64,000 bases of DNA, taken from the NCBI GenBank assembly GCA_050179755.1, contig JBFXEV010000001.1, positions 489,994 through 553,993 on the forward strand, written 5' to 3'. A program made the translations under genes and the position numbers. This document shows, piece after piece, positions 1-64,000 of this stretch. The stretch is from Candidatus Babeliales bacterium. GTDB taxonomy: Bacteria; Babelota; Babeliae; Babelales; JBFXEV01. Under the pieces are notes generated by a model. That model worked only from the letters and a program-made list of their open reading frames with translations, was not told the DNA's origin and did not search any database. Positions within the stretch are counted from its first letter, which is position 1, and each line of letters starts with the position of its first letter.

Positions 1-645
1 CTTCTCATGTTCAAAAACCATTTCCACCCCTTGGTAATGATCAACTGCATAGTGAAGCGGCGTTAAGCACTGCATAGAGGGCAAATTGGGCAAAGCATTA
101 TGGTCTAATAATAATTTAACCATAGCATAACGAGTCTTTATACAAGGAAACCCTAGCGCAGTTAACAATGCCGTTGCACCCTGTTCTGTATAACAATTAG
201 GATTTGCGCGATGAAATAAAGCAAGCGTAGCATTATTTATTTCACCGTTTTTAAGCGCAGCTAATAATTGACGATCAACCATGCGATCGGTTGATCTTAA
301 ATGTGCCGACGGCGCAGCTGTTAATGATCGCACCAATGTACAAATATCTTCTCGCGTGCGAGGATCATGTATACTATCTATGCCAGCTATAACTTTATAA
401 TGAGTCAATGCAAAATCATCAAAAAATTGCCGGTGCTTGACAATATCTAGTCTATTAGCTTTTACAAGACGCTTACCTTCTTGATTATTTTTACTTTGCT
501 GTGCAGTAAATCTTTGAATGACTTTTAAGTCTTTAAAAAACTGTTCATCAATAATTGTTTGCTCAGAATCTACAAAAAAACGCAACATGCCAATTATAAT
601 GTTAACGTTAAAGAGCACATAACAGAGAAGAACTCTCTTCCACAC
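1..645 (-). CDS. Ankyrin-repeat protein with signal peptide (runs off window start)
   Basis: Hand translation from GTG at 645 after GGAGG RBS: MWKRVLLCYVLFNVNIIIGML...ANPNCYTEQGATALLTAL...MVKLLLDHNALPNLPSMQCLTPLHYAV; open to position 1; not in the ORF track. Confidence 0.8.
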   Translation of the reverse strand, partial: MWKRVLLCYVLFNVNIIIGMLRFFVDSEQTIIDEQFFKDLKVIQRFTAQQSKNNQEGKRLVKANRLDIVKHRQFFDDFALTHYKVIAGIDSIHDPRTREDICTLVRSLTAAPSAHLRSTDRMVDRQLLAALKNGEINNATLALFHRANPNCYTEQGATALLTALGFPCIKTRYAMVKLLLDHNALPNLPSMQCLTPLHYAVDHYQGVEMVFEHEK

Positions 646-671
646 AGCACAACCTCCAGTCCGCTATGCTA

Positions 672-1064
672 TTATTCAGTCACCGTAACCCTTTGCCCTG
701 CACTATGGAGCATATGTAACGCAAAATCAGAAATTAAATAGCCGCCAATAAACATGCTTGTATACGGAGCATTGGCAATACTATCCCGCTTAAAAATCAA
801 AGCCCACAGGGCAAGCGCACTAAAAAAAGGGCAATCAGCTACGGTTTTTAACACACTACTGCCAATGCGCGATAGTAACCCATCGTTATAAACTTTTACT
901 GCAGATTCATAACCAAGTAGTCGTTCAATTTCTACCGATTGCCCTGGCTCAAGCTTTACCTGGCATATTTCCGTATCATCCGTATGCACATTAACAGTTA
1001 CCGTTTCTTCTTGAGCATGCGCTAAGCACATAACGCATAAAAGTAATCCAAATAATTTTTTCAT
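672..1064 (-). CDS. Hypothetical exported/membrane protein
   Basis: Likely start MKKLFGLLLCVMCLAHA (signal peptide) at 1064; two hydrophobic C-terminal segments. Confidence 0.6.
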   Translation of the reverse strand: MKKLFGLLLCVMCLAHAQEETVTVNVHTDDTEICQVKLEPGQSVEIERLLGYESAVKVYNDGLLSRIGSSVLKTVADCPFFSALALWALIFKRDSIANAPYTSMFIGGYLISDFALHMLHSAGQRVTVTE

Positions 1065-1169
1065 GGCCAACGCCCTTTCATTTTTAATTTTAATATACAC
1101 ACGTTCTTTTGATTGAGTATACTAAAGAGAAAAATTGAACACTAATGCCCCAAAAATAAAGGAAAGTAT

Positions 1170-1922
1170 ATGCCAGCACTGCTTATTGTGTGTAATTGGA
1201 AAATGTATTTTTTTTATAAACAAGCGCATACATGGCTAAGCACTCATCAATCAGATCTTGTTCAACTTACCAAGCAAACAAATAAACATGTGATATTGTG
1301 CCCCTCTTATGATGCTCTGGGCGAAATTGCAAAACTCCTCGATGCCAAAACAATTGCGCTCGGCGCGCAAGATTGTGCAGCACACATTAACGGCCCCTAT
1401 ACGGGTCAAGTAAGCGCACAATCGCTTAAAGAACTTGGTTGCTCATATGTTCTCATTGGACACAGTGAAACGCGTGGCGCTCATAAAGGAACCATAGAAG
1501 CTTCTGTACTTAAAGCAACGTGTGCTTTGGAACAAAACTTAACGCCCATTGTGTGCATTGGTGAATCAGAAGAAAAATATAAAGCAGGAACGTCCCTTAA
1601 ATTTATTGAAGAGCAAGTGCGACCCATTCTTGAGCTTTCTAAAAGATATTCAGGCCAACAATTTATTATTGCCTATGAGCCTATTTGGTCGATCGGCACC
1701 AGCATAGTACCAAAAAACGCCTATATAGAAAGCGTGTTTACCTATATTATTAGCCGCGCCAAAAAGATAGGGTTGCAACGTGCACCTTTATTACTTTATG
1801 GTGGCAGTGTTGATGAAGTGAGTGCCCCTACACTCAAACAGGTTGTCCACTTGGGAGGATTTCTTATTGGCAAAGCAAGTACAGATTTTCAAAAATTAAA
1901 AAAGATTGTACAATTAGTATAA
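1170..1922 (+). CDS. tpiA: Triosephosphate isomerase
   Basis: NWKM, GHSE, AYEPIWSIGT, YGGSV motifs; upstream of secG as is common. Confidence 0.95.
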   Translation: MPALLIVCNWKMYFFYKQAHTWLSTHQSDLVQLTKQTNKHVILCPSYDALGEIAKLLDAKTIALGAQDCAAHINGPYTGQVSAQSLKELGCSYVLIGHSETRGAHKGTIEASVLKATCALEQNLTPIVCIGESEEKYKAGTSLKFIEEQVRPILELSKRYSGQQFIIAYEPIWSIGTSIVPKNAYIESVFTYIISRAKKIGLQRAPLLLYGGSVDEVSAPTLKQVVHLGGFLIGKASTDFQKLKKIVQLV

Positions 1923-1941
1923 GTAACAATTATTTATATTC

Positions 1942-1996
1942 CCGCTCAAAACCCTTCGATACATTTTTCCTCCAGAAAAACACTCAAGGTGGGCGG
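1942..1996. repeat. REP-like palindromic element, copy 1
   Basis: ccgctc...cccttcgatacatttttcc..gaaaaacactcaaggtgggcgg; 43/55 identical by hand alignment to 55549-55603. Confidence 0.75.
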
Positions 1997-2030
1997 TAAA
2001 AAAAATTTCTTAACTCATTTTGGAGACAGC

Positions 2031-2366
2031 ATGTTAGTAGGTTTACTCAGCGCCCTTTTTATTATTATGTGCCTCTTTATGGTACTTCTCATCCTCATTC
2101 AACAAGGTAAAGGCAGCATGGGCCTTGGCGCTATGGGCGGCGGGTCTCAAATGCTTTTTGGTGGTTCAGGCGGCCAAGACATGTTCCAGAAAATAACCTG
2201 GTTCTTGGGCGCAGTATTTATTTTTGGCTCACTCGCTCTTTCTATTTTCATAACCAAAGAGCATAAAAAATCTCGCTACGTAAGCCATATGCAGCAGCCA
2301 GCGCAGCCTAGAATGCCTGTAGATATGCCTACCGCACAAGATCAAGCAGCTCAAGAAGCAGAGTAA
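2031..2366 (+). CDS. secG: Preprotein translocase subunit SecG
   Basis: ILIQQGKG..G..GGG...LFGGSG....QKIT motif, two TM helices; GGAG RBS before ATG 2031. Confidence 0.92.
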   Translation: MLVGLLSALFIIMCLFMVLLILIQQGKGSMGLGAMGGGSQMLFGGSGGQDMFQKITWFLGAVFIFGSLALSIFITKEHKKSRYVSHMQQPAQPRMPVDMPTAQDQAAQEAE

Positions 2367-2367
2367 G

Positions 2368-2464
2368 TCTGGCAGTTGCCGGGAATAAACCGCTCTCACT
2401 TTCTTCAGCTCCCAATACTCGCGCAAGTGGAGTGGGAATTGGCGAAAACAGGAAGATGAGTAGC
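2368..2464 (+). ncRNA. Candidate structured RNA (long irregular hairpin with GCAA tetraloop), family unassigned
   Basis: Nested pairings gct/agc, ctca/tgag, tcttc/gaaga, tccc/ggga, actc/gagt around GCAA at 2423-2426; small GC hairpin at 2368-2383. Confidence 0.35.
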
Positions 2465-2498
2465 AAAATATATGAGCACTTAAAAAAGGGTATAAACC

Positions 2499-3272
2499 AT
2501 GATCCTACAAGTAATAGATTATGTAGGGGCACTAACGCTCGGATATTGCAATACGCTCGGCACCTTTGTTTTATTTCTCTATACCGCTTTATACACCTTA
2601 CTTACTACCAAACTCAAACTTAAAAAAGTATTTGCTCAAATGGAGCACGTAGGGGTAAACTCCCTTGCCATTGTAATGCTCACGGGCCTTTTTACTGGTG
2701 CCGTTCTTGCTTTTCAAAGTTATATAGGCTTTAAACGCTTTGGCGCAGAAGGCTTTATTGGGCCGGTCGTAGCGCTCAGCTTAACGCGTGAATTAGGGCC
2801 TGTGCTCACTGGCCTTATGGTAACCGGCCGCGCAGGATCTGCAATGACAGCAGAAATTGGCACCATGCGTATTACCGAACAAATTGACGCACTTGAAACA
2901 TTGCGCTTAAACGTGTTCCAATATCTTATTACGCCTCGTCTTATAGCATCAACTATCATTTTGCCTTTCCTTGCGCTATTTACTATGCTTCTTGGCATTA
3001 TTGGTGGCTACATTATCAGCACTCAAGTGCTTGGGCTTAATGGCGTGCAATTTATCAAGGGCATTCAACGCTATGTTGAACTTTCTGATGTGACTAACGG
3101 CCTTATTAAATCAGCAGCATTTGGCCTTATTTTATCATGGGTAGGCTCATATAAAGGTTATTATGCACATGGTGGCGCACGCGGTGTGGGAATCTCTACC
3201 ACGCAAAGCGTGGTGATAAGCTCCATTATGATATTGATCGCAAATTACTTTTTGACTGCCATACTCTTTTAG
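2499..3272 (+). CDS. mlaE: MlaE-family ABC permease
   Basis: RELGPVLTGLMVTGRAGSAMTAEIGTMRITEQIDAL signature. Confidence 0.93.
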   Translation: MILQVIDYVGALTLGYCNTLGTFVLFLYTALYTLLTTKLKLKKVFAQMEHVGVNSLAIVMLTGLFTGAVLAFQSYIGFKRFGAEGFIGPVVALSLTRELGPVLTGLMVTGRAGSAMTAEIGTMRITEQIDALETLRLNVFQYLITPRLIASTIILPFLALFTMLLGIIGGYIISTQVLGLNGVQFIKGIQRYVELSDVTNGLIKSAAFGLILSWVGSYKGYYAHGGARGVGISTTQSVVISSIMILIANYFLTAILF

Positions 3273-3280
3273 GTCAAGCT

Positions 3281-4054
3281 ATGATACGTATTGAAAATTT
3301 ACGCAAACGATTTGATGATGGCAGATGGATCACCAACGGCGTTAATTTAACTATCCCAGAAGGCAAAATGACGGTGATCATTGGTCTTTCTGGTGAAGGT
3401 AAATCAGTACTCCTTAAGCAAATCATTGGCCTCATTCGTCCCACGTCTGGCCATATTTATATTGATAATGTTGACGTGGCAACACTCCCGCAAAAAGATT
3501 TAGATATTGTCTATAAAGAATGCGGTTACGTGTTCCAATTTGCAGCGCTTCTTGATTCACTCAATATATTTGAAAACGTAGGCATTACATTGCTTGAAAA
3601 GGGTGAGCCAAAAGAAAAAGTATTGCCTATTGTGCAAGAAAAACTGGCGCTGGTAAATCTCTCGCAAGAAGTATTGTATAAATATCCTAATGAAATTTCA
3701 GGTGGTATGCGCAAGCGAGTAGGCCTTGCGCGCACGCTTATTACCAACCCCAAAATTATTCTCTATGACGAGCCCACCACGGGGCTAGATCCAATTACTG
3801 CACGCGTGATTCATGAACTTATGTTTGATATGCAGAAAAAGCTTGATCTTACTTCTGTGGTGATATCGCACGATGTAGAAATATTTAAATATGCAGATTA
3901 CGTTGCATTACTCTTTCAAGGTAAAATTCGCTATGTTGGCGATGCCAAAACAATATGGGAAAGCGATAATCCCTATGTCTTTCAATTTATCCGTGGCCTT
4001 TCTGAAGGCCCTATGAAAACGGAAATTCCTCATACTTCTTTAAGAGAAGGCTAA
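3281..4054 (+). CDS. mlaF: MlaF-family ABC ATPase
   Basis: Walker A GLSGEGKS, ISGGMRKRVGLAR, YDEPTTGLDP; follows mlaE. Confidence 0.9.
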   Translation: MIRIENLRKRFDDGRWITNGVNLTIPEGKMTVIIGLSGEGKSVLLKQIIGLIRPTSGHIYIDNVDVATLPQKDLDIVYKECGYVFQFAALLDSLNIFENVGITLLEKGEPKEKVLPIVQEKLALVNLSQEVLYKYPNEISGGMRKRVGLARTLITNPKIILYDEPTTGLDPITARVIHELMFDMQKKLDLTSVVISHDVEIFKYADYVALLFQGKIRYVGDAKTIWESDNPYVFQFIRGLSEGPMKTEIPHTSLREG

Positions 4055-4188
4055 GAGTAAAAAACCTCTAGAATAAAGGGTTTTCTACTTCTATATCATT
4101 GCTTTTATACGCCGCTTTTTGCTACTCTAAAGATAGAAGAAGGCCCGCCCAATGGGCCATTTAGGTAACACATAAAAAAGGAAGTACC

Positions 4189-4662
4189 ATGAAAAATATT
4201 ATTACCAAAGCGCTCACGCTTACATTAGCATTACTAACATTAAGCGATATACAAGCGGTAGAAACATTACGGCCAATAGACAAAGCCTTATTGAATGCTG
4301 CAAAAAATGATAAAACTGGCAAATTTGTAATCTTAGCTATTGAAGAAGGTGCTAACGTACATGCGCGTGATGAAGACGGCTACACAGCTATGCATTGGAT
4401 CGCTAGAAATGCCGACATACCTACCTTACTGTATATGTTATCTAAAGTTGATCGAAAAACAGCTTTAAATGATAGAAAGAATAAATTGGGCTTAACACCA
4501 TATGAATTGGCTAAGCTGAGTGGCAATACAAAGTTACTTAACCTAATTGAATTTTATACATTAGTTAAAATCCCTGCGCCAAGTTGTACATATGATAGGC
4601 AAACTGGTGTGGCAAGTTGTTTAGACCACTCAACTGGTGGATCTTACTTAACTATGGGTTAA
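4189..4662 (+). CDS. Secreted ankyrin-repeat protein
   Basis: Signal peptide; GANVHARDEDGYTAMHW and GLTPYELA ankyrin motifs. Confidence 0.85.
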   Translation: MKNIITKALTLTLALLTLSDIQAVETLRPIDKALLNAAKNDKTGKFVILAIEEGANVHARDEDGYTAMHWIARNADIPTLLYMLSKVDRKTALNDRKNKLGLTPYELAKLSGNTKLLNLIEFYTLVKIPAPSCTYDRQTGVASCLDHSTGGSYLTMG

Positions 4663-4673
4663 TTTAAATAAAA

Positions 4674-4708
4674 ACGTAAAGGGTCGCCAAACGTGCGACT
4701 CTTTACGT
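4674..4708. terminator. Strong intergenic hairpin
   Basis: acgtaaagggtcgc-7 nt-gcgactctttacgt 14-bp stem between two ankyrin genes; no U-tract on + strand. Confidence 0.45.
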
Positions 4709-4713
4709 AAATT

Positions 4714-5169
4714 ATGAATATGAAGCAGTTTACTAACAAATTACTTATCATAGCTCTATGGTGCTCTGCAACATATCAAGCGCATGCCGAATACCAAAAA
4801 CAACTAACGCCTCTTGAAGAACGCTTTTTACAAGCTGCCAAAAATGATAACATGCGTGAGCTTAAAGACGCTATTAAAGCCCGAGTTAATGTACTGGTGC
4901 GTGATGGCACGGGGTACCAAGCACTCCATTGGGCCGCTCGCAATGGCAATAATGATGCAATTACCTTACTTGTAGATGAAGGCGCCAACGCAGAAGACGC
5001 TGAAAATAGAGATCATTTAACGCCCGCGCAAGTAGCACACGACATGCACCATAGAGATACAGAAGCTATGCTCACTAAAATTGCAGACGATCAAGCTGCG
5101 CGCCGACGCGTGAAAACACAATATTATATACGCAGCACTGGCAGCATTAAAACAAACCCTCGTGAATAA
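4714..5169 (+). CDS. Secreted ankyrin-repeat protein, paralogue of 4189-4662
   Basis: Signal peptide; DGTGYQALHWAARNGN..LLVDEGAN, HLTPAQVA. Confidence 0.88.
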   Translation: MNMKQFTNKLLIIALWCSATYQAHAEYQKQLTPLEERFLQAAKNDNMRELKDAIKARVNVLVRDGTGYQALHWAARNGNNDAITLLVDEGANAEDAENRDHLTPAQVAHDMHHRDTEAMLTKIADDQAARRRVKTQYYIRSTGSIKTNPRE

Positions 5170-5194
5170 ATTCTCCACACAATCTTTTTGATAA

Positions 5195-5203
5195 TGCTAT
5201 ACT
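5195..5203 (+). promoter_or_regulatory. Extended -10 promoter element TGCTATACT
   Basis: About 20 nt upstream of ATG 5224; the motif recurs upstream of several genes. Confidence 0.5.
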
Positions 5204-5223
5204 GGCATTATTAAGGAGATAAC

Positions 5224-5925
5224 ATGGTGTGGTATATCATTTTTTTATGCATCGCAAGCAATGCACAGCAATGCATGGCAATGGAGCACTCTTGCTCGCA
5301 CGATAAAGCCAACATTGCTCAAAAAGAGCATCAAGCTTGCGCCAATGCTCTGGCGCGCAAACCAAAACCAACTAGAACTTTGGCCAAACCAAAAAAACAG
5401 CCTTTTAATGCTTCAGAACAAGATCCCAAAATACGCGTGGTAATTGAAATTTCAAGTATAGCAGACTATCAAAAAGGAGAAGTTGCCAATACTACTGCAA
5501 TCGATTTTTCAAGTAATAACCTTAGCGAGCTACCGCAGTTACATGGTTATACAAAGCTACAAGAAATTGACTGCTCTGGTAATGAATTCCGTATCGTGCC
5601 ACCACCTTTGTTTCAATGCTTGGGGTTACAGCGAATTTTTTTACAGCATAATCTTATAGAAATCATTCCAAGTGCAATACATATGTTCGGTCACCTTACC
5701 GTGCTTAATCTTGCCCATAATTATCTGAGAGAGTTACCAAATGAGCTTAGTAGATTACAAAAACTAAGAGATTTGAATGTCTCGCACAATGCAATAACTT
5801 CAATTCCTGCCTCTATTGCCCGTCTTGCGCAACTATTTCATTTTAATATCAAAAATAATCAGCTTACTCAAACTCTGGTTGACGCACTTAAACAAAAAAT
5901 GCCCAATACTACCATTACATGGTAA
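5224..5925 (+). CDS. Secreted leucine-rich-repeat protein
   Basis: About 6 LxxLxLxxNxLxxLP repeats; signal peptide followed by AME. Confidence 0.9.
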   Translation: MVWYIIFLCIASNAQQCMAMEHSCSHDKANIAQKEHQACANALARKPKPTRTLAKPKKQPFNASEQDPKIRVVIEISSIADYQKGEVANTTAIDFSSNNLSELPQLHGYTKLQEIDCSGNEFRIVPPPLFQCLGLQRIFLQHNLIEIIPSAIHMFGHLTVLNLAHNYLRELPNELSRLQKLRDLNVSHNAITSIPASIARLAQLFHFNIKNNQLTQTLVDALKQKMPNTTITW

Positions 5926-6009
5926 CATACGTTACGTTCCGCTAAAAATTGTAAGAATGCGCTTAAAATGGTATAGTTATTCATTGCAGACGTACGTTCT
6001 TCCACAAAG

Positions 6010-7005
6010 GTGCATATGAATACGCAATTACCACAAAACGCTCTTATTGAAAAAATTAAAGATGAAAGCTATCGCTTTTCACAATTAAGCCAAGAAGTTG
6101 CCAAAAAAATTGTTGGGCAAACAGAAAGCATTAATTTTGTTATGATCGCCATTCTATGTAATGGCCATATTTTGCTTGAAGGTGTTCCTGGCGTTGCCAA
6201 AACAACAATGATCAAAGCAATCAATGAAGCGCTTGGCTTAACGTTCAAGCGCATTCAATTTACGCCTGATTTATTGCCAGCCGATCTTATAGGCACTTTA
6301 ATCTATAACCAAAAAACACAAGAATTTGAAACAAAAAAAGGCCCCATTTTTGCCAATTTAATTTTGGCAGATGAAATTAACCGCGCTCCTGCAAAAGTGC
6401 AAGCAGCACTTCTTGAAGCAATGCAAGAACATCAAGTGACCATTGGTTCTAACACGTTTGCCCTTGATGAACCGTTTTTAGTATTTGCAACACAAAACCC
6501 TATTGAGCAAGAAGGCACGTATCAACTTCCCGAGGCGCAAGTTGACCGCTTTATGTTTAAACTCAATGTGGGCTATCCTACGTATGAACAAGAAAAGCAA
6601 ATTATTAATGCTCATACTAATAAACAAGAAATCAAACAAGTACTTTCAAAACAAGATATATTTGAAGCACAAAAGTTAATTAATTCCATTTATATTGATG
6701 AAAAAATTGTAAACTACTTAGTAAATATTGTATTTGCAACTAGAATGCCAGCAGCCTACGGCTTGAAACAATTGGCGCCCTTGATACACTATGGAGTATC
6801 TCCACGCGCAACACTAGCTTTGCATCATGCCGCGCGTGCGCATGCATTTTTAAAACAACGGCATTTTGTAACACCAGACGATGTTAAATTAGTATGTCAG
6901 CCTATTTTACGTCATCGACTCATTCTGACTTACGAAGCCGAAGCGGAAGGCAAAACTTCAGATGATATTATTAAAACCATACTTACGACCATTCCTGCGC
7001 CGTAA
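6010..7005 (+). CDS. moxR: MoxR-family AAA+ ATPase
   Basis: GHILLEGVPGVAKT, RIQFTPDLLPAD, LADEINRAPAKVQAALLEAMQE, ATQNPIEQEGTY. Confidence 0.93.
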   Translation: MHMNTQLPQNALIEKIKDESYRFSQLSQEVAKKIVGQTESINFVMIAILCNGHILLEGVPGVAKTTMIKAINEALGLTFKRIQFTPDLLPADLIGTLIYNQKTQEFETKKGPIFANLILADEINRAPAKVQAALLEAMQEHQVTIGSNTFALDEPFLVFATQNPIEQEGTYQLPEAQVDRFMFKLNVGYPTYEQEKQIINAHTNKQEIKQVLSKQDIFEAQKLINSIYIDEKIVNYLVNIVFATRMPAAYGLKQLAPLIHYGVSPRATLALHHAARAHAFLKQRHFVTPDDVKLVCQPILRHRLILTYEAEAEGKTSDDIIKTILTTIPAP

Positions 7006-7038
7006 CAGTGGTAGTGTGAACTAAAAAAGGGAAGCTGG

Positions 7039-8193
7039 ATGAAACATCCATTTTGGTTGATCAATAGTATTTTACTTATTACGCTCTTGCTTGGTGTAAG
7101 CTTGATGCTATTATTTCGTCCAAAAAAACTTGCACTTGAATCATTCGAACCAGAAAAAGAAGAAATAAAACTACCGCAACAAAGTTTACCTAAAATTGAT
7201 CTTGCAAAGATTTATACTAACGACATTTTTAATACCTATAGCGCACCCACAACACCAACGGAACAACAAGCCGCTGAAATTCCTGCCGTGCCACAACCGC
7301 CACGCCCTGAGCCTATTAAACCTGCGGTTAAACCAACACCAAAATTACTCGAACCACTCAAAGTTACGCTTAAAGGGATCATGCTCACTGGCAATGATGC
7401 TACCAATATGGCAGTCATTGAAAATACACAAACAAAGCAATCAAAAAACTATCGCGTTGGTGATAAGATAGAAGACGCTCAACTCATACGCATTATGAAA
7501 AACAAAATAAGCATAGTACGCTCAAATGGCCAACAAGAAACGCTCTATGTTAATAAACGAGATGCACAGCTTGATCAATTAGTGCAGCCGCAGGGTGATT
7601 GGTCAACTATTATCGCCAAAGTGCAAGAAGGTGCCTATACGATTGATCCAAATGCATTCATTATCAAAGTGCGTAACTTGGCGCAATTTATAGACTTGCT
7701 TAATCTTACTACGGTGTATAAATCAGGCAAAAGCATTGGCGTACGCGTTGGCAAAGTGCAAAGCAATGGACTTGCAACAGCGCTTGGGCTCCAGATGGGT
7801 GACATTATCACGCAAGTAAATGAAATGCCTGCCGACACCACAGATAATCGTTATGCAATTTATCAAACACTCACCAAGTTAAAACTAGATGCTACCATTA
7901 AGTTGCACTTACAACGCAATGGCATTGATCAAACAATAAGTTATACACTTAAAGAAATGGACATTTTGGAAGAAGAGCCACAAAAATCTACTATGCAAGA
8001 TGTGGTATATCCTGAAAAAACTATGGCTGATGTGCAAGCAGAGCGGCAACGCATTATGCGCGAACAATATCGCTTTGCGCCAACTGCTCAAGAACTAGAC
8101 AGAGAAAAGAAACGTACTATGCTTGATACCGCCCCCCAATCAACGCCACGTAAGCGCAATGTACTCACCGAGTTGGTGGAATCACCACATTAA
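7039..8193 (+). CDS. gspC: Type II secretion GspC-like protein with PDZ-like domain
   Basis: N-terminal TM, Pro-rich linker, LKGIM..AVIEN..YRVGDKI HR domain, GLQMGDIITQVN PDZ-like; precedes a secretin. Confidence 0.75.
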   Translation: MKHPFWLINSILLITLLLGVSLMLLFRPKKLALESFEPEKEEIKLPQQSLPKIDLAKIYTNDIFNTYSAPTTPTEQQAAEIPAVPQPPRPEPIKPAVKPTPKLLEPLKVTLKGIMLTGNDATNMAVIENTQTKQSKNYRVGDKIEDAQLIRIMKNKISIVRSNGQQETLYVNKRDAQLDQLVQPQGDWSTIIAKVQEGAYTIDPNAFIIKVRNLAQFIDLLNLTTVYKSGKSIGVRVGKVQSNGLATALGLQMGDIITQVNEMPADTTDNRYAIYQTLTKLKLDATIKLHLQRNGIDQTISYTLKEMDILEEEPQKSTMQDVVYPEKTMADVQAERQRIMREQYRFAPTAQELDREKKRTMLDTAPQSTPRKRNVLTELVESPH

Positions 8194-8208
8194 ACGAATG
8201 AGCCAAAC

Positions 8209-10761
8209 ATGAGAACAGAGTTTACCGCTAAATTATACCATATCATACTATGCTCGCTTATTGCCCTCCCGTTGCATGCTGTCATAAAAGAAGAAGCCAC
8301 CGCTGAACAAAAAGTTCCTTTAAAGCGTCAAGGCATCATGGCAAATATGGCTGATCAACAAGATGCAGATATTCCACTTGAAGGCCCTGGCCTTGCAACC
8401 ATAGAAGAGCGCGGACCAGGGCAAGCAAATCGTGTGCAACAATCGGTAGAGGAATTTACCCAGCCACCTGTGCGGCCCGATACTGCCGTGGATGATGAAC
8501 AGAATAAAGTAGAAGTAAATTTTGAAGAAACCGATTTATCAAATATCACCAGCTGGATCTCAAAATTATTTGGTGTTTCGTTTATATCAAACGATGCAAT
8601 TAATCCACCACCAAAGACGGGTGGGCTTATTGGAAACAATAAATTAACCTTTAAATCTCACATACCTCTTACCAAGCGGCAAGTTTGGGATTTATTTGTT
8701 ATCTTCTTGGACCTTTCTGGACTTGCAGTACGTTCATCTTCGATACGATCTAATTTTTATCAAGTAGCCCCCGTCTCGCGCCAGTCGCCAGACCCTATTA
8801 CCAACCAACCATTGCCTTCATTTGTAAACGTCGATTGGCATGCATTGCCTGATAACGATCAGTATGTGCGTTATGTTTACTTTTTACAAAACATGCGCTT
8901 GCAAGCAATCATGGATGTGCTCAATGATTTAAAAAGCAAAAATGCGCAAATAGCTCAATTGCCCTATCTTGATGCATTTATGATCACGGATAAAGCGTAT
9001 AATATTCGTACGCTTATGCAGGTAGTTGAAGAGCTTGATGGTGTAGCATTGCCTGAAGCAATGTCCGTTTTAAAACTAAAAAATGCTGATGCAGAAGAGG
9101 TGGGTCAACTTTACAAATCGCTCACATCTGGCGATCAGCAAGAGCGGCGAATTGCATCATTCTTGGGCCAACGTAACGTGCCTACTAAAAAGTATTTTCC
9201 TGAACATGTAAAAATAATTGTAGAAAAACGCACAAACTCCTTAATTATTTTAGGCGACCGTAAAAGTATTCGCAAAATAGAAAATTTTATTTCAAATTAC
9301 GTTGATACAGAATTAAAACAACCCTATTCACCGCTCTATGTCTATGACTTGCAATATACTAATGCAAAAGATATGGCACAAATACTTGATGAAGTAGTAA
9401 ACAGCTATAATAAAGATTCGGTGGCTCGTGAATATGGCAGCGTACGCCGGGGCGAAAAATATTTACAACCGATGGTGTTTGAGCCAGAGCAAGAAGGTAA
9501 TCGCTTGCTCATTAAAGGTGAAAAGGAAGATTGGCTTATGGTGCGCCGTATCATAGAACAACTTGACGTACCGCAACCACAAATTGCTATTGAAGTGCTG
9601 GTGGTCAACGTAACAGGTGATGATAATAAAGAGCTTGGCGTACAAATCAGAAATAAAACACCCGAGCAAATTAACCCTAATATTGATTGGCAATCTTCTG
9701 GTTTGCCTGATGGCGTTGGCAACTTTAATCAACCAGTAGTGCGACCTGCAGGAAGCGTTAATCCTGGTAGCATTGCAGCAGACTTAATCACGCTTGCACA
9801 ATCACAAACAGTAGGTTCAACACTTGTTTCTATTGGAACAGCCGCAACCGGTGGCGTGTGGGCATTATTAAAAATGCTTCAAACACACACGCGTACCGAA
9901 ATTTTATCAAACCCTTACTTGGTAACTACCAATAATTACGAAGCACTCATTTCACTTGGTGAAACACGACGTGTAGTATCATCTACCGTTGTTTCTGGTA
10001 GCACGAGTGAAAGCTCGCAAACTGATAAAACAGCGGCACTCACCGTGCGCGTAAAACCACAAATTAATCGTGAAGGCATCATTAATCTTGATATATTCTT
10101 TGAACTAAGTGCATTTACCGCTGCTGCAAACAGCTCAGAAGCTGCAAACACTGTTGAACATAAATCGCGCACCAATGCCAACATTGCCGATGGTGAAGTG
10201 CTTGCCTTTGGTGGTTTTATGCGTAGTGAAGTGGATGAATCTGTTGCCAAAACGCCGTTGCTTGGTGATGTGCCCGTGCTTGGTTGGTTCTTTAAAAACA
10301 AAACCAAACGAAAAACAGTTAATAATGTTATGGTGTTTATTTCACCGCACATTATTGAGCCTCGTCTGCAAGGGGGTTTAAGCTCGTATTCAGAACATAA
10401 AGTAAATACGGCGCGAGAAACATTATGCTATGGTGAACGAGCAAACCAAAAGAGAGACCCTATCCATAGATGGTTCTTTAAAGATAACGTTCGCTTTGAA
10501 CAAGATAAAATTGATAATTTTATTTTAGAAAAAGAAGAAGCTGGTATTATTTCTGCAAAAGAAATAATTGAGGCCGGCGAATCTGAGCCATTGCTCACCA
10601 ATATTCCCGATGAAACGGCACCACCTTCTATTACACCTGATGCGCCAAGACCAGTACTTGCCCAGAATAAAGAACCGCGCACGCGTAAGCAAAAAAAGAA
10701 ATCTATTTTTACTACGTTTGAACCAGATAAAACCACTAAACCTACGGGAGTAACTGCATGA
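8209..10761 (+). CDS. gspD: Secretin, GspD-like (copy 1)
   Basis: N-domains (RTNSLIILG), IEQLDVPQPQIAIEV, KTPLLGDVPVLGWFFK..VMVFISPHII secretin motif. Confidence 0.9.
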   Translation: MRTEFTAKLYHIILCSLIALPLHAVIKEEATAEQKVPLKRQGIMANMADQQDADIPLEGPGLATIEERGPGQANRVQQSVEEFTQPPVRPDTAVDDEQNKVEVNFEETDLSNITSWISKLFGVSFISNDAINPPPKTGGLIGNNKLTFKSHIPLTKRQVWDLFVIFLDLSGLAVRSSSIRSNFYQVAPVSRQSPDPITNQPLPSFVNVDWHALPDNDQYVRYVYFLQNMRLQAIMDVLNDLKSKNAQIAQLPYLDAFMITDKAYNIRTLMQVVEELDGVALPEAMSVLKLKNADAEEVGQLYKSLTSGDQQERRIASFLGQRNVPTKKYFPEHVKIIVEKRTNSLIILGDRKSIRKIENFISNYVDTELKQPYSPLYVYDLQYTNAKDMAQILDEVVNSYNKDSVAREYGSVRRGEKYLQPMVFEPEQEGNRLLIKGEKEDWLMVRRIIEQLDVPQPQIAIEVLVVNVTGDDNKELGVQIRNKTPEQINPNIDWQSSGLPDGVGNFNQPVVRPAGSVNPGSIAADLITLAQSQTVGSTLVSIGTAATGGVWALLKMLQTHTRTEILSNPYLVTTNNYEALISLGETRRVVSSTVVSGSTSESSQTDKTAALTVRVKPQINREGIINLDIFFELSAFTAAANSSEAANTVEHKSRTNANIADGEVLAFGGFMRSEVDESVAKTPLLGDVPVLGWFFKNKTKRKTVNNVMVFISPHIIEPRLQGGLSSYSEHKVNTARETLCYGERANQKRDPIHRWFFKDNVRFEQDKIDNFILEKEEAGIISAKEIIEAGESEPLLTNIPDETAPPSITPDAPRPVLAQNKEPRTRKQKKKSIFTTFEPDKTTKPTGVTA

Positions 10762-12386
10762 TCAAAGATCTCTTTATTCCCCAAAAAATAGATGGGTATT
10801 ATATTTTATCCCAAGACATCCTTGGCGTAGTTATAAATAAAACGCACGTGCGTGCAGCGCTGGTTACTGCACAGGCAAAAACATTAACCATTAAAGATTT
10901 TTTTGAAGAACCGCTCAGTACAAACAATGAACTTTCTTATCAAGAACGCGTTGCTAATGCTCTTACTGCTCTACGTGCAAAAGTAGGTACAAACGTTACT
11001 ATACGATCTTCGCTTTCAAGTGCTCAGGTCACCTTTAAACAATTAAAGCTGCCATTTGCTGATCCTGAAAAAATAAAAATGATCTTACCTTTTGAAATTG
11101 CACCCCAACTGCCTTTTGCAATCGAAAACGCCATTATTGATTTTATAGTAGTAAGCGTGGACGAAGAGCGCAAAGAAAGCACTGTCATGGTTGCAGCAAT
11201 TTTAAAAGAACATGTAGCACAGCATATGGCGCTCTTTGCAGCAGCACAAATTGAACCAGATCAGATTACTATTGATCTTTTTGATCTTTATGGCTTATAT
11301 CTTATGGTTCCTGCATATCGAGCACGCAAAGGCGTAACCGTTTTACTTGAACTACAAGCAAGCTCCACACGCCTGATGTACCTGATTGATAACAAACTTG
11401 AGCGTATCAGAACTATTGGCCAGGGCATTGCCCATCTTGCCAAAATTGTAGGGCAAGAATTAAATATTGAAAATGGCGATGCGCTAGAACAGGTTTTGCG
11501 CTTTGGCACCGGGTCTCATGCCCAAAGCAATTATACAACTGCCATGCATCAGGCTGTAGGTTCTTTATGGCAAGCAGTACAGTTTACGCTCAGCTCATTT
11601 GCCGATCAAACAGGCGCTGCACGACCTATTGACACCATTTTACTCGTGGGAGCGTTTGCAACTCTGCCCGGCATTGCAGAATATATCACCGAGCGTAGTG
11701 GCATACCCTGCATGCCATTTGACATACAACTGTTGTTTGAAAATCCACATATAATACAAGGCACAAAAGCAATAACGCCCGATCAAATTGCAAGCTTAAG
11801 CACAGCGCTGCCAAAACCAACCACTGAAAATTTGAACATGCTGCAAGGTGAATTTGCGCCGCAAACCACCAGTTTGTTTGCCAAACAAATAATTTTACTT
11901 GCGGCATTACTATTGCTTTTACTTGGCGGATTACTTGGCATTAGTATATGGCAAACAAGCGCATTACGCTCACAAGAACGCAGAGCAAGCAAAGAAGCTC
12001 TTATTTATTTGCAAGAACTGGCACTCGTCGACGAAGACGTAATGAATTTAACACAAGCAGTAGAAGATGCGAAACTGAAACTCAATAAGCAAGAAGATCA
12101 ATGGTTCCCGTTTTCGCGCCAAGCACGTACCTCACCGCTTAATGTGTTGCAAGCTTTAAGTGCTGCTATGAATCGCGAAAGCCTTGGCCTGCTATTAAAG
12201 CGCCTCGTGATTGCCGAAGATCATGTGACAATTGAAGGTTCAGTAAAAAACTGGGAAGCTCTCACTACACTTCAAAACGAACTTGAAAAATCAAAATTAT
12301 TTGCCTATATACCAAAAGAAGAATTTCAAGATTTTTCCACCTTTAATGTAAAATTGTTATTAAAAAAGAAAAAGGGCGCACTATGA
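10758..12386 (+). CDS. gspL: GspL/PilM-like assembly platform protein
   Basis: Actin-like cytoplasmic domain (LKLPF..LPFEI..LPFAIENAIIDF; ILLVGAFATLPGI), one TM, PilN-like periplasmic end; ATGA-coupled to gspD. Confidence 0.72.
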   Translation: MIKDLFIPQKIDGYYILSQDILGVVINKTHVRAALVTAQAKTLTIKDFFEEPLSTNNELSYQERVANALTALRAKVGTNVTIRSSLSSAQVTFKQLKLPFADPEKIKMILPFEIAPQLPFAIENAIIDFIVVSVDEERKESTVMVAAILKEHVAQHMALFAAAQIEPDQITIDLFDLYGLYLMVPAYRARKGVTVLLELQASSTRLMYLIDNKLERIRTIGQGIAHLAKIVGQELNIENGDALEQVLRFGTGSHAQSNYTTAMHQAVGSLWQAVQFTLSSFADQTGAARPIDTILLVGAFATLPGIAEYITERSGIPCMPFDIQLLFENPHIIQGTKAITPDQIASLSTALPKPTTENLNMLQGEFAPQTTSLFAKQIILLAALLLLLLGGLLGISIWQTSALRSQERRASKEALIYLQELALVDEDVMNLTQAVEDAKLKLNKQEDQWFPFSRQARTSPLNVLQALSAAMNRESLGLLLKRLVIAEDHVTIEGSVKNWEALTTLQNELEKSKLFAYIPKEEFQDFSTFNVKLLLKKKKGAL

Positions 12387-12958
12387 AAATATTCGAGCCT
12401 TTAGAGCAGCGTATTGCGCAACTTGATGCCACCACGTTCCGTAATTATCTTATTGCTTTTTTTGCAGTAATTACGCTCATTATAGGGCTTATCTTATGGC
12501 GCTATTATGCTTCGGTACGGTCGCTCCATAAAAATATACGGCGCATTAATGAAGAGCGTGAAGAAGTAAAAGAAATAACCATACGCAGTGAACGGGTGAA
12601 AGGACAACAACGTGTTGTAGAGACTCTTATTAATAAAGATCCTAATTTCAAGATTCTTGGTTATTTTGATAGAGTGCTTGCACAGCATAACTTGATGAAC
12701 AACCTAGTGCGCAGGCCTGATACACGACCAACTGACCTTGATACGGGGCATACTGAAGTTACACTCTTTGCAAGTTTAACTAACTTAAACATGGAATCTA
12801 TTGCTAAACTTCTGGACACCTTAGAGCGTAATGAACGCATAAACACAAAAGAAATTGAAATAACCAAACCTCTTTCTGGGCGCACGGTTAACTTGAGCCT
12901 TACTATTGCAACGCTTGAGCCTGCAAGCCAAGCTGCCGCAGAAACTTCGGAGGAATAA
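12383..12958 (+). CDS. gspM: GspM/PilO-like protein
   Basis: Single TM, coiled coil, ferredoxin-like C-terminus; coupled to gspL. Confidence 0.65.
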   Translation: MKIFEPLEQRIAQLDATTFRNYLIAFFAVITLIIGLILWRYYASVRSLHKNIRRINEEREEVKEITIRSERVKGQQRVVETLINKDPNFKILGYFDRVLAQHNLMNNLVRRPDTRPTDLDTGHTEVTLFASLTNLNMESIAKLLDTLERNERINTKEIEITKPLSGRTVNLSLTIATLEPASQAAAETSEE

Positions 12959-12962
12959 TACT

Positions 12963-15497
12963 ATGAACTACATTTCACGCTTCTGTATACTGCTTTTTAG
13001 TTTCTTTTTTTTAGTACCGCGCACATGCGCAGTCGTCCAAGAAGATGCGACCAACACCACGGTAACTGATCGCGTTGCAAAGAAAGAAAAGGATCTTGAT
13101 CTTAATGCGGAATTTATTCGCGTAAATTATACTGATAAACCGGTCTCAGAAGCAGTTAATGAAGTGGCAGCTCTTCTTGGTATTAATATTATGATGCCGC
13201 AAGATGGCAAGGGGCTTGATAAAATATTTTATGAATCAAAACTAACGTATCACTTGCCTGAAAAGATCTCGCTTAAAGAACTCTGGGAATTATTGCTCGT
13301 CTCGCTCCATACCTTAGGTTATATGACACACCAACAAGGCGATTTGCTTGCAATAACTCTGTATCCTAATGCAAAAGACGCTGCGCGTCAGCCGCTCACA
13401 CTTTATCATGATGTGCCGCCAAGCGATTTGCCTAATACTAATCAGATTATTAGATATATTTACCATTTGCGCAATCTAAGTTTGGATATCAGCAAAGATG
13501 GTATTAAAAACATTCTTGAAGGCGTGCTTTCAAAAAACCCTAGCTATCAATTTCTTACGCAAACTAATGCGATTGTGATCACCGATCGTGCTGCTAATAT
13601 TAAAAATGCTATGACTATTATTGCAGAACTTGATGAAGGTGGCTTACGTGATGCGATTGAAGTAATCCCACTCTATTATACGTCTGCAGCATTAGTAGAT
13701 GATTTATTTAACAAACAATTATTTCTTGATCAATCAAAAAAAGGTGCAAGTTCAAAACCAGAGGAAAAACAAATACCTTATTTTCCTCAAAACACTAAAG
13801 TTGCCAAACTAGAACGAAGCAACTCTATTGTTATCATGGGCACCACGCGCTCAATTGATATTGTAAAAGACTTTATTGTTAAATACATTGACCGACCGCT
13901 TGAAACTGGTGATTCAATGCTCCATGTCTATGATTTACAATATTTACGAGCAACAGATTTTGCAAAAGTATTACAAAATATTGTTAAAGGCAGCCAAAAA
14001 CAACAAACAAAAACAGCAGAAGCGCAAGGGCCACAACAATATTTTGAAGATGTGGTAATTATTGCAGAAATTTCTACCAAGGAAGCAGCGCTTACGCCTG
14101 AAACGCAAATTACACAAGTTATTAAAGATGCAGCATCTAGCCAAAAAGATGCCACCATTCAAATTGGTGGTAATAGACTTATTATTGCTGCTCGCAAAAA
14201 TGACTGGGTGCGTATCAAGAAATTAATTGATGAACTTGATAAACCGCAATTGCAAGTGGCTATAGAAGTTCTTATTCTTGATTTAACCGTGGACCACACT
14301 ATGTTTTTGGGAGGTCAAACGCGTAATAAATCAGGATTTAATAACAGTACGTCAGAAGCTATTAACTGGCAATCTGCGCAACTTGCTCAACCAGTTCTTA
14401 AACGCGATGCTAATGGCAACTTGCTTCCTGATGCTCTTATGGCAAATTTATTACAACTGGTTTCCACCACCACCGGATCGGCGATTAATATTGCATCCAA
14501 CTCAGAGCCTGGCTCGTTTATTATATCATTTAAAGATAAAGATAATCTTGGCGTATGGAGCATTCTCCAAATGTTAAACACGTTCTTTAAGACTAACATT
14601 CTTGCGCAGCCATTTTTAGTACTGCAAAATCACAAGCCTGGCTGGGTGTTTACGCAAGAAAATAGATATTTGCAATCAGAAACACAAGGTGGTACTGGTC
14701 AGATTGCTCGTGTAAACTTTGAAGACGTGAGTGCTGGTATTACGCTTGATGTGTTACCACATATTAGTGAAACTGGCAACGTGAATATGCAAATTATTAT
14801 TCAAATAGGTAGATTCCTTACCGCAGCCGGTACCAATAGCCCAAATAACCGCTCAGATCGCGTGATAAGAACTAATGCCAACGTGGGCAATGGTGAAGTG
14901 CTCGTGCTTGGCGGCCTTACGCGTGATGAAGAAGATGTAACTATTACCGAATCACCACTTTTAGGGCAAGTACCCGTGCTTGGATGGTTCTTTAAATCAA
15001 AGCGTAAACAAAAAGTTAAAAACCATCTTATGGTGTTAATTAGCCCTACCATTGTAAAACCATACGTAGAAGGCGGCATGGACGTATTTACTGCGGGTAA
15101 AATGAGTGACGCGCGCGACTCTATTACCGAAGATCTGGCCTTTATCAATAAACGCGATCCTATTACACGATGGTTCTTTAAACCAAATCTTGATTGCCCG
15201 TATCAGGGTCTTGATGATTATCTTGATCAATCATATTATGATGAAGATGTAACGCCAGAAACAGAACTGGGTGCAAGCGCGTTAGAAGCGCCATCCAAAA
15301 TTCTTAAATCAGTAGCAGAACGCTCAAGAACAATTGATTTTGATGCGCCAAATAGTGCACCGCTTGCAACAAACAGCGTGGCCAAACCGGTAACTCAAGC
15401 ACAACCTAGAGAGAATCAACTTAAACAATTGATGCAAAACGAAGATAATCCATTACTCGTCAAGCAACGTAAAGACCAAGCGGTCCTCAATACGTAA
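12963..15497 (+). CDS. gspD: Secretin, GspD-like (copy 2)
   Basis: ATG 12963 after GGAGG; signal peptide; IDELDKPQLQVAIEV, SPLLGQVPVLGWFFK..LMVLISPTIV. Confidence 0.9.
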   Translation: MNYISRFCILLFSFFFLVPRTCAVVQEDATNTTVTDRVAKKEKDLDLNAEFIRVNYTDKPVSEAVNEVAALLGINIMMPQDGKGLDKIFYESKLTYHLPEKISLKELWELLLVSLHTLGYMTHQQGDLLAITLYPNAKDAARQPLTLYHDVPPSDLPNTNQIIRYIYHLRNLSLDISKDGIKNILEGVLSKNPSYQFLTQTNAIVITDRAANIKNAMTIIAELDEGGLRDAIEVIPLYYTSAALVDDLFNKQLFLDQSKKGASSKPEEKQIPYFPQNTKVAKLERSNSIVIMGTTRSIDIVKDFIVKYIDRPLETGDSMLHVYDLQYLRATDFAKVLQNIVKGSQKQQTKTAEAQGPQQYFEDVVIIAEISTKEAALTPETQITQVIKDAASSQKDATIQIGGNRLIIAARKNDWVRIKKLIDELDKPQLQVAIEVLILDLTVDHTMFLGGQTRNKSGFNNSTSEAINWQSAQLAQPVLKRDANGNLLPDALMANLLQLVSTTTGSAINIASNSEPGSFIISFKDKDNLGVWSILQMLNTFFKTNILAQPFLVLQNHKPGWVFTQENRYLQSETQGGTGQIARVNFEDVSAGITLDVLPHISETGNVNMQIIIQIGRFLTAAGTNSPNNRSDRVIRTNANVGNGEVLVLGGLTRDEEDVTITESPLLGQVPVLGWFFKSKRKQKVKNHLMVLISPTIVKPYVEGGMDVFTAGKMSDARDSITEDLAFINKRDPITRWFFKPNLDCPYQGLDDYLDQSYYDEDVTPETELGASALEAPSKILKSVAERSRTIDFDAPNSAPLATNSVAKPVTQAQPRENQLKQLMQNEDNPLLVKQRKDQAVLNT

Positions 15498-16703
15498 GAG
15501 TTGATTATATTTAGAAAGTCGTTCGCCCCGAGAGCAACCACCAGATTTAAACTGGCCCGCGCTCGTGCCCACTGAAAGGTCTGCGATAAACGTGTCTTCC
15601 GTTTCGCCAGAACGATGCGATACTATGGTACCCATACCATATTGTTGGCATAAGCCAATCGATTGGATTGCTTCGGTAACAGTGCCTATTTGATTTGGTT
15701 TAATAATTGCAGCGTTGGCAAGTTGCAATTCAATGCCCTCTGCAATACGCTCTGGATCAGTTGCAAATAGATCATCACCAACAATTTGAATTTTTTCGCC
15801 AAGACGTGCGGTCATGCGCTGCCACCCTTCTTTATCATGAAAGGCAAGACCATCTTCTATAGAATAGATTGGATAATTTTTAAGAAGCTTTGCATAAATA
15901 TCTATCATTTGATCAGCAGTATATTTTTTATCGCCCCATTGATATTTTTCAGACTTTGCATCATAGAGCGTTGTTGCAGCAACATCAAGTGCTATATGGA
16001 ACTCATCTTCTGCATCAAGCGCAACTATTGCTTCCATGAGATAATCAAGAGCTTCTCGGGGATCTTGCACTATTGGACAAAAGCCGCCTTCATCACCAAC
16101 CAAGAGGCGCTGACCATGTGCTTCCATAACTTCTTTGAGCATATAAAAAAGCGTTACAGTAAAATCCATGCCTTGGCGCAAACTTTTGGCACCCACGGGC
16201 ATCACCAATATTTCTTGCAACGATAATCCATTATCGGCATGCAAGCCACCATTAATAAGATTAAATAAAGGATAGGGAACAGATACGGTGCTTGCTTCAC
16301 TTAGTGTTGCAATCATTTCATAAAGATCAACGCCAGCAACATGAGCTTGCGCTCGACACACCGCATAACTTACCGCAAGCAGCGTATTGGCACCAAGCTT
16401 TTCTTTATGCTCAGTGCCATCAAGTTCAATAAGACGCAAATCAGATTGCACTACGTTGGGTTCAGTTTCAAGAATTTCTGGTGCGATCGTGCGTTCAATA
16501 ACATCAATGGCTTTGTGCACACTGAGCCCGAGTAAGCGATCACCACCGTCACGTAATTCTTTCGCTTCATAATCACCGCGAGAGATTCCGCTTGCAGCTG
16601 ACCCTAATGCAACAAAATCATCTTCTAGCGTTATTTCACATTCAATGGTAGGTAAACCACGCGAATCAAAAATTTCGCGCCCTACAACCTTTTTAATCTT
16701 CAT
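15453..16703 (-). CDS. eno: Enolase
   Basis: REIFDSRGLPT, GDEGGF, IVGDDLF, IKPNQIGT, SHRSGETED, ERLSKYNQLLRIE. Confidence 0.96.
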   Translation of the reverse strand: MKIKKVVGREIFDSRGLPTIECEITLEDDFVALGSAASGISRGDYEAKELRDGGDRLLGLSVHKAIDVIERTIAPEILETEPNVVQSDLRLIELDGTEHKEKLGANTLLAVSYAVCRAQAHVAGVDLYEMIATLSEASTVSVPYPLFNLINGGLHADNGLSLQEILVMPVGAKSLRQGMDFTVTLFYMLKEVMEAHGQRLLVGDEGGFCPIVQDPREALDYLMEAIVALDAEDEFHIALDVAATTLYDAKSEKYQWGDKKYTADQMIDIYAKLLKNYPIYSIEDGLAFHDKEGWQRMTARLGEKIQIVGDDLFATDPERIAEGIELQLANAAIIKPNQIGTVTEAIQSIGLCQQYGMGTIVSHRSGETEDTFIADLSVGTSAGQFKSGGCSRGERLSKYNQLLRIEDRLVFTLLDE

Positions 16704-16721
16704 TAGTACTGCTCCCTTTTC

Positions 16722-18482
16722 TTACTTTTCTAAAACCTTTAATCCATATTCACGTAGCTGCTTAGGATCGGCTTGGCTTGGAGCTTCCATCATCGCTTCT
16801 ATGCCACGCTGTGTTTTAGGAAACGCAATGACTTCACGGATGGACTTACTCCCTGTTAATAACATTAATACACGATCAAGGCCAAAAGCAATACCCCCGA
16901 GCGGAGGAAAGCCCAACTCCTGAGATTCCAACAAGAAGCCAAACTTATTTTGCACTTCTTCATTTGAAAGACCCAAGAAATCAAATACTTTTTGTTGCAT
17001 GTCGCGGTGATAAATACGAATCGAACCACCACCAAGCTCCACGCCGTTAAGCACTAAGTCATAAGCGCGCGCTTTCATGTCAGCAGGTTGTTGTGACTCC
17101 CAACCTTGTTGCGGCGCAGTAAACGGATGATGCACTGCAGACCAACTCTTGGTATCTTCGTTGTATTCTAAAAGTGGAAAATCTGTAACCCACAAGAAGT
17201 TAAACTGATCTTCAGGAATCATGTTTAGTTCTTTTGCAATATCAATGCGTAGTCTGCCAAGCAAAGTCCATGCAGCAGCATAAGGGCCTGCAATAACAAA
17301 AAGCGTATCTCCAACGGCAAGCGTGGGGATATTTTTTTGTAACCGAACAAAAAAGTCTGTTGGTAAAAATTTAGATACGGGCGAATCAACTTGGCCATTT
17401 TCTTGCACACGCATCCACAATAAACCTTTTGCACCAAATTGTTGCGCCTTATCAACCCAACTATCAAGTTCTGAGCGCGTAAATTTGTGCGCTGGCACAT
17501 GCACACAGCCCACTTTGCCACCGGCATCGAGCACCGCACGCATAAATTTTAATTCTGTACCTTCAAACGCCGATGAAATATCTTTTAAGCGTAAATCAAA
17601 ACGCGTATCCGGTTTGTCAGAACCATAATCTGCAAGCGCTTGATCAAACGTCATACGTGGCACTGCAACAGGAAACTGCTTATTCAGCACTTTTTTAAAG
17701 ACGTACGTATATAAACCTTCAACAAGTTTTTGAATGTCAGATTCATCAACAAATGCCATTTCCATATCAAGCTGTGTAAACTCTGGCTGACGATCAGCAC
17801 GCGTATCTTCGTCGCGGAAACAACGCGCAATCTGGAAATATTTATCAAGGCCAGCTGCCATTAACAACTGCTTATAAAGCTGAGGCGATTGCGGCAATGC
17901 ATATACGTGCCCCGCTTTAATGCGAGAAGGCACCAAGAATTCACGCGCACCTTCTGGCGTATTTTTGGTAAGTATGGGTGTTTCAATTTCATAAAAGCCT
18001 TGCTCATGCAAATATTCGCGCATAGCAAAACAAATTTTATCTCGCAAGATAAGCTTTTCTAGCATTTCAGGTCGGCGCAAATCAAGGTATCTATACTTAA
18101 GACGCACTTCTTCATCAACCGTTGCTGCTTCACTGAGCATAAATGGCAATGTTTTTGCTGTATTTAAAACTTTTAATTTAGTAACTTGCAGCTCAAAGGC
18201 ACCGGTAGGCAAATCTGCATTAACTGTTTCTGGGCTGCGTTTCACTACTTTGCCCTCTACTTCAATCACATACTCAGAACGTAACGTATGAGCCAAGTCA
18301 TGTGCTTCTTTAGAAATATCAGGATTAAACACAAGCTGCATGATACCCGCGCGGTCACGAATATCAATAAAAATAAGACCGCCATGGTCTCGGCGTTTAT
18401 TCACCCAACCGGCAAGTTGAATGGTTTTGCCAAGATCACCAGCTGACACGTTACCACAATACATTGTTCTATAAAGAGCCAT
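16722..18482 (-). CDS. aspS: Aspartate-tRNA ligase
   Basis: YRTMYCG, RRDHGG, LPQSPQLYKQ, FRDED.RADRQPEFTQLD, GGSIRI, GLDR; probable start MALYRT at 18482. Confidence 0.97.
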   Translation of the reverse strand: MALYRTMYCGNVSAGDLGKTIQLAGWVNKRRDHGGLIFIDIRDRAGIMQLVFNPDISKEAHDLAHTLRSEYVIEVEGKVVKRSPETVNADLPTGAFELQVTKLKVLNTAKTLPFMLSEAATVDEEVRLKYRYLDLRRPEMLEKLILRDKICFAMREYLHEQGFYEIETPILTKNTPEGAREFLVPSRIKAGHVYALPQSPQLYKQLLMAAGLDKYFQIARCFRDEDTRADRQPEFTQLDMEMAFVDESDIQKLVEGLYTYVFKKVLNKQFPVAVPRMTFDQALADYGSDKPDTRFDLRLKDISSAFEGTELKFMRAVLDAGGKVGCVHVPAHKFTRSELDSWVDKAQQFGAKGLLWMRVQENGQVDSPVSKFLPTDFFVRLQKNIPTLAVGDTLFVIAGPYAAAWTLLGRLRIDIAKELNMIPEDQFNFLWVTDFPLLEYNEDTKSWSAVHHPFTAPQQGWESQQPADMKARAYDLVLNGVELGGGSIRIYHRDMQQKVFDFLGLSNEEVQNKFGFLLESQELGFPPLGGIAFGLDRVLMLLTGSKSIREVIAFPKTQRGIEAMMEAPSQADPKQLREYGLKVLEK

Positions 18483-18595
18483 ACAAGTTCCTTGTTCACA
18501 CGAATACGAGCTGTGCTTGCGCGTTTTTAGAATATTAAGCACAAGCGTTTTAAGTCACCCGTCTAGTGTAGCACAGAGAGCCTAAAAGCTCTAGA

Positions 18596-19330
18596 TTAAA
18601 ATGGAGGAATGCCCGCGAATGGGTTTTTTTTATCAAGTACATTTTGCACTATCATGGTGCATGTGGGCTTATGACGCTCAATAAGCCCTTCTGGAATTAG
18701 TGCATCAACCAAGCTTTGAAGCTGCTGTATTTGGTCTGCTGGCGCATTCTGTTTTTTAAAGAAATTTAAGGTGTTAAGTGCCCCAGTATAAGCCGTATAA
18801 CTTGCAGCCATTTCTCTCCAATTAAGCAATTGTTGTGCGCGCTCAAGGCGATAGCCTGCAATTTCCGCAGCTGTTTTACCGTCTGTTGATTGGCCATACG
18901 TAGGTAATGCAAGCCCACTTAACAGATTCTTTAACGGGAAAAATCCCTTTTCAGGGTCTTTTACATAATGACTTTGCAATACTATCCAGTGAAAAAATGT
19001 TCTCTTAAGAAATGTATGAGTTGAGTCTATTTGCGCTCCAGTCAATAAAGCAGTGGCCACCAAATCAGATGAAAAAACTTCTTGAAGAATTGCTTCAAGC
19101 GGATACACCCCGCCTGTTCCTTGAATATTTTCGCTACTATTAAGCTCGGCTCCCTTTTCTACAAAAGGCCAAAGGCCCGTTATATCACCAGTTTGTGCAG
19201 CATGTTCCCATGCTTGATTAAAAGTTATTTGTTTAACTGCTGGCTGATTTGACGCACTATCCATGCCGCATGCAAAAGGCATCATGCCTAAAGAATAAGT
19301 TAGCACAGTTACTTGTAATGTTTTATTCAT
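18596..19330 (-). CDS. Secreted hypothetical protein, degenerate ankyrin-like
   Basis: Signal peptide ending ACG-MD; KGAELN, RTFFHW, DGKTAAEIA resemble ankyrin segments. Confidence 0.6.
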   Translation of the reverse strand: MNKTLQVTVLTYSLGMMPFACGMDSASNQPAVKQITFNQAWEHAAQTGDITGLWPFVEKGAELNSSENIQGTGGVYPLEAILQEVFSSDLVATALLTGAQIDSTHTFLKRTFFHWIVLQSHYVKDPEKGFFPLKNLLSGLALPTYGQSTDGKTAAEIAGYRLERAQQLLNWREMAASYTAYTGALNTLNFFKKQNAPADQIQQLQSLVDALIPEGLIERHKPTCTMIVQNVLDKKNPFAGIPPF

Positions 19331-19407
19331 AATCTATCTGCTTTGTTTTTAGTTGAACCATCACACAAATCGTGCTTAGTTTAGCACAAGGATAAATAGT
19401 TGATAGC

Positions 19408-19443
19408 AAAAAATAACCCTTAAGTATGTTACGTACTTAAGGG
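19408..19443 (-). terminator. Rho-independent terminator
   Basis: cccttaagta...tacttaaggg stem then T-run on - strand, downstream of 19469-20083. Confidence 0.6.
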
Positions 19444-19468
19444 CTCATAACCAATTTGCTAACGAAAA

Positions 19469-20083
19469 TTACTGGCCGAGTGCTTTTCTTAAAGCCTCAA
19501 GCCCGGCTTGCTTTTGATACCTTTGCGCCATTTCATAAATTGTTTGACCATCAGCATCACGAACATTTGGATCAGCACCAGCTTCTATTAGCGCTTCAAT
19601 TTCACTTGCATTTTCATTATACACCGCTTGGAATAATGGTGTTTGTTTAAGCGCATTTTGCATATCAACTGGCGTACCAGATTGGGCAAGGAATCTAATA
19701 ATATCGCCGTTGCGTTCAGTAAGAACCGCCAAGTGCATTAACGTTGAACCATCATCAAATACTACTGCGGCGTCAGCGCCGGCATCAACAAGCTCTTTAA
19801 TAATACTTACATCGCTACCAGTCCCATTTGAGACAGGAAATGATAGTGGCGTAATAAAACCTATTTGCGGCCCTTCAGGTTGTGTGGTATAAGGCACTTC
19901 ATAGCGCTTATTTACATCAGCACCCTGCTCTATAAGATCACGCACTGTTGATAAAGAGGCCTTATCTTTTAACGCAACACGCAACTCCTCATCTAATTGA
20001 TCTTGCGTTTTTTCTTCTGGTTCCATGCATCCTGCAAGAAAAATACCGCCAATCAACGTTAAAAAAACAATACTTTTTTTCAT
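19469..20083 (-). CDS. Ankyrin-repeat lipoprotein
   Basis: Lipobox LAGC; QGADVN, DGSTLMHLAV, QTPLFQAV, AGADPNVRDADGQT. Confidence 0.88.
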   Translation of the reverse strand: MKKSIVFLTLIGGIFLAGCMEPEEKTQDQLDEELRVALKDKASLSTVRDLIEQGADVNKRYEVPYTTQPEGPQIGFITPLSFPVSNGTGSDVSIIKELVDAGADAAVVFDDGSTLMHLAVLTERNGDIIRFLAQSGTPVDMQNALKQTPLFQAVYNENASEIEALIEAGADPNVRDADGQTIYEMAQRYQKQAGLEALRKALGQ

Positions 20084-20392
20084 AAGTACTCCTTGGGATT
20101 GTTACATGATCTCTCATGAGAATCATCTCATATCTAGAAGATACTTAAATTGGAAATGAAAATGCTAGAGTTTATGCACTTCTTTATTGAACTCAAAACT
20201 TAAAGGGGTCATTGCCAAGTATCATATTCTTAATAAGGCGTGTGCAATCTGGCATAGTGCGCTCAATAAATCATTTGGCTCCAAAGCCTCAATCATTTTT
20301 TATGCATCTTTAATTTCCCCCAGTTTTTAGTACGCTACCCCATTTGCTAAATCACGTAACTCTTGGCACCTTTAAATTACACAGGAGACATT

Positions 20393-21874
20393 ATGAAATC
20401 AATAACTTTAATCTTCCCTCATCAACTTTTTACTGATCATCCCGCTTTAGCCGCTGATCGGCCTGTCTATCTGGTTGAACTTGCATATTTCTTTACGCGC
20501 TACAAATTTCATAAACATAAACTTATTCTGCACCGTGCGAGCATGCAAGATTACGCGCAAAGCCTTCAAAGGCAAGGTTATAACGTTACCTATTTTGAAT
20601 ATAACGACGCGCCTACTATCACCTCTTTAATAAACAAGCTCTCTAAAAACAATATAAGGGAACTACATTATACCGAACTTATTGAAACTGAATTAATAGA
20701 TGAATTACTTATAACCGCCAGCAAACAAGATCTTGAACTTTTTGCATATGAGTCACCTTACTTTATGTCAGACAGAAAGCTTCTTGAAGAGTTTTTTAAA
20801 CCTCAAAAGAAACAATATCTCATGGCATCTTTTTATCGCAAGCAACGTATTTCCTTAGACATCTTAGTGACCAAGGCAGGTAAACCTATAGGAGGATCAT
20901 GGAGTTATGACGCGCTTAATCGAGAGCGACTCAAAAATAATGTAGCGGCCCCCCGCGTGCCCCGAATAACCAAAACAGAATTTGTTAAAAATGCAATCAC
21001 CTGGGTAGATTTAAAATTTGCTGATAATCCGGGAAAGAGTGCAACCTTTTTGTATCCGACAAATCATAAGCAGGCGCAAGCTTGGCTTAAAAACTTTATC
21101 GAAAAAAGATTCGCCTTATTTGGACCTTACCAAGACGCGATAGATAAAGAAAACTCTGTGTTATTTCATTCAGTACTTACGCCGATTTTAAACATTGGCC
21201 TTCTTACACCCCGTCACATTATTGATACTGCACTTGCCTATACATATAAGCACAAGGTGCCCCTACAAAGTACAGAGGGCTTTATCCGCCAAATTATTGG
21301 CTGGCGGGAATACATGTATGGCATGTACTTGTTCCACGGCAAAAAGCAAAAGAAAAGTAATTTCTTTAAACACACGCGCTCTATCCCTAAATCTTTCTGG
21401 AACGGCGCAACCGGCATTATGCCGCTCGACCAGACCATTCAAAAAGTAGTTGCCGATTCATATGCTCATCATATAGAGCGCCTTATGGTTTTAGGCAACT
21501 TTATGCTTTTATGCCAGTTTAACCCACAGCAAGTCTATGACTGGTTTATGGAACTTTTTGTCGACGCATATGATTGGGTGATGACACCAAATGTATTTGG
21601 AATGAGTCAATATGCAGACGGTGGCCTTATTGCTACAAAACCATATATTTGTGGCTCAAACTATATACTTAAGATGAGCAATTACCAAAAAGGCGCGTGG
21701 TGTAAACAATGGGATGCTCTTTTTTGGCACTTTATTGATACCAATATCAAAACGTTTTCATCTAATTCACGCTGCGCATTCATGGTACGTTCCTTAGAAC
21801 GCATGAATACGAAAAAGCGTCAGGAGCATACTGCATGCGCCCGACGCTTTTTAAAATTAATAACTAAGCAGTAG
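20393..21874 (+). CDS. Cryptochrome/photolyase family, bacterial (6-4) photolyase type
   Basis: LIFPHQLF, GGSWSYDALNR, FGPYQDAI, EGFIRQIIGWREY, YAHHIERLMVLGN, DAYDWVMTPNV.GMSQYADGG..ATKPY; GGAG RBS before ATG 20393. Confidence 0.92.
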   Translation: MKSITLIFPHQLFTDHPALAADRPVYLVELAYFFTRYKFHKHKLILHRASMQDYAQSLQRQGYNVTYFEYNDAPTITSLINKLSKNNIRELHYTELIETELIDELLITASKQDLELFAYESPYFMSDRKLLEEFFKPQKKQYLMASFYRKQRISLDILVTKAGKPIGGSWSYDALNRERLKNNVAAPRVPRITKTEFVKNAITWVDLKFADNPGKSATFLYPTNHKQAQAWLKNFIEKRFALFGPYQDAIDKENSVLFHSVLTPILNIGLLTPRHIIDTALAYTYKHKVPLQSTEGFIRQIIGWREYMYGMYLFHGKKQKKSNFFKHTRSIPKSFWNGATGIMPLDQTIQKVVADSYAHHIERLMVLGNFMLLCQFNPQQVYDWFMELFVDAYDWVMTPNVFGMSQYADGGLIATKPYICGSNYILKMSNYQKGAWCKQWDALFWHFIDTNIKTFSSNSRCAFMVRSLERMNTKKRQEHTACARRFLKLITKQ

Positions 21875-21945
21875 CGGCTTGAGTCTAGAAACCGCCCGTT
21901 GCATTAACATGTTTGCGCGGTCAAGATGAACCGGATTCTAAGAAA

Positions 21946-24090
21946 TTAGAATTTAGCTTCCATACCAATGTTAATAGTCCATGCAACATCAGTGCCAAGA
22001 AGTGGCAATAAATCTAAATCAAAGCCTGTTTTATCAGCACGATCAAGAATGCGTTGTTGCTCAGCATTCAATGGTTTACCTCTAATGTCTTTGTAATGCC
22101 CACCCGGTATAAATACAGAACCCACTGCAAACATAGAAAAGTCTTTAAACAATGCCGTATCAACAAAACAGTTCACTTCAGTGCCAAGATATGCACGCGC
22201 AAATCTCGTGGGCGAAGACTGCCCTGTCACACGATCAAACGCCTTAGTGCGGTGTTGCTGCCAATAACCAAGAAGATTTGGTTTTACTTGAAAATACCTG
22301 CCACCACAACACGGCTTCCAATCAAGGCCAGTACCAACATATGCTATGTTAGTAAAGTTAGACGTTTGTGATGGTATCGTATCATTAGTCACACCAGGTC
22401 GTGGAGTGGAAAGTGGTCGCGGCAAACGGCCTGCTCCACCAAGCAAGAATACGCTTTTCACGCGATTACCGGTATAAATTTCTTGTAAACCAATGAATCC
22501 TTTATAATTACCATCTTTACGACTATCGTTTGGATCTTCTAAATCCTTGTTTGGATCTTCATCGCCAGATGCAATACCCGTTTCTACTGCAAGCTTAAGA
22601 TCGTCACACGATTCAAACGTATATGCAGCATCAATTACAAACATCCAACCATCAAACTTATTGCGATAGTCATTACGGAATCTATCCAAATCATTATAAA
22701 GCTGTGGCGTGGTGCCAGGAATTGGCAAACCGTTATTTGCTAATGCTATTTGCACGTCTTCAATTGCTTTTTGATTTGGCGAATTTGGTACAAAAATTGC
22801 TTTAGTGGTTCTAGCGCCAGAACGCGGGTCTTCATTCACCACGCGGCTATTAACCTCAAACACGCCGCCATTAATAATTGCGGTAGTCGGCACACCACTT
22901 ATGATCACACTATCAGCAGCACCCGCATTGGTATTTTGTAGTTGCACTCTATTGCGATCCCACCCACGCACGTGCTGAGAGCCAGCGTTAAACGCACCAT
23001 CAAAGCCCCATTCAAAATTACCAAAAGCAAATTCCCCTGCACACCCAAACGTTGCAAGCTTGGCAGAAGAATCGCCTATAAACTCAAGGCGAAGTTCTGG
23101 GCTATTGTTATACATTACATACGGTTCATATGAAATAGTTATATCATCATTATCAATTGGCACCCATTTCAAGCGACCTGCAATCACGTAATCAACGCGG
23201 CCTGGTCCACGTTCTGGGTTCAAGCGATGCCCTAGCTCTTGTGCACGAATTTTGGCAGTTGTAGTACGAAACGAATCCATTTGATCTTGTAAAATAGCAC
23301 CATACAAGTCATACGCTAATATATCTTCTACAAATTCACCAGAAAAGTTATATCCATAGGCAAACTGATCAATGGTATTATCTGAGAAAAAGCCAAGCAC
23401 GCCTTGGTTAACCGCATATGCAGCACCCAATGAAATACCCCGACCCAATTGGAACGGGAATGATCCTAACGTAAACGTATGTTGATTTCTAAATGAAAGA
23501 CCCAACGCGTCATTAATATTAAAGCGCACCCAAACTTCACGAATCCACGGGAATTGCCGAGCGAGCGTATGATTATGCGGGCCTGTTAAACTATTTACTA
23601 TTTTTACTTCATCATTGCTGGTGCCTAACGTACCTTGCGCATTACCCCATAACGCTTTAGAACGCCATGTCATAAAAAATTCTAAAGCTTCGTGCCCATA
23701 GCATGCTTTGCCATATTCAAGCGCAAAGTTAATATCTAATGTTGAGCGCGAGAAAAAAACACGATCTGCTCGAACATTATTGTTAAGCAAATTAATGTTT
23801 TTACCAAAAAATGATTCTGGTTTAAATTTTATTTTTACAAAGCCGCGCATATTGCCAAGATCAAAACTCAATTGCTCGCGCGTATAATCAGCATCAGGAA
23901 CATCTACAGAAGGATTTGTCGCTTGAATAGAAATTTCGCGCGTATATAAATCAGACGTTCCTGGTATTTCCAGTAAATCTGATTCCATAGCAACTTGTTT
24001 TTGGCCACCCAATTCAATTGAAGGTTCACCGGCAATCGCTATTCCTGCTGTACACGCAAGAATAATCAATAGCCTAATTTTGGAAAACAT
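21946..24090 (-). CDS. Outer-membrane beta-barrel protein
   Basis: Signal peptide, alternating aromatic/Gly strands, ASGD motif, C-terminal INIGMEAKF beta-signal. Confidence 0.7.
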   Translation of the reverse strand: MFSKIRLLIILACTAGIAIAGEPSIELGGQKQVAMESDLLEIPGTSDLYTREISIQATNPSVDVPDADYTREQLSFDLGNMRGFVKIKFKPESFFGKNINLLNNNVRADRVFFSRSTLDINFALEYGKACYGHEALEFFMTWRSKALWGNAQGTLGTSNDEVKIVNSLTGPHNHTLARQFPWIREVWVRFNINDALGLSFRNQHTFTLGSFPFQLGRGISLGAAYAVNQGVLGFFSDNTIDQFAYGYNFSGEFVEDILAYDLYGAILQDQMDSFRTTTAKIRAQELGHRLNPERGPGRVDYVIAGRLKWVPIDNDDITISYEPYVMYNNSPELRLEFIGDSSAKLATFGCAGEFAFGNFEWGFDGAFNAGSQHVRGWDRNRVQLQNTNAGAADSVIISGVPTTAIINGGVFEVNSRVVNEDPRSGARTTKAIFVPNSPNQKAIEDVQIALANNGLPIPGTTPQLYNDLDRFRNDYRNKFDGWMFVIDAAYTFESCDDLKLAVETGIASGDEDPNKDLEDPNDSRKDGNYKGFIGLQEIYTGNRVKSVFLLGGAGRLPRPLSTPRPGVTNDTIPSQTSNFTNIAYVGTGLDWKPCCGGRYFQVKPNLLGYWQQHRTKAFDRVTGQSSPTRFARAYLGTEVNCFVDTALFKDFSMFAVGSVFIPGGHYKDIRGKPLNAEQQRILDRADKTGFDLDLLPLLGTDVAWTINIGMEAKF

Positions 24091-24396
24091 GAAGTCTCCT
24101 CTCTTAACGAAAAATAAATATCAATTTTTTAAACAACTCTGCTGCATGCTACACTCGTTTTTTGAAAGGAAATTGGTGAGATGATAAAGGTTAGACAAGC
24201 TTTGAATCTACTAGTACTGCAATATTTGTCAACAAAAGCTAAAGTAAAAGTTATTATTTTTTTGTATTATGTGCAACAATACCATGTTAAACTAAAGAAA
24301 TTACACAAAATCATTCGCTCAAAACCCTTGATATGTTCACTTTGTAAAACATTCAAGGAGAGCGCTTTTAAATGCTTTTTAATCAGGAAAACCTTT

Positions 24397-25284
24397 ATGA
24401 CAACTTCATCACAAAAACGCCTCGTGCTTGGTGCACATATATCTGGCGCTGGCCATCTTTCATATGCCTTGGATCGTGCAGAATCAATTGGCTGCACCAC
24501 TATGCAAATATTTAGCAAAAGCAATAGGCAATGGTATGCAAAGCAAATTGAACAGGCTGATGCACAACAATTTATAGAACGCAGCAAAAATTCACCCGTA
24601 CGCCCTGTTGCCGTACATGCAAGTTATATTATTAATATAGGAGCAGAAAATCCCGAAATTGAACAAAAATCAATTGCCGCCCTCAAAGAAGAAGTTGCGC
24701 GTTGCGAGCAACTTACTATCCCCTATTTAGTATTACATCCTGGCTCTGCGGGCAGCCAAACCGAAACGCAATGCTTAGAGCGTATTGCCAAAAATCTTTC
24801 AAATGTGCTAGAAATAAGCGGATCAACAATAATCTGCCTTGAAAATATGGCAGGCCAAGGAACAATTGTAGGCCACACCTTTGAACAACTTAAATTTATA
24901 CGCGATAGTGTGCCACAAAAAAACCGTATTGGCTTTTGTTTTGACACGTGCCACGCCTTTGCAGCAGGTTACGATTTGCGCACTTCAGAAACTTACCAAG
25001 CTACCATGCAACGATTTGATGCCATTTTAAGACTGGACAATCTTAAAATCATGCATTTAAATGACTCCAAAAAAGGCCTTGGTTCGCGTGTGGACCGCCA
25101 TGAAAACATTGGCAAGGGGTTGCTTGGCCTAGAAGCTTTTCGCTGCATTATGAATGATCCTCGCCTTTTTGATGTTGCAAAGATACTGGAGATTCCCGAT
25201 GACAACTTGCCTGGCTATGCTGCAAATATGGCGGTGCTTAAGGAATTATTAACGGACGAGACTAAAAAATTCCTACATATATAA
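24397..25284 (+). CDS. nfo: Endonuclease IV
   Basis: LGAHIS, HASYIIN, HPGS, LENMAGQG, DTCH, HLNDSK..LGSRVDRHENIG; probable start 24397. Confidence 0.95.
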   Translation: MTTSSQKRLVLGAHISGAGHLSYALDRAESIGCTTMQIFSKSNRQWYAKQIEQADAQQFIERSKNSPVRPVAVHASYIINIGAENPEIEQKSIAALKEEVARCEQLTIPYLVLHPGSAGSQTETQCLERIAKNLSNVLEISGSTIICLENMAGQGTIVGHTFEQLKFIRDSVPQKNRIGFCFDTCHAFAAGYDLRTSETYQATMQRFDAILRLDNLKIMHLNDSKKGLGSRVDRHENIGKGLLGLEAFRCIMNDPRLFDVAKILEIPDDNLPGYAANMAVLKELLTDETKKFLHI

Positions 25285-25302
25285 ATTTTTATGAAGAAAA
25301 AA

Positions 25303-25395
25303 GCTCATGCCGAGTGTTCTACAAAGCCCCTTTAGGGCCAAGCAGAATGTATCGAGGCACAGCCGAAGTTTTTTAGAATCACTTGGGGTGAGCGG
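25303..25395. repeat. REP-like palindromic element(s), degenerate
   Basis: gctca..gagtgttct...agaatgtatcga (reverse-orientation copy) followed by half copy cacttggggtgagcgg. Confidence 0.6.
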
Positions 25396-25405
25396 AGAAT
25401 CAATA

Positions 25406-25639
25406 GGTATCAGGAGATACGAGTGGTGAAGTAATAGCCTCGCCTTTGTAGCTAAGAAGGAATTGTAGTATTTCCTCAAGAACGTAAGCTATTACTTCCC
25501 CCCATATAAAGCAGCGCTTCTAACCATACCATCAAGAACTCATCACAGGAGATGGATATGCGGCATATTTAAGAATTATGCCAAGGAGCTCTATCAATGT
25601 TGCGCAAATTAGAATAAAAGACAACAAAATTTTTTTCAT
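25406..25639 (-). pseudogene. Possible degraded secreted (ankyrin-like) gene
   Basis: MKKILLSFILICATLIELLG signal-like start, early stop; downstream frames give VRSAALYG and LEEILQFLLSYKG. Confidence 0.3.
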
Positions 25640-25773
25640 TAAAATCGCAACAACGCACAAAGCCCTAAATAAAGGCGTTTTCTTTATTGTAACGCTGCTT
25701 TCAACAAAAAACAACAAAAAAGCAACAAAATAATGGTTTTGAGGCTATAATTGTGCAAGAATGCAAGATTTGG

Positions 25774-26772
25774 TCAGTTGCGCAGCAAAATGGCATACCA
25801 CATTGCCAGGAATAAAGTGCCCAGCGCAACAATACCCCCCCATGGCAGTATATGTAAGAATACAAGGGCTGATGCGGCACACAGCACTACCGAGAGCAAT
25901 GCAACATAGATAAGAATTTGAATCTTAGTCCATTTTTTTTGTTGTAAGTAGATAGAAAAGTGATCAGGGCTCCCATTATAAAAAGGAATTCCCTTATAGG
26001 TGCGCACCACAATAAGCGTGCCTACCTCCAAAAGTGGAATAGCAAGTATAATAAGTGGGGTTAAAAAACCATAGGGCCCATAGGTGCCCCAGTTAAACAG
26101 GAAAGGGATGACCGATAAAAAGCCGCCAATCACCAAAGAACCAGTATCTCCCAAATAAATCTGTGCTTTTGGCCTATTATACCAAAGAAAAGCAAGCAGC
26201 GATCCCAAAAAAGGGGCCAGCAGCAAGAGCACGCTCGCCTGACCGGAAATTACTGCAATAACACCAAAAGAAATTGTTGCACAAATAGCCAACGTGCTTG
26301 CAAGGCCATCCATAACATCCACCAAATTAAATGCATTTATGACCGTGGCGATCCAAAGCAACGAGAACCCCATGCTCCACCAGTTGGATAAAAAAAATGT
26401 TGTCTTGAGGTAAAATCCGGCCTTTAAAAAGCAAAACGCAACAAGCGCCTGCCCGCCGAACTTTTGATATGCTTTGAGCGGAATAAGATCATCTATAAGG
26501 CCGATAAAGAAAAGAAGAGTTAGCCCTACCACAATGAGCATCATGTGGTTGTTAAAAGGAAAGATAAAAGCCAAAGCGGTCAAAAAACCAATGTATACGG
26601 CCATGCCACCCAAGTAAGGCGTAGGTTCTTTATGGAGCTTAATCTGCCCGTCTGGCATATCCATAATATTATGCTTTTTGGCAATAAGTTGCATCAAGGG
26701 GATAAGGTAGAAAGTAATAAGAAATGAGATCAGAACACCAAACAATAGTCGAATGCCCAAAACGTATACCAT
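25774..26772 (-). CDS. MraY/WecA-family polyprenyl-phosphate sugar-1-phosphate transferase
   Basis: HKEPTPYLGG, GLIDD, NAFNLVDVMDGLA, YLGDTGS, DHF; multi-TM. Confidence 0.9.
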   Translation of the reverse strand: MVYVLGIRLLFGVLISFLITFYLIPLMQLIAKKHNIMDMPDGQIKLHKEPTPYLGGMAVYIGFLTALAFIFPFNNHMMLIVVGLTLLFFIGLIDDLIPLKAYQKFGGQALVAFCFLKAGFYLKTTFFLSNWWSMGFSLLWIATVINAFNLVDVMDGLASTLAICATISFGVIAVISGQASVLLLLAPFLGSLLAFLWYNRPKAQIYLGDTGSLVIGGFLSVIPFLFNWGTYGPYGFLTPLIILAIPLLEVGTLIVVRTYKGIPFYNGSPDHFSIYLQQKKWTKIQILIYVALLSVVLCAASALVFLHILPWGGIVALGTLFLAMWYAILLRN

Positions 26773-26852
26773 GAAGCTCCCTCTTTATGTAAAACAACAC
26801 TGTTGATCTAATGTAGTAAGTCTAAAAGGAACACAAGAATTTATCAAGTATC

Positions 26853-26885
26853 AAAAAAAAGTCGCGCCCATTGCTGAACGCGACT
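26853..26885 (-). terminator. Rho-independent terminator of nusA-infB
   Basis: agtcgcg...cgcgact stem followed by T-run on - strand. Confidence 0.7.
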
Positions 26886-26911
26886 CAATTAATTATCAAA
26901 AATTATAAAAT

Positions 26912-28807
26912 TTAAGAAATAGGCTTTTCAAGATAGCATTCCACACGGTCATCTACCTGAAAGCCATCAAAGCCTTCAACTAAGAAACCGCATTCATAAC
27001 CACTATGCACCTCTTTAACCGTTTTACGATCACGTTGCAAGCTCTTGATTTTACCTTCGCCCACCACTTGGCGGCCGCGGCGCACTTTTACCGTGCCATT
27101 ATTGGCAATAGTGCCTTCGTTCACAATGCAACCGGCAATAACGCCAATATTCTTAATATCAAACACACGCAATACGGTTGCTTCACCAATTTTCTTAATT
27201 TCGGTAGCAACTACCACTGGCGCTTTAACATGCACTTCTATTTCTTCAAGAAGCTTATAAATAATATCAAACAAGCGAATTGCAAGTTTATCTTTACGTG
27301 CAAGCACTGCGGCGCTTGGCTCCACTTTTACATGTAGTCCATAAATTACTGCGCCGGTGTTGGCAGCAAGCGAAATATCGCTTTCATTAATATTTCCTAC
27401 GGCTGCATGCACTATGTTAAATGACTTATCACCTTTTTTCGATAGCTTTTCAAGCGCACCGATTAATGCTTCTTTAGTTGAGTTTGTATCCGTTTTTATA
27501 ATAATATGGAACGCATCCTCATCTACTTTTTTAGGAACAAATGCTTTGGTGGAAACATCAGTTTTTAAATCACGTAATTTATCTTTTGAAACCACTTCAA
27601 AGTAATCACCGGCGTCGGGCAATTGCTCAAAGCCAGAAATTCGCACAGGCTCAGATGGGCCAATTTTCATAACGCGCTTGCCAAAAGAATCAACCATCGA
27701 GTTAACTTTACCCGTAGTTTTTCCCGCAGAAAAATGGTCGCCAACCTTCAATGTTCCTTGATGGCATAATACGGTGGCCACAACGCCACGGCCTTTTTCA
27801 AGCATTGATTCCAGCACTATGCCTGATGCTGTTTTATTAACATCGGCAGTCAGTTCCATTACATCTGCTTGAAGCAGAATCATTTCTAGAAGCTGATCAA
27901 TACCAGTACCCACTTTTGCAGAAATTGGCACCACAACTACTTGGCCGCCCCAATCTTCTGGGAGCAATTCATATTGCGCAAGATCTTGTTTTACACGCTC
28001 AATTTGAGCTGGCTGTGCTTTATCAATTTTATTTACCGCTACAATAATGGGAATCTCTGCAGACTTTGCATGTTTAATAGCTTCTACCGTTTGCGGTTTT
28101 ACGCTATCATCGGCAGCTACCACCAAAATAGCAATATCTGCAACTTTTACGCCACGCGACCTAATTTGTGAGAATGCAGCATGACCCGGAGTATCTAAAA
28201 AAACAATGTCGCCATGCTTGGTGTGTGCCTTATATGCACCAATGTGCTGCGTAATACCACCTTTTTCGCGAGCAACCACACGAGTTTTTCTAATATAATC
28301 AAGAAGCGTTGTTTTGCCATGGTCAACGTGGCCAATAACCACCACCACAGGCATTCTTTTTTCCGCACCGCCAACGTTTTTAAGTACAACTTCTTCTTTT
28401 TCTTTTGGCACTTCTTTGGATTGCTTGCTGCTTATTGTTTCTATGCCAAAATGATCTGCAAGCTCTTTTACAAGCTCTGCATCAACTACTTGGTTCATAG
28501 TATACATGCGGCCACTGCGCAACAAATGAATAATAATTTCATTTGCAGGAATATGTGTTATTTGAGCAAATTGCCCTACAGACATAGCCTCAACAATAAG
28601 GACTGGCGCTTGCACCGGCTCTTTTGCTTTAATTTTTGAAATAGGAGCTTTTTTTTCTTTTGAGCCAAACTGTTTTTGTAAAAACTTTACTGCTTCCGCA
28701 GAAAGCACAGACATATGGCTTTGGACTTCAAATCCGTGGCCTAACAGCGCATCAATAAGCTCTTTGCTACCAACATTAAGTTGTTTGGAAATTTCGTGTA
28801 CACGCAT
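26912..28807 (-). CDS. infB: Translation initiation factor IF-2
   Basis: GHVDHGKTTLLD, GGITQHIGAY, DTPGH, NKID, GYECG. Confidence 0.97.
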   Translation of the reverse strand: MRVHEISKQLNVGSKELIDALLGHGFEVQSHMSVLSAEAVKFLQKQFGSKEKKAPISKIKAKEPVQAPVLIVEAMSVGQFAQITHIPANEIIIHLLRSGRMYTMNQVVDAELVKELADHFGIETISSKQSKEVPKEKEEVVLKNVGGAEKRMPVVVVIGHVDHGKTTLLDYIRKTRVVAREKGGITQHIGAYKAHTKHGDIVFLDTPGHAAFSQIRSRGVKVADIAILVVAADDSVKPQTVEAIKHAKSAEIPIIVAVNKIDKAQPAQIERVKQDLAQYELLPEDWGGQVVVVPISAKVGTGIDQLLEMILLQADVMELTADVNKTASGIVLESMLEKGRGVVATVLCHQGTLKVGDHFSAGKTTGKVNSMVDSFGKRVMKIGPSEPVRISGFEQLPDAGDYFEVVSKDKLRDLKTDVSTKAFVPKKVDEDAFHIIIKTDTNSTKEALIGALEKLSKKGDKSFNIVHAAVGNINESDISLAANTGAVIYGLHVKVEPSAAVLARKDKLAIRLFDIIYKLLEEIEVHVKAPVVVATEIKKIGEATVLRVFDIKNIGVIAGCIVNEGTIANNGTVKVRRGRQVVGEGKIKSLQRDRKTVKEVHSGYECGFLVEGFDGFQVDDRVECYLEKPIS

Positions 28808-28812
28808 AAACC

Positions 28813-29901
28813 TTATTCCTCTTCATAATGAGATTCAGAAGGCTGTGAATCTTCCTCATCAAGAACTATTTCTTGATCTGATTCAGGCTTATCAGATTGT
28901 ACAAGTTTTATTTCATAACCACTCAAACGCGAAGCAAGCGATATGTTTTGCCCACCCTTGCCAATAGCAAGTGATCGCTGATCTTCGTCAACCCATACGT
29001 TGGCCACTGAATCGCTTACAATTTCAACACGGTTAACCACTGCTGGTTTTAACGCATCAGTAATCAATTTTTCGGGAACTTCACGCCAGGCAATAATATC
29101 AATTTTCTCAGAACCAAGTTCCTTTAATACCGGCCGAATACGCACGCCACCAACACCCACACAAGTGCCTACAGGATCAATGTTTTCATCGTGAGAGATT
29201 ACCGCCACTTTTGATTTATAACCTGGAATACGCACAATTTTTTTGATTTCAACCAAGCGCTCAAACACTTCAGGAATTTCTAGTTCAAATAATTGCTCTA
29301 AAAACTCAGAAGAAGCACGATCAAGAATAAGCTGATTGTCGTGACGTGGCTCAAGAAGCACCTCTTTTAAAAGAGCGCGCACAGAAAAACCAACCACGCA
29401 TTTATCACCAGGAACAATTAATGATTTAGGCAAGAAGGCAAGGGTTTCGCCAAGCTTTACTGTCATACCATTGCGCTCGCATTTATGCACAACGCCATGC
29501 ACTATGGTGCCAACTTTGTCTTTAAATTCATCATAGACAGCTTGAGCTTCAATTGCGCGAATCTTAGTAGCAACAACTTGTTTTGCACGCAGCACGTCTA
29601 CCCGCCCTATTGGCCCAGTAAATGGCACCCAAATAGTCTCACCAGCTTGCGCCTTAGGATTTATATTACGAGCCTTACGCACGCTAATTTGAGTTTCTTC
29701 GTCTTCAACCGTAGAAACCACTTCCATCTGGACGCTTACTTCTAGCTCGTCAGTTTTTTTGTTATAGCCCACATCAAAGACAAGATCAGGATAGTGCTTT
29801 TCATAGGCAGCTTTCATGCCCTCGCAAATGATATTGCTTAAAACGGTAGAATCAAGACCTCGTTCTTCAACAAGGCTTTCAATGACTTGAGATAGTTTCA
29901 C
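28813..29901 (-). CDS. nusA: Transcription factor NusA
   Basis: LFELEIPEV, RIPGYKSK, DPVGTCVG..G.RI, SLAIGKGGQNISLASRL; GTG start. Confidence 0.96.
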   Translation of the reverse strand: MKLSQVIESLVEERGLDSTVLSNIICEGMKAAYEKHYPDLVFDVGYNKKTDELEVSVQMEVVSTVEDEETQISVRKARNINPKAQAGETIWVPFTGPIGRVDVLRAKQVVATKIRAIEAQAVYDEFKDKVGTIVHGVVHKCERNGMTVKLGETLAFLPKSLIVPGDKCVVGFSVRALLKEVLLEPRHDNQLILDRASSEFLEQLFELEIPEVFERLVEIKKIVRIPGYKSKVAVISHDENIDPVGTCVGVGGVRIRPVLKELGSEKIDIIAWREVPEKLITDALKPAVVNRVEIVSDSVANVWVDEDQRSLAIGKGGQNISLASRLSGYEIKLVQSDKPESDQEIVLDEEDSQPSESHYEEE

Positions 29902-30084
29902 AGTGCCCTTTATGCGTCATAAAATCGGATAAAATATAGTTTGAGTCCTTAGTGTATCAAAAAAAAGGCCAATGCGCAAAGCAATTTAGGCCCAAAAACT
30001 AGGCTCGCGCAATTCCTGGGTGCTTTGCCAGGCTCTTTTCTGACAATACCCTGCACTGCCCATAACCGTATAACCTTCAAACCT

Positions 30085-30465
30085 TGTTTTTTGGTTTTTT
30101 GAAAAAATGGAAAACTATTAATCATTATAATTTAATAGTTATATATTTATATAATTAGTAGTAATAGGTATGTGGAAAGATGTGGATAACTCGGCGGCAA
30201 AACGCTGTATTGTGTGATCTGGAGCAGATTTCTTTTTAAAAAAGTTATGTGGATAACCTGTGGATAACTATGTGGATAAATTGTGGATAACTTTCGATCT
30301 TGCTTGAAATGGTGCATGAATAGAGGCGTTTCAGCGTGCCCCTTGGGATAGCGCCTTCTGGAGCCATTATTGTTAGAGTGGGGTAAAGTTATCCACATCT
30401 TTCCACATAGTTATCCACAGGTTATCCACATAGTTATCCACAATTTCTATGTGTATTTATGCACA
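30085..30465. other. oriC: Chromosomal replication origin (oriC)
   Basis: TGTGGATAA at 30181, 30248, 30259, 30271, 30282; TTATCCACA at 30389, 30411, 30422, 30434; variants at 30171, 30399, 30457; AT-rich 30115-30170 with TAG TAG TAA TAG trios at 30156-30167. Confidence 0.9.
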
Positions 30466-30476
30466 GCAGAACGGTG

Positions 30477-31064
30477 TTATTTAGCGGGAAGTTTTTTTGC
30501 AATGTTGGCGGCTGATATTATGTCAACATACAACAAATCTCGTGCCTTGGGATTTCTGAGAATATAGGCTGGATGGAATGTTGGCAGTAGATCGATGCCA
30601 AGAACCTGGTGTAGTTTGCCGCGATATGAGCTAATGGGGTCCTTTTTTTCAAGGAGCGCTTCATAGGGAGTTGCCCCTAAGGTGATGATTATAGAAGGTT
30701 GTATGATCTTAATTTGATTGAATAATAATAGGTTTTTGCACGTTCCTGATTCTATGGGCTTAGGTTTTCTGTTTTTTGGTGGTCTGCATTTGACTACGTT
30801 GGTAATAAAGACGTCTTCTCGATTTATGCCTGCGACCTTGAGGCCTTCATCAAGCACTTTGCCTGCTCTTCCTATAAAAGGCTTGCCGCCTTCATCTTCA
30901 TTTTTCCCTGGCGCTTCACCAATTATCATTATGCGCGCATCTGGGTTGCCATCACCAAACACCACCGTAGTGCGCCCGAGTGTGCCGAGTGGGCATTCTA
31001 CACAGTTGAGATAAGGTTCATATAATTTGTTGAGAAGATATTGTTTAAATTGTTTTATATCCAT
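30477..31064 (-). CDS. udg: Uracil-DNA glycosylase family 4
   Basis: CxxC, GEAPG..ED..G.PF.GRAG, NVVKCRPP.NR, TFHPAY; probable start 31064. Confidence 0.93.
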   Translation of the reverse strand: MDIKQFKQYLLNKLYEPYLNCVECPLGTLGRTTVVFGDGNPDARIMIIGEAPGKNEDEGGKPFIGRAGKVLDEGLKVAGINREDVFITNVVKCRPPKNRKPKPIESGTCKNLLLFNQIKIIQPSIIITLGATPYEALLEKKDPISSYRGKLHQVLGIDLLPTFHPAYILRNPKARDLLYVDIISAANIAKKLPAK

Positions 31065-31169
31065 AATTATTATAATAATGAAATCAATTGTAAAAAACAA
31101 TTATAAACCAATCGATTAATTGGTGCAAAAGTAGGCATTTACACAGCTATCAGGAATTAGTCGTGAGCG

Positions 31170-32576
31170 TTAACACTGTGGGTCTGATTTAGTATTCTTA
31201 GAAAGTCTATGTAAAATGTGATACATAATTTCTTTTCTTGCAGCAACAGGCAGTGATCGCCATGTCATTGTTAATTCATTTTGGTGAAGTTTAAACTGAC
31301 TGGCAATTTGTTCAAATAAGCTTTCCATGCTATGGAATTTTTGTGGTTGTTTTGGCAACTTACTATATTTATCAAGAATGAGAAAAAGCAAAACTTGCTT
31401 AAGGATTAAATGGTGTTGCAACCATAGAGAGGCGGTTTTGTCACCTGAAGCTGTGGCTACCAGTGCTCCTTGTGGGTTGAATGCAACGGAATTGACTGCT
31501 CCACTATGCTGCAAGGTGTGTAACTTATTGCCATTGGCAGCATCCCATAAGCAAGTGGTGTTGTCACTTGAAGCTGTGGCTACCATTGTACCTTGTGGGT
31601 TGAATGCAACGGAATTGATTGCTCGACTATGATGCAAAGTGCGCAATTTATTGCCATTGGCAGCATCCCATAAACAAGCGGTGTTATCATTTGAAGCTGT
31701 GGCTACTATTGTTCCTTGTGGATTAATTGCAACTGAGTTGATCCAATCAGTATGATGCAAAGTACGCAATTTATTGCCATTGGCAGCATCCCATAAACAA
31801 GCGGTGTTATCATCTGAAGCTGTGGCTACTATTGTTCCTTGCGGGTTGAATGCAATTGACCTGACCCAATCAGTATGCTGCAAGGTGTGTAACTTATTGC
31901 CATTGGCAGCATCCCATAAACAAGCGGTGTTATCATTTGAAGCTGTGGCTACCATTGTTCCTTGTGGATTAATTGCAACTGAGATGATCCAATTAGCATG
32001 CTGCAAGGTGTGTAACTTATTGCCATTGGCAGCATCCCATAAACAAGCGGTGCGATCATTTGAAGCTGTGGCTACCATTGTTCCTTGTGGATTAATTGCA
32101 ACTGAGATGATCCAATTAGCATGCTTCAAGGTGCGTAACTTATTGCCATTGGCAGCATCCCATAAACAAGCGGTTGTATCATCTGAAGCTGTGGCTACTA
32201 TTGTTCCTTGCGGGTTGAATGTAATTGACCTGACCCAATCAGTATGCTGCAAGGTGTGTAACTTATTGCCATTGGCAGCATCCCATAAACAAGCGGTGTT
32301 ATCATTTGAAGCTGTGGCTACCATTGTTCCTTGTGGATTAATTGCAACTGAGATGATCCAATTAGCATGCTTCAACGTTGCCTGTTTATAGAACAAAGCA
32401 GTTTGGCTAGCAATTCGTCTTGCAATTAAATCCTGAACGTCTTTGTGCTCAGGCTTAAGGATATTTGCCATATTAAAATATTCACAAAGTGATTTTGGTG
32501 GTTTCTCCATACCAAATACACAGAGAGTATAGCTCATAGACAGGAGTAGCAAGTGATTAAACAGTTTGTTTTGCAT
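31170..32576 (-). CDS. Secreted WD40-repeat protein (8 repeats)
   Basis: Signal peptide ending VFG-ME; eight 41-aa WD40 units; helical C-terminal domain. Confidence 0.93.
   Translation of the reverse strand: MQNKLFNHLLLLSMSYTLCVFGMEKPPKSLCEYFNMANILKPEHKDVQDLIARRIASQTALFYKQATLKHANWIISVAINPQGTMVATASNDNTACLWDAANGNKLHTLQHTDWVRSITFNPQGTIVATASDDTTACLWDAANGNKLRTLKHANWIISVAINPQGTMVATASNDRTACLWDAANGNKLHTLQHANWIISVAINPQGTMVATASNDNTACLWDAANGNKLHTLQHTDWVRSIAFNPQGTIVATASDDNTACLWDAANGNKLRTLHHTDWINSVAINPQGTIVATASNDNTACLWDAANGNKLRTLHHSRAINSVAFNPQGTMVATASSDNTTCLWDAANGNKLHTLQHSGAVNSVAFNPQGALVATASGDKTASLWLQHHLILKQVLLFLILDKYSKLPKQPQKFHSMESLFEQIASQFKLHQNELTMTWRSLPVAARKEIMYHILHRLSKNTKSDPQC
31425..32385 (-). repeat. 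Tandem 123-bp coding repeats (8 units)
   Basis: ttattgccattggcagcatcccataa recurs every 123 bp. Confidence 0.92.
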
Positions 32577-32820
32577 GGGCTAGTTTTCTAGAGAAATTCC
32601 ATTTGGGCATTAATTTATGGTAGACAATTAGCTGCTTGCTAATGCGACTGAATCAATTTTATCATATTCTTGAACAAGCGTGAAATTCTAATAAAAATAT
32701 ACAGTATGGGCGAATGCAGTATTCTCGAATCATAACATGCACAATAAGTACGCCCCAAAAGAACAAGATTCTGCGGGGCGTTTGTTGCGTTATGCAATTT
32801 TTTGTTGCACGCGTTGCGCC

Positions 32821-34305
32821 TTATGAGAGCACGTAATACCCTAATAACTGCACCCACATGTTAGTTTGGGCAAATGTTGTTTTGCGGTACGAATTATGGA
32901 TACGCCGCTCTGGAAAGTATATTGATATACCTTGTGCTTTGCGTAAATTCTTGCCAACTTGATTTGCAATGACCACGTGCTCGATTAGTTCTTTGCCTGC
33001 AACCAGTTCTTGTTGCAACATGTCTTTTATTGCTTTTTCTCGTTCTGGGTTGGTGAGCTCAAAATGATTTAGGTTAGAAAGCAAGTTGCAATAAAGATGA
33101 TGCAAGTCAATATAACTTGGTTCATCAAAGTGTGTGCATAATAATTTGTGGCGACTAGTGCGCAATGCTTTTTTAACCGATTCATCACGCTGCTCTTTAA
33201 GGCATGTAATTAATAATGAAGCTACTGTACTTACGTTAGCTTCAAGTAAATTAAGATCTTTTAATTCTATTGCAGATTGCGTATAGTCATTTGTTATACG
33301 AGCATACGTTTCGTTATAAGCACTGACTATGTGCATTGCAAATTCTTTTTGCGTCATTGTTTTTTTAGCAAAGGGTGCAATAACTTTTGAATAATCATAA
33401 CCAGTTCCAAGTTCAACTTCTTGTGAGCCAACCATGTAATTTGCATATGGTTGCAAAATATTACCAATTTCTAGCATGGCCATGAGGCACGCATCAAAAG
33501 AAACGATTGCTAATTTTTCACCTCCAAGAAAATCTTGCGTGATTGTTTTGAGTGCAAAATTTAAATCTTGATTGGTTAAAAAATTACCGGTGCTGTCATC
33601 AAAGCAAATTCCACGCTCTGGTTCACCCTCTGATGATAGTACAAAATCAAGAAATGGTGTGGTTCGATCAAGTTCTACCATGCAATTTTGAGGATTAAAA
33701 CTAAATAGTTCTGAAGCATTAAGCATTCTGCGGCGCTCAATATCAATAATGCCTATGCCATGGTTCCACAAATCAATCATATAATTTTTTGCGGGAAAAT
33801 TTTCAATTGCCCAACGCGCGCAATCAATCAGTGTATGCGGACTACCTGAATCCATTTGCTGAGATGCAGGGTCATTGTAATTAGTAATTGTTAATTTATT
33901 TTCTTCGATATAGTAACGCAGAGTTACTTTCTTTTTGCGCTGAATAGTGGTATCTAATTGCACTACAATGTTTACATGTTCATTTGAGCCTATAGAAGCA
34001 AGTTGCATTAAATTTTTACGTGCAAAATTTGCAAGGTCGTTATCTGCTGCCATATAGATAATGATAGTCCAATCTTTTTTTTCTTTAAAACTAATATCAC
34101 CTGCTTCTTGAATTATTGATGGATTCCTTAAGACGAGGCTTGCATGATTCATAATTTGAGACTGTAGATTAAGCTCAAATACATCATCGTATACTAGTGC
34201 AGGGGTTGGTGCCCAGTCGCACTGATTGCTATGTGTTGCTCCTGAAATTAATGGCAGCAAAAATAGCATTGCGCTTCCAATGCAAACTTTACCTATAAAC
34301 TTCAT
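32821..34305 (-). CDS. Clostripain-family (C11) cysteine peptidase, exported
   Basis: WTIIIYMAADNDL, LWNHG, FDACLM catalytic His/Cys, GISIYFP; signal peptide from MKFIGK. Confidence 0.9.
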   Translation of the reverse strand: MKFIGKVCIGSAMLFLLPLISGATHSNQCDWAPTPALVYDDVFELNLQSQIMNHASLVLRNPSIIQEAGDISFKEKKDWTIIIYMAADNDLANFARKNLMQLASIGSNEHVNIVVQLDTTIQRKKKVTLRYYIEENKLTITNYNDPASQQMDSGSPHTLIDCARWAIENFPAKNYMIDLWNHGIGIIDIERRRMLNASELFSFNPQNCMVELDRTTPFLDFVLSSEGEPERGICFDDSTGNFLTNQDLNFALKTITQDFLGGEKLAIVSFDACLMAMLEIGNILQPYANYMVGSQEVELGTGYDYSKVIAPFAKKTMTQKEFAMHIVSAYNETYARITNDYTQSAIELKDLNLLEANVSTVASLLITCLKEQRDESVKKALRTSRHKLLCTHFDEPSYIDLHHLYCNLLSNLNHFELTNPEREKAIKDMLQQELVAGKELIEHVVIANQVGKNLRKAQGISIYFPERRIHNSYRKTTFAQTNMWVQLLGYYVLS

Positions 34306-34372
34306 CGCCTCGCTCCTTATTTTTAACAATGTCGTAAGTCATTGTTATACTACCTGATTTTTTAGGTAAGAT

Positions 34373-35527
34373 TCAAGAGTTGGCAGCAATGCGTATTCTG
34401 TGCCAAGAATAAGCTTGATATATCCAAGCAAGCGCAAATGTTAACCCGAAGCTGAGTTGAAAGTCAAGAAAAAATAATTGCATAGGATTTAAAACAAGGC
34501 ACCCACATGTAATCAATGTAATAATATGAAGTGTGCTTGGTTGTTGTTGCCAAATGTGTGCAGCATAATACAAACAAAGTGATGAAAAGGAGCGCATAAA
34601 AGAAAGACTTGTCCAGCTTAATAATAAATAGACCGTATTAAGAAGTAGCATAAAAAGATATTTATAGCGTGAGCGGAGTGGAATATACGAGAGTAATAGG
34701 TGCCATAAATATATAAACAGTACCAAGTGAAGGCCGGATCGAGCCAAAAAGTGCGAAAGACCCCAAATACCAAATTGTGTTTTCATTCCTTTTAGATATT
34801 GCTTATGAGTTTGGCAATTGCCTAAAAATAATGAAGAATAAAACGCAGCATTTGGTTCTGTCATTTTTGCGCATGCACGTTCAAATAAGTTGTGGCGCAA
34901 TGCGTTGACCCAACGGTTCCAGGAATACGTTGGTCTTTGCAATAGCGTATATTTTAAATGATGGGTAAATAATGTATTATTGATCCCTGATTTAATTAAA
35001 TAATCGTTAAAGCTTGTTGTTGGATCGTGATTGCTGAATTTACATTCTTCAAGATATACAAGGTCGTCGGGCGCTATATAGGGCATGCTGTGGCAATAGG
35101 CCGCAATAACTGCATTGTGTTCTTGCCAAGGAGCGTTGCGTTCACACTTTTTAATTTTTTGTATGTTTAAATGTATGGTGTAAGGATATTGCTTTTTATC
35201 GCTTTCTTGCACGCTTATAATTGTTGCGATGGCATCGAGGGTTTTGCCACTGAGTAATGCTGCCATGCGTGCATGCTCTGTGCGCTGCCACTGTGCAAGC
35301 CCTGCTCCAATGCCAAAAGAGGCACATAAACAAAAAATAGAGAATGTGGCTTGTTTTAATGTATCACGTGTGAAGGCGTGATACGCGCTACAAGCACCTA
35401 GCACTACCATGATCATAAGGTAATTACTGTGCAATGTTGCAAACCATATGCCAAGCATAAGGCTTATAGTAATGGTTATAAGGGGATGTATAATAATGGG
35501 GTTAAAATGGGCGTACCAGTGTTGCAT
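34373..35527 (-). CDS. comEC: ComEC/Rec2 competence membrane protein, no metallo-beta-lactamase domain
   Basis: GLSHFLARSGLH, SFMRS, LNP..FFLDFQLSF; OB-like region after N-terminal TMs. Confidence 0.82.
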   Translation of the reverse strand: MQHWYAHFNPIIIHPLITITISLMLGIWFATLHSNYLMIMVVLGACSAYHAFTRDTLKQATFSIFCLCASFGIGAGLAQWQRTEHARMAALLSGKTLDAIATIISVQESDKKQYPYTIHLNIQKIKKCERNAPWQEHNAVIAAYCHSMPYIAPDDLVYLEECKFSNHDPTTSFNDYLIKSGINNTLFTHHLKYTLLQRPTYSWNRWVNALRHNLFERACAKMTEPNAAFYSSLFLGNCQTHKQYLKGMKTQFGIWGLSHFLARSGLHLVLFIYLWHLLLSYIPLRSRYKYLFMLLLNTVYLLLSWTSLSFMRSFSSLCLYYAAHIWQQQPSTLHIITLITCGCLVLNPMQLFFLDFQLSFGLTFALAWIYQAYSWHRIRIAANS

Positions 35528-35555
35528 CTAAAAAGCATAATCTAAAGGATAAAAT

Positions 35556-35786
35556 ATGCAAATTTTGCCAAACAGTATTTATGAGCATTATAAAGGTCAG
35601 CAATACCGCGTGATTGCGGTGGCGACGTATAGTGAAGATATTAATCAGCAGTTTGTAATCTATGAAGCGCTGTATTGTAATAAAGTCAGCCAAATATGGG
35701 CTCGCCCTCTCGCGATGTTTTTAGAGGATATTGAGATTGACGGCAAAGTAATACCGCGCTTTAGGCATATTGAACGCTTAATTTAA
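35556..35786 (+). CDS. DUF1653-family protein
   Basis: YEHYKG..Y.V...VIYEALY..WARPLAMFLE...RF. Confidence 0.85.
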   Translation: MQILPNSIYEHYKGQQYRVIAVATYSEDINQQFVIYEALYCNKVSQIWARPLAMFLEDIEIDGKVIPRFRHIERLI

Positions 35787-36364
35787 GCAAGCGGTTCGGT
35801 TTGGCTAGTTTGCGAGCTTGGTACGTAGTCCCAGCGTAACTTTGCTATTTTGTTGTTATAAAGCACCTGATTTAAATAGTCTTGGCTTTGCAAATCAGGA
35901 TGTTCGTCCATCATATGCTTAATAGTTTGCCACAGTTGTAGCGTTCTTTTATTTGCTCTGCATGCAATAAAGCTATGCGTAGGATGCTGGCTTTGTTCTA
36001 AAACAAGGTCAGTATGCTCAAGCGCTTTAAGAATAGCCTCTCTTTGCGGTACCGTGGTGTTTTCATTAAGTTCACAATACATAAATATGCTTCCCCAGTT
36101 TTCTTTTATGGCGGTAAGCATGGTCTCTACTTTTTGGGCAAAAGCGCTTGGTGTGTTGCTTTGCCTTTCTATGATTACATCGTAATCATGATGATGTGCG
36201 GCTTCAAAGGTATTTTGTGTTTCATGTGCAAGCTGTGTGGGAGCTAAAAGCGCGTAGAGTTTAAGTTTTACGGGTAATGCTTCTTTTTTGGAAAATTGGT
36301 GAAATATTGCCCATGAAAAAATGGTAAGCATTCCGGAAACTAAAGCGATTAATTTTATACGCAT
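35783..36364 (-). CDS. Membrane-anchored hypothetical protein, weak sugar-transferase resemblance
   Basis: N-terminal TM; FIACRAN.RTLQLW...QDYLNQ. Confidence 0.45.
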   Translation of the reverse strand: MRIKLIALVSGMLTIFSWAIFHQFSKKEALPVKLKLYALLAPTQLAHETQNTFEAAHHHDYDVIIERQSNTPSAFAQKVETMLTAIKENWGSIFMYCELNENTTVPQREAILKALEHTDLVLEQSQHPTHSFIACRANKRTLQLWQTIKHMMDEHPDLQSQDYLNQVLYNNKIAKLRWDYVPSSQTSQTEPLA

Positions 36365-36609
36365 GGTATTCCTTTATACTTTTTCTTGTTCTCTAATAAT
36401 AGCACAGGATCAATCGAAACAAAATATTAGTAAAAGGCAGCAAAAAGGGATTGCAAGAAGAAATATTGGTAATGCGCGATTATTTGGATAATAGTTTCTC
36501 AAAGAATATTTTTGCGTCTTTTTTTGATTTGCAATTTCAAAATTTATCGAGTATAACTGATGTGAATTTTCTATTGCACAAATTTAGGCAGCATAAGGAT
36601 TAGCAATAT

Positions 36610-38370
36610 ATGCAATTTAAATCATTTATTAATAAGCTTCTGATTTGTTCCATTACATTGTTCTGTTCGTTGAATGCAGATAAGTCTTCAATTCTTTCTT
36701 ATAGAGAAATAGAAGAAAATAAGATCATTCCTGACATTTTGGTATCGTTTGAGGACTTGCGAATCGACGCTGCCCCCTATGATGGAGAGTGCACTGCTGA
36801 TCATGTTTATTATAGAGACAATGATGAACGTGGCTTTAGCATAGATCTTACTAGTCATTCTAGCGATCATAGTTCGCATAATTCTTCTGATTCTTATGAA
36901 AAACCAGATACCTTTTTTGATCGGCATGATTCATCGCAAAATGATATCACTAGGTATAATGATGCTGAGAGTAATCTTCGCGAGGTGCAAGGATACAGAT
37001 ATGAGTATCAAGGCAACGATTGTGTGCCAGATTATAACATCAAAGAAGCAAGCCTAATAAAAACAAATGAGATACAGTTGCAACAGAAAATTCAAGCACT
37101 TACACTGGCAAGATGGCCTGATGCTGTAACGATCGATGAAGAAAGCCATTTGTGGCAACAGGAATTAGGTTGTTGGAAAGGTGATAGCTTAAGAGAGGCT
37201 CAGTGTCGGAAAGAAAAACGAATAGCGGCCTATCAAAAATGTAAAAGCGACCCTGTTTTTTTTAAGCAGCATTATTATGAGCTCTCGGGTGAAGCAAAGA
37301 CTTATTTGTATAAGAATCAAATTAATGCAGCGATATTTCAAAAAGGTTTTTATAATGCAATGCAGCATCAATTACATACAGAGTTTATAGAGATAGCTGA
37401 AGAATTAACATGCTATGATATGAATGTACATTATCCGGATACATTCAAACTGGTTCATGTAGATGTTGCGCATGTTACCGCAATAGGTGTTCAGTGCAAT
37501 AAGATGGGCGATGTAATTAAAGCCGCAACTATAGCTGACTTTGCCTGGAAAATTCTTGAATGTGGCCAAGCGGTGCTTAAAGGAGGGTATGATGGATTGA
37601 AGAGCGTTGGATCATATGCATATGAAAATCCTCACGAAGTCCTTCTTTATGGGGTTGCCCCGGAAATTATGAGCGGATATTACACATTAAAATTAATCCA
37701 TTCGATTGGTTCTTTAGTAATAGATATTGCGCAAGTCGGGGCTACTGAGTCTTGTAAAGAAGCACTAAAAAACACTAATCTTCAGGGAGTTTTACATGGA
37801 ACAGCTTCTATTCTTGCCCAGATTTGTTTTAATAATGTACTTAACAAGTTCTCTGTAAAATTTGTTGGAAAGAGTAAGGAATCATTAGCCGCAGTGGTCG
37901 CGGGAGAATGTCCGACAACTTATGCCGCACTTAAAGATGTGTGTAAGGCAAGAGCTAAGCGCTCATCTGATAATATAAAGAATATCAAACACACGTTATT
38001 TAAAGATATAAAAAAAGGCAAAGTTGGTTCAGAGAGTAAAATTAAAATTCCAGTATTATTTAGTGATCTGAAGCAGGCAGAGGCTGATTATCGTGGTATA
38101 ATAAATCATTATTACAATCATATTTTTCAAAAAAGTCATAATTTATCTGTAATATGCTCTAACGAAAAGAGTCTTATTGAGAATATTATTAGCAAAGTAA
38201 CTGATTGTGTAAAAGACAGTCTTTTTTGTGAGGGTAATAATCAAATTTTAACATTAATTAATGGGCATAAGGTGACTATTAGAGTTAATATCTCAAATGG
38301 AAAGTTTAGATCTACTAATATTTTCCTAGGCTGGGCATCTCGGATTTCGGATAATCAAATTAATCTTTAG
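36610..38370 (+). CDS. Sec-exported polymorphic toxin candidate with C-terminal Ntox35-like (predicted RNase) domain
   Basis: Signal peptide; Gly/Ala-rich helical pre-toxin region; C-terminal NHIFQKSHNL...INGHKVTIRVNISNGKFRSTNIF. Confidence 0.6.
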   Translation: MQFKSFINKLLICSITLFCSLNADKSSILSYREIEENKIIPDILVSFEDLRIDAAPYDGECTADHVYYRDNDERGFSIDLTSHSSDHSSHNSSDSYEKPDTFFDRHDSSQNDITRYNDAESNLREVQGYRYEYQGNDCVPDYNIKEASLIKTNEIQLQQKIQALTLARWPDAVTIDEESHLWQQELGCWKGDSLREAQCRKEKRIAAYQKCKSDPVFFKQHYYELSGEAKTYLYKNQINAAIFQKGFYNAMQHQLHTEFIEIAEELTCYDMNVHYPDTFKLVHVDVAHVTAIGVQCNKMGDVIKAATIADFAWKILECGQAVLKGGYDGLKSVGSYAYENPHEVLLYGVAPEIMSGYYTLKLIHSIGSLVIDIAQVGATESCKEALKNTNLQGVLHGTASILAQICFNNVLNKFSVKFVGKSKESLAAVVAGECPTTYAALKDVCKARAKRSSDNIKNIKHTLFKDIKKGKVGSESKIKIPVLFSDLKQAEADYRGIINHYYNHIFQKSHNLSVICSNEKSLIENIISKVTDCVKDSLFCEGNNQILTLINGHKVTIRVNISNGKFRSTNIFLGWASRISDNQINL

Positions 38371-38415
38371 TTGGTACACACTGCTATAGTTTTATAAACA
38401 AGAAAATTAAATATT

Positions 38416-39528
38416 ATGCCATTACCATTTTATGTAATTCCGTTTTTTCGTCAAAATAATAATAATTATGTTTGCTATGTAGGTTATAAAGACAAAAAAA
38501 GCTCAATACTTACTTGTTTATTTAATATTTTAAGCGCTAATCTGAACTTTATTGATGATATAAGTAAAATGAGTGATGGTATGTTATTATTGAATAACAT
38601 ATTGATTATTCTTAAAGAGCGTACTCTTTATAAGATTTTTTTTAAAGATGATGAAGATATGCAAAACAGTGATAACGTTACAGTATTTGCAATTTCTGAA
38701 TTTCATAATTTATTATATGAGTGGCATATTTATCAAAAAGGACGTTGTGATGTAGTGGTTTTTGCATTAATAGATTCAGCTTATTTAATAAATGGTTTTT
38801 ATAGAGAGTTATATGATGAAAGCGCTTTCAATGAGAAAAAACTAATTCTTGCTAAATTTCAGTTACTGTGTGCTAAAGTTGGCTTACTGGACAACGTATT
38901 AGGTGAACAAATAGAAGCAATTCTGGTTAACCATCTTTGCAAGTATCCACAGAATGTTGACTCTTGGCTACAACTAACAATGTTGGAATTTAGCATGTCT
39001 TGGAAAGATCCTTATAGGATGGAAAACTATCTGACAAATGCACTTAGCTTTGATAAAGAAAATATATATGCATTACTTTTTTTGGCATACGCAGACTGGC
39101 TTCATAGAGGAGAAGTGAGGCTTGAGGTTCTTAATAGCTTATCAAAATTAAATGTAGATTCAGAGCATGCATCCATGATAGAGTTTGCCAACGCTTTGGG
39201 CACGATGCTTGATTATCCTGAAAAATACGAGCAACATCTGTTACGATCCATAGCTTTATGCAATAAACATGTTAATAATTACAGCTATTTAGGAAAATTT
39301 TATGGAAAGAGAAATAGAATAAGTGAGGCTCTAGTATGCTATAAACACGCTTTAAATAATATTCAGTATATTGATAATTCTGAAAATCTTTCTTGCAGTG
39401 ATGCAATTGATATACAATCATTCTTTGATTTTTACTACAAGGGAATTCGTATTTCAGAGTATCTGAAGAAAGATTTAGAAATTAAAATAGCAGAATTAGA
39501 AATTGAATCAAAAGAGCATATAACTTAA
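38416..39528 (+). CDS. Candidate immunity protein with TPR-like C-terminal part
   Basis: Directly after toxin, AT-rich, no signal peptide; YSYLGKFY..ISEALVCYKHAL TPR-like. Confidence 0.5.
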   Translation: MPLPFYVIPFFRQNNNNYVCYVGYKDKKSSILTCLFNILSANLNFIDDISKMSDGMLLLNNILIILKERTLYKIFFKDDEDMQNSDNVTVFAISEFHNLLYEWHIYQKGRCDVVVFALIDSAYLINGFYRELYDESAFNEKKLILAKFQLLCAKVGLLDNVLGEQIEAILVNHLCKYPQNVDSWLQLTMLEFSMSWKDPYRMENYLTNALSFDKENIYALLFLAYADWLHRGEVRLEVLNSLSKLNVDSEHASMIEFANALGTMLDYPEKYEQHLLRSIALCNKHVNNYSYLGKFYGKRNRISEALVCYKHALNNIQYIDNSENLSCSDAIDIQSFFDFYYKGIRISEYLKKDLEIKIAELEIESKEHIT

Positions 39529-39587
39529 TATCTTGTATCGTTTTTAAGAGATATTTTTTCAGCAAATGAGGTCTGTATGAAAGCCCT

Positions 39588-40160
39588 TTAAAGAGTACAT
39601 CTTGTTTTGATCTCTTTTTTAATCGTATAGGGTTGCCAACTCCAATAGCCAAAATCCACAGCACAATTACCTTCGTCAAGCTTTTCTTCATTATGAATTT
39701 GTAAATCGCAGTAACCAAAATTATTTATATAGCTACTATTGTTATTAACTTGGCATAAGGTTGCTTTTTTAAAGTCTAGTGTAATTAAACCATGAGGATT
39801 AAAGCCGTAGCGACCTCCGAATCCAAAAGAAGTATAGCTATCATTTAAGTCAGTCCATAAAATAAATATATACGACGATGTTGGCTCATTATAGACACAT
39901 AAGCCAGCATCATTGTAACCCACCATCATTTTTTTTCTGTAATAAAAAAATTCATTTATTGTGGTGTAACTTAAATATCCAAAAATAAAAGCGTCCCATG
40001 CCAAAGGGAAATCTTTACCATTACTATTTAAGATCATTTGAGTAAATTTGGCACCAAATATCCAAGAATAAACAACAATGAGATTCAGAAATAGGCACAT
40101 TGAACCAAAAAAAAGACTGAGGACTTTAGGTGAGCAAGTATATATTTTTTGAAAGTTCAT
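39588..40160 (-). CDS. Hypothetical membrane protein
   Basis: Two N-terminal TM segments; low-GC island. Confidence 0.6.
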   Translation of the reverse strand: MNFQKIYTCSPKVLSLFFGSMCLFLNLIVVYSWIFGAKFTQMILNSNGKDFPLAWDAFIFGYLSYTTINEFFYYRKKMMVGYNDAGLCVYNEPTSSYIFILWTDLNDSYTSFGFGGRYGFNPHGLITLDFKKATLCQVNNNSSYINNFGYCDLQIHNEEKLDEGNCAVDFGYWSWQPYTIKKEIKTRCTL

Positions 40161-40171
40161 TGTAATTACAT

Positions 40172-40699
40172 CTAGTGAAAAATTAAAGTCGGTAAAATTA
40201 AACTAATTAATATGGCATAGAGAAAAGATAGCCAAAGCGCGCTTAAAAAATTTAGAATTCTTATTACATAACTTAAAAATTTAAGGCCAAAATGTGAGTT
40301 GTCTTCCGCTGCAGTTATTACATTATTAACATCTTGATTGCTCGGAAATGCTTGAGCGCCTGCTGATATTCCTATCCACCAAAGAAAAATGTATAAAGGG
40401 GTAAGTGCAGAGTAAGGGTGTAATCGACACCAGAAAACTGAAGTTAAAGGAAATGTAAATAATATGCAAATTATGCTATTGAAAAATAATGGCGCAAGAG
40501 CCACAAGCACATTATGTTTCACATTTACTATTCGGCCATGCAATACATGCCCAGCAGTTTTTGAAAATATTTTAAAATAATTCACTTCATAAACGGGTAT
40601 GTTAAAAACATCACACATAAAGCGATGAGATATTTCATGCATAATAATTCCAGGAAATGTTAATAATGCTATAAATTCTCCAGGAATAAAGAATATCAT
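40172..40699 (-). CDS. Membrane zinc metalloprotease-like protein (HExxH)
   Basis: FPGIIMHEISH, ALAP, AFPS..D; multi-TM. Confidence 0.7.
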   Translation of the reverse strand: MIFFIPGEFIALLTFPGIIMHEISHRFMCDVFNIPVYEVNYFKIFSKTAGHVLHGRIVNVKHNVLVALAPLFFNSIICILFTFPLTSVFWCRLHPYSALTPLYIFLWWIGISAGAQAFPSNQDVNNVITAAEDNSHFGLKFLSYVIRILNFLSALWLSFLYAILISLILPTLIFH

Positions 40700-40896
40700 G
40701 ATCTTACCGCATGAGTTTCAAATAATTCCATGTATTCTGAAGGCATGTAGCTTAGCAATTCTTTCCAATCATATTTATCCAATGACATACCTTGTAAATA
40801 ATTCATAGCTTGTTGATGCGCATCGGCATGGTCTTGCAAAAAGAGCATTTGAGCTAAACGTAATTTGATGATATTGCGATCTGGTAAAAGTGGTTC
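40696..40896 (-). pseudogene. Gene remnant or 50-aa small ORF
   Basis: 66 sense codons (EPLLPDRNIIKLRLAQMLFLQDH...THAVRS) ending in TGA overlapping the next ATG. Confidence 0.4.
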
Positions 40897-41928
40897 TTAT
40901 AAAACCTCTGTATTCCCTGCCACCCGCAATTGCTGCACAATCGCCTTAACCTCTTCCACATCACTGCGCTTTGCAATAAGCAACGCGTCTTTGGTATTAA
41001 CAATGCACAGATCATCAACGCCAATAAGTGCAATGATTTTTTTAGGATCAGTTGCATTAACTAGATTATTATGTGCATTGAGCGCATAAACATTCTTATT
41101 TTGTTCTTGTGTTTTATTTTGCAGGGATAAAAATATATCTAAGTTGCCTACGTCTTTCCATTCAAAACTTGCGGGCAGCACCACTGTTGCATTACTTTTT
41201 TCCATGACTGCATGATCAAAAGATATTTTTGGTGTTGCTTCATAGGGCGCAGTGCCTTGCATGAACGCTTGCACGTGATCAAGTACGCCAGGCGCATGTT
41301 TTTTGAATTCATCTAAAAAGGTGCTCACTTTGCCGCAAAACATGCCGGTATTCCATAAAAAATTGCCAGCATTAAGATATGTTTGCGCAACAGTAAGTGA
41401 AGGTTTTTCATGAAATTGAGTAACTTTTTTTAATGCATGTGCATCGTTTTTTGCATATTCAATATAACCATAGCCCGTTGCCGGGTGAGTTGGCTGTATG
41501 CCTAGCAATGCTATTACGTTATGTTCTTGAGCGTATGCTACTGCTTTTTTTATGTCCTGCAAAAATAATGTTTGGTCAGGAATATAATGATCTGCAGAAA
41601 GAATAATTGCTATCGCATTGGGGTTTTTTTGGGAAAGCGTTAAACATGCCCAGGCTACTGCTGCTGCAGTATTGCGTGCCGCAGGTTCGCCAAGCACAGT
41701 TTGCACATGAGTGCCAACTGCTTGCTCTATTGCATGTTGCTGTGCACTTGTTGTCACAATCATGCGCTGCTCTTTTGGAATGAGCGGGGCAATACGATCA
41801 AGCGTTAATGCAAGTAACGAGCTATCTGTCCAGGGCAATAATTGCTTGGGGAATAGCCCTCTGCTTAAAGGCCACAAGCGTTCACCGCTACCGCCGGCCA
41901 GTATTATTGCATAAAAATTACTTGTCAT
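40897..41928 (-). CDS. manC: Mannose-1-phosphate guanylyltransferase
   Basis: ILAGGSGERLWPLSR..PKQ, EP.ARNTA, GYGYI, FHEKP, WNTGMF, ISFDHAVMEK, WKDVG. Confidence 0.93.
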   Translation of the reverse strand: MTSNFYAIILAGGSGERLWPLSRGLFPKQLLPWTDSSLLALTLDRIAPLIPKEQRMIVTTSAQQHAIEQAVGTHVQTVLGEPAARNTAAAVAWACLTLSQKNPNAIAIILSADHYIPDQTLFLQDIKKAVAYAQEHNVIALLGIQPTHPATGYGYIEYAKNDAHALKKVTQFHEKPSLTVAQTYLNAGNFLWNTGMFCGKVSTFLDEFKKHAPGVLDHVQAFMQGTAPYEATPKISFDHAVMEKSNATVVLPASFEWKDVGNLDIFLSLQNKTQEQNKNVYALNAHNNLVNATDPKKIIALIGVDDLCIVNTKDALLIAKRSDVEEVKAIVQQLRVAGNTEVL

Positions 41929-41929
41929 T

Positions 41930-42679
41930 TTAATTATAATTTTTTTTCTTTGAGCGTATATGTAATACGCATAATATTCTATCAAACAGTAACACAAAAT
42001 ATGTTATTGCAACTTCGCGCATTACTTTGCCCGATAATTTAGAAACTCCGTGTATGCGTTGATGCGCTTCTATTGGCACTTGTGCAATGGTAGCACCACA
42101 TTGCTTAAAGCGATAGAGCGATTCCATTTGGAAGGCAAAACCTTTTGCGTGGATATTGTTATAAATGTGGGGCTTTAAAATGGCGGTATTATAGACACGA
42201 AATGCACCAGTGGCATCGCAATTTAATCCAAGACCATATTTTATCATGCCGCGCCAAAAATGAGTAAAAAATAGACGTATTGATCCCCAACCATGCATAG
42301 ACGCGCCTTGTGCATAGCGCGAACCAATTACAATATCGGCAGAATCTTTTTTGGCAATCATTGCAGGAATATATTTTGGATCGTGCGTTAGATCAGCATC
42401 CATAATAATAATAGAATCATAGTGATGCGTTTTAAGATAATCAAATGCTGCAAAATAAGCAGTCCCCAATCCTAATTTGCCAGCGCGATGTATGGCATGG
42501 ACCGTTGGATCTTGTATGGTAAGCGTGTCTATTACGTTGCCAGTGCCATCGGGAGAATTATCATCAATAAAAAGAATATCCACCGCACTATATGCTTTTT
42601 TAATACGATCGTATAAGAGCGGTACATTTTCACGCTCATTATACGTAGGTATTACCACTAAAATATTGTTTTGCATCAC
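41930..42679 (-). CDS. Polyprenol monophosphomannose synthase (GT2, DPM1-like)
   Basis: VIPTYNEREN, DDNSPDGT, KLGLGTAY, MDADLTHDP, IGSRY, DATGAFR. Confidence 0.9.
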   Translation of the reverse strand: MMQNNILVVIPTYNERENVPLLYDRIKKAYSAVDILFIDDNSPDGTGNVIDTLTIQDPTVHAIHRAGKLGLGTAYFAAFDYLKTHHYDSIIIMDADLTHDPKYIPAMIAKKDSADIVIGSRYAQGASMHGWGSIRLFFTHFWRGMIKYGLGLNCDATGAFRVYNTAILKPHIYNNIHAKGFAFQMESLYRFKQCGATIAQVPIEAHQRIHGVSKLSGKVMREVAITYFVLLFDRILCVLHIRSKKKNYN

Positions 42680-44853
42680 GCATTCTCCTTTAATTGCTGA
42701 AAGCCTCCGCCTTGGATAGCAAGTTGATCAATAATTAAGGTAAGTTTTGCAACACTATAGAGCCGTTCGTGGCTTATTGGGGCTTCAAATTCACCTTTTT
42801 GTACAGTTGAAAAGAAACGCTTGATCAATGCCTCATGCCCTTTATCTGGCTTAGTCGTTTTTTGATTAAACGATGGTGAAAGGCCAAATCCAGTGAGTGT
42901 TTTATAATTATCCATAACAATGGATTTGCCATCAAAGTAAAGTTCCATACGCTCTTGATCATCAGTTTTATGCCCTACTGACGTATATAATAAGGTGCAA
43001 ATTGAACTATCTGCAAAACTAATTTGTGCGCTAAAGTTGTCGGTTGGGAATATTTGTTCTCCCATATGGCGCAATGACTCTACCGATACTGCCACCGGTT
43101 CTGAATCGGCTAAATAATAAAAAAGATCGAGTATGTGGCATGCATCACCAATAATGTTACCTGCCCCCTTGCCACTTTGTTGCCAGTGATCTTTAAGCCG
43201 CGTACGCGCATTAATGCGGTATTGCACCATAATAGGTGTTGCACGCCCTTCAAGACGGGATTTGATTTGTTGCATGAACGGTGCAAACGATCTGTTGTAG
43301 CCAACGCAGAGCGGCGCTTGGGGATGTTCGGTTAAGAACGCTTTCATGCGCGCAAGTTGTTCAAAGTCGGTTACCATTGGCTTTGCAACAAAAGCAGCTT
43401 TGCCATGACTCAACGCATTGAGGGCTTGATCACAATGTTCATTATGAGGTGAAGCAATGACTACCGCATCAACTATGTCTTGCGTAAATAGTTCATGATC
43501 TGAGCTTAAAGCTCGTGCGGCACCATATTTTTTGGAAACATTAAGAGATGTTGCAATGTTGGCATCTACAACTGCATTAAGCTGTGCGTTTTTGATTGAA
43601 GAAACAATAGGAAGCAACGTTTCTTTTGCAAATGCGCCCGCACCAATCATTCCAATACGTAATTCATTCTTTACGGCAGGGATAAACGTAAGCTCTCCGC
43701 TTGCATCTTTGCTATTTGTTGAGAGTTTAGGTTTTTCCCCTGCAGGTTTTGCTTTAGGCGTATATGCAAGAAAAGCACCTAATTTTTTTTGTTTATTAAT
43801 TTGCGTATAAATAGTTTCTACATCTTTCATGTTTGCTTTATCAAGCAAAAAAGGATCAATGTCTATTGCGCCTTGTTCAAGTAAGGTAGTAAAAGCTTGC
43901 AAATTGCGCTGTTGAGTCCAATGATTACAGGCAACACGGCCTGGCTGATCAGCTTGTTCGTTATGCATGGCATCAGGATAATACGTATGTGCAATGATGA
44001 CATCAATCTCCTTGTGATACAATTTGTTTGCAGAGCAATCGGTGTTAATATCACCGATCACTACCATGCGACCGCGTTGACGCGTAAGGTCCATTGCTTG
44101 ATTTAAGAAGAAATGCTGATCAGTTGCAACAGTTATTATGGTTGCATCAACGCCGGCTGAATGTGTAATCATTTCAATGGCATCCATCAGCACTGTATCA
44201 TGAGGGTCGAAAACGTAATTAGCACCCGATGTTATGGCTATTTTACGGTTATTTTCATTGCTATCAATGCCGATAACCATAGATCCTGAGAGTTTTGCCA
44301 ATTGCACGGTAATTTGCCCTAATAGATCTAAACCAAATACGCATACAATTTCACCGATTTTAGCATGTGATCTGCGAACGGCATGGAGTGCAATGGCGCC
44401 AATAGCGCTTGAACTTGCAACTTTTAGAAATTTTTTATCGGAGACAAAAGCAGCTTGATGCTCTGGTACACAGATAATATCTGCATGGTTTGCTTTGCCT
44501 GCGCCGGCACATGCCACCAAATCTCCAGTGCGGAATTTAGTTACATTTTTTCCAATGGCAATTACTTGCCCCGCGCATGCATAGCCTAATGGCAAAATAG
44601 TATCTTGTGCATGTTTATCGTATGTTATATTTTCTTCTATAGAAGATGCTACAAATGCTGCGAGAATGCGATTTACTTTTTCGGGTAGTGAGCTTAGCGA
44701 GAAACCGCGCTCAGTGAGCGCTAAAATAGCTGATTCTATTGCGGGGCTTAAGCATGAATAGTGTACTGAAACTAAGACAGAGTTATCATCAAGTGCTGGC
44801 TGACAGACCTCTTTGAGTGCTATCATACTATCTTCTAAAAATAACTGCCTCAT
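42676..44853 (-). CDS. Bi-domain oxidoreductase (MDR/ADH-like plus Gfo/Idh/MocA)
   Basis: PLGYACAG, GDLVACAG..ANHA; GMIGAGAFA, VGYNRSFAP, DKGH. Confidence 0.85.
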   Translation of the reverse strand: MRQLFLEDSMIALKEVCQPALDDNSVLVSVHYSCLSPAIESAILALTERGFSLSSLPEKVNRILAAFVASSIEENITYDKHAQDTILPLGYACAGQVIAIGKNVTKFRTGDLVACAGAGKANHADIICVPEHQAAFVSDKKFLKVASSSAIGAIALHAVRRSHAKIGEIVCVFGLDLLGQITVQLAKLSGSMVIGIDSNENNRKIAITSGANYVFDPHDTVLMDAIEMITHSAGVDATIITVATDQHFFLNQAMDLTRQRGRMVVIGDINTDCSANKLYHKEIDVIIAHTYYPDAMHNEQADQPGRVACNHWTQQRNLQAFTTLLEQGAIDIDPFLLDKANMKDVETIYTQINKQKKLGAFLAYTPKAKPAGEKPKLSTNSKDASGELTFIPAVKNELRIGMIGAGAFAKETLLPIVSSIKNAQLNAVVDANIATSLNVSKKYGAARALSSDHELFTQDIVDAVVIASPHNEHCDQALNALSHGKAAFVAKPMVTDFEQLARMKAFLTEHPQAPLCVGYNRSFAPFMQQIKSRLEGRATPIMVQYRINARTRLKDHWQQSGKGAGNIIGDACHILDLFYYLADSEPVAVSVESLRHMGEQIFPTDNFSAQISFADSSICTLLYTSVGHKTDDQERMELYFDGKSIVMDNYKTLTGFGLSPSFNQKTTKPDKGHEALIKRFFSTVQKGEFEAPISHERLYSVAKLTLIIDQLAIQGGGFQQLKENA

Positions 44854-44990
44854 AAAAGAATTCCTAAATTAGTTATACGTTGCTTTATATTAAATATGAC
44901 GTTTTAGGTCATTAAAGTATATCATTTTTTTTGAATTGCGTCCTGATTTTGTTGAGTAAATGAGTTTGTAAAAGATACATTTAAAGACTT

Positions 44991-45458
44991 TTAAAAAGGT
45001 GAATAACCTTGTGTTTTAAGATTTTGCATGGTCAAAAAAAGCGGTTCTGGCAAATTGTGCCACGTAGCCCATACCCACTCGGCGCATTTATGTGGTTCAA
45101 GCAACTGAGGCTCGCCGCTGATATATTCTGAACGCATAAAAATGGTTATATAGTGTTTTTGTTCTGAAATAAAGAGATCGTTAGTGATTGTTGCAAATGT
45201 AACATTCTTAAGTTCAAGGCCTGTTTCTTCCAGCACTTCGCGCCGCGCGCATTGTTCAATATCTTCATAGAATTCAAGATGACCGCCAGGAAACGCCCAC
45301 GTACCCTCTCCGTGTGCATTAATGCGCTTGCCAATTAATACGGTATTATTTTTGATAACAATCACGCCCACGCCAATACGTGGCACCATTGGGTTGCCCT
45401 TGGCATCAAAGTTAATTTTATTATTGATGTTGATTGTTTCTTTTCGTGTTATTTCCAT
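44991..45458 (-). CDS. Nudix hydrolase, NUDT15-like
   Basis: PRIGVGV, GGHLEFYEDIEQCARREVLEETGL, EPHKC..W; true start may be MVPRIG. Confidence 0.9.
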   Translation of the reverse strand: MEITRKETININNKINFDAKGNPMVPRIGVGVIVIKNNTVLIGKRINAHGEGTWAFPGGHLEFYEDIEQCARREVLEETGLELKNVTFATITNDLFISEQKHYITIFMRSEYISGEPQLLEPHKCAEWVWATWHNLPEPLFLTMQNLKTQGYSPF

Positions 45459-45540
45459 CTTGTTTTTCTCAAGTTATTCAGTTTAATTGTTATTCTAGTG
45501 TACATTAAAATCACTTGGGTTCATAAAAAATAGGATAAAA

Positions 45541-45969
45541 ATGGCAGATGATATAGCAATTAAAAACGGTATAGTAATTCCTGCTCATGAGCTAGAAATT
45601 ACAGCAAGTAGATCGGGCGGTCCGGGTGGCCAGCATGTGAATAAAACAAGCTCACGCATTACCGTGCGCTGGAATGTAAAAAATAGTCAGGCGCTTACTG
45701 ATGAGCAAAAGGCTCGTTTATTTGAAAAGCTTGCTTCAGAGATAACCGAAGACGGCGATATTTTGGTGCACAGTAGCGAGTCTCGGAGCCAAGGTGCCAA
45801 TAAAAAAAATGCGTTTGATCGCCTTTCGCATAAAATTCATAAGGCACTTTTGGTGCCCAAAAAGCGCATGAAAACCAAAATATCAAAAACTGCAAAAGAT
45901 AAAGCTTTACAAGCCAAAAAAAGGCATAGTGAAATCAAGAAGTTGCGCAGCAAAGATTGGAAGGCTTAA
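45541..45969 (+). CDS. arfB: Alternative ribosome rescue factor B
   Basis: RSGGPGGQHVNKT GGQ motif; basic C-tail. Confidence 0.93.
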   Translation: MADDIAIKNGIVIPAHELEITASRSGGPGGQHVNKTSSRITVRWNVKNSQALTDEQKARLFEKLASEITEDGDILVHSSESRSQGANKKNAFDRLSHKIHKALLVPKKRMKTKISKTAKDKALQAKKRHSEIKKLRSKDWKA

Positions 45970-45972
45970 TTT

Positions 45973-46560
45973 ATGAAAATATATTTACTTATTATTGCTT
46001 TGCTTAGCGCAAGCGCTGGTTATTTTTTTTTAATTAAACCACAGGGAGGGCAAAGCATGCTAAAACTTGCAAGTAATTCCTTTGTTGATAAAGGTGAAAT
46101 TCCTCAACAGTATACGTGCCAAGGTGAGAATATTAGCCCGGAGCTTCATTGGGATTCTGATATTGAGCATGTTGGCAGTTATGTGCTTATTGTAGATGAC
46201 CCTGATGCGCAAAAAGTGGTGGGTAAAACCTTTGTGCATTGGATTGCATATGTGCCTGAACGCGTGAATGAACTTCCCGAAGGTGCTTCTGGCAAAGGGA
46301 TAGCTTTTACGGGATTTAATGTTGAATTGCATGAAGAACCAAATGATTCAGGAAAAACAGTGTATTATGGGCCATGCCCACCAGCAGGCAGTGGTGTGCA
46401 TACCTATAGATTTACTTTGTATGCAGTAAAAGAAACTGTTGATCAGTTAATTGAACAAAGTAAGTTCGAAGCACCGTTTACCGCTGAAGTCTTTGCAAAA
46501 AATATGGTAGGATCACTACTTGGTCAAGCGCGCATTACGGGCAGCTATGAAAGCAAATAA
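45973..46560 (+). CDS. YbhB/YbcL family (PEBP) protein
   Basis: YTC.G.NISP.L.W, DDPDA, HW, YYGPCPP..G.HTYRF; N-terminal hydrophobic segment. Confidence 0.9.
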   Translation: MKIYLLIIALLSASAGYFFLIKPQGGQSMLKLASNSFVDKGEIPQQYTCQGENISPELHWDSDIEHVGSYVLIVDDPDAQKVVGKTFVHWIAYVPERVNELPEGASGKGIAFTGFNVELHEEPNDSGKTVYYGPCPPAGSGVHTYRFTLYAVKETVDQLIEQSKFEAPFTAEVFAKNMVGSLLGQARITGSYESK

Positions 46561-46565
46561 CTATT

Positions 46566-47066
46566 TTATAAATTGAGTTCCATGATAACCACTTTGCCAT
46601 AATTGGGTTGATCTTCTTCGTGTATTTTGTTAAAACCAACTTTTTCATAAGCTTTTATTGCAGCGATATTATCTGGATGTGGATCAATTATAAATTTCTT
46701 AACTGTATGGCGTTGCTTGATCAATGTTAAAAAGGCTTGCAACGTTTTGGTGCCATATCCTTTGCCAAGATATTCAGGATTTGCAATATAGAGATCCATG
46801 CCGTAGGTGCCCTCAGGATCTTTATTGCCAAAGGCATCTGGAATTTTATGCGCATCATAGTATTGAATAAAGCCGAGTGGTTCTTCATCAACAGAAAAGA
46901 TATATCCATGGACGTTGGAGTTATGCAGATTTTTTGTATATTTTTCTTGAAATTGTTCCCATGGTAACGCATCAAGATGCCACCATTTTTTTACATGTGG
47001 TGTGTGTACCCATCTAAAGAGCTGTGGAAAGTCAAATTCAGTAATGGGTTTAAAAGTAATATTCAT
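46566..47066 (-). CDS. GNAT acetyltransferase, AAC(6')-like
   Basis: W.H.PHV..WW, GMDLYI...YLGKGYG, IDP.PDN.AAIKAYEKVGF; ATG 47066 has GGAG RBS; possible longer form from GTG 47177. Confidence 0.85.
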   Translation of the reverse strand: MNITFKPITEFDFPQLFRWVHTPHVKKWWHLDALPWEQFQEKYTKNLHNSNVHGYIFSVDEEPLGFIQYYDAHKIPDAFGNKDPEGTYGMDLYIANPEYLGKGYGTKTLQAFLTLIKQRHTVKKFIIDPHPDNIAAIKAYEKVGFNKIHEEDQPNYGKVVIMELNL

Positions 47067-47181
47067 TGTGCTCCGTTTTGATTCATAACTTTGTGCAGTA
47101 AGTATTATTTGTAGGTGCAATGCCACTAAAAAAATTACTATAGCGAGAGAATTAAAAGATAGAGTTAATCTTTTCACGTAC

Positions 47182-48111
47182 TTAATCAAGTAGCTTATCA
47201 AAGAATAAGCTTATTTTTGTGCCATAGGCAAGTTCTTGATAATAATATTTCACCGCTTTTTTGGTTAGTGATTTGAGTTGTTGCCATTCTTTATGCGTAT
47301 CAACACTTTGTGCGGTATATGCATGCTTTATTTCAAACATGCTTATTAATACATCTTCTTGTGCACTTTCTAAGCGTCTTAGGGAGCGTTTAGTAGATTT
47401 TGCGTAAGCATCAAAAGAAGTCAAGATATATTTTTTGAAGTTGCTTAAGTAGTTTTTGCATAGCGCAGAACGAGGTTGTTGTTTGCAATAAGCCATGCAC
47501 AGAGAGTGTGATTCTATTGCATCAAGATAGCGTGCAAGAAGTTCCATGTGCTGATTAAAATCTAATCGCGTAGAGAGTTCTTGGTACAATTGCTTTTTAA
47601 ATTCAGAAAGCATCATTTGGAATAGTATTTGATTTTGTACAAGGCTGAGGTCAAGCTCATCAAGAGTATTTAGTTTTTGCCTATTATACGCTCTGCCGGT
47701 TTTAGCATTAAGATCTAAAATATCTCCATTTGCATAATCATATTCTTTAATACAATTGCCTTGTGTATCATAAAAAGCAATTGTTTCTTGATAGCGAGGT
47801 GCGTGTTTACAATAAGGCATGCGATACAAACGTGCTTTGTGTGTTATTTTACACGAGACAGGCCGCGGCTTTGCAGCATAAGGGTCTAGCCGTTCGTCAA
47901 ATGCATAATGTGGGGAAATAGTTTTTAAAGGAACACCATCAGCTGAGTAGTAAGTAACGTGATTTTCGTGCGGCGTGTTATGTATAAAATATGAGGCGCC
48001 AGGTATAATGTTGGGCGATGGATAAAAATAGTTAGCTTGAGTAGTAGATGTATAGTTGAGGTGAAAAAAAAGAGAAATAAATAATAAGGAATTAATAGTA
48101 GGTTTGAACAT
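47182..48111 (-). CDS. Secreted hypothetical protein
   Basis: Signal peptide; 309-aa ORF; TGCTACACT element upstream. Confidence 0.6.
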   Translation of the reverse strand: MFKPTINSLLFISLFFHLNYTSTTQANYFYPSPNIIPGASYFIHNTPHENHVTYYSADGVPLKTISPHYAFDERLDPYAAKPRPVSCKITHKARLYRMPYCKHAPRYQETIAFYDTQGNCIKEYDYANGDILDLNAKTGRAYNRQKLNTLDELDLSLVQNQILFQMMLSEFKKQLYQELSTRLDFNQHMELLARYLDAIESHSLCMAYCKQQPRSALCKNYLSNFKKYILTSFDAYAKSTKRSLRRLESAQEDVLISMFEIKHAYTAQSVDTHKEWQQLKSLTKKAVKYYYQELAYGTKISLFFDKLLD

Positions 48112-48267
48112 GTTGATATCCTTGTAAAAAAAAGCCTATTGCGGTATAGTGTAGCATAAAAATGGCAGCGTGAAAACTTTTTAAATTTTTCATTGGCTTG
48201 ATTTGGCAAGGATAGCCTTTTGATTGCTCCATGGTCAAACAATTAAAACTCTCACTAAAGGAATATC

Positions 48268-48912
48268 GTGCTATTAATATATGCAAGTCGATTTATAAAG
48301 TGTTGTGTTAGGACTATTGATGCTTTAATTGTTGGCGTTGTGGGTAAGAATAAGGCTTCTGAACCAGAATATGTTAAAAAGGATTATCCGGTTAAAAAGG
48401 TTGTGCATCAGAATCTCATTCAGTTGCTGGTGATCAATGCAAAAAAAGAATTATGGCTTATTGGCGCACAGGACCCTTTTTCAACTTCGGCTGAAGATTT
48501 ATTTTGGTTTACACCGGGGGGCAGTATTGAGGGGGAAGAAACAGTTTTGCAAGCTGCACAGAGAGTTATAGATCGTGAAATTGGATTGTCACACAATGAA
48601 GTGCGTTTTGGCCCTATTGTGTGGTTTGGAGAATTTGAGTATCAATTAATGAATACGGTAACAAAATGTTCTCAACAGTTTATAGTGATTTATACAGAAC
48701 AAAGTTGTATTACCTTGCAGCAGGCCCAAATAGCTAAAAAACTTCCTGTAGTGAAAACAAAATGGTTCACTTATGATGAAATTGTTGCAAGTGAGAGCAT
48801 AGCTCCTATAGGATTGAAAAGAAACATCAAAGATGTCTTGGAACAAAAACATCCAAGTTCTCCCATTAAAATTCCTTTAAGAACCAACGCTAAACAATAC
48901 TATTTTTTATGA
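48268..48912 (+). CDS. Nudix-fold protein with degenerate Nudix box
   Basis: FWFTPGGSIEGEETVLQAAQRVIDREIG; start uncertain. Confidence 0.7.
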   Translation: MLLIYASRFIKCCVRTIDALIVGVVGKNKASEPEYVKKDYPVKKVVHQNLIQLLVINAKKELWLIGAQDPFSTSAEDLFWFTPGGSIEGEETVLQAAQRVIDREIGLSHNEVRFGPIVWFGEFEYQLMNTVTKCSQQFIVIYTEQSCITLQQAQIAKKLPVVKTKWFTYDEIVASESIAPIGLKRNIKDVLEQKHPSSPIKIPLRTNAKQYYFL

Positions 48913-49986
48913 TTACTTAATTTCAGGATATTTTGCGGGTGCTTTTAAGCAATATGCTGCAAGATAGCTGCCCTCAGGGTGCTCAGCAATAGTAACATAT
49001 TTTCGTTCCATAAAACCGCCCCGCTCTGATCGTTTCTGCATTTGTGTTGTAATAATATCATGTACGTCAATGTTGTGCGCAACACACAGCGCATCAATAA
49101 CTTCGTAGACGTCAGCAAGTTCATGTATCAGCTCTGCGTGCGTAATTGCAGCTTTTACTTCCTTTGCCTCTTCAAGCAGTTTCAAGCGCAATTCATGATC
49201 AAACTCTTGATCAGTAAGATACTTGGTATGAATTACCGATCCTTGTTCTTGCGCTTGCCTGGGCATTTTATCGCGCCATAATTTATTTTGTACAAAGTAG
49301 CGGTATTTAGGTTGTGCGGGTTGTTCTGTGCATGCATTGCTTTCAAACATAGCCAAAAACTTTTTAAGTGCGCGCATGCGATATTGGTATGGTTCGCCTT
49401 TGTCTTCTTGAACTAACTCGTCTACCGTTTGAGTGGCTCCATCGGGAATAAAGATAGTGTCAAAAGGCGCTTCTTTTCTATGAAGATCAAGCCGCGCACA
49501 AGTAGTAATAGTGCCGTGAATAGTTTCTTCTATGATCGCATATTCATTATCGCCGTACATAAATACAAGCACAATGCGAATATGCATTCGTTGCCCGGTT
49601 TCGATTAATTTAAAAATGCCAGGAAGACCTAATGTTTTATACACAAACTTGGTCATGGTGCCAGGAAAATCGGGATATGCATCAAAAAATACTGCGGTAT
49701 CATCAACAAGCACTGGCTGTTTTAGTGTTTGCCATGCTGCGCGTGCTTTATCAAGTGCGATAGTTTTTTGATCCAGTGTTTGTATTTCTGGAATATCAAG
49801 ATCGCATTGCTGTAATGTTATATGTGAGGCATATTTTTTAAAAAAATCACTTGCTTCTTGGAGTTTTATGGCGTTGCCAGTTACATAATACAGTTGATTG
49901 ATATCTGAGAATGAAGGTCGTGCTGCATTTAAAATATTCATAGTATACCCCATACAAATGATAAGAATCGTGATTTGTTTATGCAT
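48913..49986 (-). CDS. HAM1/ITPase fused to MazG-like (PRA-PH type) pyrophosphohydrolase
   Basis: VTGN..K..E, IPEIQ, VDDT....YP.FPG..TK, FDTIFIPDG; then NKLWRDK, KLLEEAKE, ELADVYEV, KRSERGGF; start MHKQ at 49986. Confidence 0.85.
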   Translation of the reverse strand: MHKQITILIICMGYTMNILNAARPSFSDINQLYYVTGNAIKLQEASDFFKKYASHITLQQCDLDIPEIQTLDQKTIALDKARAAWQTLKQPVLVDDTAVFFDAYPDFPGTMTKFVYKTLGLPGIFKLIETGQRMHIRIVLVFMYGDNEYAIIEETIHGTITTCARLDLHRKEAPFDTIFIPDGATQTVDELVQEDKGEPYQYRMRALKKFLAMFESNACTEQPAQPKYRYFVQNKLWRDKMPRQAQEQGSVIHTKYLTDQEFDHELRLKLLEEAKEVKAAITHAELIHELADVYEVIDALCVAHNIDVHDIITTQMQKRSERGGFMERKYVTIAEHPEGSYLAAYCLKAPAKYPEIK

Positions 49987-50066
49987 TGCTTTTATTGACT
50001 CGTGTTTGGTGATTGCATTAAAGTTAGAATAACAAAGTGATATAAAATAACCAGTCGGAGACAAAA

Positions 50067-50954
50067 ATGATAGTAAAATATTTATTGATACTAAGCAGCT
50101 TGTTGTTAAGTGTACAGCTTGATGCCATGCAAGCGCCAGAACAACCATTGCGTATAATGACGTTTAATGTGCGTAGAGCTGGCAAAGAAAGCGCCGACAA
50201 CATGCAAAAAAGTTGGACGAACCGCAAACCGCTTGTTGTTGCAGCTCTTAAAGCGTTGCAGCCTGATATATTTGGTTTGCAAGAACCAACCATTGAACAA
50301 ATTCAAGATATAGAAAATGGCCTTGGTGCGGAGTATGCATGGGTTGGTAAAGGCCGCGGTAAAGAATGGTGGGGAAAATCAGAAGATGAATATAACCCAC
50401 TCTTTTATAAAAACAAACGATTAGAACTTTTAGATTCTGGCACGTTTGTGCTTAATCCATCAGGCGCTTTAAATTGGAGATTTCTATGGAGCCCTAGAAC
50501 CGTTGGCTTGCTCACGCGCATTTCCACCTGGGGCAAATTTAAAGACAGGTTGAATGGCCAAGAATTTTATGTATACAACACACATCTTGATCATAAGTTT
50601 GCAGCAGCGCAAGTGCATGGCATGCAAGCAATTTGCACCAAGATTGGTGAATGTACTGATAAGTTACCGGTAATTTTAATGGGTGATTTTAATACTGAAT
50701 TAACGCCGGCCTTGCTCGAGGGTGAGCTCAAAGATTTTGCCAATACTAAAGCTCTTGCGCAAAATCGAGTTGGCCCAGATCAAACGCGTACGGGGTGGGA
50801 TTTTAAAGAGCTTAAGGACATTGATCATATTTTAGTGAGTAAGCAAGCTCCGGTGGTGGTCAAAGAGCATCGTGTGGTGCAAGAGGAAAGCCGTGAGCGT
50901 ATGCCCAGTGATCATAGGCCAGTGCTTGTTGATCTTCTGTTTATAAAAAAATAA
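50067..50954 (+). CDS. Secreted endonuclease/exonuclease/phosphatase family protein
   Basis: Signal peptide; MTFNVR, PDIFGLQE, NTHLDH, MGDFN, IDHI, SDHRPV. Confidence 0.92.
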   Translation: MIVKYLLILSSLLLSVQLDAMQAPEQPLRIMTFNVRRAGKESADNMQKSWTNRKPLVVAALKALQPDIFGLQEPTIEQIQDIENGLGAEYAWVGKGRGKEWWGKSEDEYNPLFYKNKRLELLDSGTFVLNPSGALNWRFLWSPRTVGLLTRISTWGKFKDRLNGQEFYVYNTHLDHKFAAAQVHGMQAICTKIGECTDKLPVILMGDFNTELTPALLEGELKDFANTKALAQNRVGPDQTRTGWDFKELKDIDHILVSKQAPVVVKEHRVVQEESRERMPSDHRPVLVDLLFIKK

Positions 50955-51030
50955 TAAAAAAGAGAGTTGTATATTTTTTTGTAATTTAAGTACACTGTTT
51001 TTAAAGAATTAAATTTTAAAAGGGTGTGCC

Positions 51031-51597
51031 GTGAAAAAGTATATGCTCAGTTGTTTATTATTGGTTTGTGGAACTGCATCAGCCTACCAGTATCTTTATG
51101 CACCATGGCGCACTGATTATATTTTAAATACTGGCCACAAGCCGGTTGTAAGCTATGATAAGGAGTCATGTGTTTTTTGTGAACGCATTGCAGCTCACGC
51201 TGATGACGTGCATTTTATTTTGCATCGGGCAAAGCACCACATTGTAATTCTTAATAGATACCCATATAATACAGGGCATTTATTGATTATGCCTTATGCA
51301 CATAGCGCCAATTTAGATGATTTATCTGATGATGCACGTTTTGAATTAATAGAACTTGTTACACGCAGTGTGCAAGTACTTAAAAAACGATTAGATGCTC
51401 ATGCAGTTAATGTGGGCATTAATTTGGGAAGCGCGGCTGGGGCCGGCATCCCTGCGCATTTGCATGTTCATTTAGTACCGCGTTGGGAACGTGATACGGG
51501 TTTTTTGGATACGTGCGCTGAAACTAAATTGGTATCAGTTGATTTGGTGAAAGTTTATGAGCAACTAAAAATATGTTTTGAAGCACTAGAAGTTTGA
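51031..51597 (+). CDS. HIT-family nucleotide hydrolase with signal peptide
   Basis: LYAPWR, CVFC, LNRYPYNTGH, N.GINLG.AAGAGI..HLHVHLVPRW..D. Confidence 0.9.
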   Translation: MKKYMLSCLLLVCGTASAYQYLYAPWRTDYILNTGHKPVVSYDKESCVFCERIAAHADDVHFILHRAKHHIVILNRYPYNTGHLLIMPYAHSANLDDLSDDARFELIELVTRSVQVLKKRLDAHAVNVGINLGSAAGAGIPAHLHVHLVPRWERDTGFLDTCAETKLVSVDLVKVYEQLKICFEALEV

Positions 51598-51650
51598 GAT
51601 ATGAAATGAACACCATGCAAGCAAGCGAACCGCTACATGTTTATTAAAAT

Positions 51651-51690
51651 TACAAAGAAGTACTTAGTTTTTACTTGGTACTTCTTTGTA
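51651..51690. terminator. Hairpin between convergent genes
   Basis: tacaaagaagtac...gtacttctttgta 13-bp perfect stem. Confidence 0.65.
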
Positions 51691-51709
51691 CAAAGAATTT
51701 TTTGTCTTT

Positions 51710-52780
51710 TTAGAATGTCATATTAAATGCAACGTACGGGCCAGTAAGTGCAAAGTTGCTTACATTATTGCGGAACGTTCTTGCAAACACACCCACAGAC
51801 GCTACCTCTGCATTAACATTTGACACTTCACTGCCCACATCTATTTGCTGTAAGGCGTTAAAGTATACGCGTGCCTCATAACCAACTTCTAAGCGAGCCG
51901 TATAAGTGCACCAGAAGCGAGCCTCATAAGCGGCACCGATTCTTTGTTCAAACACAGGTACAACAATAGTCATTTTGTCAGTTATCACTGTTTGTAAGTT
52001 AGGATAGGTTATCGGCCCAATGGGTGGCGCTGGTTGCACAGGAGATACGGAGCTAAACAAAGTATCATTTTTTCGTTTACCTATAAGAATCGCTGCTGCG
52101 AGTTTGCCAGAAAGACTTAAGCCACAAAATATATCATAGTCAAAGCAAGCGCCGAATTCAGGACCGGCACCTTTAAAACTTATGGGTGCAATTATGGAGC
52201 GCGTAGTGTTGCCATTAGTGCTTGAAAAGAAGCTGGTTGTTGTTTGTTTAAGGGAGGTAAAGTTTACACCACCAAAAAAGTGAGTTTCTAAGTTGCCAAA
52301 CTCAACAAATTGCGCAACGTTTACATGTACTGTGTTAAAATTGAATTTTGTTCGTCCTGTTGAATTTTGATAAGGTGTTGCTTCTGGTCCAATTTCAAAA
52401 AAGGGCCCTATCATGTCTGTAGGGGCAGGTGCAGTGTGAGAATTTTCTGATGTAGAATTAAAATGCTCCCAATTGATGCCTAAGCTTCTACAATCATTAA
52501 AAAGGCTTGAGCGCACGCCCAGGTCAAAGCCAAAATGATATGTAGGATGTATGTCATAAATTGTCCAACGTGGCGAAGGTGCTGGTAGCGTGGTAGCCTG
52601 TGCTGCATAATGCAAGTTGCTCGTGCTCGGCTTAAGAATCAATGCTCTAAATTGAACAGCAAACGTATAGGGAATGCTGCTTACAGAAACATTGCCACAT
52701 GGCCTACAGTCATCATAAGCACGTGCTGTGAGGGCAGGACAAACGGCGAAGGCTATTATATAATAGAGACATTTTTTCAT
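51710..52780 (-). CDS. Lpg1974/MOMP-like outer-membrane porin
   Basis: Signal peptide; LILKP...LHYA, P.YHFGF.LG, F.GAGP.FG, LEVGY, LTGPYVAFNMTF terminal Phe. Confidence 0.75.
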   Translation of the reverse strand: MKKCLYYIIAFAVCPALTARAYDDCRPCGNVSVSSIPYTFAVQFRALILKPSTSNLHYAAQATTLPAPSPRWTIYDIHPTYHFGFDLGVRSSLFNDCRSLGINWEHFNSTSENSHTAPAPTDMIGPFFEIGPEATPYQNSTGRTKFNFNTVHVNVAQFVEFGNLETHFFGGVNFTSLKQTTTSFFSSTNGNTTRSIIAPISFKGAGPEFGACFDYDIFCGLSLSGKLAAAILIGKRKNDTLFSSVSPVQPAPPIGPITYPNLQTVITDKMTIVVPVFEQRIGAAYEARFWCTYTARLEVGYEARVYFNALQQIDVGSEVSNVNAEVASVGVFARTFRNNVSNFALTGPYVAFNMTF

Positions 52781-52933
52781 GTGTACTTCCTTTTTTAAGA
52801 TAGAATTTACTTGGTGGTAAGAAGTTTAGCATATTTTTTTAGTAAAAAAAGCTAGCGAGGATTGTTATATTGAGAAAATGCGTAAAATCAGCTATTATCA
52901 ATCTATTGCTCTCTTGTTATCCAAAGGACTTTT

Positions 52934-55537
52934 ATGAAAACGCTTGAGATCCGCCAGAAATTTTTTGATTTTTTTAAAAAGCATCACCATACAGAAGTGC
53001 CAAGCTCTTCACTTATTCCTGCTCAGGACCCTACACTTTTATTTGCCAATGCAGGGATGAATCAGTTTAAAGACGTATTTTTAGGTAAAGAAAAACGCAG
53101 TTATACGCGCGCGGTTTCAATACAAAAATGTATGCGCGCGGGTGGTAAACATAATGACCTTGATAACGTTGGGTTTACCAAGCGCCATCTTACATTCTTT
53201 GAAATGATGGGCAATTTCTCTTTTGGTGATTATTTTAAAAAAGACGCTATTCAGTTTGCGTGGGACTTTTTGACCAAAGAAATGGGTTTTGATCCTAATA
53301 AAATGTATGCCACTGTGTTTACTAATGATGATGAGTCGTTTGATTTATGGGCAAAGGTTCTGCCCAAAGAGCGCATCTCTCGCTTGGGCGAAGCTGATAA
53401 TTTTTGGGCAATGGGTGATACAGGCCCGTGTGGCCCTTGCACAGAAATTTTTGTTGACCGTGGCCCAAAGATTGGTTGTGGTAAAAAAGAATGTGCACCA
53501 GGATGCTCATGCGATAGATTCCTTGAAGTGTGGAATAACGTTTTTATGCAATATGACCGCCAGCTTGATGGTTCTTTGGTGCCGCTCACACAAACAGGCG
53601 TAGATACTGGTATGGGCTTTGAGCGCTTGTGTGTGATCTTAGAAAATAAAGATTCAGTATTTGAAACTGAAGTGTTCATGCCAACCATACGCCGTACTGA
53701 AGAATTGGTGGGGAAAAAATATGCAGAGCAAACAGATCTTCTTAAAGCGGCGTTTCATGTGCTTGCCGATCATATTCGTGCTTCCTGCTTTTTAATAGCC
53801 GATGGTTGTGCGCCATCAAATGATGGCCGTGGCTATGTACTGCGTAAGGTAATTCGCAGAGCAGCTCTTTTTGCGCAAAAGTTAACAGATAAAAATATTT
53901 TCCCTGAACTTGCAGATGTTATTGTTTTGCAAATGGGGCCAGTGTATCAAGAATTGGTGTCTTCTCGCGATTTGATTAAGTCAGTTTTAAAAAGTGAAAT
54001 TGAGCGGTTTGCAGCCAACTTAGTGCGCGGGCAAGCGATTCTTGAAAAGTATTTTGTAGAACAAAAAGCAAATAAGCAAATTATTGGTGAACAAGTATTT
54101 AAGCTTTATGATACGTATGGTTTCCCGCTTGAACTTGTCAAAATCATTGCACATGAGCGCGGGTTTTCAGTAGATGAATCTGGCTTTGCAAAGTTTATGG
54201 AGCAGCAGCAGCAAGAGTCTGGCAAGAAAACAAAAGATATCTTAGATCATGTGGCTTTAGATGAAAAAATTACCACTACATTTACTGGTTACGATGAGCT
54301 TGAAACATCGTCAGAAGTAGTGGCATTGATATTGGATGACAAAGTGGTAAACAGCGCTCAAAAAGGGCAAGACGTTTGGGTGTTTGCCAAAAAGTCTCCC
54401 TATTTTATTGTGGGTGGTGGGCAAGTGCCAGATGAAGGCTATTTATTGATTGATCACACCATAAAAGCACCGATCAAACAAGTGCGCTATATTGATGGCC
54501 GCATTGCAACGCTTATAGAAGCACCTAGTGAAATTAAGGTTGGTCAAAAAATCACGAGCGTGGTAGATCCGGTATGGCGTACTAACGCTATGAAAAATCA
54601 TACAGGTACTCACTTGTTGCAATCTGCGCTTATTGAAGTACTTGGAAAAACTGTCAAACAATCGGGCTCATTAGTGCACCCTGATTATTTACGTTTTGAT
54701 TTTACGTATCATCGTGCGATCACGCAAGATGAAATTAAGCGCATTGAAGAGGTGGTTAATGAAAAGATTAGAGAAAATATTCCAGTAATTATTGAATATA
54801 CTACGTTGAGTAATGCGCTCAAGAAAGGCGCGTTGGCTTTCTTTGGTGATAAATATAATCCTGAAGATGTACGCTTGGTAAACGTTGCAGACTATTCAAA
54901 TGAGCTTTGTGGCGGCACGCACGTGAATCGCACGGGCGATATTGGCATGTTTAAGATTACCGAGGAAACGGCGCTTTCTGCCGGGCATCGCCGTATTTTT
55001 GCAGTAACGGGGCCACGCGCTCTAGAGTTGTTTCAAAATACGTATGCAAGTATTAAAGAGCTTAGCCAAGAATTTAAAGTACAATTACCCGAAGTTATTG
55101 GTGCTGTTGAAAAACAACATGAACAGCTTAAGCATATGCAAGCACAGATTAAGCAACTTAAAAAACAATTGTGGCATTACCAAGTGCCAGCATGGCAAGC
55201 TGCCACTGAAGTGGTAAACAAGGTGCCTTATTTATATATTCATGTTGCAGATGTTGCATCTGATGAGCTACGAGATATTATAAGTTCATTACAACAAAAA
55301 ACTCCTGGCTTTTATGTTGCAGTAAGCGGCGTTGATAACAGCAGCAACTTTATTGCATCAGTAGCTCCCGCATTTGTTAATCGCATTGATATGAAATCAT
55401 TTGGCGCGTGGCTAAATGATACTGCTAAGTTACGTGGTGGCGGCAAGGCTGACATGTTGCAAGGAGGTGGGCCGAAAGTGGGCAAAGAGCTTGGTGGGCA
55501 GATTAAAGAATGGCTTGTAAAGAATGTTAAAAACTAG
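52934..55537 (+). CDS. alaS: Alanine-tRNA ligase
   Basis: DPTLLFANAGMNQFK, HLTFFEMMGNFSFGDYFK, DTGMG.ER, HTGTHLL, ELCGGTHV, GGGK. Confidence 0.98.
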   Translation: MKTLEIRQKFFDFFKKHHHTEVPSSSLIPAQDPTLLFANAGMNQFKDVFLGKEKRSYTRAVSIQKCMRAGGKHNDLDNVGFTKRHLTFFEMMGNFSFGDYFKKDAIQFAWDFLTKEMGFDPNKMYATVFTNDDESFDLWAKVLPKERISRLGEADNFWAMGDTGPCGPCTEIFVDRGPKIGCGKKECAPGCSCDRFLEVWNNVFMQYDRQLDGSLVPLTQTGVDTGMGFERLCVILENKDSVFETEVFMPTIRRTEELVGKKYAEQTDLLKAAFHVLADHIRASCFLIADGCAPSNDGRGYVLRKVIRRAALFAQKLTDKNIFPELADVIVLQMGPVYQELVSSRDLIKSVLKSEIERFAANLVRGQAILEKYFVEQKANKQIIGEQVFKLYDTYGFPLELVKIIAHERGFSVDESGFAKFMEQQQQESGKKTKDILDHVALDEKITTTFTGYDELETSSEVVALILDDKVVNSAQKGQDVWVFAKKSPYFIVGGGQVPDEGYLLIDHTIKAPIKQVRYIDGRIATLIEAPSEIKVGQKITSVVDPVWRTNAMKNHTGTHLLQSALIEVLGKTVKQSGSLVHPDYLRFDFTYHRAITQDEIKRIEEVVNEKIRENIPVIIEYTTLSNALKKGALAFFGDKYNPEDVRLVNVADYSNELCGGTHVNRTGDIGMFKITEETALSAGHRRIFAVTGPRALELFQNTYASIKELSQEFKVQLPEVIGAVEKQHEQLKHMQAQIKQLKKQLWHYQVPAWQAATEVVNKVPYLYIHVADVASDELRDIISSLQQKTPGFYVAVSGVDNSSNFIASVAPAFVNRIDMKSFGAWLNDTAKLRGGGKADMLQGGGPKVGKELGGQIKEWLVKNVKN

Positions 55538-56342
55538 TTTTTCTCTAGCCGCTCAAGACCCTTTGATGCATTTTCCCTGCGGGAAATTACTCAGGGAGAG
55601 CGGGATTTATTGGTTATTTTTAATAAGTTTTGTTTTTGCTTTTAACTTGCTTGCCGCTCACCCTGAGTGTTCTTTGAGCGTTCAGGCGAAAGAGAAAGCA
55701 GCGAAGGGTCAAGCGGAACAAATATCTGCTGCAGCACAAGTTATGAATAAAGAAATAGAAATCAAAATACAAGTTGATGATGCGCAATTTACCTTGCTCA
55801 AGGCATGGTTGTCTGAGCATGCGGAATTTAAAGGGGCGCTGCATCACACAGAATGGTATCTTGATAATCCGCAAGACACTTTCTTCTTCACCTCGCAAGA
55901 AGGCTATAAAGATGCGCTCAAGTATTTACGTGTGCGGCACACTGAGCGGGGAGATTCGGTAGCATATAAATTGTGGCATAGAGATCCAGAAACGGGTAAA
56001 ACCACGCATTGTGATGAATATGAAACTAACGTTGAGAATGGGCAAGTAATGCTTGCGCTTTTTGCACAATTAGGTTTCTCTGAGCAAACCAAGATTGCAA
56101 AGCGTAGAGAAGCGTATGAAACTCCAGAGTTTGAAATTGCCATTGATCACATTGAAGGCCTTGGTTATTTTGTGGAAATTGAAGTGTTGCATCCTAAAGA
56201 GAATGTAAAAGAGTCACTTGCGGATATTTATGATTTCTTGAAAAGGATTGGCATCACGCGGTTTTGCAAAATAGAACGGGGGTATGTGAGTATGTTTTGG
56301 AATCCAGAATATGATTTTGGTGATTTGGTAGAGTTGAAATAA
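55524..56342 (+). CDS. CYTH-domain protein (class IV adenylate cyclase/triphosphatase)
   Basis: EIEIK, YLRVR, KRREAY, IDHIEGLGYFVEIE, GY; catalytic domain starts at ATG 55743, upstream extension uncertain. Confidence 0.85.
   Translation: MLKTSFSLAAQDPLMHFPCGKLLRESGIYWLFLISFVFAFNLLAAHPECSLSVQAKEKAAKGQAEQISAAAQVMNKEIEIKIQVDDAQFTLLKAWLSEHAEFKGALHHTEWYLDNPQDTFFFTSQEGYKDALKYLRVRHTERGDSVAYKLWHRDPETGKTTHCDEYETNVENGQVMLALFAQLGFSEQTKIAKRREAYETPEFEIAIDHIEGLGYFVEIEVLHPKENVKESLADIYDFLKRIGITRFCKIERGYVSMFWNPEYDFGDLVELK
55549..55603. repeat. REP-like palindromic element, copy A of inverted pair
   Basis: ccgctcaagaccctttgatgcattttccc..gggaaattactcagggagagcgg; same family as 1942-1996. Confidence 0.75.
55654..55716. 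repeat. REP-like palindromic element, copy B (inverted)
   Basis: ccgctcaccctgagtgttc...cgaagggtcaagcgg; reverse complement matches the family. Confidence 0.7.
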
Positions 56343-56399
56343 GTAATCTTACATCGACTTGGTTTAGAAGTTCGGACTTTTTATTTTTTCTTTGCTAAC

Positions 56400-56550
56400 G
56401 CTGCGGACCTGCCGGTCGGGCCAAACTATTTTTCTTGTCAAAAACAGTTTGACCAAAAGACAACCAAGAACTACGTTCTTAGTAATCTCCTTGGTCGTTC
56501 GAATGTTGCCACCGCGCTGCCCCTTCGGGTCGCTTAGTGGCCATGCGAAC
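56400..56550. other. Highly structured non-coding element
   Basis: Stems caaact/agtttg, aagaac/gttctt, accaag/cttggt, and a long gttcg...cTTCGg...cgaac hairpin. Confidence 0.55.
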
Positions 56551-56628
56551 TTAAAAAGACTTTTTACTACTCCATTTTGCGTCGATTATGTCACAAATTT
56601 TACAATACCAATTATGCTTCGAGTTTAA

Positions 56629-56954
56629 ATGCCGAGTGGTGTACGGCGTTGTTCAGCGCTTTTCAGGGGCCTGTCCGCCGGAACTTTAGTGCAGGAGGAT
56701 GCGTTGAAAGAAGGTGACGCTGAGTAGTAGAAGCCACTTACCACAACCCCTTTTCTAGTAGTAATAATATCACTCTTGTTCTTTAAACTTTTTTTAACTA
56801 TGTAAAATAGGCATACTATTAACCTCTGCTCTAGAGGGGTATTTTGAAATACTATGTTACAGAAGAATTACAGGGTAATTACTACTTGCCCTTCTCTGTA
56901 AAAGTGCATGTTTTTTGAAATAGCAAGAGCTTTTATCTCTGTCCCACTCGGCAT
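56629..56954. mobile_element. MITE-like element
   Basis: 11-bp terminal inverted repeats atgccgagtgg/ccactcggcat, TAA on both flanks, no ORF. Confidence 0.45.
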
Positions 56955-56957
56955 TAA

Positions 56958-56986
56958 TTGACAAATAGATGATTATGGTGTACTAT
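56958..56986 (+). promoter_or_regulatory. Sigma70 promoter
   Basis: TTGACA-17 bp-TACTAT upstream of AGGAGG RBS and ATG 57029. Confidence 0.7.
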
Positions 56987-57028
56987 AGTTATAGAGAAAT
57001 TGTTAATTTAACTTATTAAGGAGGTTTC

Positions 57029-57628
57029 ATGAAAACCAATATATCAATATTTATAGTTTTCTCTGCTCTAATTTTTACTCATTCCTCAATCGGTATGATT
57101 CTGCTGGAAAAAAAAGTCAAAATACGTAATTCTGATTTTGGAATGGGCAAACCATATGAAGAAAAAAAACGAAAGTTTAAACGTGAGTTTGTAGAAGCAG
57201 TTAATGATGGAAACCTACTCAAGGTTCTACATGCAAAATGCAAACTCGCAGCATGTTATGATAAAGATGATTATCAACGTGCACAAGTAGACAACAGAAG
57301 AAAGATTTTACTTAATAAAGCTGCTGCTTTCTCGAGTGTTGCCGCTGCAGCTACGCTTGCGGGTTTTGCTGTAGTGAAGCCCAGAATATGGCCAATTCTT
57401 CAATCAAGTATAACAATAGCGAGTTGTGCGGGTGCTGCGTATTATGCGAATAAAGTACATAAAATAACGCCAAAGAATGCTTTTGATCCCGAGAAAAAAT
57501 GGTTGGACAACGAATTAAAATTATTAAAAACAGCTCCCGTTCAAGCTTTTTTTGCACAACGTGAGACGGAACGTAACAAAGAGCTTATTCAATTACTTAA
57601 AGAAAAACAAACAACAAAGCATGCTTAA
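57029..57628 (+). CDS. Secreted/membrane hypothetical protein
   Basis: Strong promoter and RBS; signal peptide ending SIG-MI; two Ala-rich hydrophobic helices. Confidence 0.7.
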   Translation: MKTNISIFIVFSALIFTHSSIGMILLEKKVKIRNSDFGMGKPYEEKKRKFKREFVEAVNDGNLLKVLHAKCKLAACYDKDDYQRAQVDNRRKILLNKAAAFSSVAAAATLAGFAVVKPRIWPILQSSITIASCAGAAYYANKVHKITPKNAFDPEKKWLDNELKLLKTAPVQAFFAQRETERNKELIQLLKEKQTTKHA

Positions 57629-57668
57629 GAACAATATGGCTATCAAATAAATATGAAATTCAAATAAG

Positions 57669-57710
57669 AAAACCCGTTCAAGATCATTATGTATCATTTG
57701 AGCGGGTTTT
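57669..57710. terminator. Bidirectional terminator
   Basis: aaaacccgttcaa...ttgagcgggtttt between convergent genes. Confidence 0.65.
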
Positions 57711-57712
57711 TA

Positions 57713-59509
57713 TTACTCTTCTATTTCAACTTCTTCTTCTTTATTAATCTCAGGTAACGATCCATCAACTTGTGCATTCCACAGTGTTTGATAAAGTCCC
57801 GGCTCTTCAATGAGCTCTTCATGAGAACCATCTTGTATAATCTGCCCTTTATCAAACACCAAAATACGGTCCATAGAAAGCAATGTAGAAAGACGATGTG
57901 CAACAACAAGTGTTGTTTTATTTTTCATGATGTCTTTAAGGCTTTCTTGTATTAACCGTTCAGTCATAGTATCAAGTGCGCTTGTGGCTTCATCAAGAAT
58001 GAGTATTGGCGCATTTTTGAGCGCCGCACGGGCAATAGACACGCGTTGGCGTTGCCCGCCAGAGAGCTTAGTGCCACGTTCACCAACCACCGTTTTATAA
58101 CCATGTGGCAGCAAATCAATAAATTCTTGTGCGTGTGCTTTTTGTGCAGCATCATATATTTGTTCTTGCGTTGCGTTAATATTGCCGTAAAGTATATTTG
58201 CGTAAATTGAGCGTGCAAAGAGAGACGTTTCTTGCGGGATAGTAGCAATCGAGCGACGCAATGATTGCTGCGTGACTTCTTTAATATTTTGTCCATCAAT
58301 TAAAATGCGGCCTGATGTGGTATCGTACATACGCAAAATAAGATTAATAAACGTTGTCTTACCGCTACCAGAATAACCAACAAGCCCCACCTTTTGACCA
58401 GGCAAAATTTCTACTGACTTATCGCGAAATAAAGGTTCGGCGCCTTTGTATTTAAAGCGCACTTGATCAAACTCTATGCGCCCTTCTTTGACCACCAACT
58501 CTTTGGCATTTGGCGCATTTTGAATTGAAATAGGCTGCGAGAACGTTGCAAGCGCCTCACCTACTCGGCCCGTATATTTTGCAAATTGAGAAAGATCTTT
58601 AGTGAGTAACCATAATGAATCAACTATTGCCGTGTTAAATGATAGCACTAGAGCAAAATCTCCCACGGAAACTGTGCCTGCTTGCCAGCCTTTGAGTAAA
58701 AAATAGAGTGAAACCGTTTGCATGAGCACAAATGAATAATCATATACGGTGAAAATAATAAAATAGATCCAGGAGAGTTTGCGCTCAGCATGAGTTGATT
58801 CAGAAAGTTCTTGATCAAGTGCATCACTTTCATAATGTTCTCTTGCAAATAAACGTACTGCAAGCATATTGGCAATCACATCTACAATACGTCCGGTTAC
58901 TCTGTTTGAAAGCGTAGACCAATCGCGGGAATATGCCTGTAGTTTATTGAGAAATAATAATGAAATAAGTATGAAAACGGTTGACCATATAAACATAGTA
59001 AGTGCAAAAGTGATGTTAACGCTCCACAGTGCAAAGACTGCAATAATGAGTGTAACGCTGTTCCATAAAAACCGATCCACAATTAGTTGAATAATGTCTG
59101 GTACATCGTAGCCAATGTTTTTTATTTGATTGGTTAAACCTCCTGCTGTTTGATCTTGAAAGAAAGTGTGACTTTGGCCAAGCAGGTAATCAAAGATATG
59201 TATGGATATTTTTTGGCGCATATCAGGAATCATCTTAATATCTATGTAATAATTATAGAGGCGATGCATAGTTGCCATGATAAGCATTTGAGCAATATAA
59301 AGAATCACCGGAATCGCCAAAAAAACAAATGGGTTTTGCCCCACGTTTGTTGCAAGGCGGTTAATAATAATTTTAAGAATATACGGCCGCACTGCCACAT
59401 CTATGGCGCGCATGAGTGTTGCGCAAATCATAATGGCGAGCGGGAACTTAAATTGACGGGCAATGTTATAAATAAACTGGAAAATATATTTGGTGCTAAC
59501 TGCTTGCAT
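57713..59509 (-). CDS. ABC exporter, fused permease/ATPase
   Basis: TM domain; GYSGSGKT, LSGGQRQR, ILDEATSALD, AHRLST. Confidence 0.93.
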   Translation of the reverse strand: MQAVSTKYIFQFIYNIARQFKFPLAIMICATLMRAIDVAVRPYILKIIINRLATNVGQNPFVFLAIPVILYIAQMLIMATMHRLYNYYIDIKMIPDMRQKISIHIFDYLLGQSHTFFQDQTAGGLTNQIKNIGYDVPDIIQLIVDRFLWNSVTLIIAVFALWSVNITFALTMFIWSTVFILISLLFLNKLQAYSRDWSTLSNRVTGRIVDVIANMLAVRLFAREHYESDALDQELSESTHAERKLSWIYFIIFTVYDYSFVLMQTVSLYFLLKGWQAGTVSVGDFALVLSFNTAIVDSLWLLTKDLSQFAKYTGRVGEALATFSQPISIQNAPNAKELVVKEGRIEFDQVRFKYKGAEPLFRDKSVEILPGQKVGLVGYSGSGKTTFINLILRMYDTTSGRILIDGQNIKEVTQQSLRRSIATIPQETSLFARSIYANILYGNINATQEQIYDAAQKAHAQEFIDLLPHGYKTVVGERGTKLSGGQRQRVSIARAALKNAPILILDEATSALDTMTERLIQESLKDIMKNKTTLVVAHRLSTLLSMDRILVFDKGQIIQDGSHEELIEEPGLYQTLWNAQVDGSLPEINKEEEVEIEE

Positions 59510-59576
59510 GTGCTACCTTTTATGTAATTTCTTTCTTGGAATTACTGTAGCATAAATGACTTTATTGATTCAAGGG

Positions 59577-60932
59577 TTATAGTTTTAAGCCTTGACCAAG
59601 AATAAATCCAAGCCCTGAAAGCATTAATGAAAATAGTTCTCGTGGCATTGGAATATGAAAACTATATGCAAGTAAAAGACCAAGCGCTCCACCAAACATC
59701 GCAAATATTGCTGCATTTTTGGTAAGATTTTTAACAAAAAAACTTGCAACAAATGGCACAAATAAGCAGCATACTGAGATTTCATAACTTGCAATTAAAA
59801 TATCAACAATGTCGCTTGGTACAAAATAAGAAGCAAGAACCGCAAGCGATCCTGCAATGCATGTTACGTAGCGAGAAATTGAAAGTTGTTGCTTGTTAGT
59901 GATAGGCAAATCAAAATCTTGCATTAAATGTGAACTTATTGCGCACAATAACGAATCAGCAGTAGAAGTAATTGCAGCAATAATGCCACAGACTGCCAGT
60001 GCAAACAAAAAATCATTGGTTAGCTCGCTCATGACTACCATTAACGGGCTTGCGCCATACGGAACGCTTAGTCCTAATAATTTGGCTTGCATGCCAAAAT
60101 AGATGGGTACTAATGAAAATAAGAGCATAAACCCACTTGCAAGAAGTGCGCTTAGAGTGGCAACACGTCTATTTTTTGCCGCAAAAAAGCGTTGACCTAA
60201 ATCTTGCTCAATAAGAGAGAATAGCGCGGGCATTATTAAAATAGGCAGCAGGTCGCGTATGGTAAATACTGTGCTTGCAAATTGCTCTTGGCTTGTAAAT
60301 ATACTTTTGATGCTTCCAAATACGCCAAGTGGATGAGTAAATAAGGTTAAGAACCAAATGCCGCCGAAAGAAAGTATAATTAAAAGTACTTGTGCAATAT
60401 CGGTCATTACTACTGCTTTGAGCCCACCAATCATGGTATATAATATCACAAATGACCAAAAGCTAAGAAATATTAGTTGATTATCAATGCCTACTCCCAA
60501 AAGAAGTGATTTGCTTGCAACGATTTGACCAATTAAAAGCCCTGCCATAGTAGCAATAGAGAGAAGTGAAGCAATATATTTAAGCCGAGGCGCATGATAG
60601 CGCGTTGCAAAGAGTTCTGCTGTTGTTGCAATGTTTGCATCGCGCAAAAGGCCTGCAAACCCAAAGCCTAAAATTAAAAAGCCAATGCTCATGCTTAGCG
60701 TATACATGATACCAAAGATGCCCATGGTATATGCTTTGCTTGCAGTGCCCAAGAGCATGCCACCACCCACTTGCGTAGCAATAAGCGTAAAGGTAACTGA
60801 GGCAATGCCTAAGTCTCTACTTGCAAGAAAGTAATCTGAGGTGGTGGTTACCTTGCGTGAGGCGTAGAGGCCAACGCATAAATAGATAAGTGATAATATG
60901 CCAAAGAGCGCGAGGAACAGAATTTCGTTCAT
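59577..60932 (-). CDS. Sodium:solute symporter
   Basis: DYFLASR, YTMIGGLKAVVMTD..Q, QRFFAAK, AAITSTADS. Confidence 0.9.
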   Translation of the reverse strand: MNEILFLALFGILSLIYLCVGLYASRKVTTTSDYFLASRDLGIASVTFTLIATQVGGGMLLGTASKAYTMGIFGIMYTLSMSIGFLILGFGFAGLLRDANIATTAELFATRYHAPRLKYIASLLSIATMAGLLIGQIVASKSLLLGVGIDNQLIFLSFWSFVILYTMIGGLKAVVMTDIAQVLLIILSFGGIWFLTLFTHPLGVFGSIKSIFTSQEQFASTVFTIRDLLPILIMPALFSLIEQDLGQRFFAAKNRRVATLSALLASGFMLLFSLVPIYFGMQAKLLGLSVPYGASPLMVVMSELTNDFLFALAVCGIIAAITSTADSLLCAISSHLMQDFDLPITNKQQLSISRYVTCIAGSLAVLASYFVPSDIVDILIASYEISVCCLFVPFVASFFVKNLTKNAAIFAMFGGALGLLLAYSFHIPMPRELFSLMLSGLGFILGQGLKL

Positions 60933-61447
60933 GAGCGTAATTGCTCTTCAATAAGAGCAAGTGCTTTGCCAATCATAGCATCAATAGCATCTTGTTTTTC
61001 AGTAAATGGCTTGAGTACATAATCAGGCACTTGCTCGCGCTCAGCTGGTCGCCCTATGCCCACGCGAATTCTGCCAAAATCTTCTCCTCCATGCGTAATA
61101 ATTGAGCGTAAACCATTATGCCCCTTTGCACTACCACCCAGGCGATAGTTTACGCTGCCAAAAGGTTTTTCAAGTTCGTCATGTACCACTAAAATATCAG
61201 GTTGTTTAATACCTTTTTTATGTAAATAAGGCATTACTTTGCCTGAGTCATTCATAAAGGTCGTTGGTTTTATAAGAATGATAGGCATATTATTAATTTG
61301 AACGATACATTCATCAAAAAGATCTTTTGATGACCAACGGCCATTATATTGATTGGCCAATGCATCAACTACTTGAAAACCAATGTTATGGCGTGTTGCA
61401 TAAAATTTAGGGCCGGGGTTACCCAGCCCTATGATTGCTTTGATCAT
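60929..61447 (-). CDS. pth: Peptidyl-tRNA hydrolase
   Basis: GLGNPG..TRHNIGF, KP.TFMN.SG, HDEL, GHNGLRS, RVGIGRP. Confidence 0.96.
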   Translation of the reverse strand: MIKAIIGLGNPGPKFYATRHNIGFQVVDALANQYNGRWSSKDLFDECIVQINNMPIILIKPTTFMNDSGKVMPYLHKKGIKQPDILVVHDELEKPFGSVNYRLGGSAKGHNGLRSIITHGGEDFGRIRVGIGRPAEREQVPDYVLKPFTEKQDAIDAMIGKALALIEEQLRS

Positions 61448-61455
61448 TGAATAAA

Positions 61456-62067
61456 TTATGATTTTGCAGGTGTTGCTGGCTTTGCAGCAGGTTTTACCGC
61501 TGGTTTATAATTGCTATTAAGCTCGTCAACTATCATTTGTGTGATATCGATGCGGTCTGCAACAAATATGGTGCTACCAGCAAGCACAACGTCAATGCCA
61601 AGATTCTTGGCGATTTTTTGCGTGGTAGTTTCAATTTTCTTGAGCATATCCATTTGTGCCATTTGAGCGCGTTGCTGAGGAATTTCTTGCGCCGCTTGTT
61701 GTTCAATCATAATTTCATTTTTAAGTGACAATAGCTTCTTTTGTCTTTTTTCGCGAGCTTCACCACTTAATACGTTTGCGCCAGCACCACTTAATTCTGA
61801 TTCAATTTTTTGTTTTTCAGATTCCATAGCCTGAATGTTTGCTATACGCTTTTCCATGTCAGCTTTAATTGATTGTTGAAGATCAGCGCCTTCTTTTGAT
61901 TTATCAAATACAGCATAGATATCTACCACTGCAATTTTTACATTAGTAAAGTCTTTTTTAGAAGTCGCAGCACTTGTTGCGGGTTTAGGTGTATCTACAG
62001 CCATTGCCGGGCACGTGGCAACAGTAACAAGTGATAATGCCGTTATTGAATAGAGAAGTTTTTTCAT
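61456..62067 (-). CDS. skp: OmpH/Skp periplasmic chaperone
   Basis: Signal peptide; KIAVVD, coiled coil, DITQMIVDELN. Confidence 0.85.
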   Translation of the reverse strand: MKKLLYSITALSLVTVATCPAMAVDTPKPATSAATSKKDFTNVKIAVVDIYAVFDKSKEGADLQQSIKADMEKRIANIQAMESEKQKIESELSGAGANVLSGEAREKRQKKLLSLKNEIMIEQQAAQEIPQQRAQMAQMDMLKKIETTTQKIAKNLGIDVVLAGSTIFVADRIDITQMIVDELNSNYKPAVKPAAKPATPAKS

Positions 62068-62151
62068 AAAAGTCCTTTGAGAATATTATTGTATAGATTT
62101 ATTGTAACTCAAAGGGTTATTTCGTCAATTTTTGGTTCACTCATTGTGCTA

Positions 62152-62565
62152 TTAGTTAGATCGCTTTAGAAATGACCTACCTTTATCTACAGCATTCAGG
62201 GGAGGTTTTGGTTGACAAACTTTAGTTCGGCTGCTTACTTTTTGCTCCTTTTCATATTCCGTAATTTTGCCTTTTAAAAAGTTAACAACGGCAAGTTGAG
62301 GCATTACGGAAGAAAGAGTAAGTGCTTCATTGCCTGGTTGCAGTTGATAAGAATCGGTGCAATATTGGCCAGTTTTTGTTTTCTTTACACAGGTTTGAAA
62401 AACCGTTGCTTGCAAGTGCCGTTTTTGCGCGAGAGCAATAATGTTTTTTTCAGATTCATACACTTGAATCGTTCCATATTCCGGATGCTCAATGTGCATC
62501 ATGCCGAAAGCGGTGGGCAAACTTATAATGTGCGTGTATAGTATTATTAATAATTGTTTTTTCAT
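62152..62565 (-). CDS. Secreted hypothetical protein
   Basis: Signal peptide ending AFG-MM. Confidence 0.6.
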   Translation of the reverse strand: MKKQLLIILYTHIISLPTAFGMMHIEHPEYGTIQVYESEKNIIALAQKRHLQATVFQTCVKKTKTGQYCTDSYQLQPGNEALTLSSVMPQLAVVNFLKGKITEYEKEQKVSSRTKVCQPKPPLNAVDKGRSFLKRSN

Positions 62566-62589
62566 GAGGGTCCTAGTTATGTTCCTTTC

Positions 62590-64000
62590 TTACTCTAAAG
62601 TAATGTTACAGGCGCGTGCAACATACTCTTGCATATATTCATCCAAGCTATCAAAAATAAATTTGAGTGGTTTGCTTGAAGGATCGGTAAGGTTTAATGG
62701 TTTTTTCTCATGATAGCGCATAAGCGCATATAAAATCAAGCATATTTGCTGTGACGTGATATTGTTCCAATTGCAATTAGGTGGCGCAACTTCATAGGCT
62801 GCTTGGTTTGCGTATTCGATAATACTGCCGTTGGCTAGTGCTTGCCATTGATTAGTAAATTTACGAACCATAGATTCGGTAACCATATCTATTAAAAATG
62901 CACCGTCATCATCATCGTGCACGCGTAGGTATTTTGAATCGGGTGTGCTTTGCGCAGCACGCCCATTATCTACGTGGAGTACAACAGCGTGTGTTCTTTT
63001 ATCCCGTATTTCTAGCGAATGGTGCATGTTAGAAGGGTGGTTTTCGGGAACTGGCTTTAGATATGATAAAGCGTAGTATGGCCCCCTTTTTTGCCATTTA
63101 CCAAAAAAAACATATTTTAAGTTACTTACTTGTTCAACAACAGTTTGTGTTGCAAGATCAAATACAATGATGCGTGCGCATGTAACTTGTTTTCCATCTA
63201 TTTCTTCAAGGCTTAGTGCTGGTATAATGCAATAGGGGTATTCAGGGTCTTCAGAGAAAAAAGCGCTTTCAGGGCACTCACATTCTCTGTTGCCACGCAC
63301 TAATTCAAATTCACGTATTTTTGTTCGTTTTCTTAAATCGTATAAACACCCGATATTAGGATCTTTATAGGTATAGCAGTATCTGCCATCGGGAGAAATG
63401 CTTGGCCGTGGAGAATGCGATATTTGCCCAAGACACATGGTTGAGTTATCGGCAGGATAATATACGTTATACGTTGCAGTGCGATCTTCAACATTGGTAG
63501 GGATCACGCAGCATGAACTATCAGCTGCCCATGGTAAATCTCTCCAACGCGGATCGCTTGATGCTAGGGCAAAATTGTTGATAGGTTGCCCCCCTGCTTC
63601 AAGATCGTAAAGCCGGAGTTCATCCTTACAAGGCAATAAAAAGTATTTTTCATTAGGTGAGATTGCTGTTTTGCTGTCCCATCCTTTGGCTTCAGGAAAA
63701 GGAACCAGAATTTTTTGTGAGTGTGTGTCATACAAACCAATATGCGGACTTGTAGTTGCTTTGGGTTTTAATACGCCAAAACGTAAGCTTGGTGAAAAAT
63801 AATCAACAGGTAGTTCCACATCAGTGACATCATGAGGTGCGCGAACTACTTGCTTTGTAACAAGGTTAAATGCTTGCGTTGTTACTTTGCAAAAATTATG
63901 TGAATAGCCAGTTTTATATGCTGCAAGAGGCAGCATGCAAAATTGACTGTCAGCAGAAAATACTACAGGCTCCCAAGGCATAAGAAGAGAAGTGGTATGA
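62590..64000 (-). CDS. Divergent beta-propeller (WD40-like) protein, 5' end outside window
   Basis: FSADSQ, ISPNEKY, ISPDGRY, LYDL motifs; frame is open from 63981 to the window edge. Confidence 0.75.
   Translation of the reverse strand, partial: HTTSLLMPWEPVVFSADSQFCMLPLAAYKTGYSHNFCKVTTQAFNLVTKQVVRAPHDVTDVELPVDYFSPSLRFGVLKPKATTSPHIGLYDTHSQKILVPFPEAKGWDSKTAISPNEKYFLLPCKDELRLYDLEAGGQPINNFALASSDPRWRDLPWAADSSCCVIPTNVEDRTATYNVYYPADNSTMCLGQISHSPRPSISPDGRYCYTYKDPNIGCLYDLRKRTKIREFELVRGNRECECPESAFFSEDPEYPYCIIPALSLEEIDGKQVTCARIIVFDLATQTVVEQVSNLKYVFFGKWQKRGPYYALSYLKPVPENHPSNMHHSLEIRDKRTHAVVLHVDNGRAAQSTPDSKYLRVHDDDDGAFLIDMVTESMVRKFTNQWQALANGSIIEYANQAAYEVAPPNCNWNNITSQQICLILYALMRYHEKKPLNLTDPSSKPLKFIFDSLDEYMQEYVARACNITLE

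Follow-up and report, generated by a model that had tools for sequence, protein, structure and literature searches.

The window analysed here is a 64,000-nucleotide stretch from the genome of a Babeliales bacterium (Dependentiae), a parasite of protists with 1.5 Mb and 1,441 genes. An earlier note on this DNA had singled out seven unrelated exported proteins in which Met lies directly after a plausible signal-peptidase site, and all seven N-termini were confirmed in the translations. Possible cut sites were ranked with a weight matrix trained solely on 214 non-Met sites of this genome; since its training set consisted of non-Met sites only, the matrix is blind to Met. In five of the seven proteins the best site lies directly before Met (arrows mark predicted cut sites), so that these belong to what we call the Met class. 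The first is an ankyrin-repeat gene (Ank_2), the 5′ part of which occupies positions 1..645 of the minus strand; it starts at a GTG (643-645) with GGAGG upstream and encodes a 19-residue leader ending in IIIG↓ML, with the Met codon at 586-588. An eight-repeat WD40 beta-propeller (Pfam WD40; 31170..32576, minus strand) has a 22-residue leader (VFG↓ME, Met codon 32508-32510), and a protein of the endonuclease/exonuclease/phosphatase fold (Exo_endo_phos; 50067..50954, plus strand) has a leader of 20 residues (LDA↓MQ, Met codon 50127-50129). The other two are exported orphans with no Pfam family, for both of which the public gene call is the long form: one at 57029..57628 on the plus strand, with AAGGAGG before the first ATG and a 22-residue leader (SIG↓MI, Met codon 57095-57097), and one at 62152..62565 on the minus strand, with a 21-residue leader (AFG↓MM, Met codon 62500-62502), a site score of 4.7, the highest of the seven, and an orthologue in the same-genus genome G185 that reads SMS↓MI.

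For the remaining two proteins the placement of Met at the cut is less simple. A further exported orphan without a Pfam family (18596..19330, minus strand; public call again the long form) has two tied sites, SLG↓MM (Met codon 19283-19285) and ACG↓MD (19262-19264), both followed by Met; the ACG↓MD cut previously assigned to it does have Met at +1 but shares its rank with the other site. A homologue of this protein was found in only one other genome of 261 Dependentiae, that of G185, at 38% identity. The leader-bearing LRR protein (LRR_8; 5224..5925, plus strand), with a strong AAGGAG before its first ATG, is ambiguous: its Met codons lie at 5275-5277 and 5281-5283 (QQC↓MA↓ME), but the top matrix site is SNA↓QQCMAME, three residues before the first Met, which puts the two Mets at +4 and +6.

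The list of seven had missed a further Met-class gene, a 680-residue orphan whose 3′ part lies at 62590..64000 (minus strand) and whose N-terminus, LFC↓MD (LFG↓MD in the G185 orthologue), falls just outside the window end. The ankyrin protein at 19469..20083 (minus strand; Ank_2), in which a lipobox-like LAGC is followed by Met-Glu, is probably a lipoprotein with Met at +2 and is therefore no clean Met-class case. A loose pattern also scored the OmpH/Skp chaperone (61456..62067, minus strand; leader PAMA↓VD) as Met-class, falsely, as its Met lies inside the c-region and not at +1; its G185 orthologue reads VCA↓KA.

Other exported proteins in the window have leaders without Met, as had been pointed out for the secretins and for the barrel protein at 21946. 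Pfam matches define a T2SS/type-IV-pilus-like cluster (7039..15497, plus strand) that comprises a GspC-like gene with a PDZ domain, a first secretin, a PilM/GspL-like gene, a small protein and a second secretin, and the secretin leaders are classical (LHA↓VI and TCA↓VV). The putative outer-membrane protein of 714 residues at 21946..24090 (minus strand) likewise has a classical leader (AIA↓GE; VFA↓GE in the G185 orthologue), and a Legionella_OMP-family outer-membrane protein (51710..52780, minus strand) has ARA↓YD. Two small ankyrin proteins (4189..5169, plus strand) are exceptions to the class rule described below, with leaders ending in IQA↓VE (4189) and AHA↓EY (4714), and the contrast between Met and non-Met proteins is therefore statistical, not absolute.

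A genome-wide Met-first rule

The seven cases are part of a real pattern, but they are only the local tip of a feature that is genome-wide and larger than the window could reveal. All genome-wide counts rest on longest-ORF gene calls and home-made, heuristic signal-peptide predictors. Of 784 leaders called permissively under a -3/-1 rule that leaves +1 unscored, 187 have Met at +1; in mature sequence Met makes up 1.9%. With no cut-site model at all, Met immediately precedes the first charged residue past the hydrophobic stretch in 150 of 716 genes, for a proteome-wide baseline of 2.2%. Counted from the beginning of the hydrophobic core, Met density is at its maximum at 15-16 residues (52 and 67 counts) and is about 8-10 further downstream. 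The excess is thus more than 10-fold by three independent measures, and Met is the commonest +1 residue in this genome. A looser pattern places 258 of the 1,441 genes, about one gene in 6, in the Met class, a total that depends on the detector and lies at roughly 190-260 genes.

Longest-ORF calls and home-made predictors might be thought to produce such an excess by chance, or by extension of ORFs upstream of true ATG starts. The same pipeline applied to 150 kb of E. coli K-12 gave 1/17, the sole match being a mis-sited FhuA; a looser scan of E. coli gave 1/11, and 105 kb from other phyla gave 1/17. Taken with the size of the excess, the Shine-Dalgarno (SD) motifs before the leader starts, the conservation of the leaders in G185 orthologues and the long form of the public calls, these controls refute chance or artefact as far as computation allows, and we give that explanation practically no credence.

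The Met-class leaders are of the classical Sec type, with a positive n-region, a hydrophobic core of 7-15 residues and a polar c-region, features that the detectors themselves require (at a total of about 18-30 residues). Their median length is 21 residues (interquartile range 19-24), and K occupies residue 2 in 85 of 258. When leaders were defined blind to the motif, the residue preceding Met was A/G/S/C/T in 191 of 276, with A/L/S/V/T/I at -3 and bulky residues at -2. When scored with the non-Met matrix, the cut before Met comes out on top in 134 of 258 proteins and among the best two in 180. The genome has two Peptidase_S26 (signal peptidase I) genes, and SecG is encoded in the window. Since Met lies directly past the signal peptide, the exported protein is predicted to begin with it after processing, with Met as the +1 residue at a signal peptidase I site. 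Three other types of leader were considered and rejected. Cys precedes Met in 29 of 258 proteins, and just 5 of these 29, the window gene at 19469..20083 being one of them, have a lipobox-like context ([LVI][ASTVI][GAS]C with Cys at +1) as expected for signal peptidase II; the hydrophobic segment precedes the cut, and Glu at +5 occurs in 13/258 versus 11/214 non-Met proteins, unlike type IV prepilins, in which a short charged leader is cut after Gly, ahead of that segment; and the RRx-hydrophobic-hydrophobic motif of Tat signal peptides occurs in just 3 of 258 leaders.

The consensus at the mature end is [A/G/S/C]↓Met-[D/E/Q/N]. Residues of the NatB type (D/E/N/Q) directly follow the +1 Met in 156 of 258 proteins (60%), with hydrophobic residues in 11% and small ones in 14%; the corresponding values at +2 of non-Met exported proteins are 27%, 26% and 39%. 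At the level of predicted sequence, this supports the eukaryote-like mature end that had been proposed from the seven cases.

It had also been presupposed that this Met is not the real start codon. Of 161 genes, 107 have an SD-like motif in front of the leader start and 10 have one in front of Met; among random internal ATGs, the motif precedes 58 of 445. At SD-backed real starts the second residue is D in 1/119 and E in 6/119 (D/E 6%), whereas the residue after the +1 Met is D in 67/258 and E in 49/258 (D/E 45%). Of 5 window genes, 4 are present in public gene calls as the long form, and none as a protein that begins at the Met. These data indicate that the +1 Met is not a start codon. They also bear on dual initiation, in which the ATG would be a second, internal start, used through a leaderless transcript or SD-independent initiation, and would give rise to a cytoplasmic isoform without a leader in addition to the exported form. 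Such a scheme would suit a codon that is always ATG and conserved, but SD-like motifs are rarer before Met than before random internal ATGs, a -10-like box is no commoner upstream of Met (47/258) than at the same place in non-Met genes (27/214), the +2 residues differ from those after real starts, and some 200 cytoplasmic ankyrin, WD40 and orphan isoforms would have no obvious use. We consider dual initiation very improbable.

Carriers, conservation and lineages

In the half of the genome scanned with Pfam, the Met class contains 39 eukaryote-like repeat proteins, 74 proteins without a family and 12 of other families, versus 3, 53 and 56 among non-Met exported proteins (odds ratio 61, Fisher p 1e-15). 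The carriers are ankyrin, WD40, LRR and TPR proteins together with orphans, and conserved envelope proteins and enzymes almost never carry the Met; the enrichment over envelope proteins, on which the idea of the earlier note hinged, thus holds in this half of the genome. Among exported proteins with a non-repeat Pfam family only 12 of 68 are Met-class, and about half of these 12 look like false positives. Many probably secreted enzymes fall in the non-Met class. The 258 Met-class proteins form 169 pure clusters and 9 mixed ones, of which 154 are singletons, so the rule spans about 170 unrelated families.

Conservation was assessed by comparing this genome (G000) with G185, using 26 orthologue pairs of less than 45% identity. 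Both members share the Met in 15 of the 26, against a mean of 26% over the other positions between -8 and +8 (p 7e-4), which makes Met the best-conserved N-terminal position in these diverged pairs; in the other 11 it is lost with the leader retained. Of 41 Met cases in G185, 32 continue with D or E. By this comparison, Met is maintained by selection. Orthologues of conserved periplasmic-type enzymes have lost it. Among orthologues of the window's endonuclease/exonuclease/phosphatase protein in 22 other genomes, Met is retained only in the closest, G072, and the rest have classical A↓Q or G↓D sites. Reciprocal best hits fall below 45% identity for 26 of 37 Met-class proteins versus 6 of 40 non-Met ones, and the Met-class orphans are limited to the genus; Met-class proteins are fast-evolving and lineage-restricted.

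Among the Babeliales lineages sampled, some show the rule strongly and others lack it; it is missing or weak in the genomes labelled G008 (0/48), G010 (0/17), G024 (0/15), G027 (5/67) and G040 (5/66). The rule-poor G040 has 12 ankyrin ORFs; on inspection by eye, 8 of them have a signal-peptide-like leader that is followed by T/A/S/V and in no case by Met.

Rapid evolution, orphans confined to the genus and loss of Met in part of the orthologues would all be expected if the Met were a relic of gene birth. Young or horizontally acquired genes would once have started at the Met ATG and gained a signal peptide later, by 5′ extension into AT-rich upstream DNA, leaving the Met as a fossil with little or no function. 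A fossil would, however, hardly be the most conserved N-terminal position, nor lie exactly at the -3/-1 site instead of being scattered around it; D/E after Met is also far commoner than at residue 2 of real starts, and the rule is absent in other lineages that are rich in leader-bearing ankyrin genes. We therefore regard a relic as improbable.

Possible function of the Met-first end

Sec together with a secretin machine, represented by two T2SSE ATPases and two secretins, is the only secretion route detected in this genome; a search for the T3SS, T4SS and T6SS markers FHIPEP, VirB4 and VipB found none of them. The link that had been drawn between the Met and the T2SS-like machine is not supported: a GspC-like gene is present in 119 of 121 Dependentiae genomes, rule-free lineages included. 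Signal peptidase I copies are equally out of step, with one copy and the rule in G001 and two copies and no rule in G010. The rule thus follows neither the number of signal peptidase I copies nor the T2SS-like machine, which is nearly universal. Deeg et al. (2019, PMC6561590) report that in another Dependentiae bacterium 44% of coding sequences and 78% of ankyrin proteins have signal peptides.

We favour, with a probability of roughly 0.38, the reading that Met-class proteins would be host-delivered effectors whose mature N-terminus has been selected as a host-like, stable end. They would be delivered to the host, and selection would act on the mature N-terminus because that end decides protein fate in the eukaryotic cytosol. 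A Met-D/E/N/Q end could not be trimmed by methionine aminopeptidase, would be neither an Arg/N-degron nor a Met-hydrophobic degron and would resemble a native NatB-type eukaryotic N-terminus, while resident envelope proteins would never meet the host machinery and could have arbitrary +1 residues. The eukaryotic Arg/N-degron rules would class 132 of the 214 non-Met +1 residues as destabilising. Avoiding degrons does not by itself account for the exclusive use of Met, because A, S, T, G and V are likewise stabilising, and a host factor as reader would be unexpected, because all hosts have this machinery but entire Babeliales families (such as that of G008) lack the rule. Eukaryotic N-terminal acetyltransferases, NatB included, act mainly on nascent chains, and acidic +2 residues are favoured after bacterial signal peptides generally.

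The main rival is a sorting tag, in which a bacterial component would read the Met-acidic end exposed by signal peptidase I and separate cargo released by the secretin machine, vesicles or another translocon from residents of the periplasm and outer membrane. The Met end is the only feature common to the roughly 170 unrelated families, it splits the exported proteins strictly into classes, and its patchy distribution is easier to reconcile with a bacterial reader specific to some lineages than with a universal host factor; Sec plus the secretin machine, as the sole route detected, would also fit. Analogues would be the acidic export signal of Bacteroidetes surface lipoproteins and the processed PEXEL end of malaria parasites, both described below. 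Against these points stand the lack of a candidate reader among our findings, the presence of GspC-like genes in rule-free genomes, the mismatch with signal peptidase I copy number, the loss of Met in diverged orthologues that retain their leader and the many likely secreted enzymes in the non-Met class. Known T2SS cargo, moreover, is recognised folded, without a linear N-terminal motif. A sorting tag is possible but, in our judgement, doubtful. Nearly all proteins that bear the Met mark are fast-evolving and look host-directed, and the mark may therefore point to the effector set of the parasite.

Comparison with known systems

The Met +1 rule appears to be a lineage-specific rule of which our literature search found no published description. 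Among the closest known systems is the Bacteroidetes Q-rule, in which the +1 residue of signal peptidase I substrates is Gln, cyclised to pyroglutamate, and which is described there as covering most of these substrates and explicitly as no sorting signal (Bochtler et al. 2018, PMC5837995). Like the Q-rule, the Met rule concerns a lineage-specific, over-represented +1 residue after a classical Sec signal peptide and is visible only genome-wide. Unlike it, the rule involves Met and not Gln (187 versus 39 of 784 leaders), is confined to effector-like proteins with resident envelope proteins avoided, and is patchy inside one order instead of phylum-wide. The precedent of a lineage-specific +1 rule (PMC5837995; see also PMC10653852), and the lineage-specific distribution, would suit an envelope-side chemistry in which +1 is chosen for a periplasmic reason, be it aminopeptidase resistance, modification of the N-terminal Met or local cleavage kinetics of signal peptidase I. 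Since the Q-rule spans most substrates whereas resident periplasmic and outer-membrane proteins here are without Met, and since the number of signal peptidase I copies does not vary with the rule, we would put long odds on this explanation.

The leaders resemble classical Sec/signal peptidase I peptides in their n-h-c architecture, their small residues at -1 and -3 and their bulky -2, and differ from those in the controls, where Met at +1 is rare. The ends are like eukaryotic NatB-type ends in the share of Met-D/E/N/Q and in the depletion of Met-hydrophobic and Met-small, but native NatB substrates are made on host ribosomes, whereas Met-class ends would arise by proteolysis in the bacterium.

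The processed N-terminus of Plasmodium PEXEL proteins is xE/Q/D and is acetylated; oomycete RxLR and powdery-mildew Y/F/WxC (PMC2886064) are host-targeting motifs just after the signal peptide, and Bacteroidetes surface lipoproteins bear an acidic export signal after the lipid-modified +1 Cys. As with PEXEL, RxLR and Y/F/WxC, a short motif near the mature N-terminus is common to many unrelated, fast-evolving secreted proteins of an intracellular parasite, and as in the processed PEXEL end the residue at position 2 is acidic or an amide. Unlike PEXEL, RxLR and the lipoprotein signals, which belong to eukaryotes or lipoproteins, the Met end implies only signal peptidase I as protease. We think it rather unlikely, though worth stating, that the Met-acidic end is a bacterial host-targeting signal by which, after Sec export and cleavage, a lineage-specific reader or translocon would move about 200 unrelated proteins from the periplasm into the protist host. 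It would then be the prokaryotic counterpart of the processed PEXEL end, and a single short motif would delimit the complete set of effectors in these uncultured parasites.

The methionine rule in the window and across the genome

The Babeliales (Dependentiae) genome holding the window is a single contig of 1,525,295 bases (39% G+C), in which a simple codon-usage ORF caller gave a set of 1,441 genes. The window itself encodes housekeeping proteins, ankyrin, LRR and WD40 proteins, orphans, and a T2SS/type-IV-pilus-like cluster consisting of a GspC-like protein, two secretins and a PilM/GspL-like protein. By translation we confirmed the N-termini of the seven exported proteins in which an earlier note had placed Met directly after a plausible signal peptidase site. 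We then scored cut sites using a weight matrix trained on cut sites of this genome without a following Met (214 sites). The best site directly precedes the Met in five of the seven proteins (the ankyrin protein at 1-645, the WD40 protein at 31170-32576, the EEP protein at 50067 and those at 57029 and 62152). The orphan at 18596-19330 has two equal-scoring sites with a Met after both, and the LRR protein at 5224 is an ambiguous case, its best site lying three residues upstream of its first Met. As the note had stated, the secretins and the protein at 21946 have classical cut sites without Met; two small ankyrin proteins in the window also lack it. One further case is a 680-residue orphan at 62590, with its start just past the window end and a cut predicted between LFC and MD.

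Signal-peptide calls were heuristic throughout. Genome-wide, Met occupies the first mature position (+1) in 187 of 784 leaders detected permissively by the -3/-1 rule, with no weight given to +1, compared with 1.9% of residues in mature sequence; the second-commonest +1 residue is Leu (87 of 784), and the Met share climbs with leader score from 13% to 40%. The same position emerges without any cut-site model. An uncharged N-terminal hydrophobic stretch is present in 716 of the 1,441 called genes, about half, and Met stands directly before the first charged residue past this stretch in 150 of the 716, compared with 2.2% proteome-wide. When leaders were called from charge and hydrophobic core only, Met density reached its maximum 15-16 residues past the core start (52 and 67 counts versus about 8-10 further on), and the residue preceding the peak Met was A, S, G, C or T in 191 of 276 leaders. 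These counts establish both the sequence rule and its position at the predicted cut site.

A looser pattern gave 258 Met-class genes, i.e. genes with a leader followed by Met at +1, amounting to 18% of genes with at least six in each 80-kb bin of the genome. The consensus before the Met is A/L/V/I at -3, Y/F/L/H/Q at -2 and A>G>S>C at -1, and the residue after it is D in 26%, E in 19%, Q in 10%, K in 7% and N in 6%. Tat, lipoprotein and prepilin signals were all ruled out as the identity of these leaders. As a control, the same pipelines applied to 150 kb of E. coli K-12 gave 1/17, the single match being a mis-sited FhuA, and the looser scan gave 1/11 on E. coli and 1/17 on 105 kb from other phyla (seven loci retrieved with the window enolase). 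Degenerate DNA patterns (hydrophobic NTN codons plus GCN-ATG-GAN) were dropped for whole-genome counts, the signal in this genome not rising above that of control codons.

Several other features of the window were observed. The ankyrin protein encoded at 19469-20083 has a lipobox-like LAGC followed by Met-Glu, and its product would be a lipoprotein with a Met-acidic pair right after the lipid-modified Cys. Signal-peptide-like N-termini without Met are found on normally cytoplasmic enzymes, namely a PEBP (45973-46560), a GNAT acetyltransferase (46566-47201), a HIT hydrolase (51031-51597) and a CYTH domain protein (55524-56342), and likewise elsewhere in the genome on GAPDH, SurE, adenosine deaminase and glycosyltransferases. 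The stretch 36000-40000 has a G+C content of 33% versus about 40% in the remaining window and may be an acquired islet; it contains several orphans as well as a 586-residue exported protein with an Ntox35 toxin domain at its C-terminus (36610-38370).

Start codons and the internal ATG

The earlier note had raised the possibility that the Met is itself the start codon. It is not, judging by the ribosome-binding signals: of 161 Met-class genes, 107 have an SD-like motif of at least 4 bases ahead of the leader start and 10 have one ahead of the Met, compared with 240/465 for leaderless gene starts and 58/445 for random internal ATGs. The +1 Met is followed by D or E in 45% of cases; residue 2 of SD-backed true starts runs to K, A or S, with D in 1/119 and E in 6/119. 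In public gene calls, four of five window genes are annotated in the long form, with the leader, and the form that starts at the Met is never found; for the WD40 window gene neither form tried was present. No RNA runs were listed for window positions 55000-64000, and the three runs covering this stretch are DNA.

An internal promoter producing a leaderless transcript was likewise rejected, since -10-like boxes occur in 47/258 Met-class and 27/214 non-Met genes with no difference between them. Among upstream sequences of Met-class genes no common 6- to 8-mer survived multiple-test correction (best p 2e-4 among 510 tests). Dual initiation, in which the internal ATG would serve as a second start, is weakened by the missing SD and promoter signals, and we regard it as very improbable. 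Genome-wide, the nucleotides around the internal +1 ATG resemble a Kozak context (G at -3 in 164/246 and G at +4 in 127/246). Codons at -1 are mostly GCN or GGN and those at +2 mostly GAN, so we read this resemblance as a side effect of the amino-acid motif.

Cargo class, paralogy and conservation

To relate the rule to protein class, we scanned exported proteins encoded between 400 and 1,200 kb, half of the genome, against Pfam; this covered 237 proteins, 13 more being lost at locus borders. Ankyrin, WD40, LRR or TPR repeats were matched by 39 of the 125 Met-class proteins, while 74 had no family and 12 another family; the corresponding numbers for the 112 non-Met proteins were 3, 53 and 56. 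The predicted enrichment of Met in repeat proteins relative to other families is thus borne out in this half of the genome (odds ratio 61, p 1e-15), establishing the class specificity of the rule. The 56 non-Met proteins with another family include BamA, OmpA, a Legionella-type OMP, DegP, M23, amidases, SpoIID, thioredoxins, M16 peptidases and many enzymes, together with a number of membrane proteins and spurious leaders (DNA polymerase I and MutS among them). Of the 12 Met-class proteins with another family, about half look like false matches of our pattern (OmpH, TspO, transporters, ATP synthase c). A periplasmic reason for the Met, of the kind exemplified by the Bacteroidetes Q-rule for +1 Gln, would sit poorly with this division, since the proteins without Met are precisely the resident periplasmic ones; we consider it decidedly unlikely.

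Paralogy does not account for the rule. When mature parts were compared all against all by BLAST, the 258 Met-class proteins fell into 169 pure and 9 mixed clusters, of which 154 are singletons; the large ankyrin cluster contains 48 Met versus 9 non-Met proteins, and the WD40 cluster 16 versus 0. Outside the window, a tandem array of five WD40 genes (G000:C1:403832-412712, G000 being the genome holding the window) combines near-identical signal peptides with mature N-termini that alternate between two types, MDPTSP... and MESQFQ..., a pattern suggestive of recombination or gene conversion where leader and mature part meet. A similar array in the same-genus genome G185 has its own leader.

Conservation was assessed against 400 kb of G185, where Met is at +1 in 41/121 leaders and is followed by D or E in 32. 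Reciprocal best hits numbered 223, of which 37 involve a Met-class gene of G000 and 40 a non-Met gene, so that the comparison is based on 26 + 11 Met-class and 40 non-Met pairs from 400 kb of one relative. The Met-class pairs evolve fast, with identity below 45% in 26/37 versus 6/40 non-Met pairs (p 8e-7). Of the 26 diverged pairs, 15 share the Met and 12 the -1 residue; each other position between -8 and +8 is shared by 4-10 pairs (pooled 26%; binomial p 7e-4). Conserved enzymes, such as the M15 and S41 peptidases compared with G185, do not keep the Met. For the window EEP protein, another such enzyme, orthologues occur in 22 other genomes, and a Met at that place is retained in the closest one only. 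The Met is thus favoured in the effector-like class, yet not obligatory. The orphan at 18596-19330 has a homologue in just one other of 261 Dependentiae genomes, G185, the 260 other genomes searched in the phylum all being labelled same order or closer. That the Met is a relic of a former start codon is quite improbable, being weakened by its conservation, its exact placement and the D/E context.

Phylogenetic distribution, interpretation and known systems

Distribution in the phylum was estimated from small samples, 80-160 kb of each of 19 further genomes, representing ten other families, and from 400 kb of G185, by counting A, G, S or C followed by Met at the end of motif-blind leaders. The rule is strong in family f1 (G000 160/541, G185 66/168), f3 (G113 11/31, G005 8/31, G018 4/18, G072 9/43) and f2 (G001 6/24), intermediate at 12-14% in G019, G096, G075 and G110, and weak or absent in G027 (5/67), G040 (5/66), G114 (3/43), G106 (1/25), G039 (1/11), G008 (0/48), G010 (0/17) and G024 (0/15). 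The shortfall relative to G000 is significant for seven of these last eight genomes (G039 left out), related genomes not being independent samples, and no 80-kb bin of G000 is as Met-poor as the weak genomes. The rule therefore has an established patchy phylogeny. In rule-poor G040, 8 of 12 ankyrin ORFs were judged by eye to have signal-peptide-like leaders, which run into T/A/S/V and then E/Q, and none into Met.

Two candidate causes were rejected. The rule does not follow the number of signal peptidase I genes: G000 has two full-length genes (Peptidase_S26; G000:C1:1044179-1044904 and 1506819-1507550), and 40 other Babeliales genomes searched have one to three. Presence of the T2SS-like machine does not match it either, the GspC-like gene being found in 119/121 genomes; a related-locus search that started from the GspC-like protein turned up no relative.

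The Dependentiae, protist parasites nearly all of which are uncultured, form a widespread phylum, and we know of no established route by which they deliver effectors. In G000 we found no VirB4, FHIPEP or VipB markers and detected two T2SSE ATPases and two secretins, so host-directed proteins would most evidently leave by signal-peptide-dependent export. Chromulinavorax is in line with this: signal peptides are reported there on 44% of coding sequences, a share matched by the 716 of 1,441 genes with an N-terminal hydrophobic stretch in G000, and on 78% of ankyrin proteins (Deeg et al. 2019, PMC6561590); methionine is not mentioned in the portions of that paper available to us.

The earlier note had proposed that the Met N-terminus marks host-delivered cargo, either as protection from host degradation or as a sorting signal for the T2SS-like machine. 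We give a probability of roughly 35-40% to the reading that the mature N-terminus is under selection because Met-class proteins act in the host cytosol. Methionine aminopeptidase does not remove a Met followed by D, E, N or Q, such an N-terminus is no known Arg/N-degron, and starts of this type make up 60% of the Met class. Hydrophobic residues after the Met (11%, compared with 26% at the +2 position in non-Met proteins) and small ones (14% versus 39%) are depleted, and 132/214 non-Met proteins begin with residues that would be destabilising in a eukaryote under the degron rules. Several points speak against the host-cytosol reading: other stabilising residues would be equally serviceable, acetyltransferases of the host work chiefly on chains still being synthesised, and a universal host factor leaves the absence of the rule from whole lineages unexplained. 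In the main rival reading, a lineage-specific component of the bacterium recognises the N-terminus as a sorting tag, which fits the patchy distribution; this reading comes without a candidate reader, and we consider it rather unlikely.

A two-residue mark on about 18% of genes divides fast-evolving, eukaryote-like proteins from resident envelope proteins. If the rule holds, candidate effectors could be listed from sequence alone, and it would offer a concrete hypothesis open to N-terminal proteomics and single-residue mutants. For annotation, predictors trained on model bacteria rarely meet a +1 Met and may misplace such cut sites.

A full-text literature search covering Dependentiae/Babeliales signal peptides, NatB, N-degron and bacterial effectors found no published description of a Met rule. 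Analogous in concept are the host-targeting motifs that follow the signal peptide in eukaryotic pathogens, e.g. Y/F/WxC, and, in Bacteroidetes, the acidic export signal carried by surface lipoproteins. Of what has been described, the Bacteroidetes Q-rule comes nearest: it too is a lineage-specific +1 residue, and in the accessible part of its description neither methionine nor alanine was found (PMC5837995). As presented there, the Q-rule differs in that it concerns Gln, applies broadly to the substrates of signal peptidase I, is linked to a cyclase and does not serve as a sorting signal. If it holds, the Met rule would be the second example, after the Q-rule, of the first mature residue carrying lineage-specific information, and the first +1 residue rule specific to a cargo class. 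Judging from sequence, we would rate it as a classical Sec signal with a lineage-specific, cargo-class-specific +1 residue.
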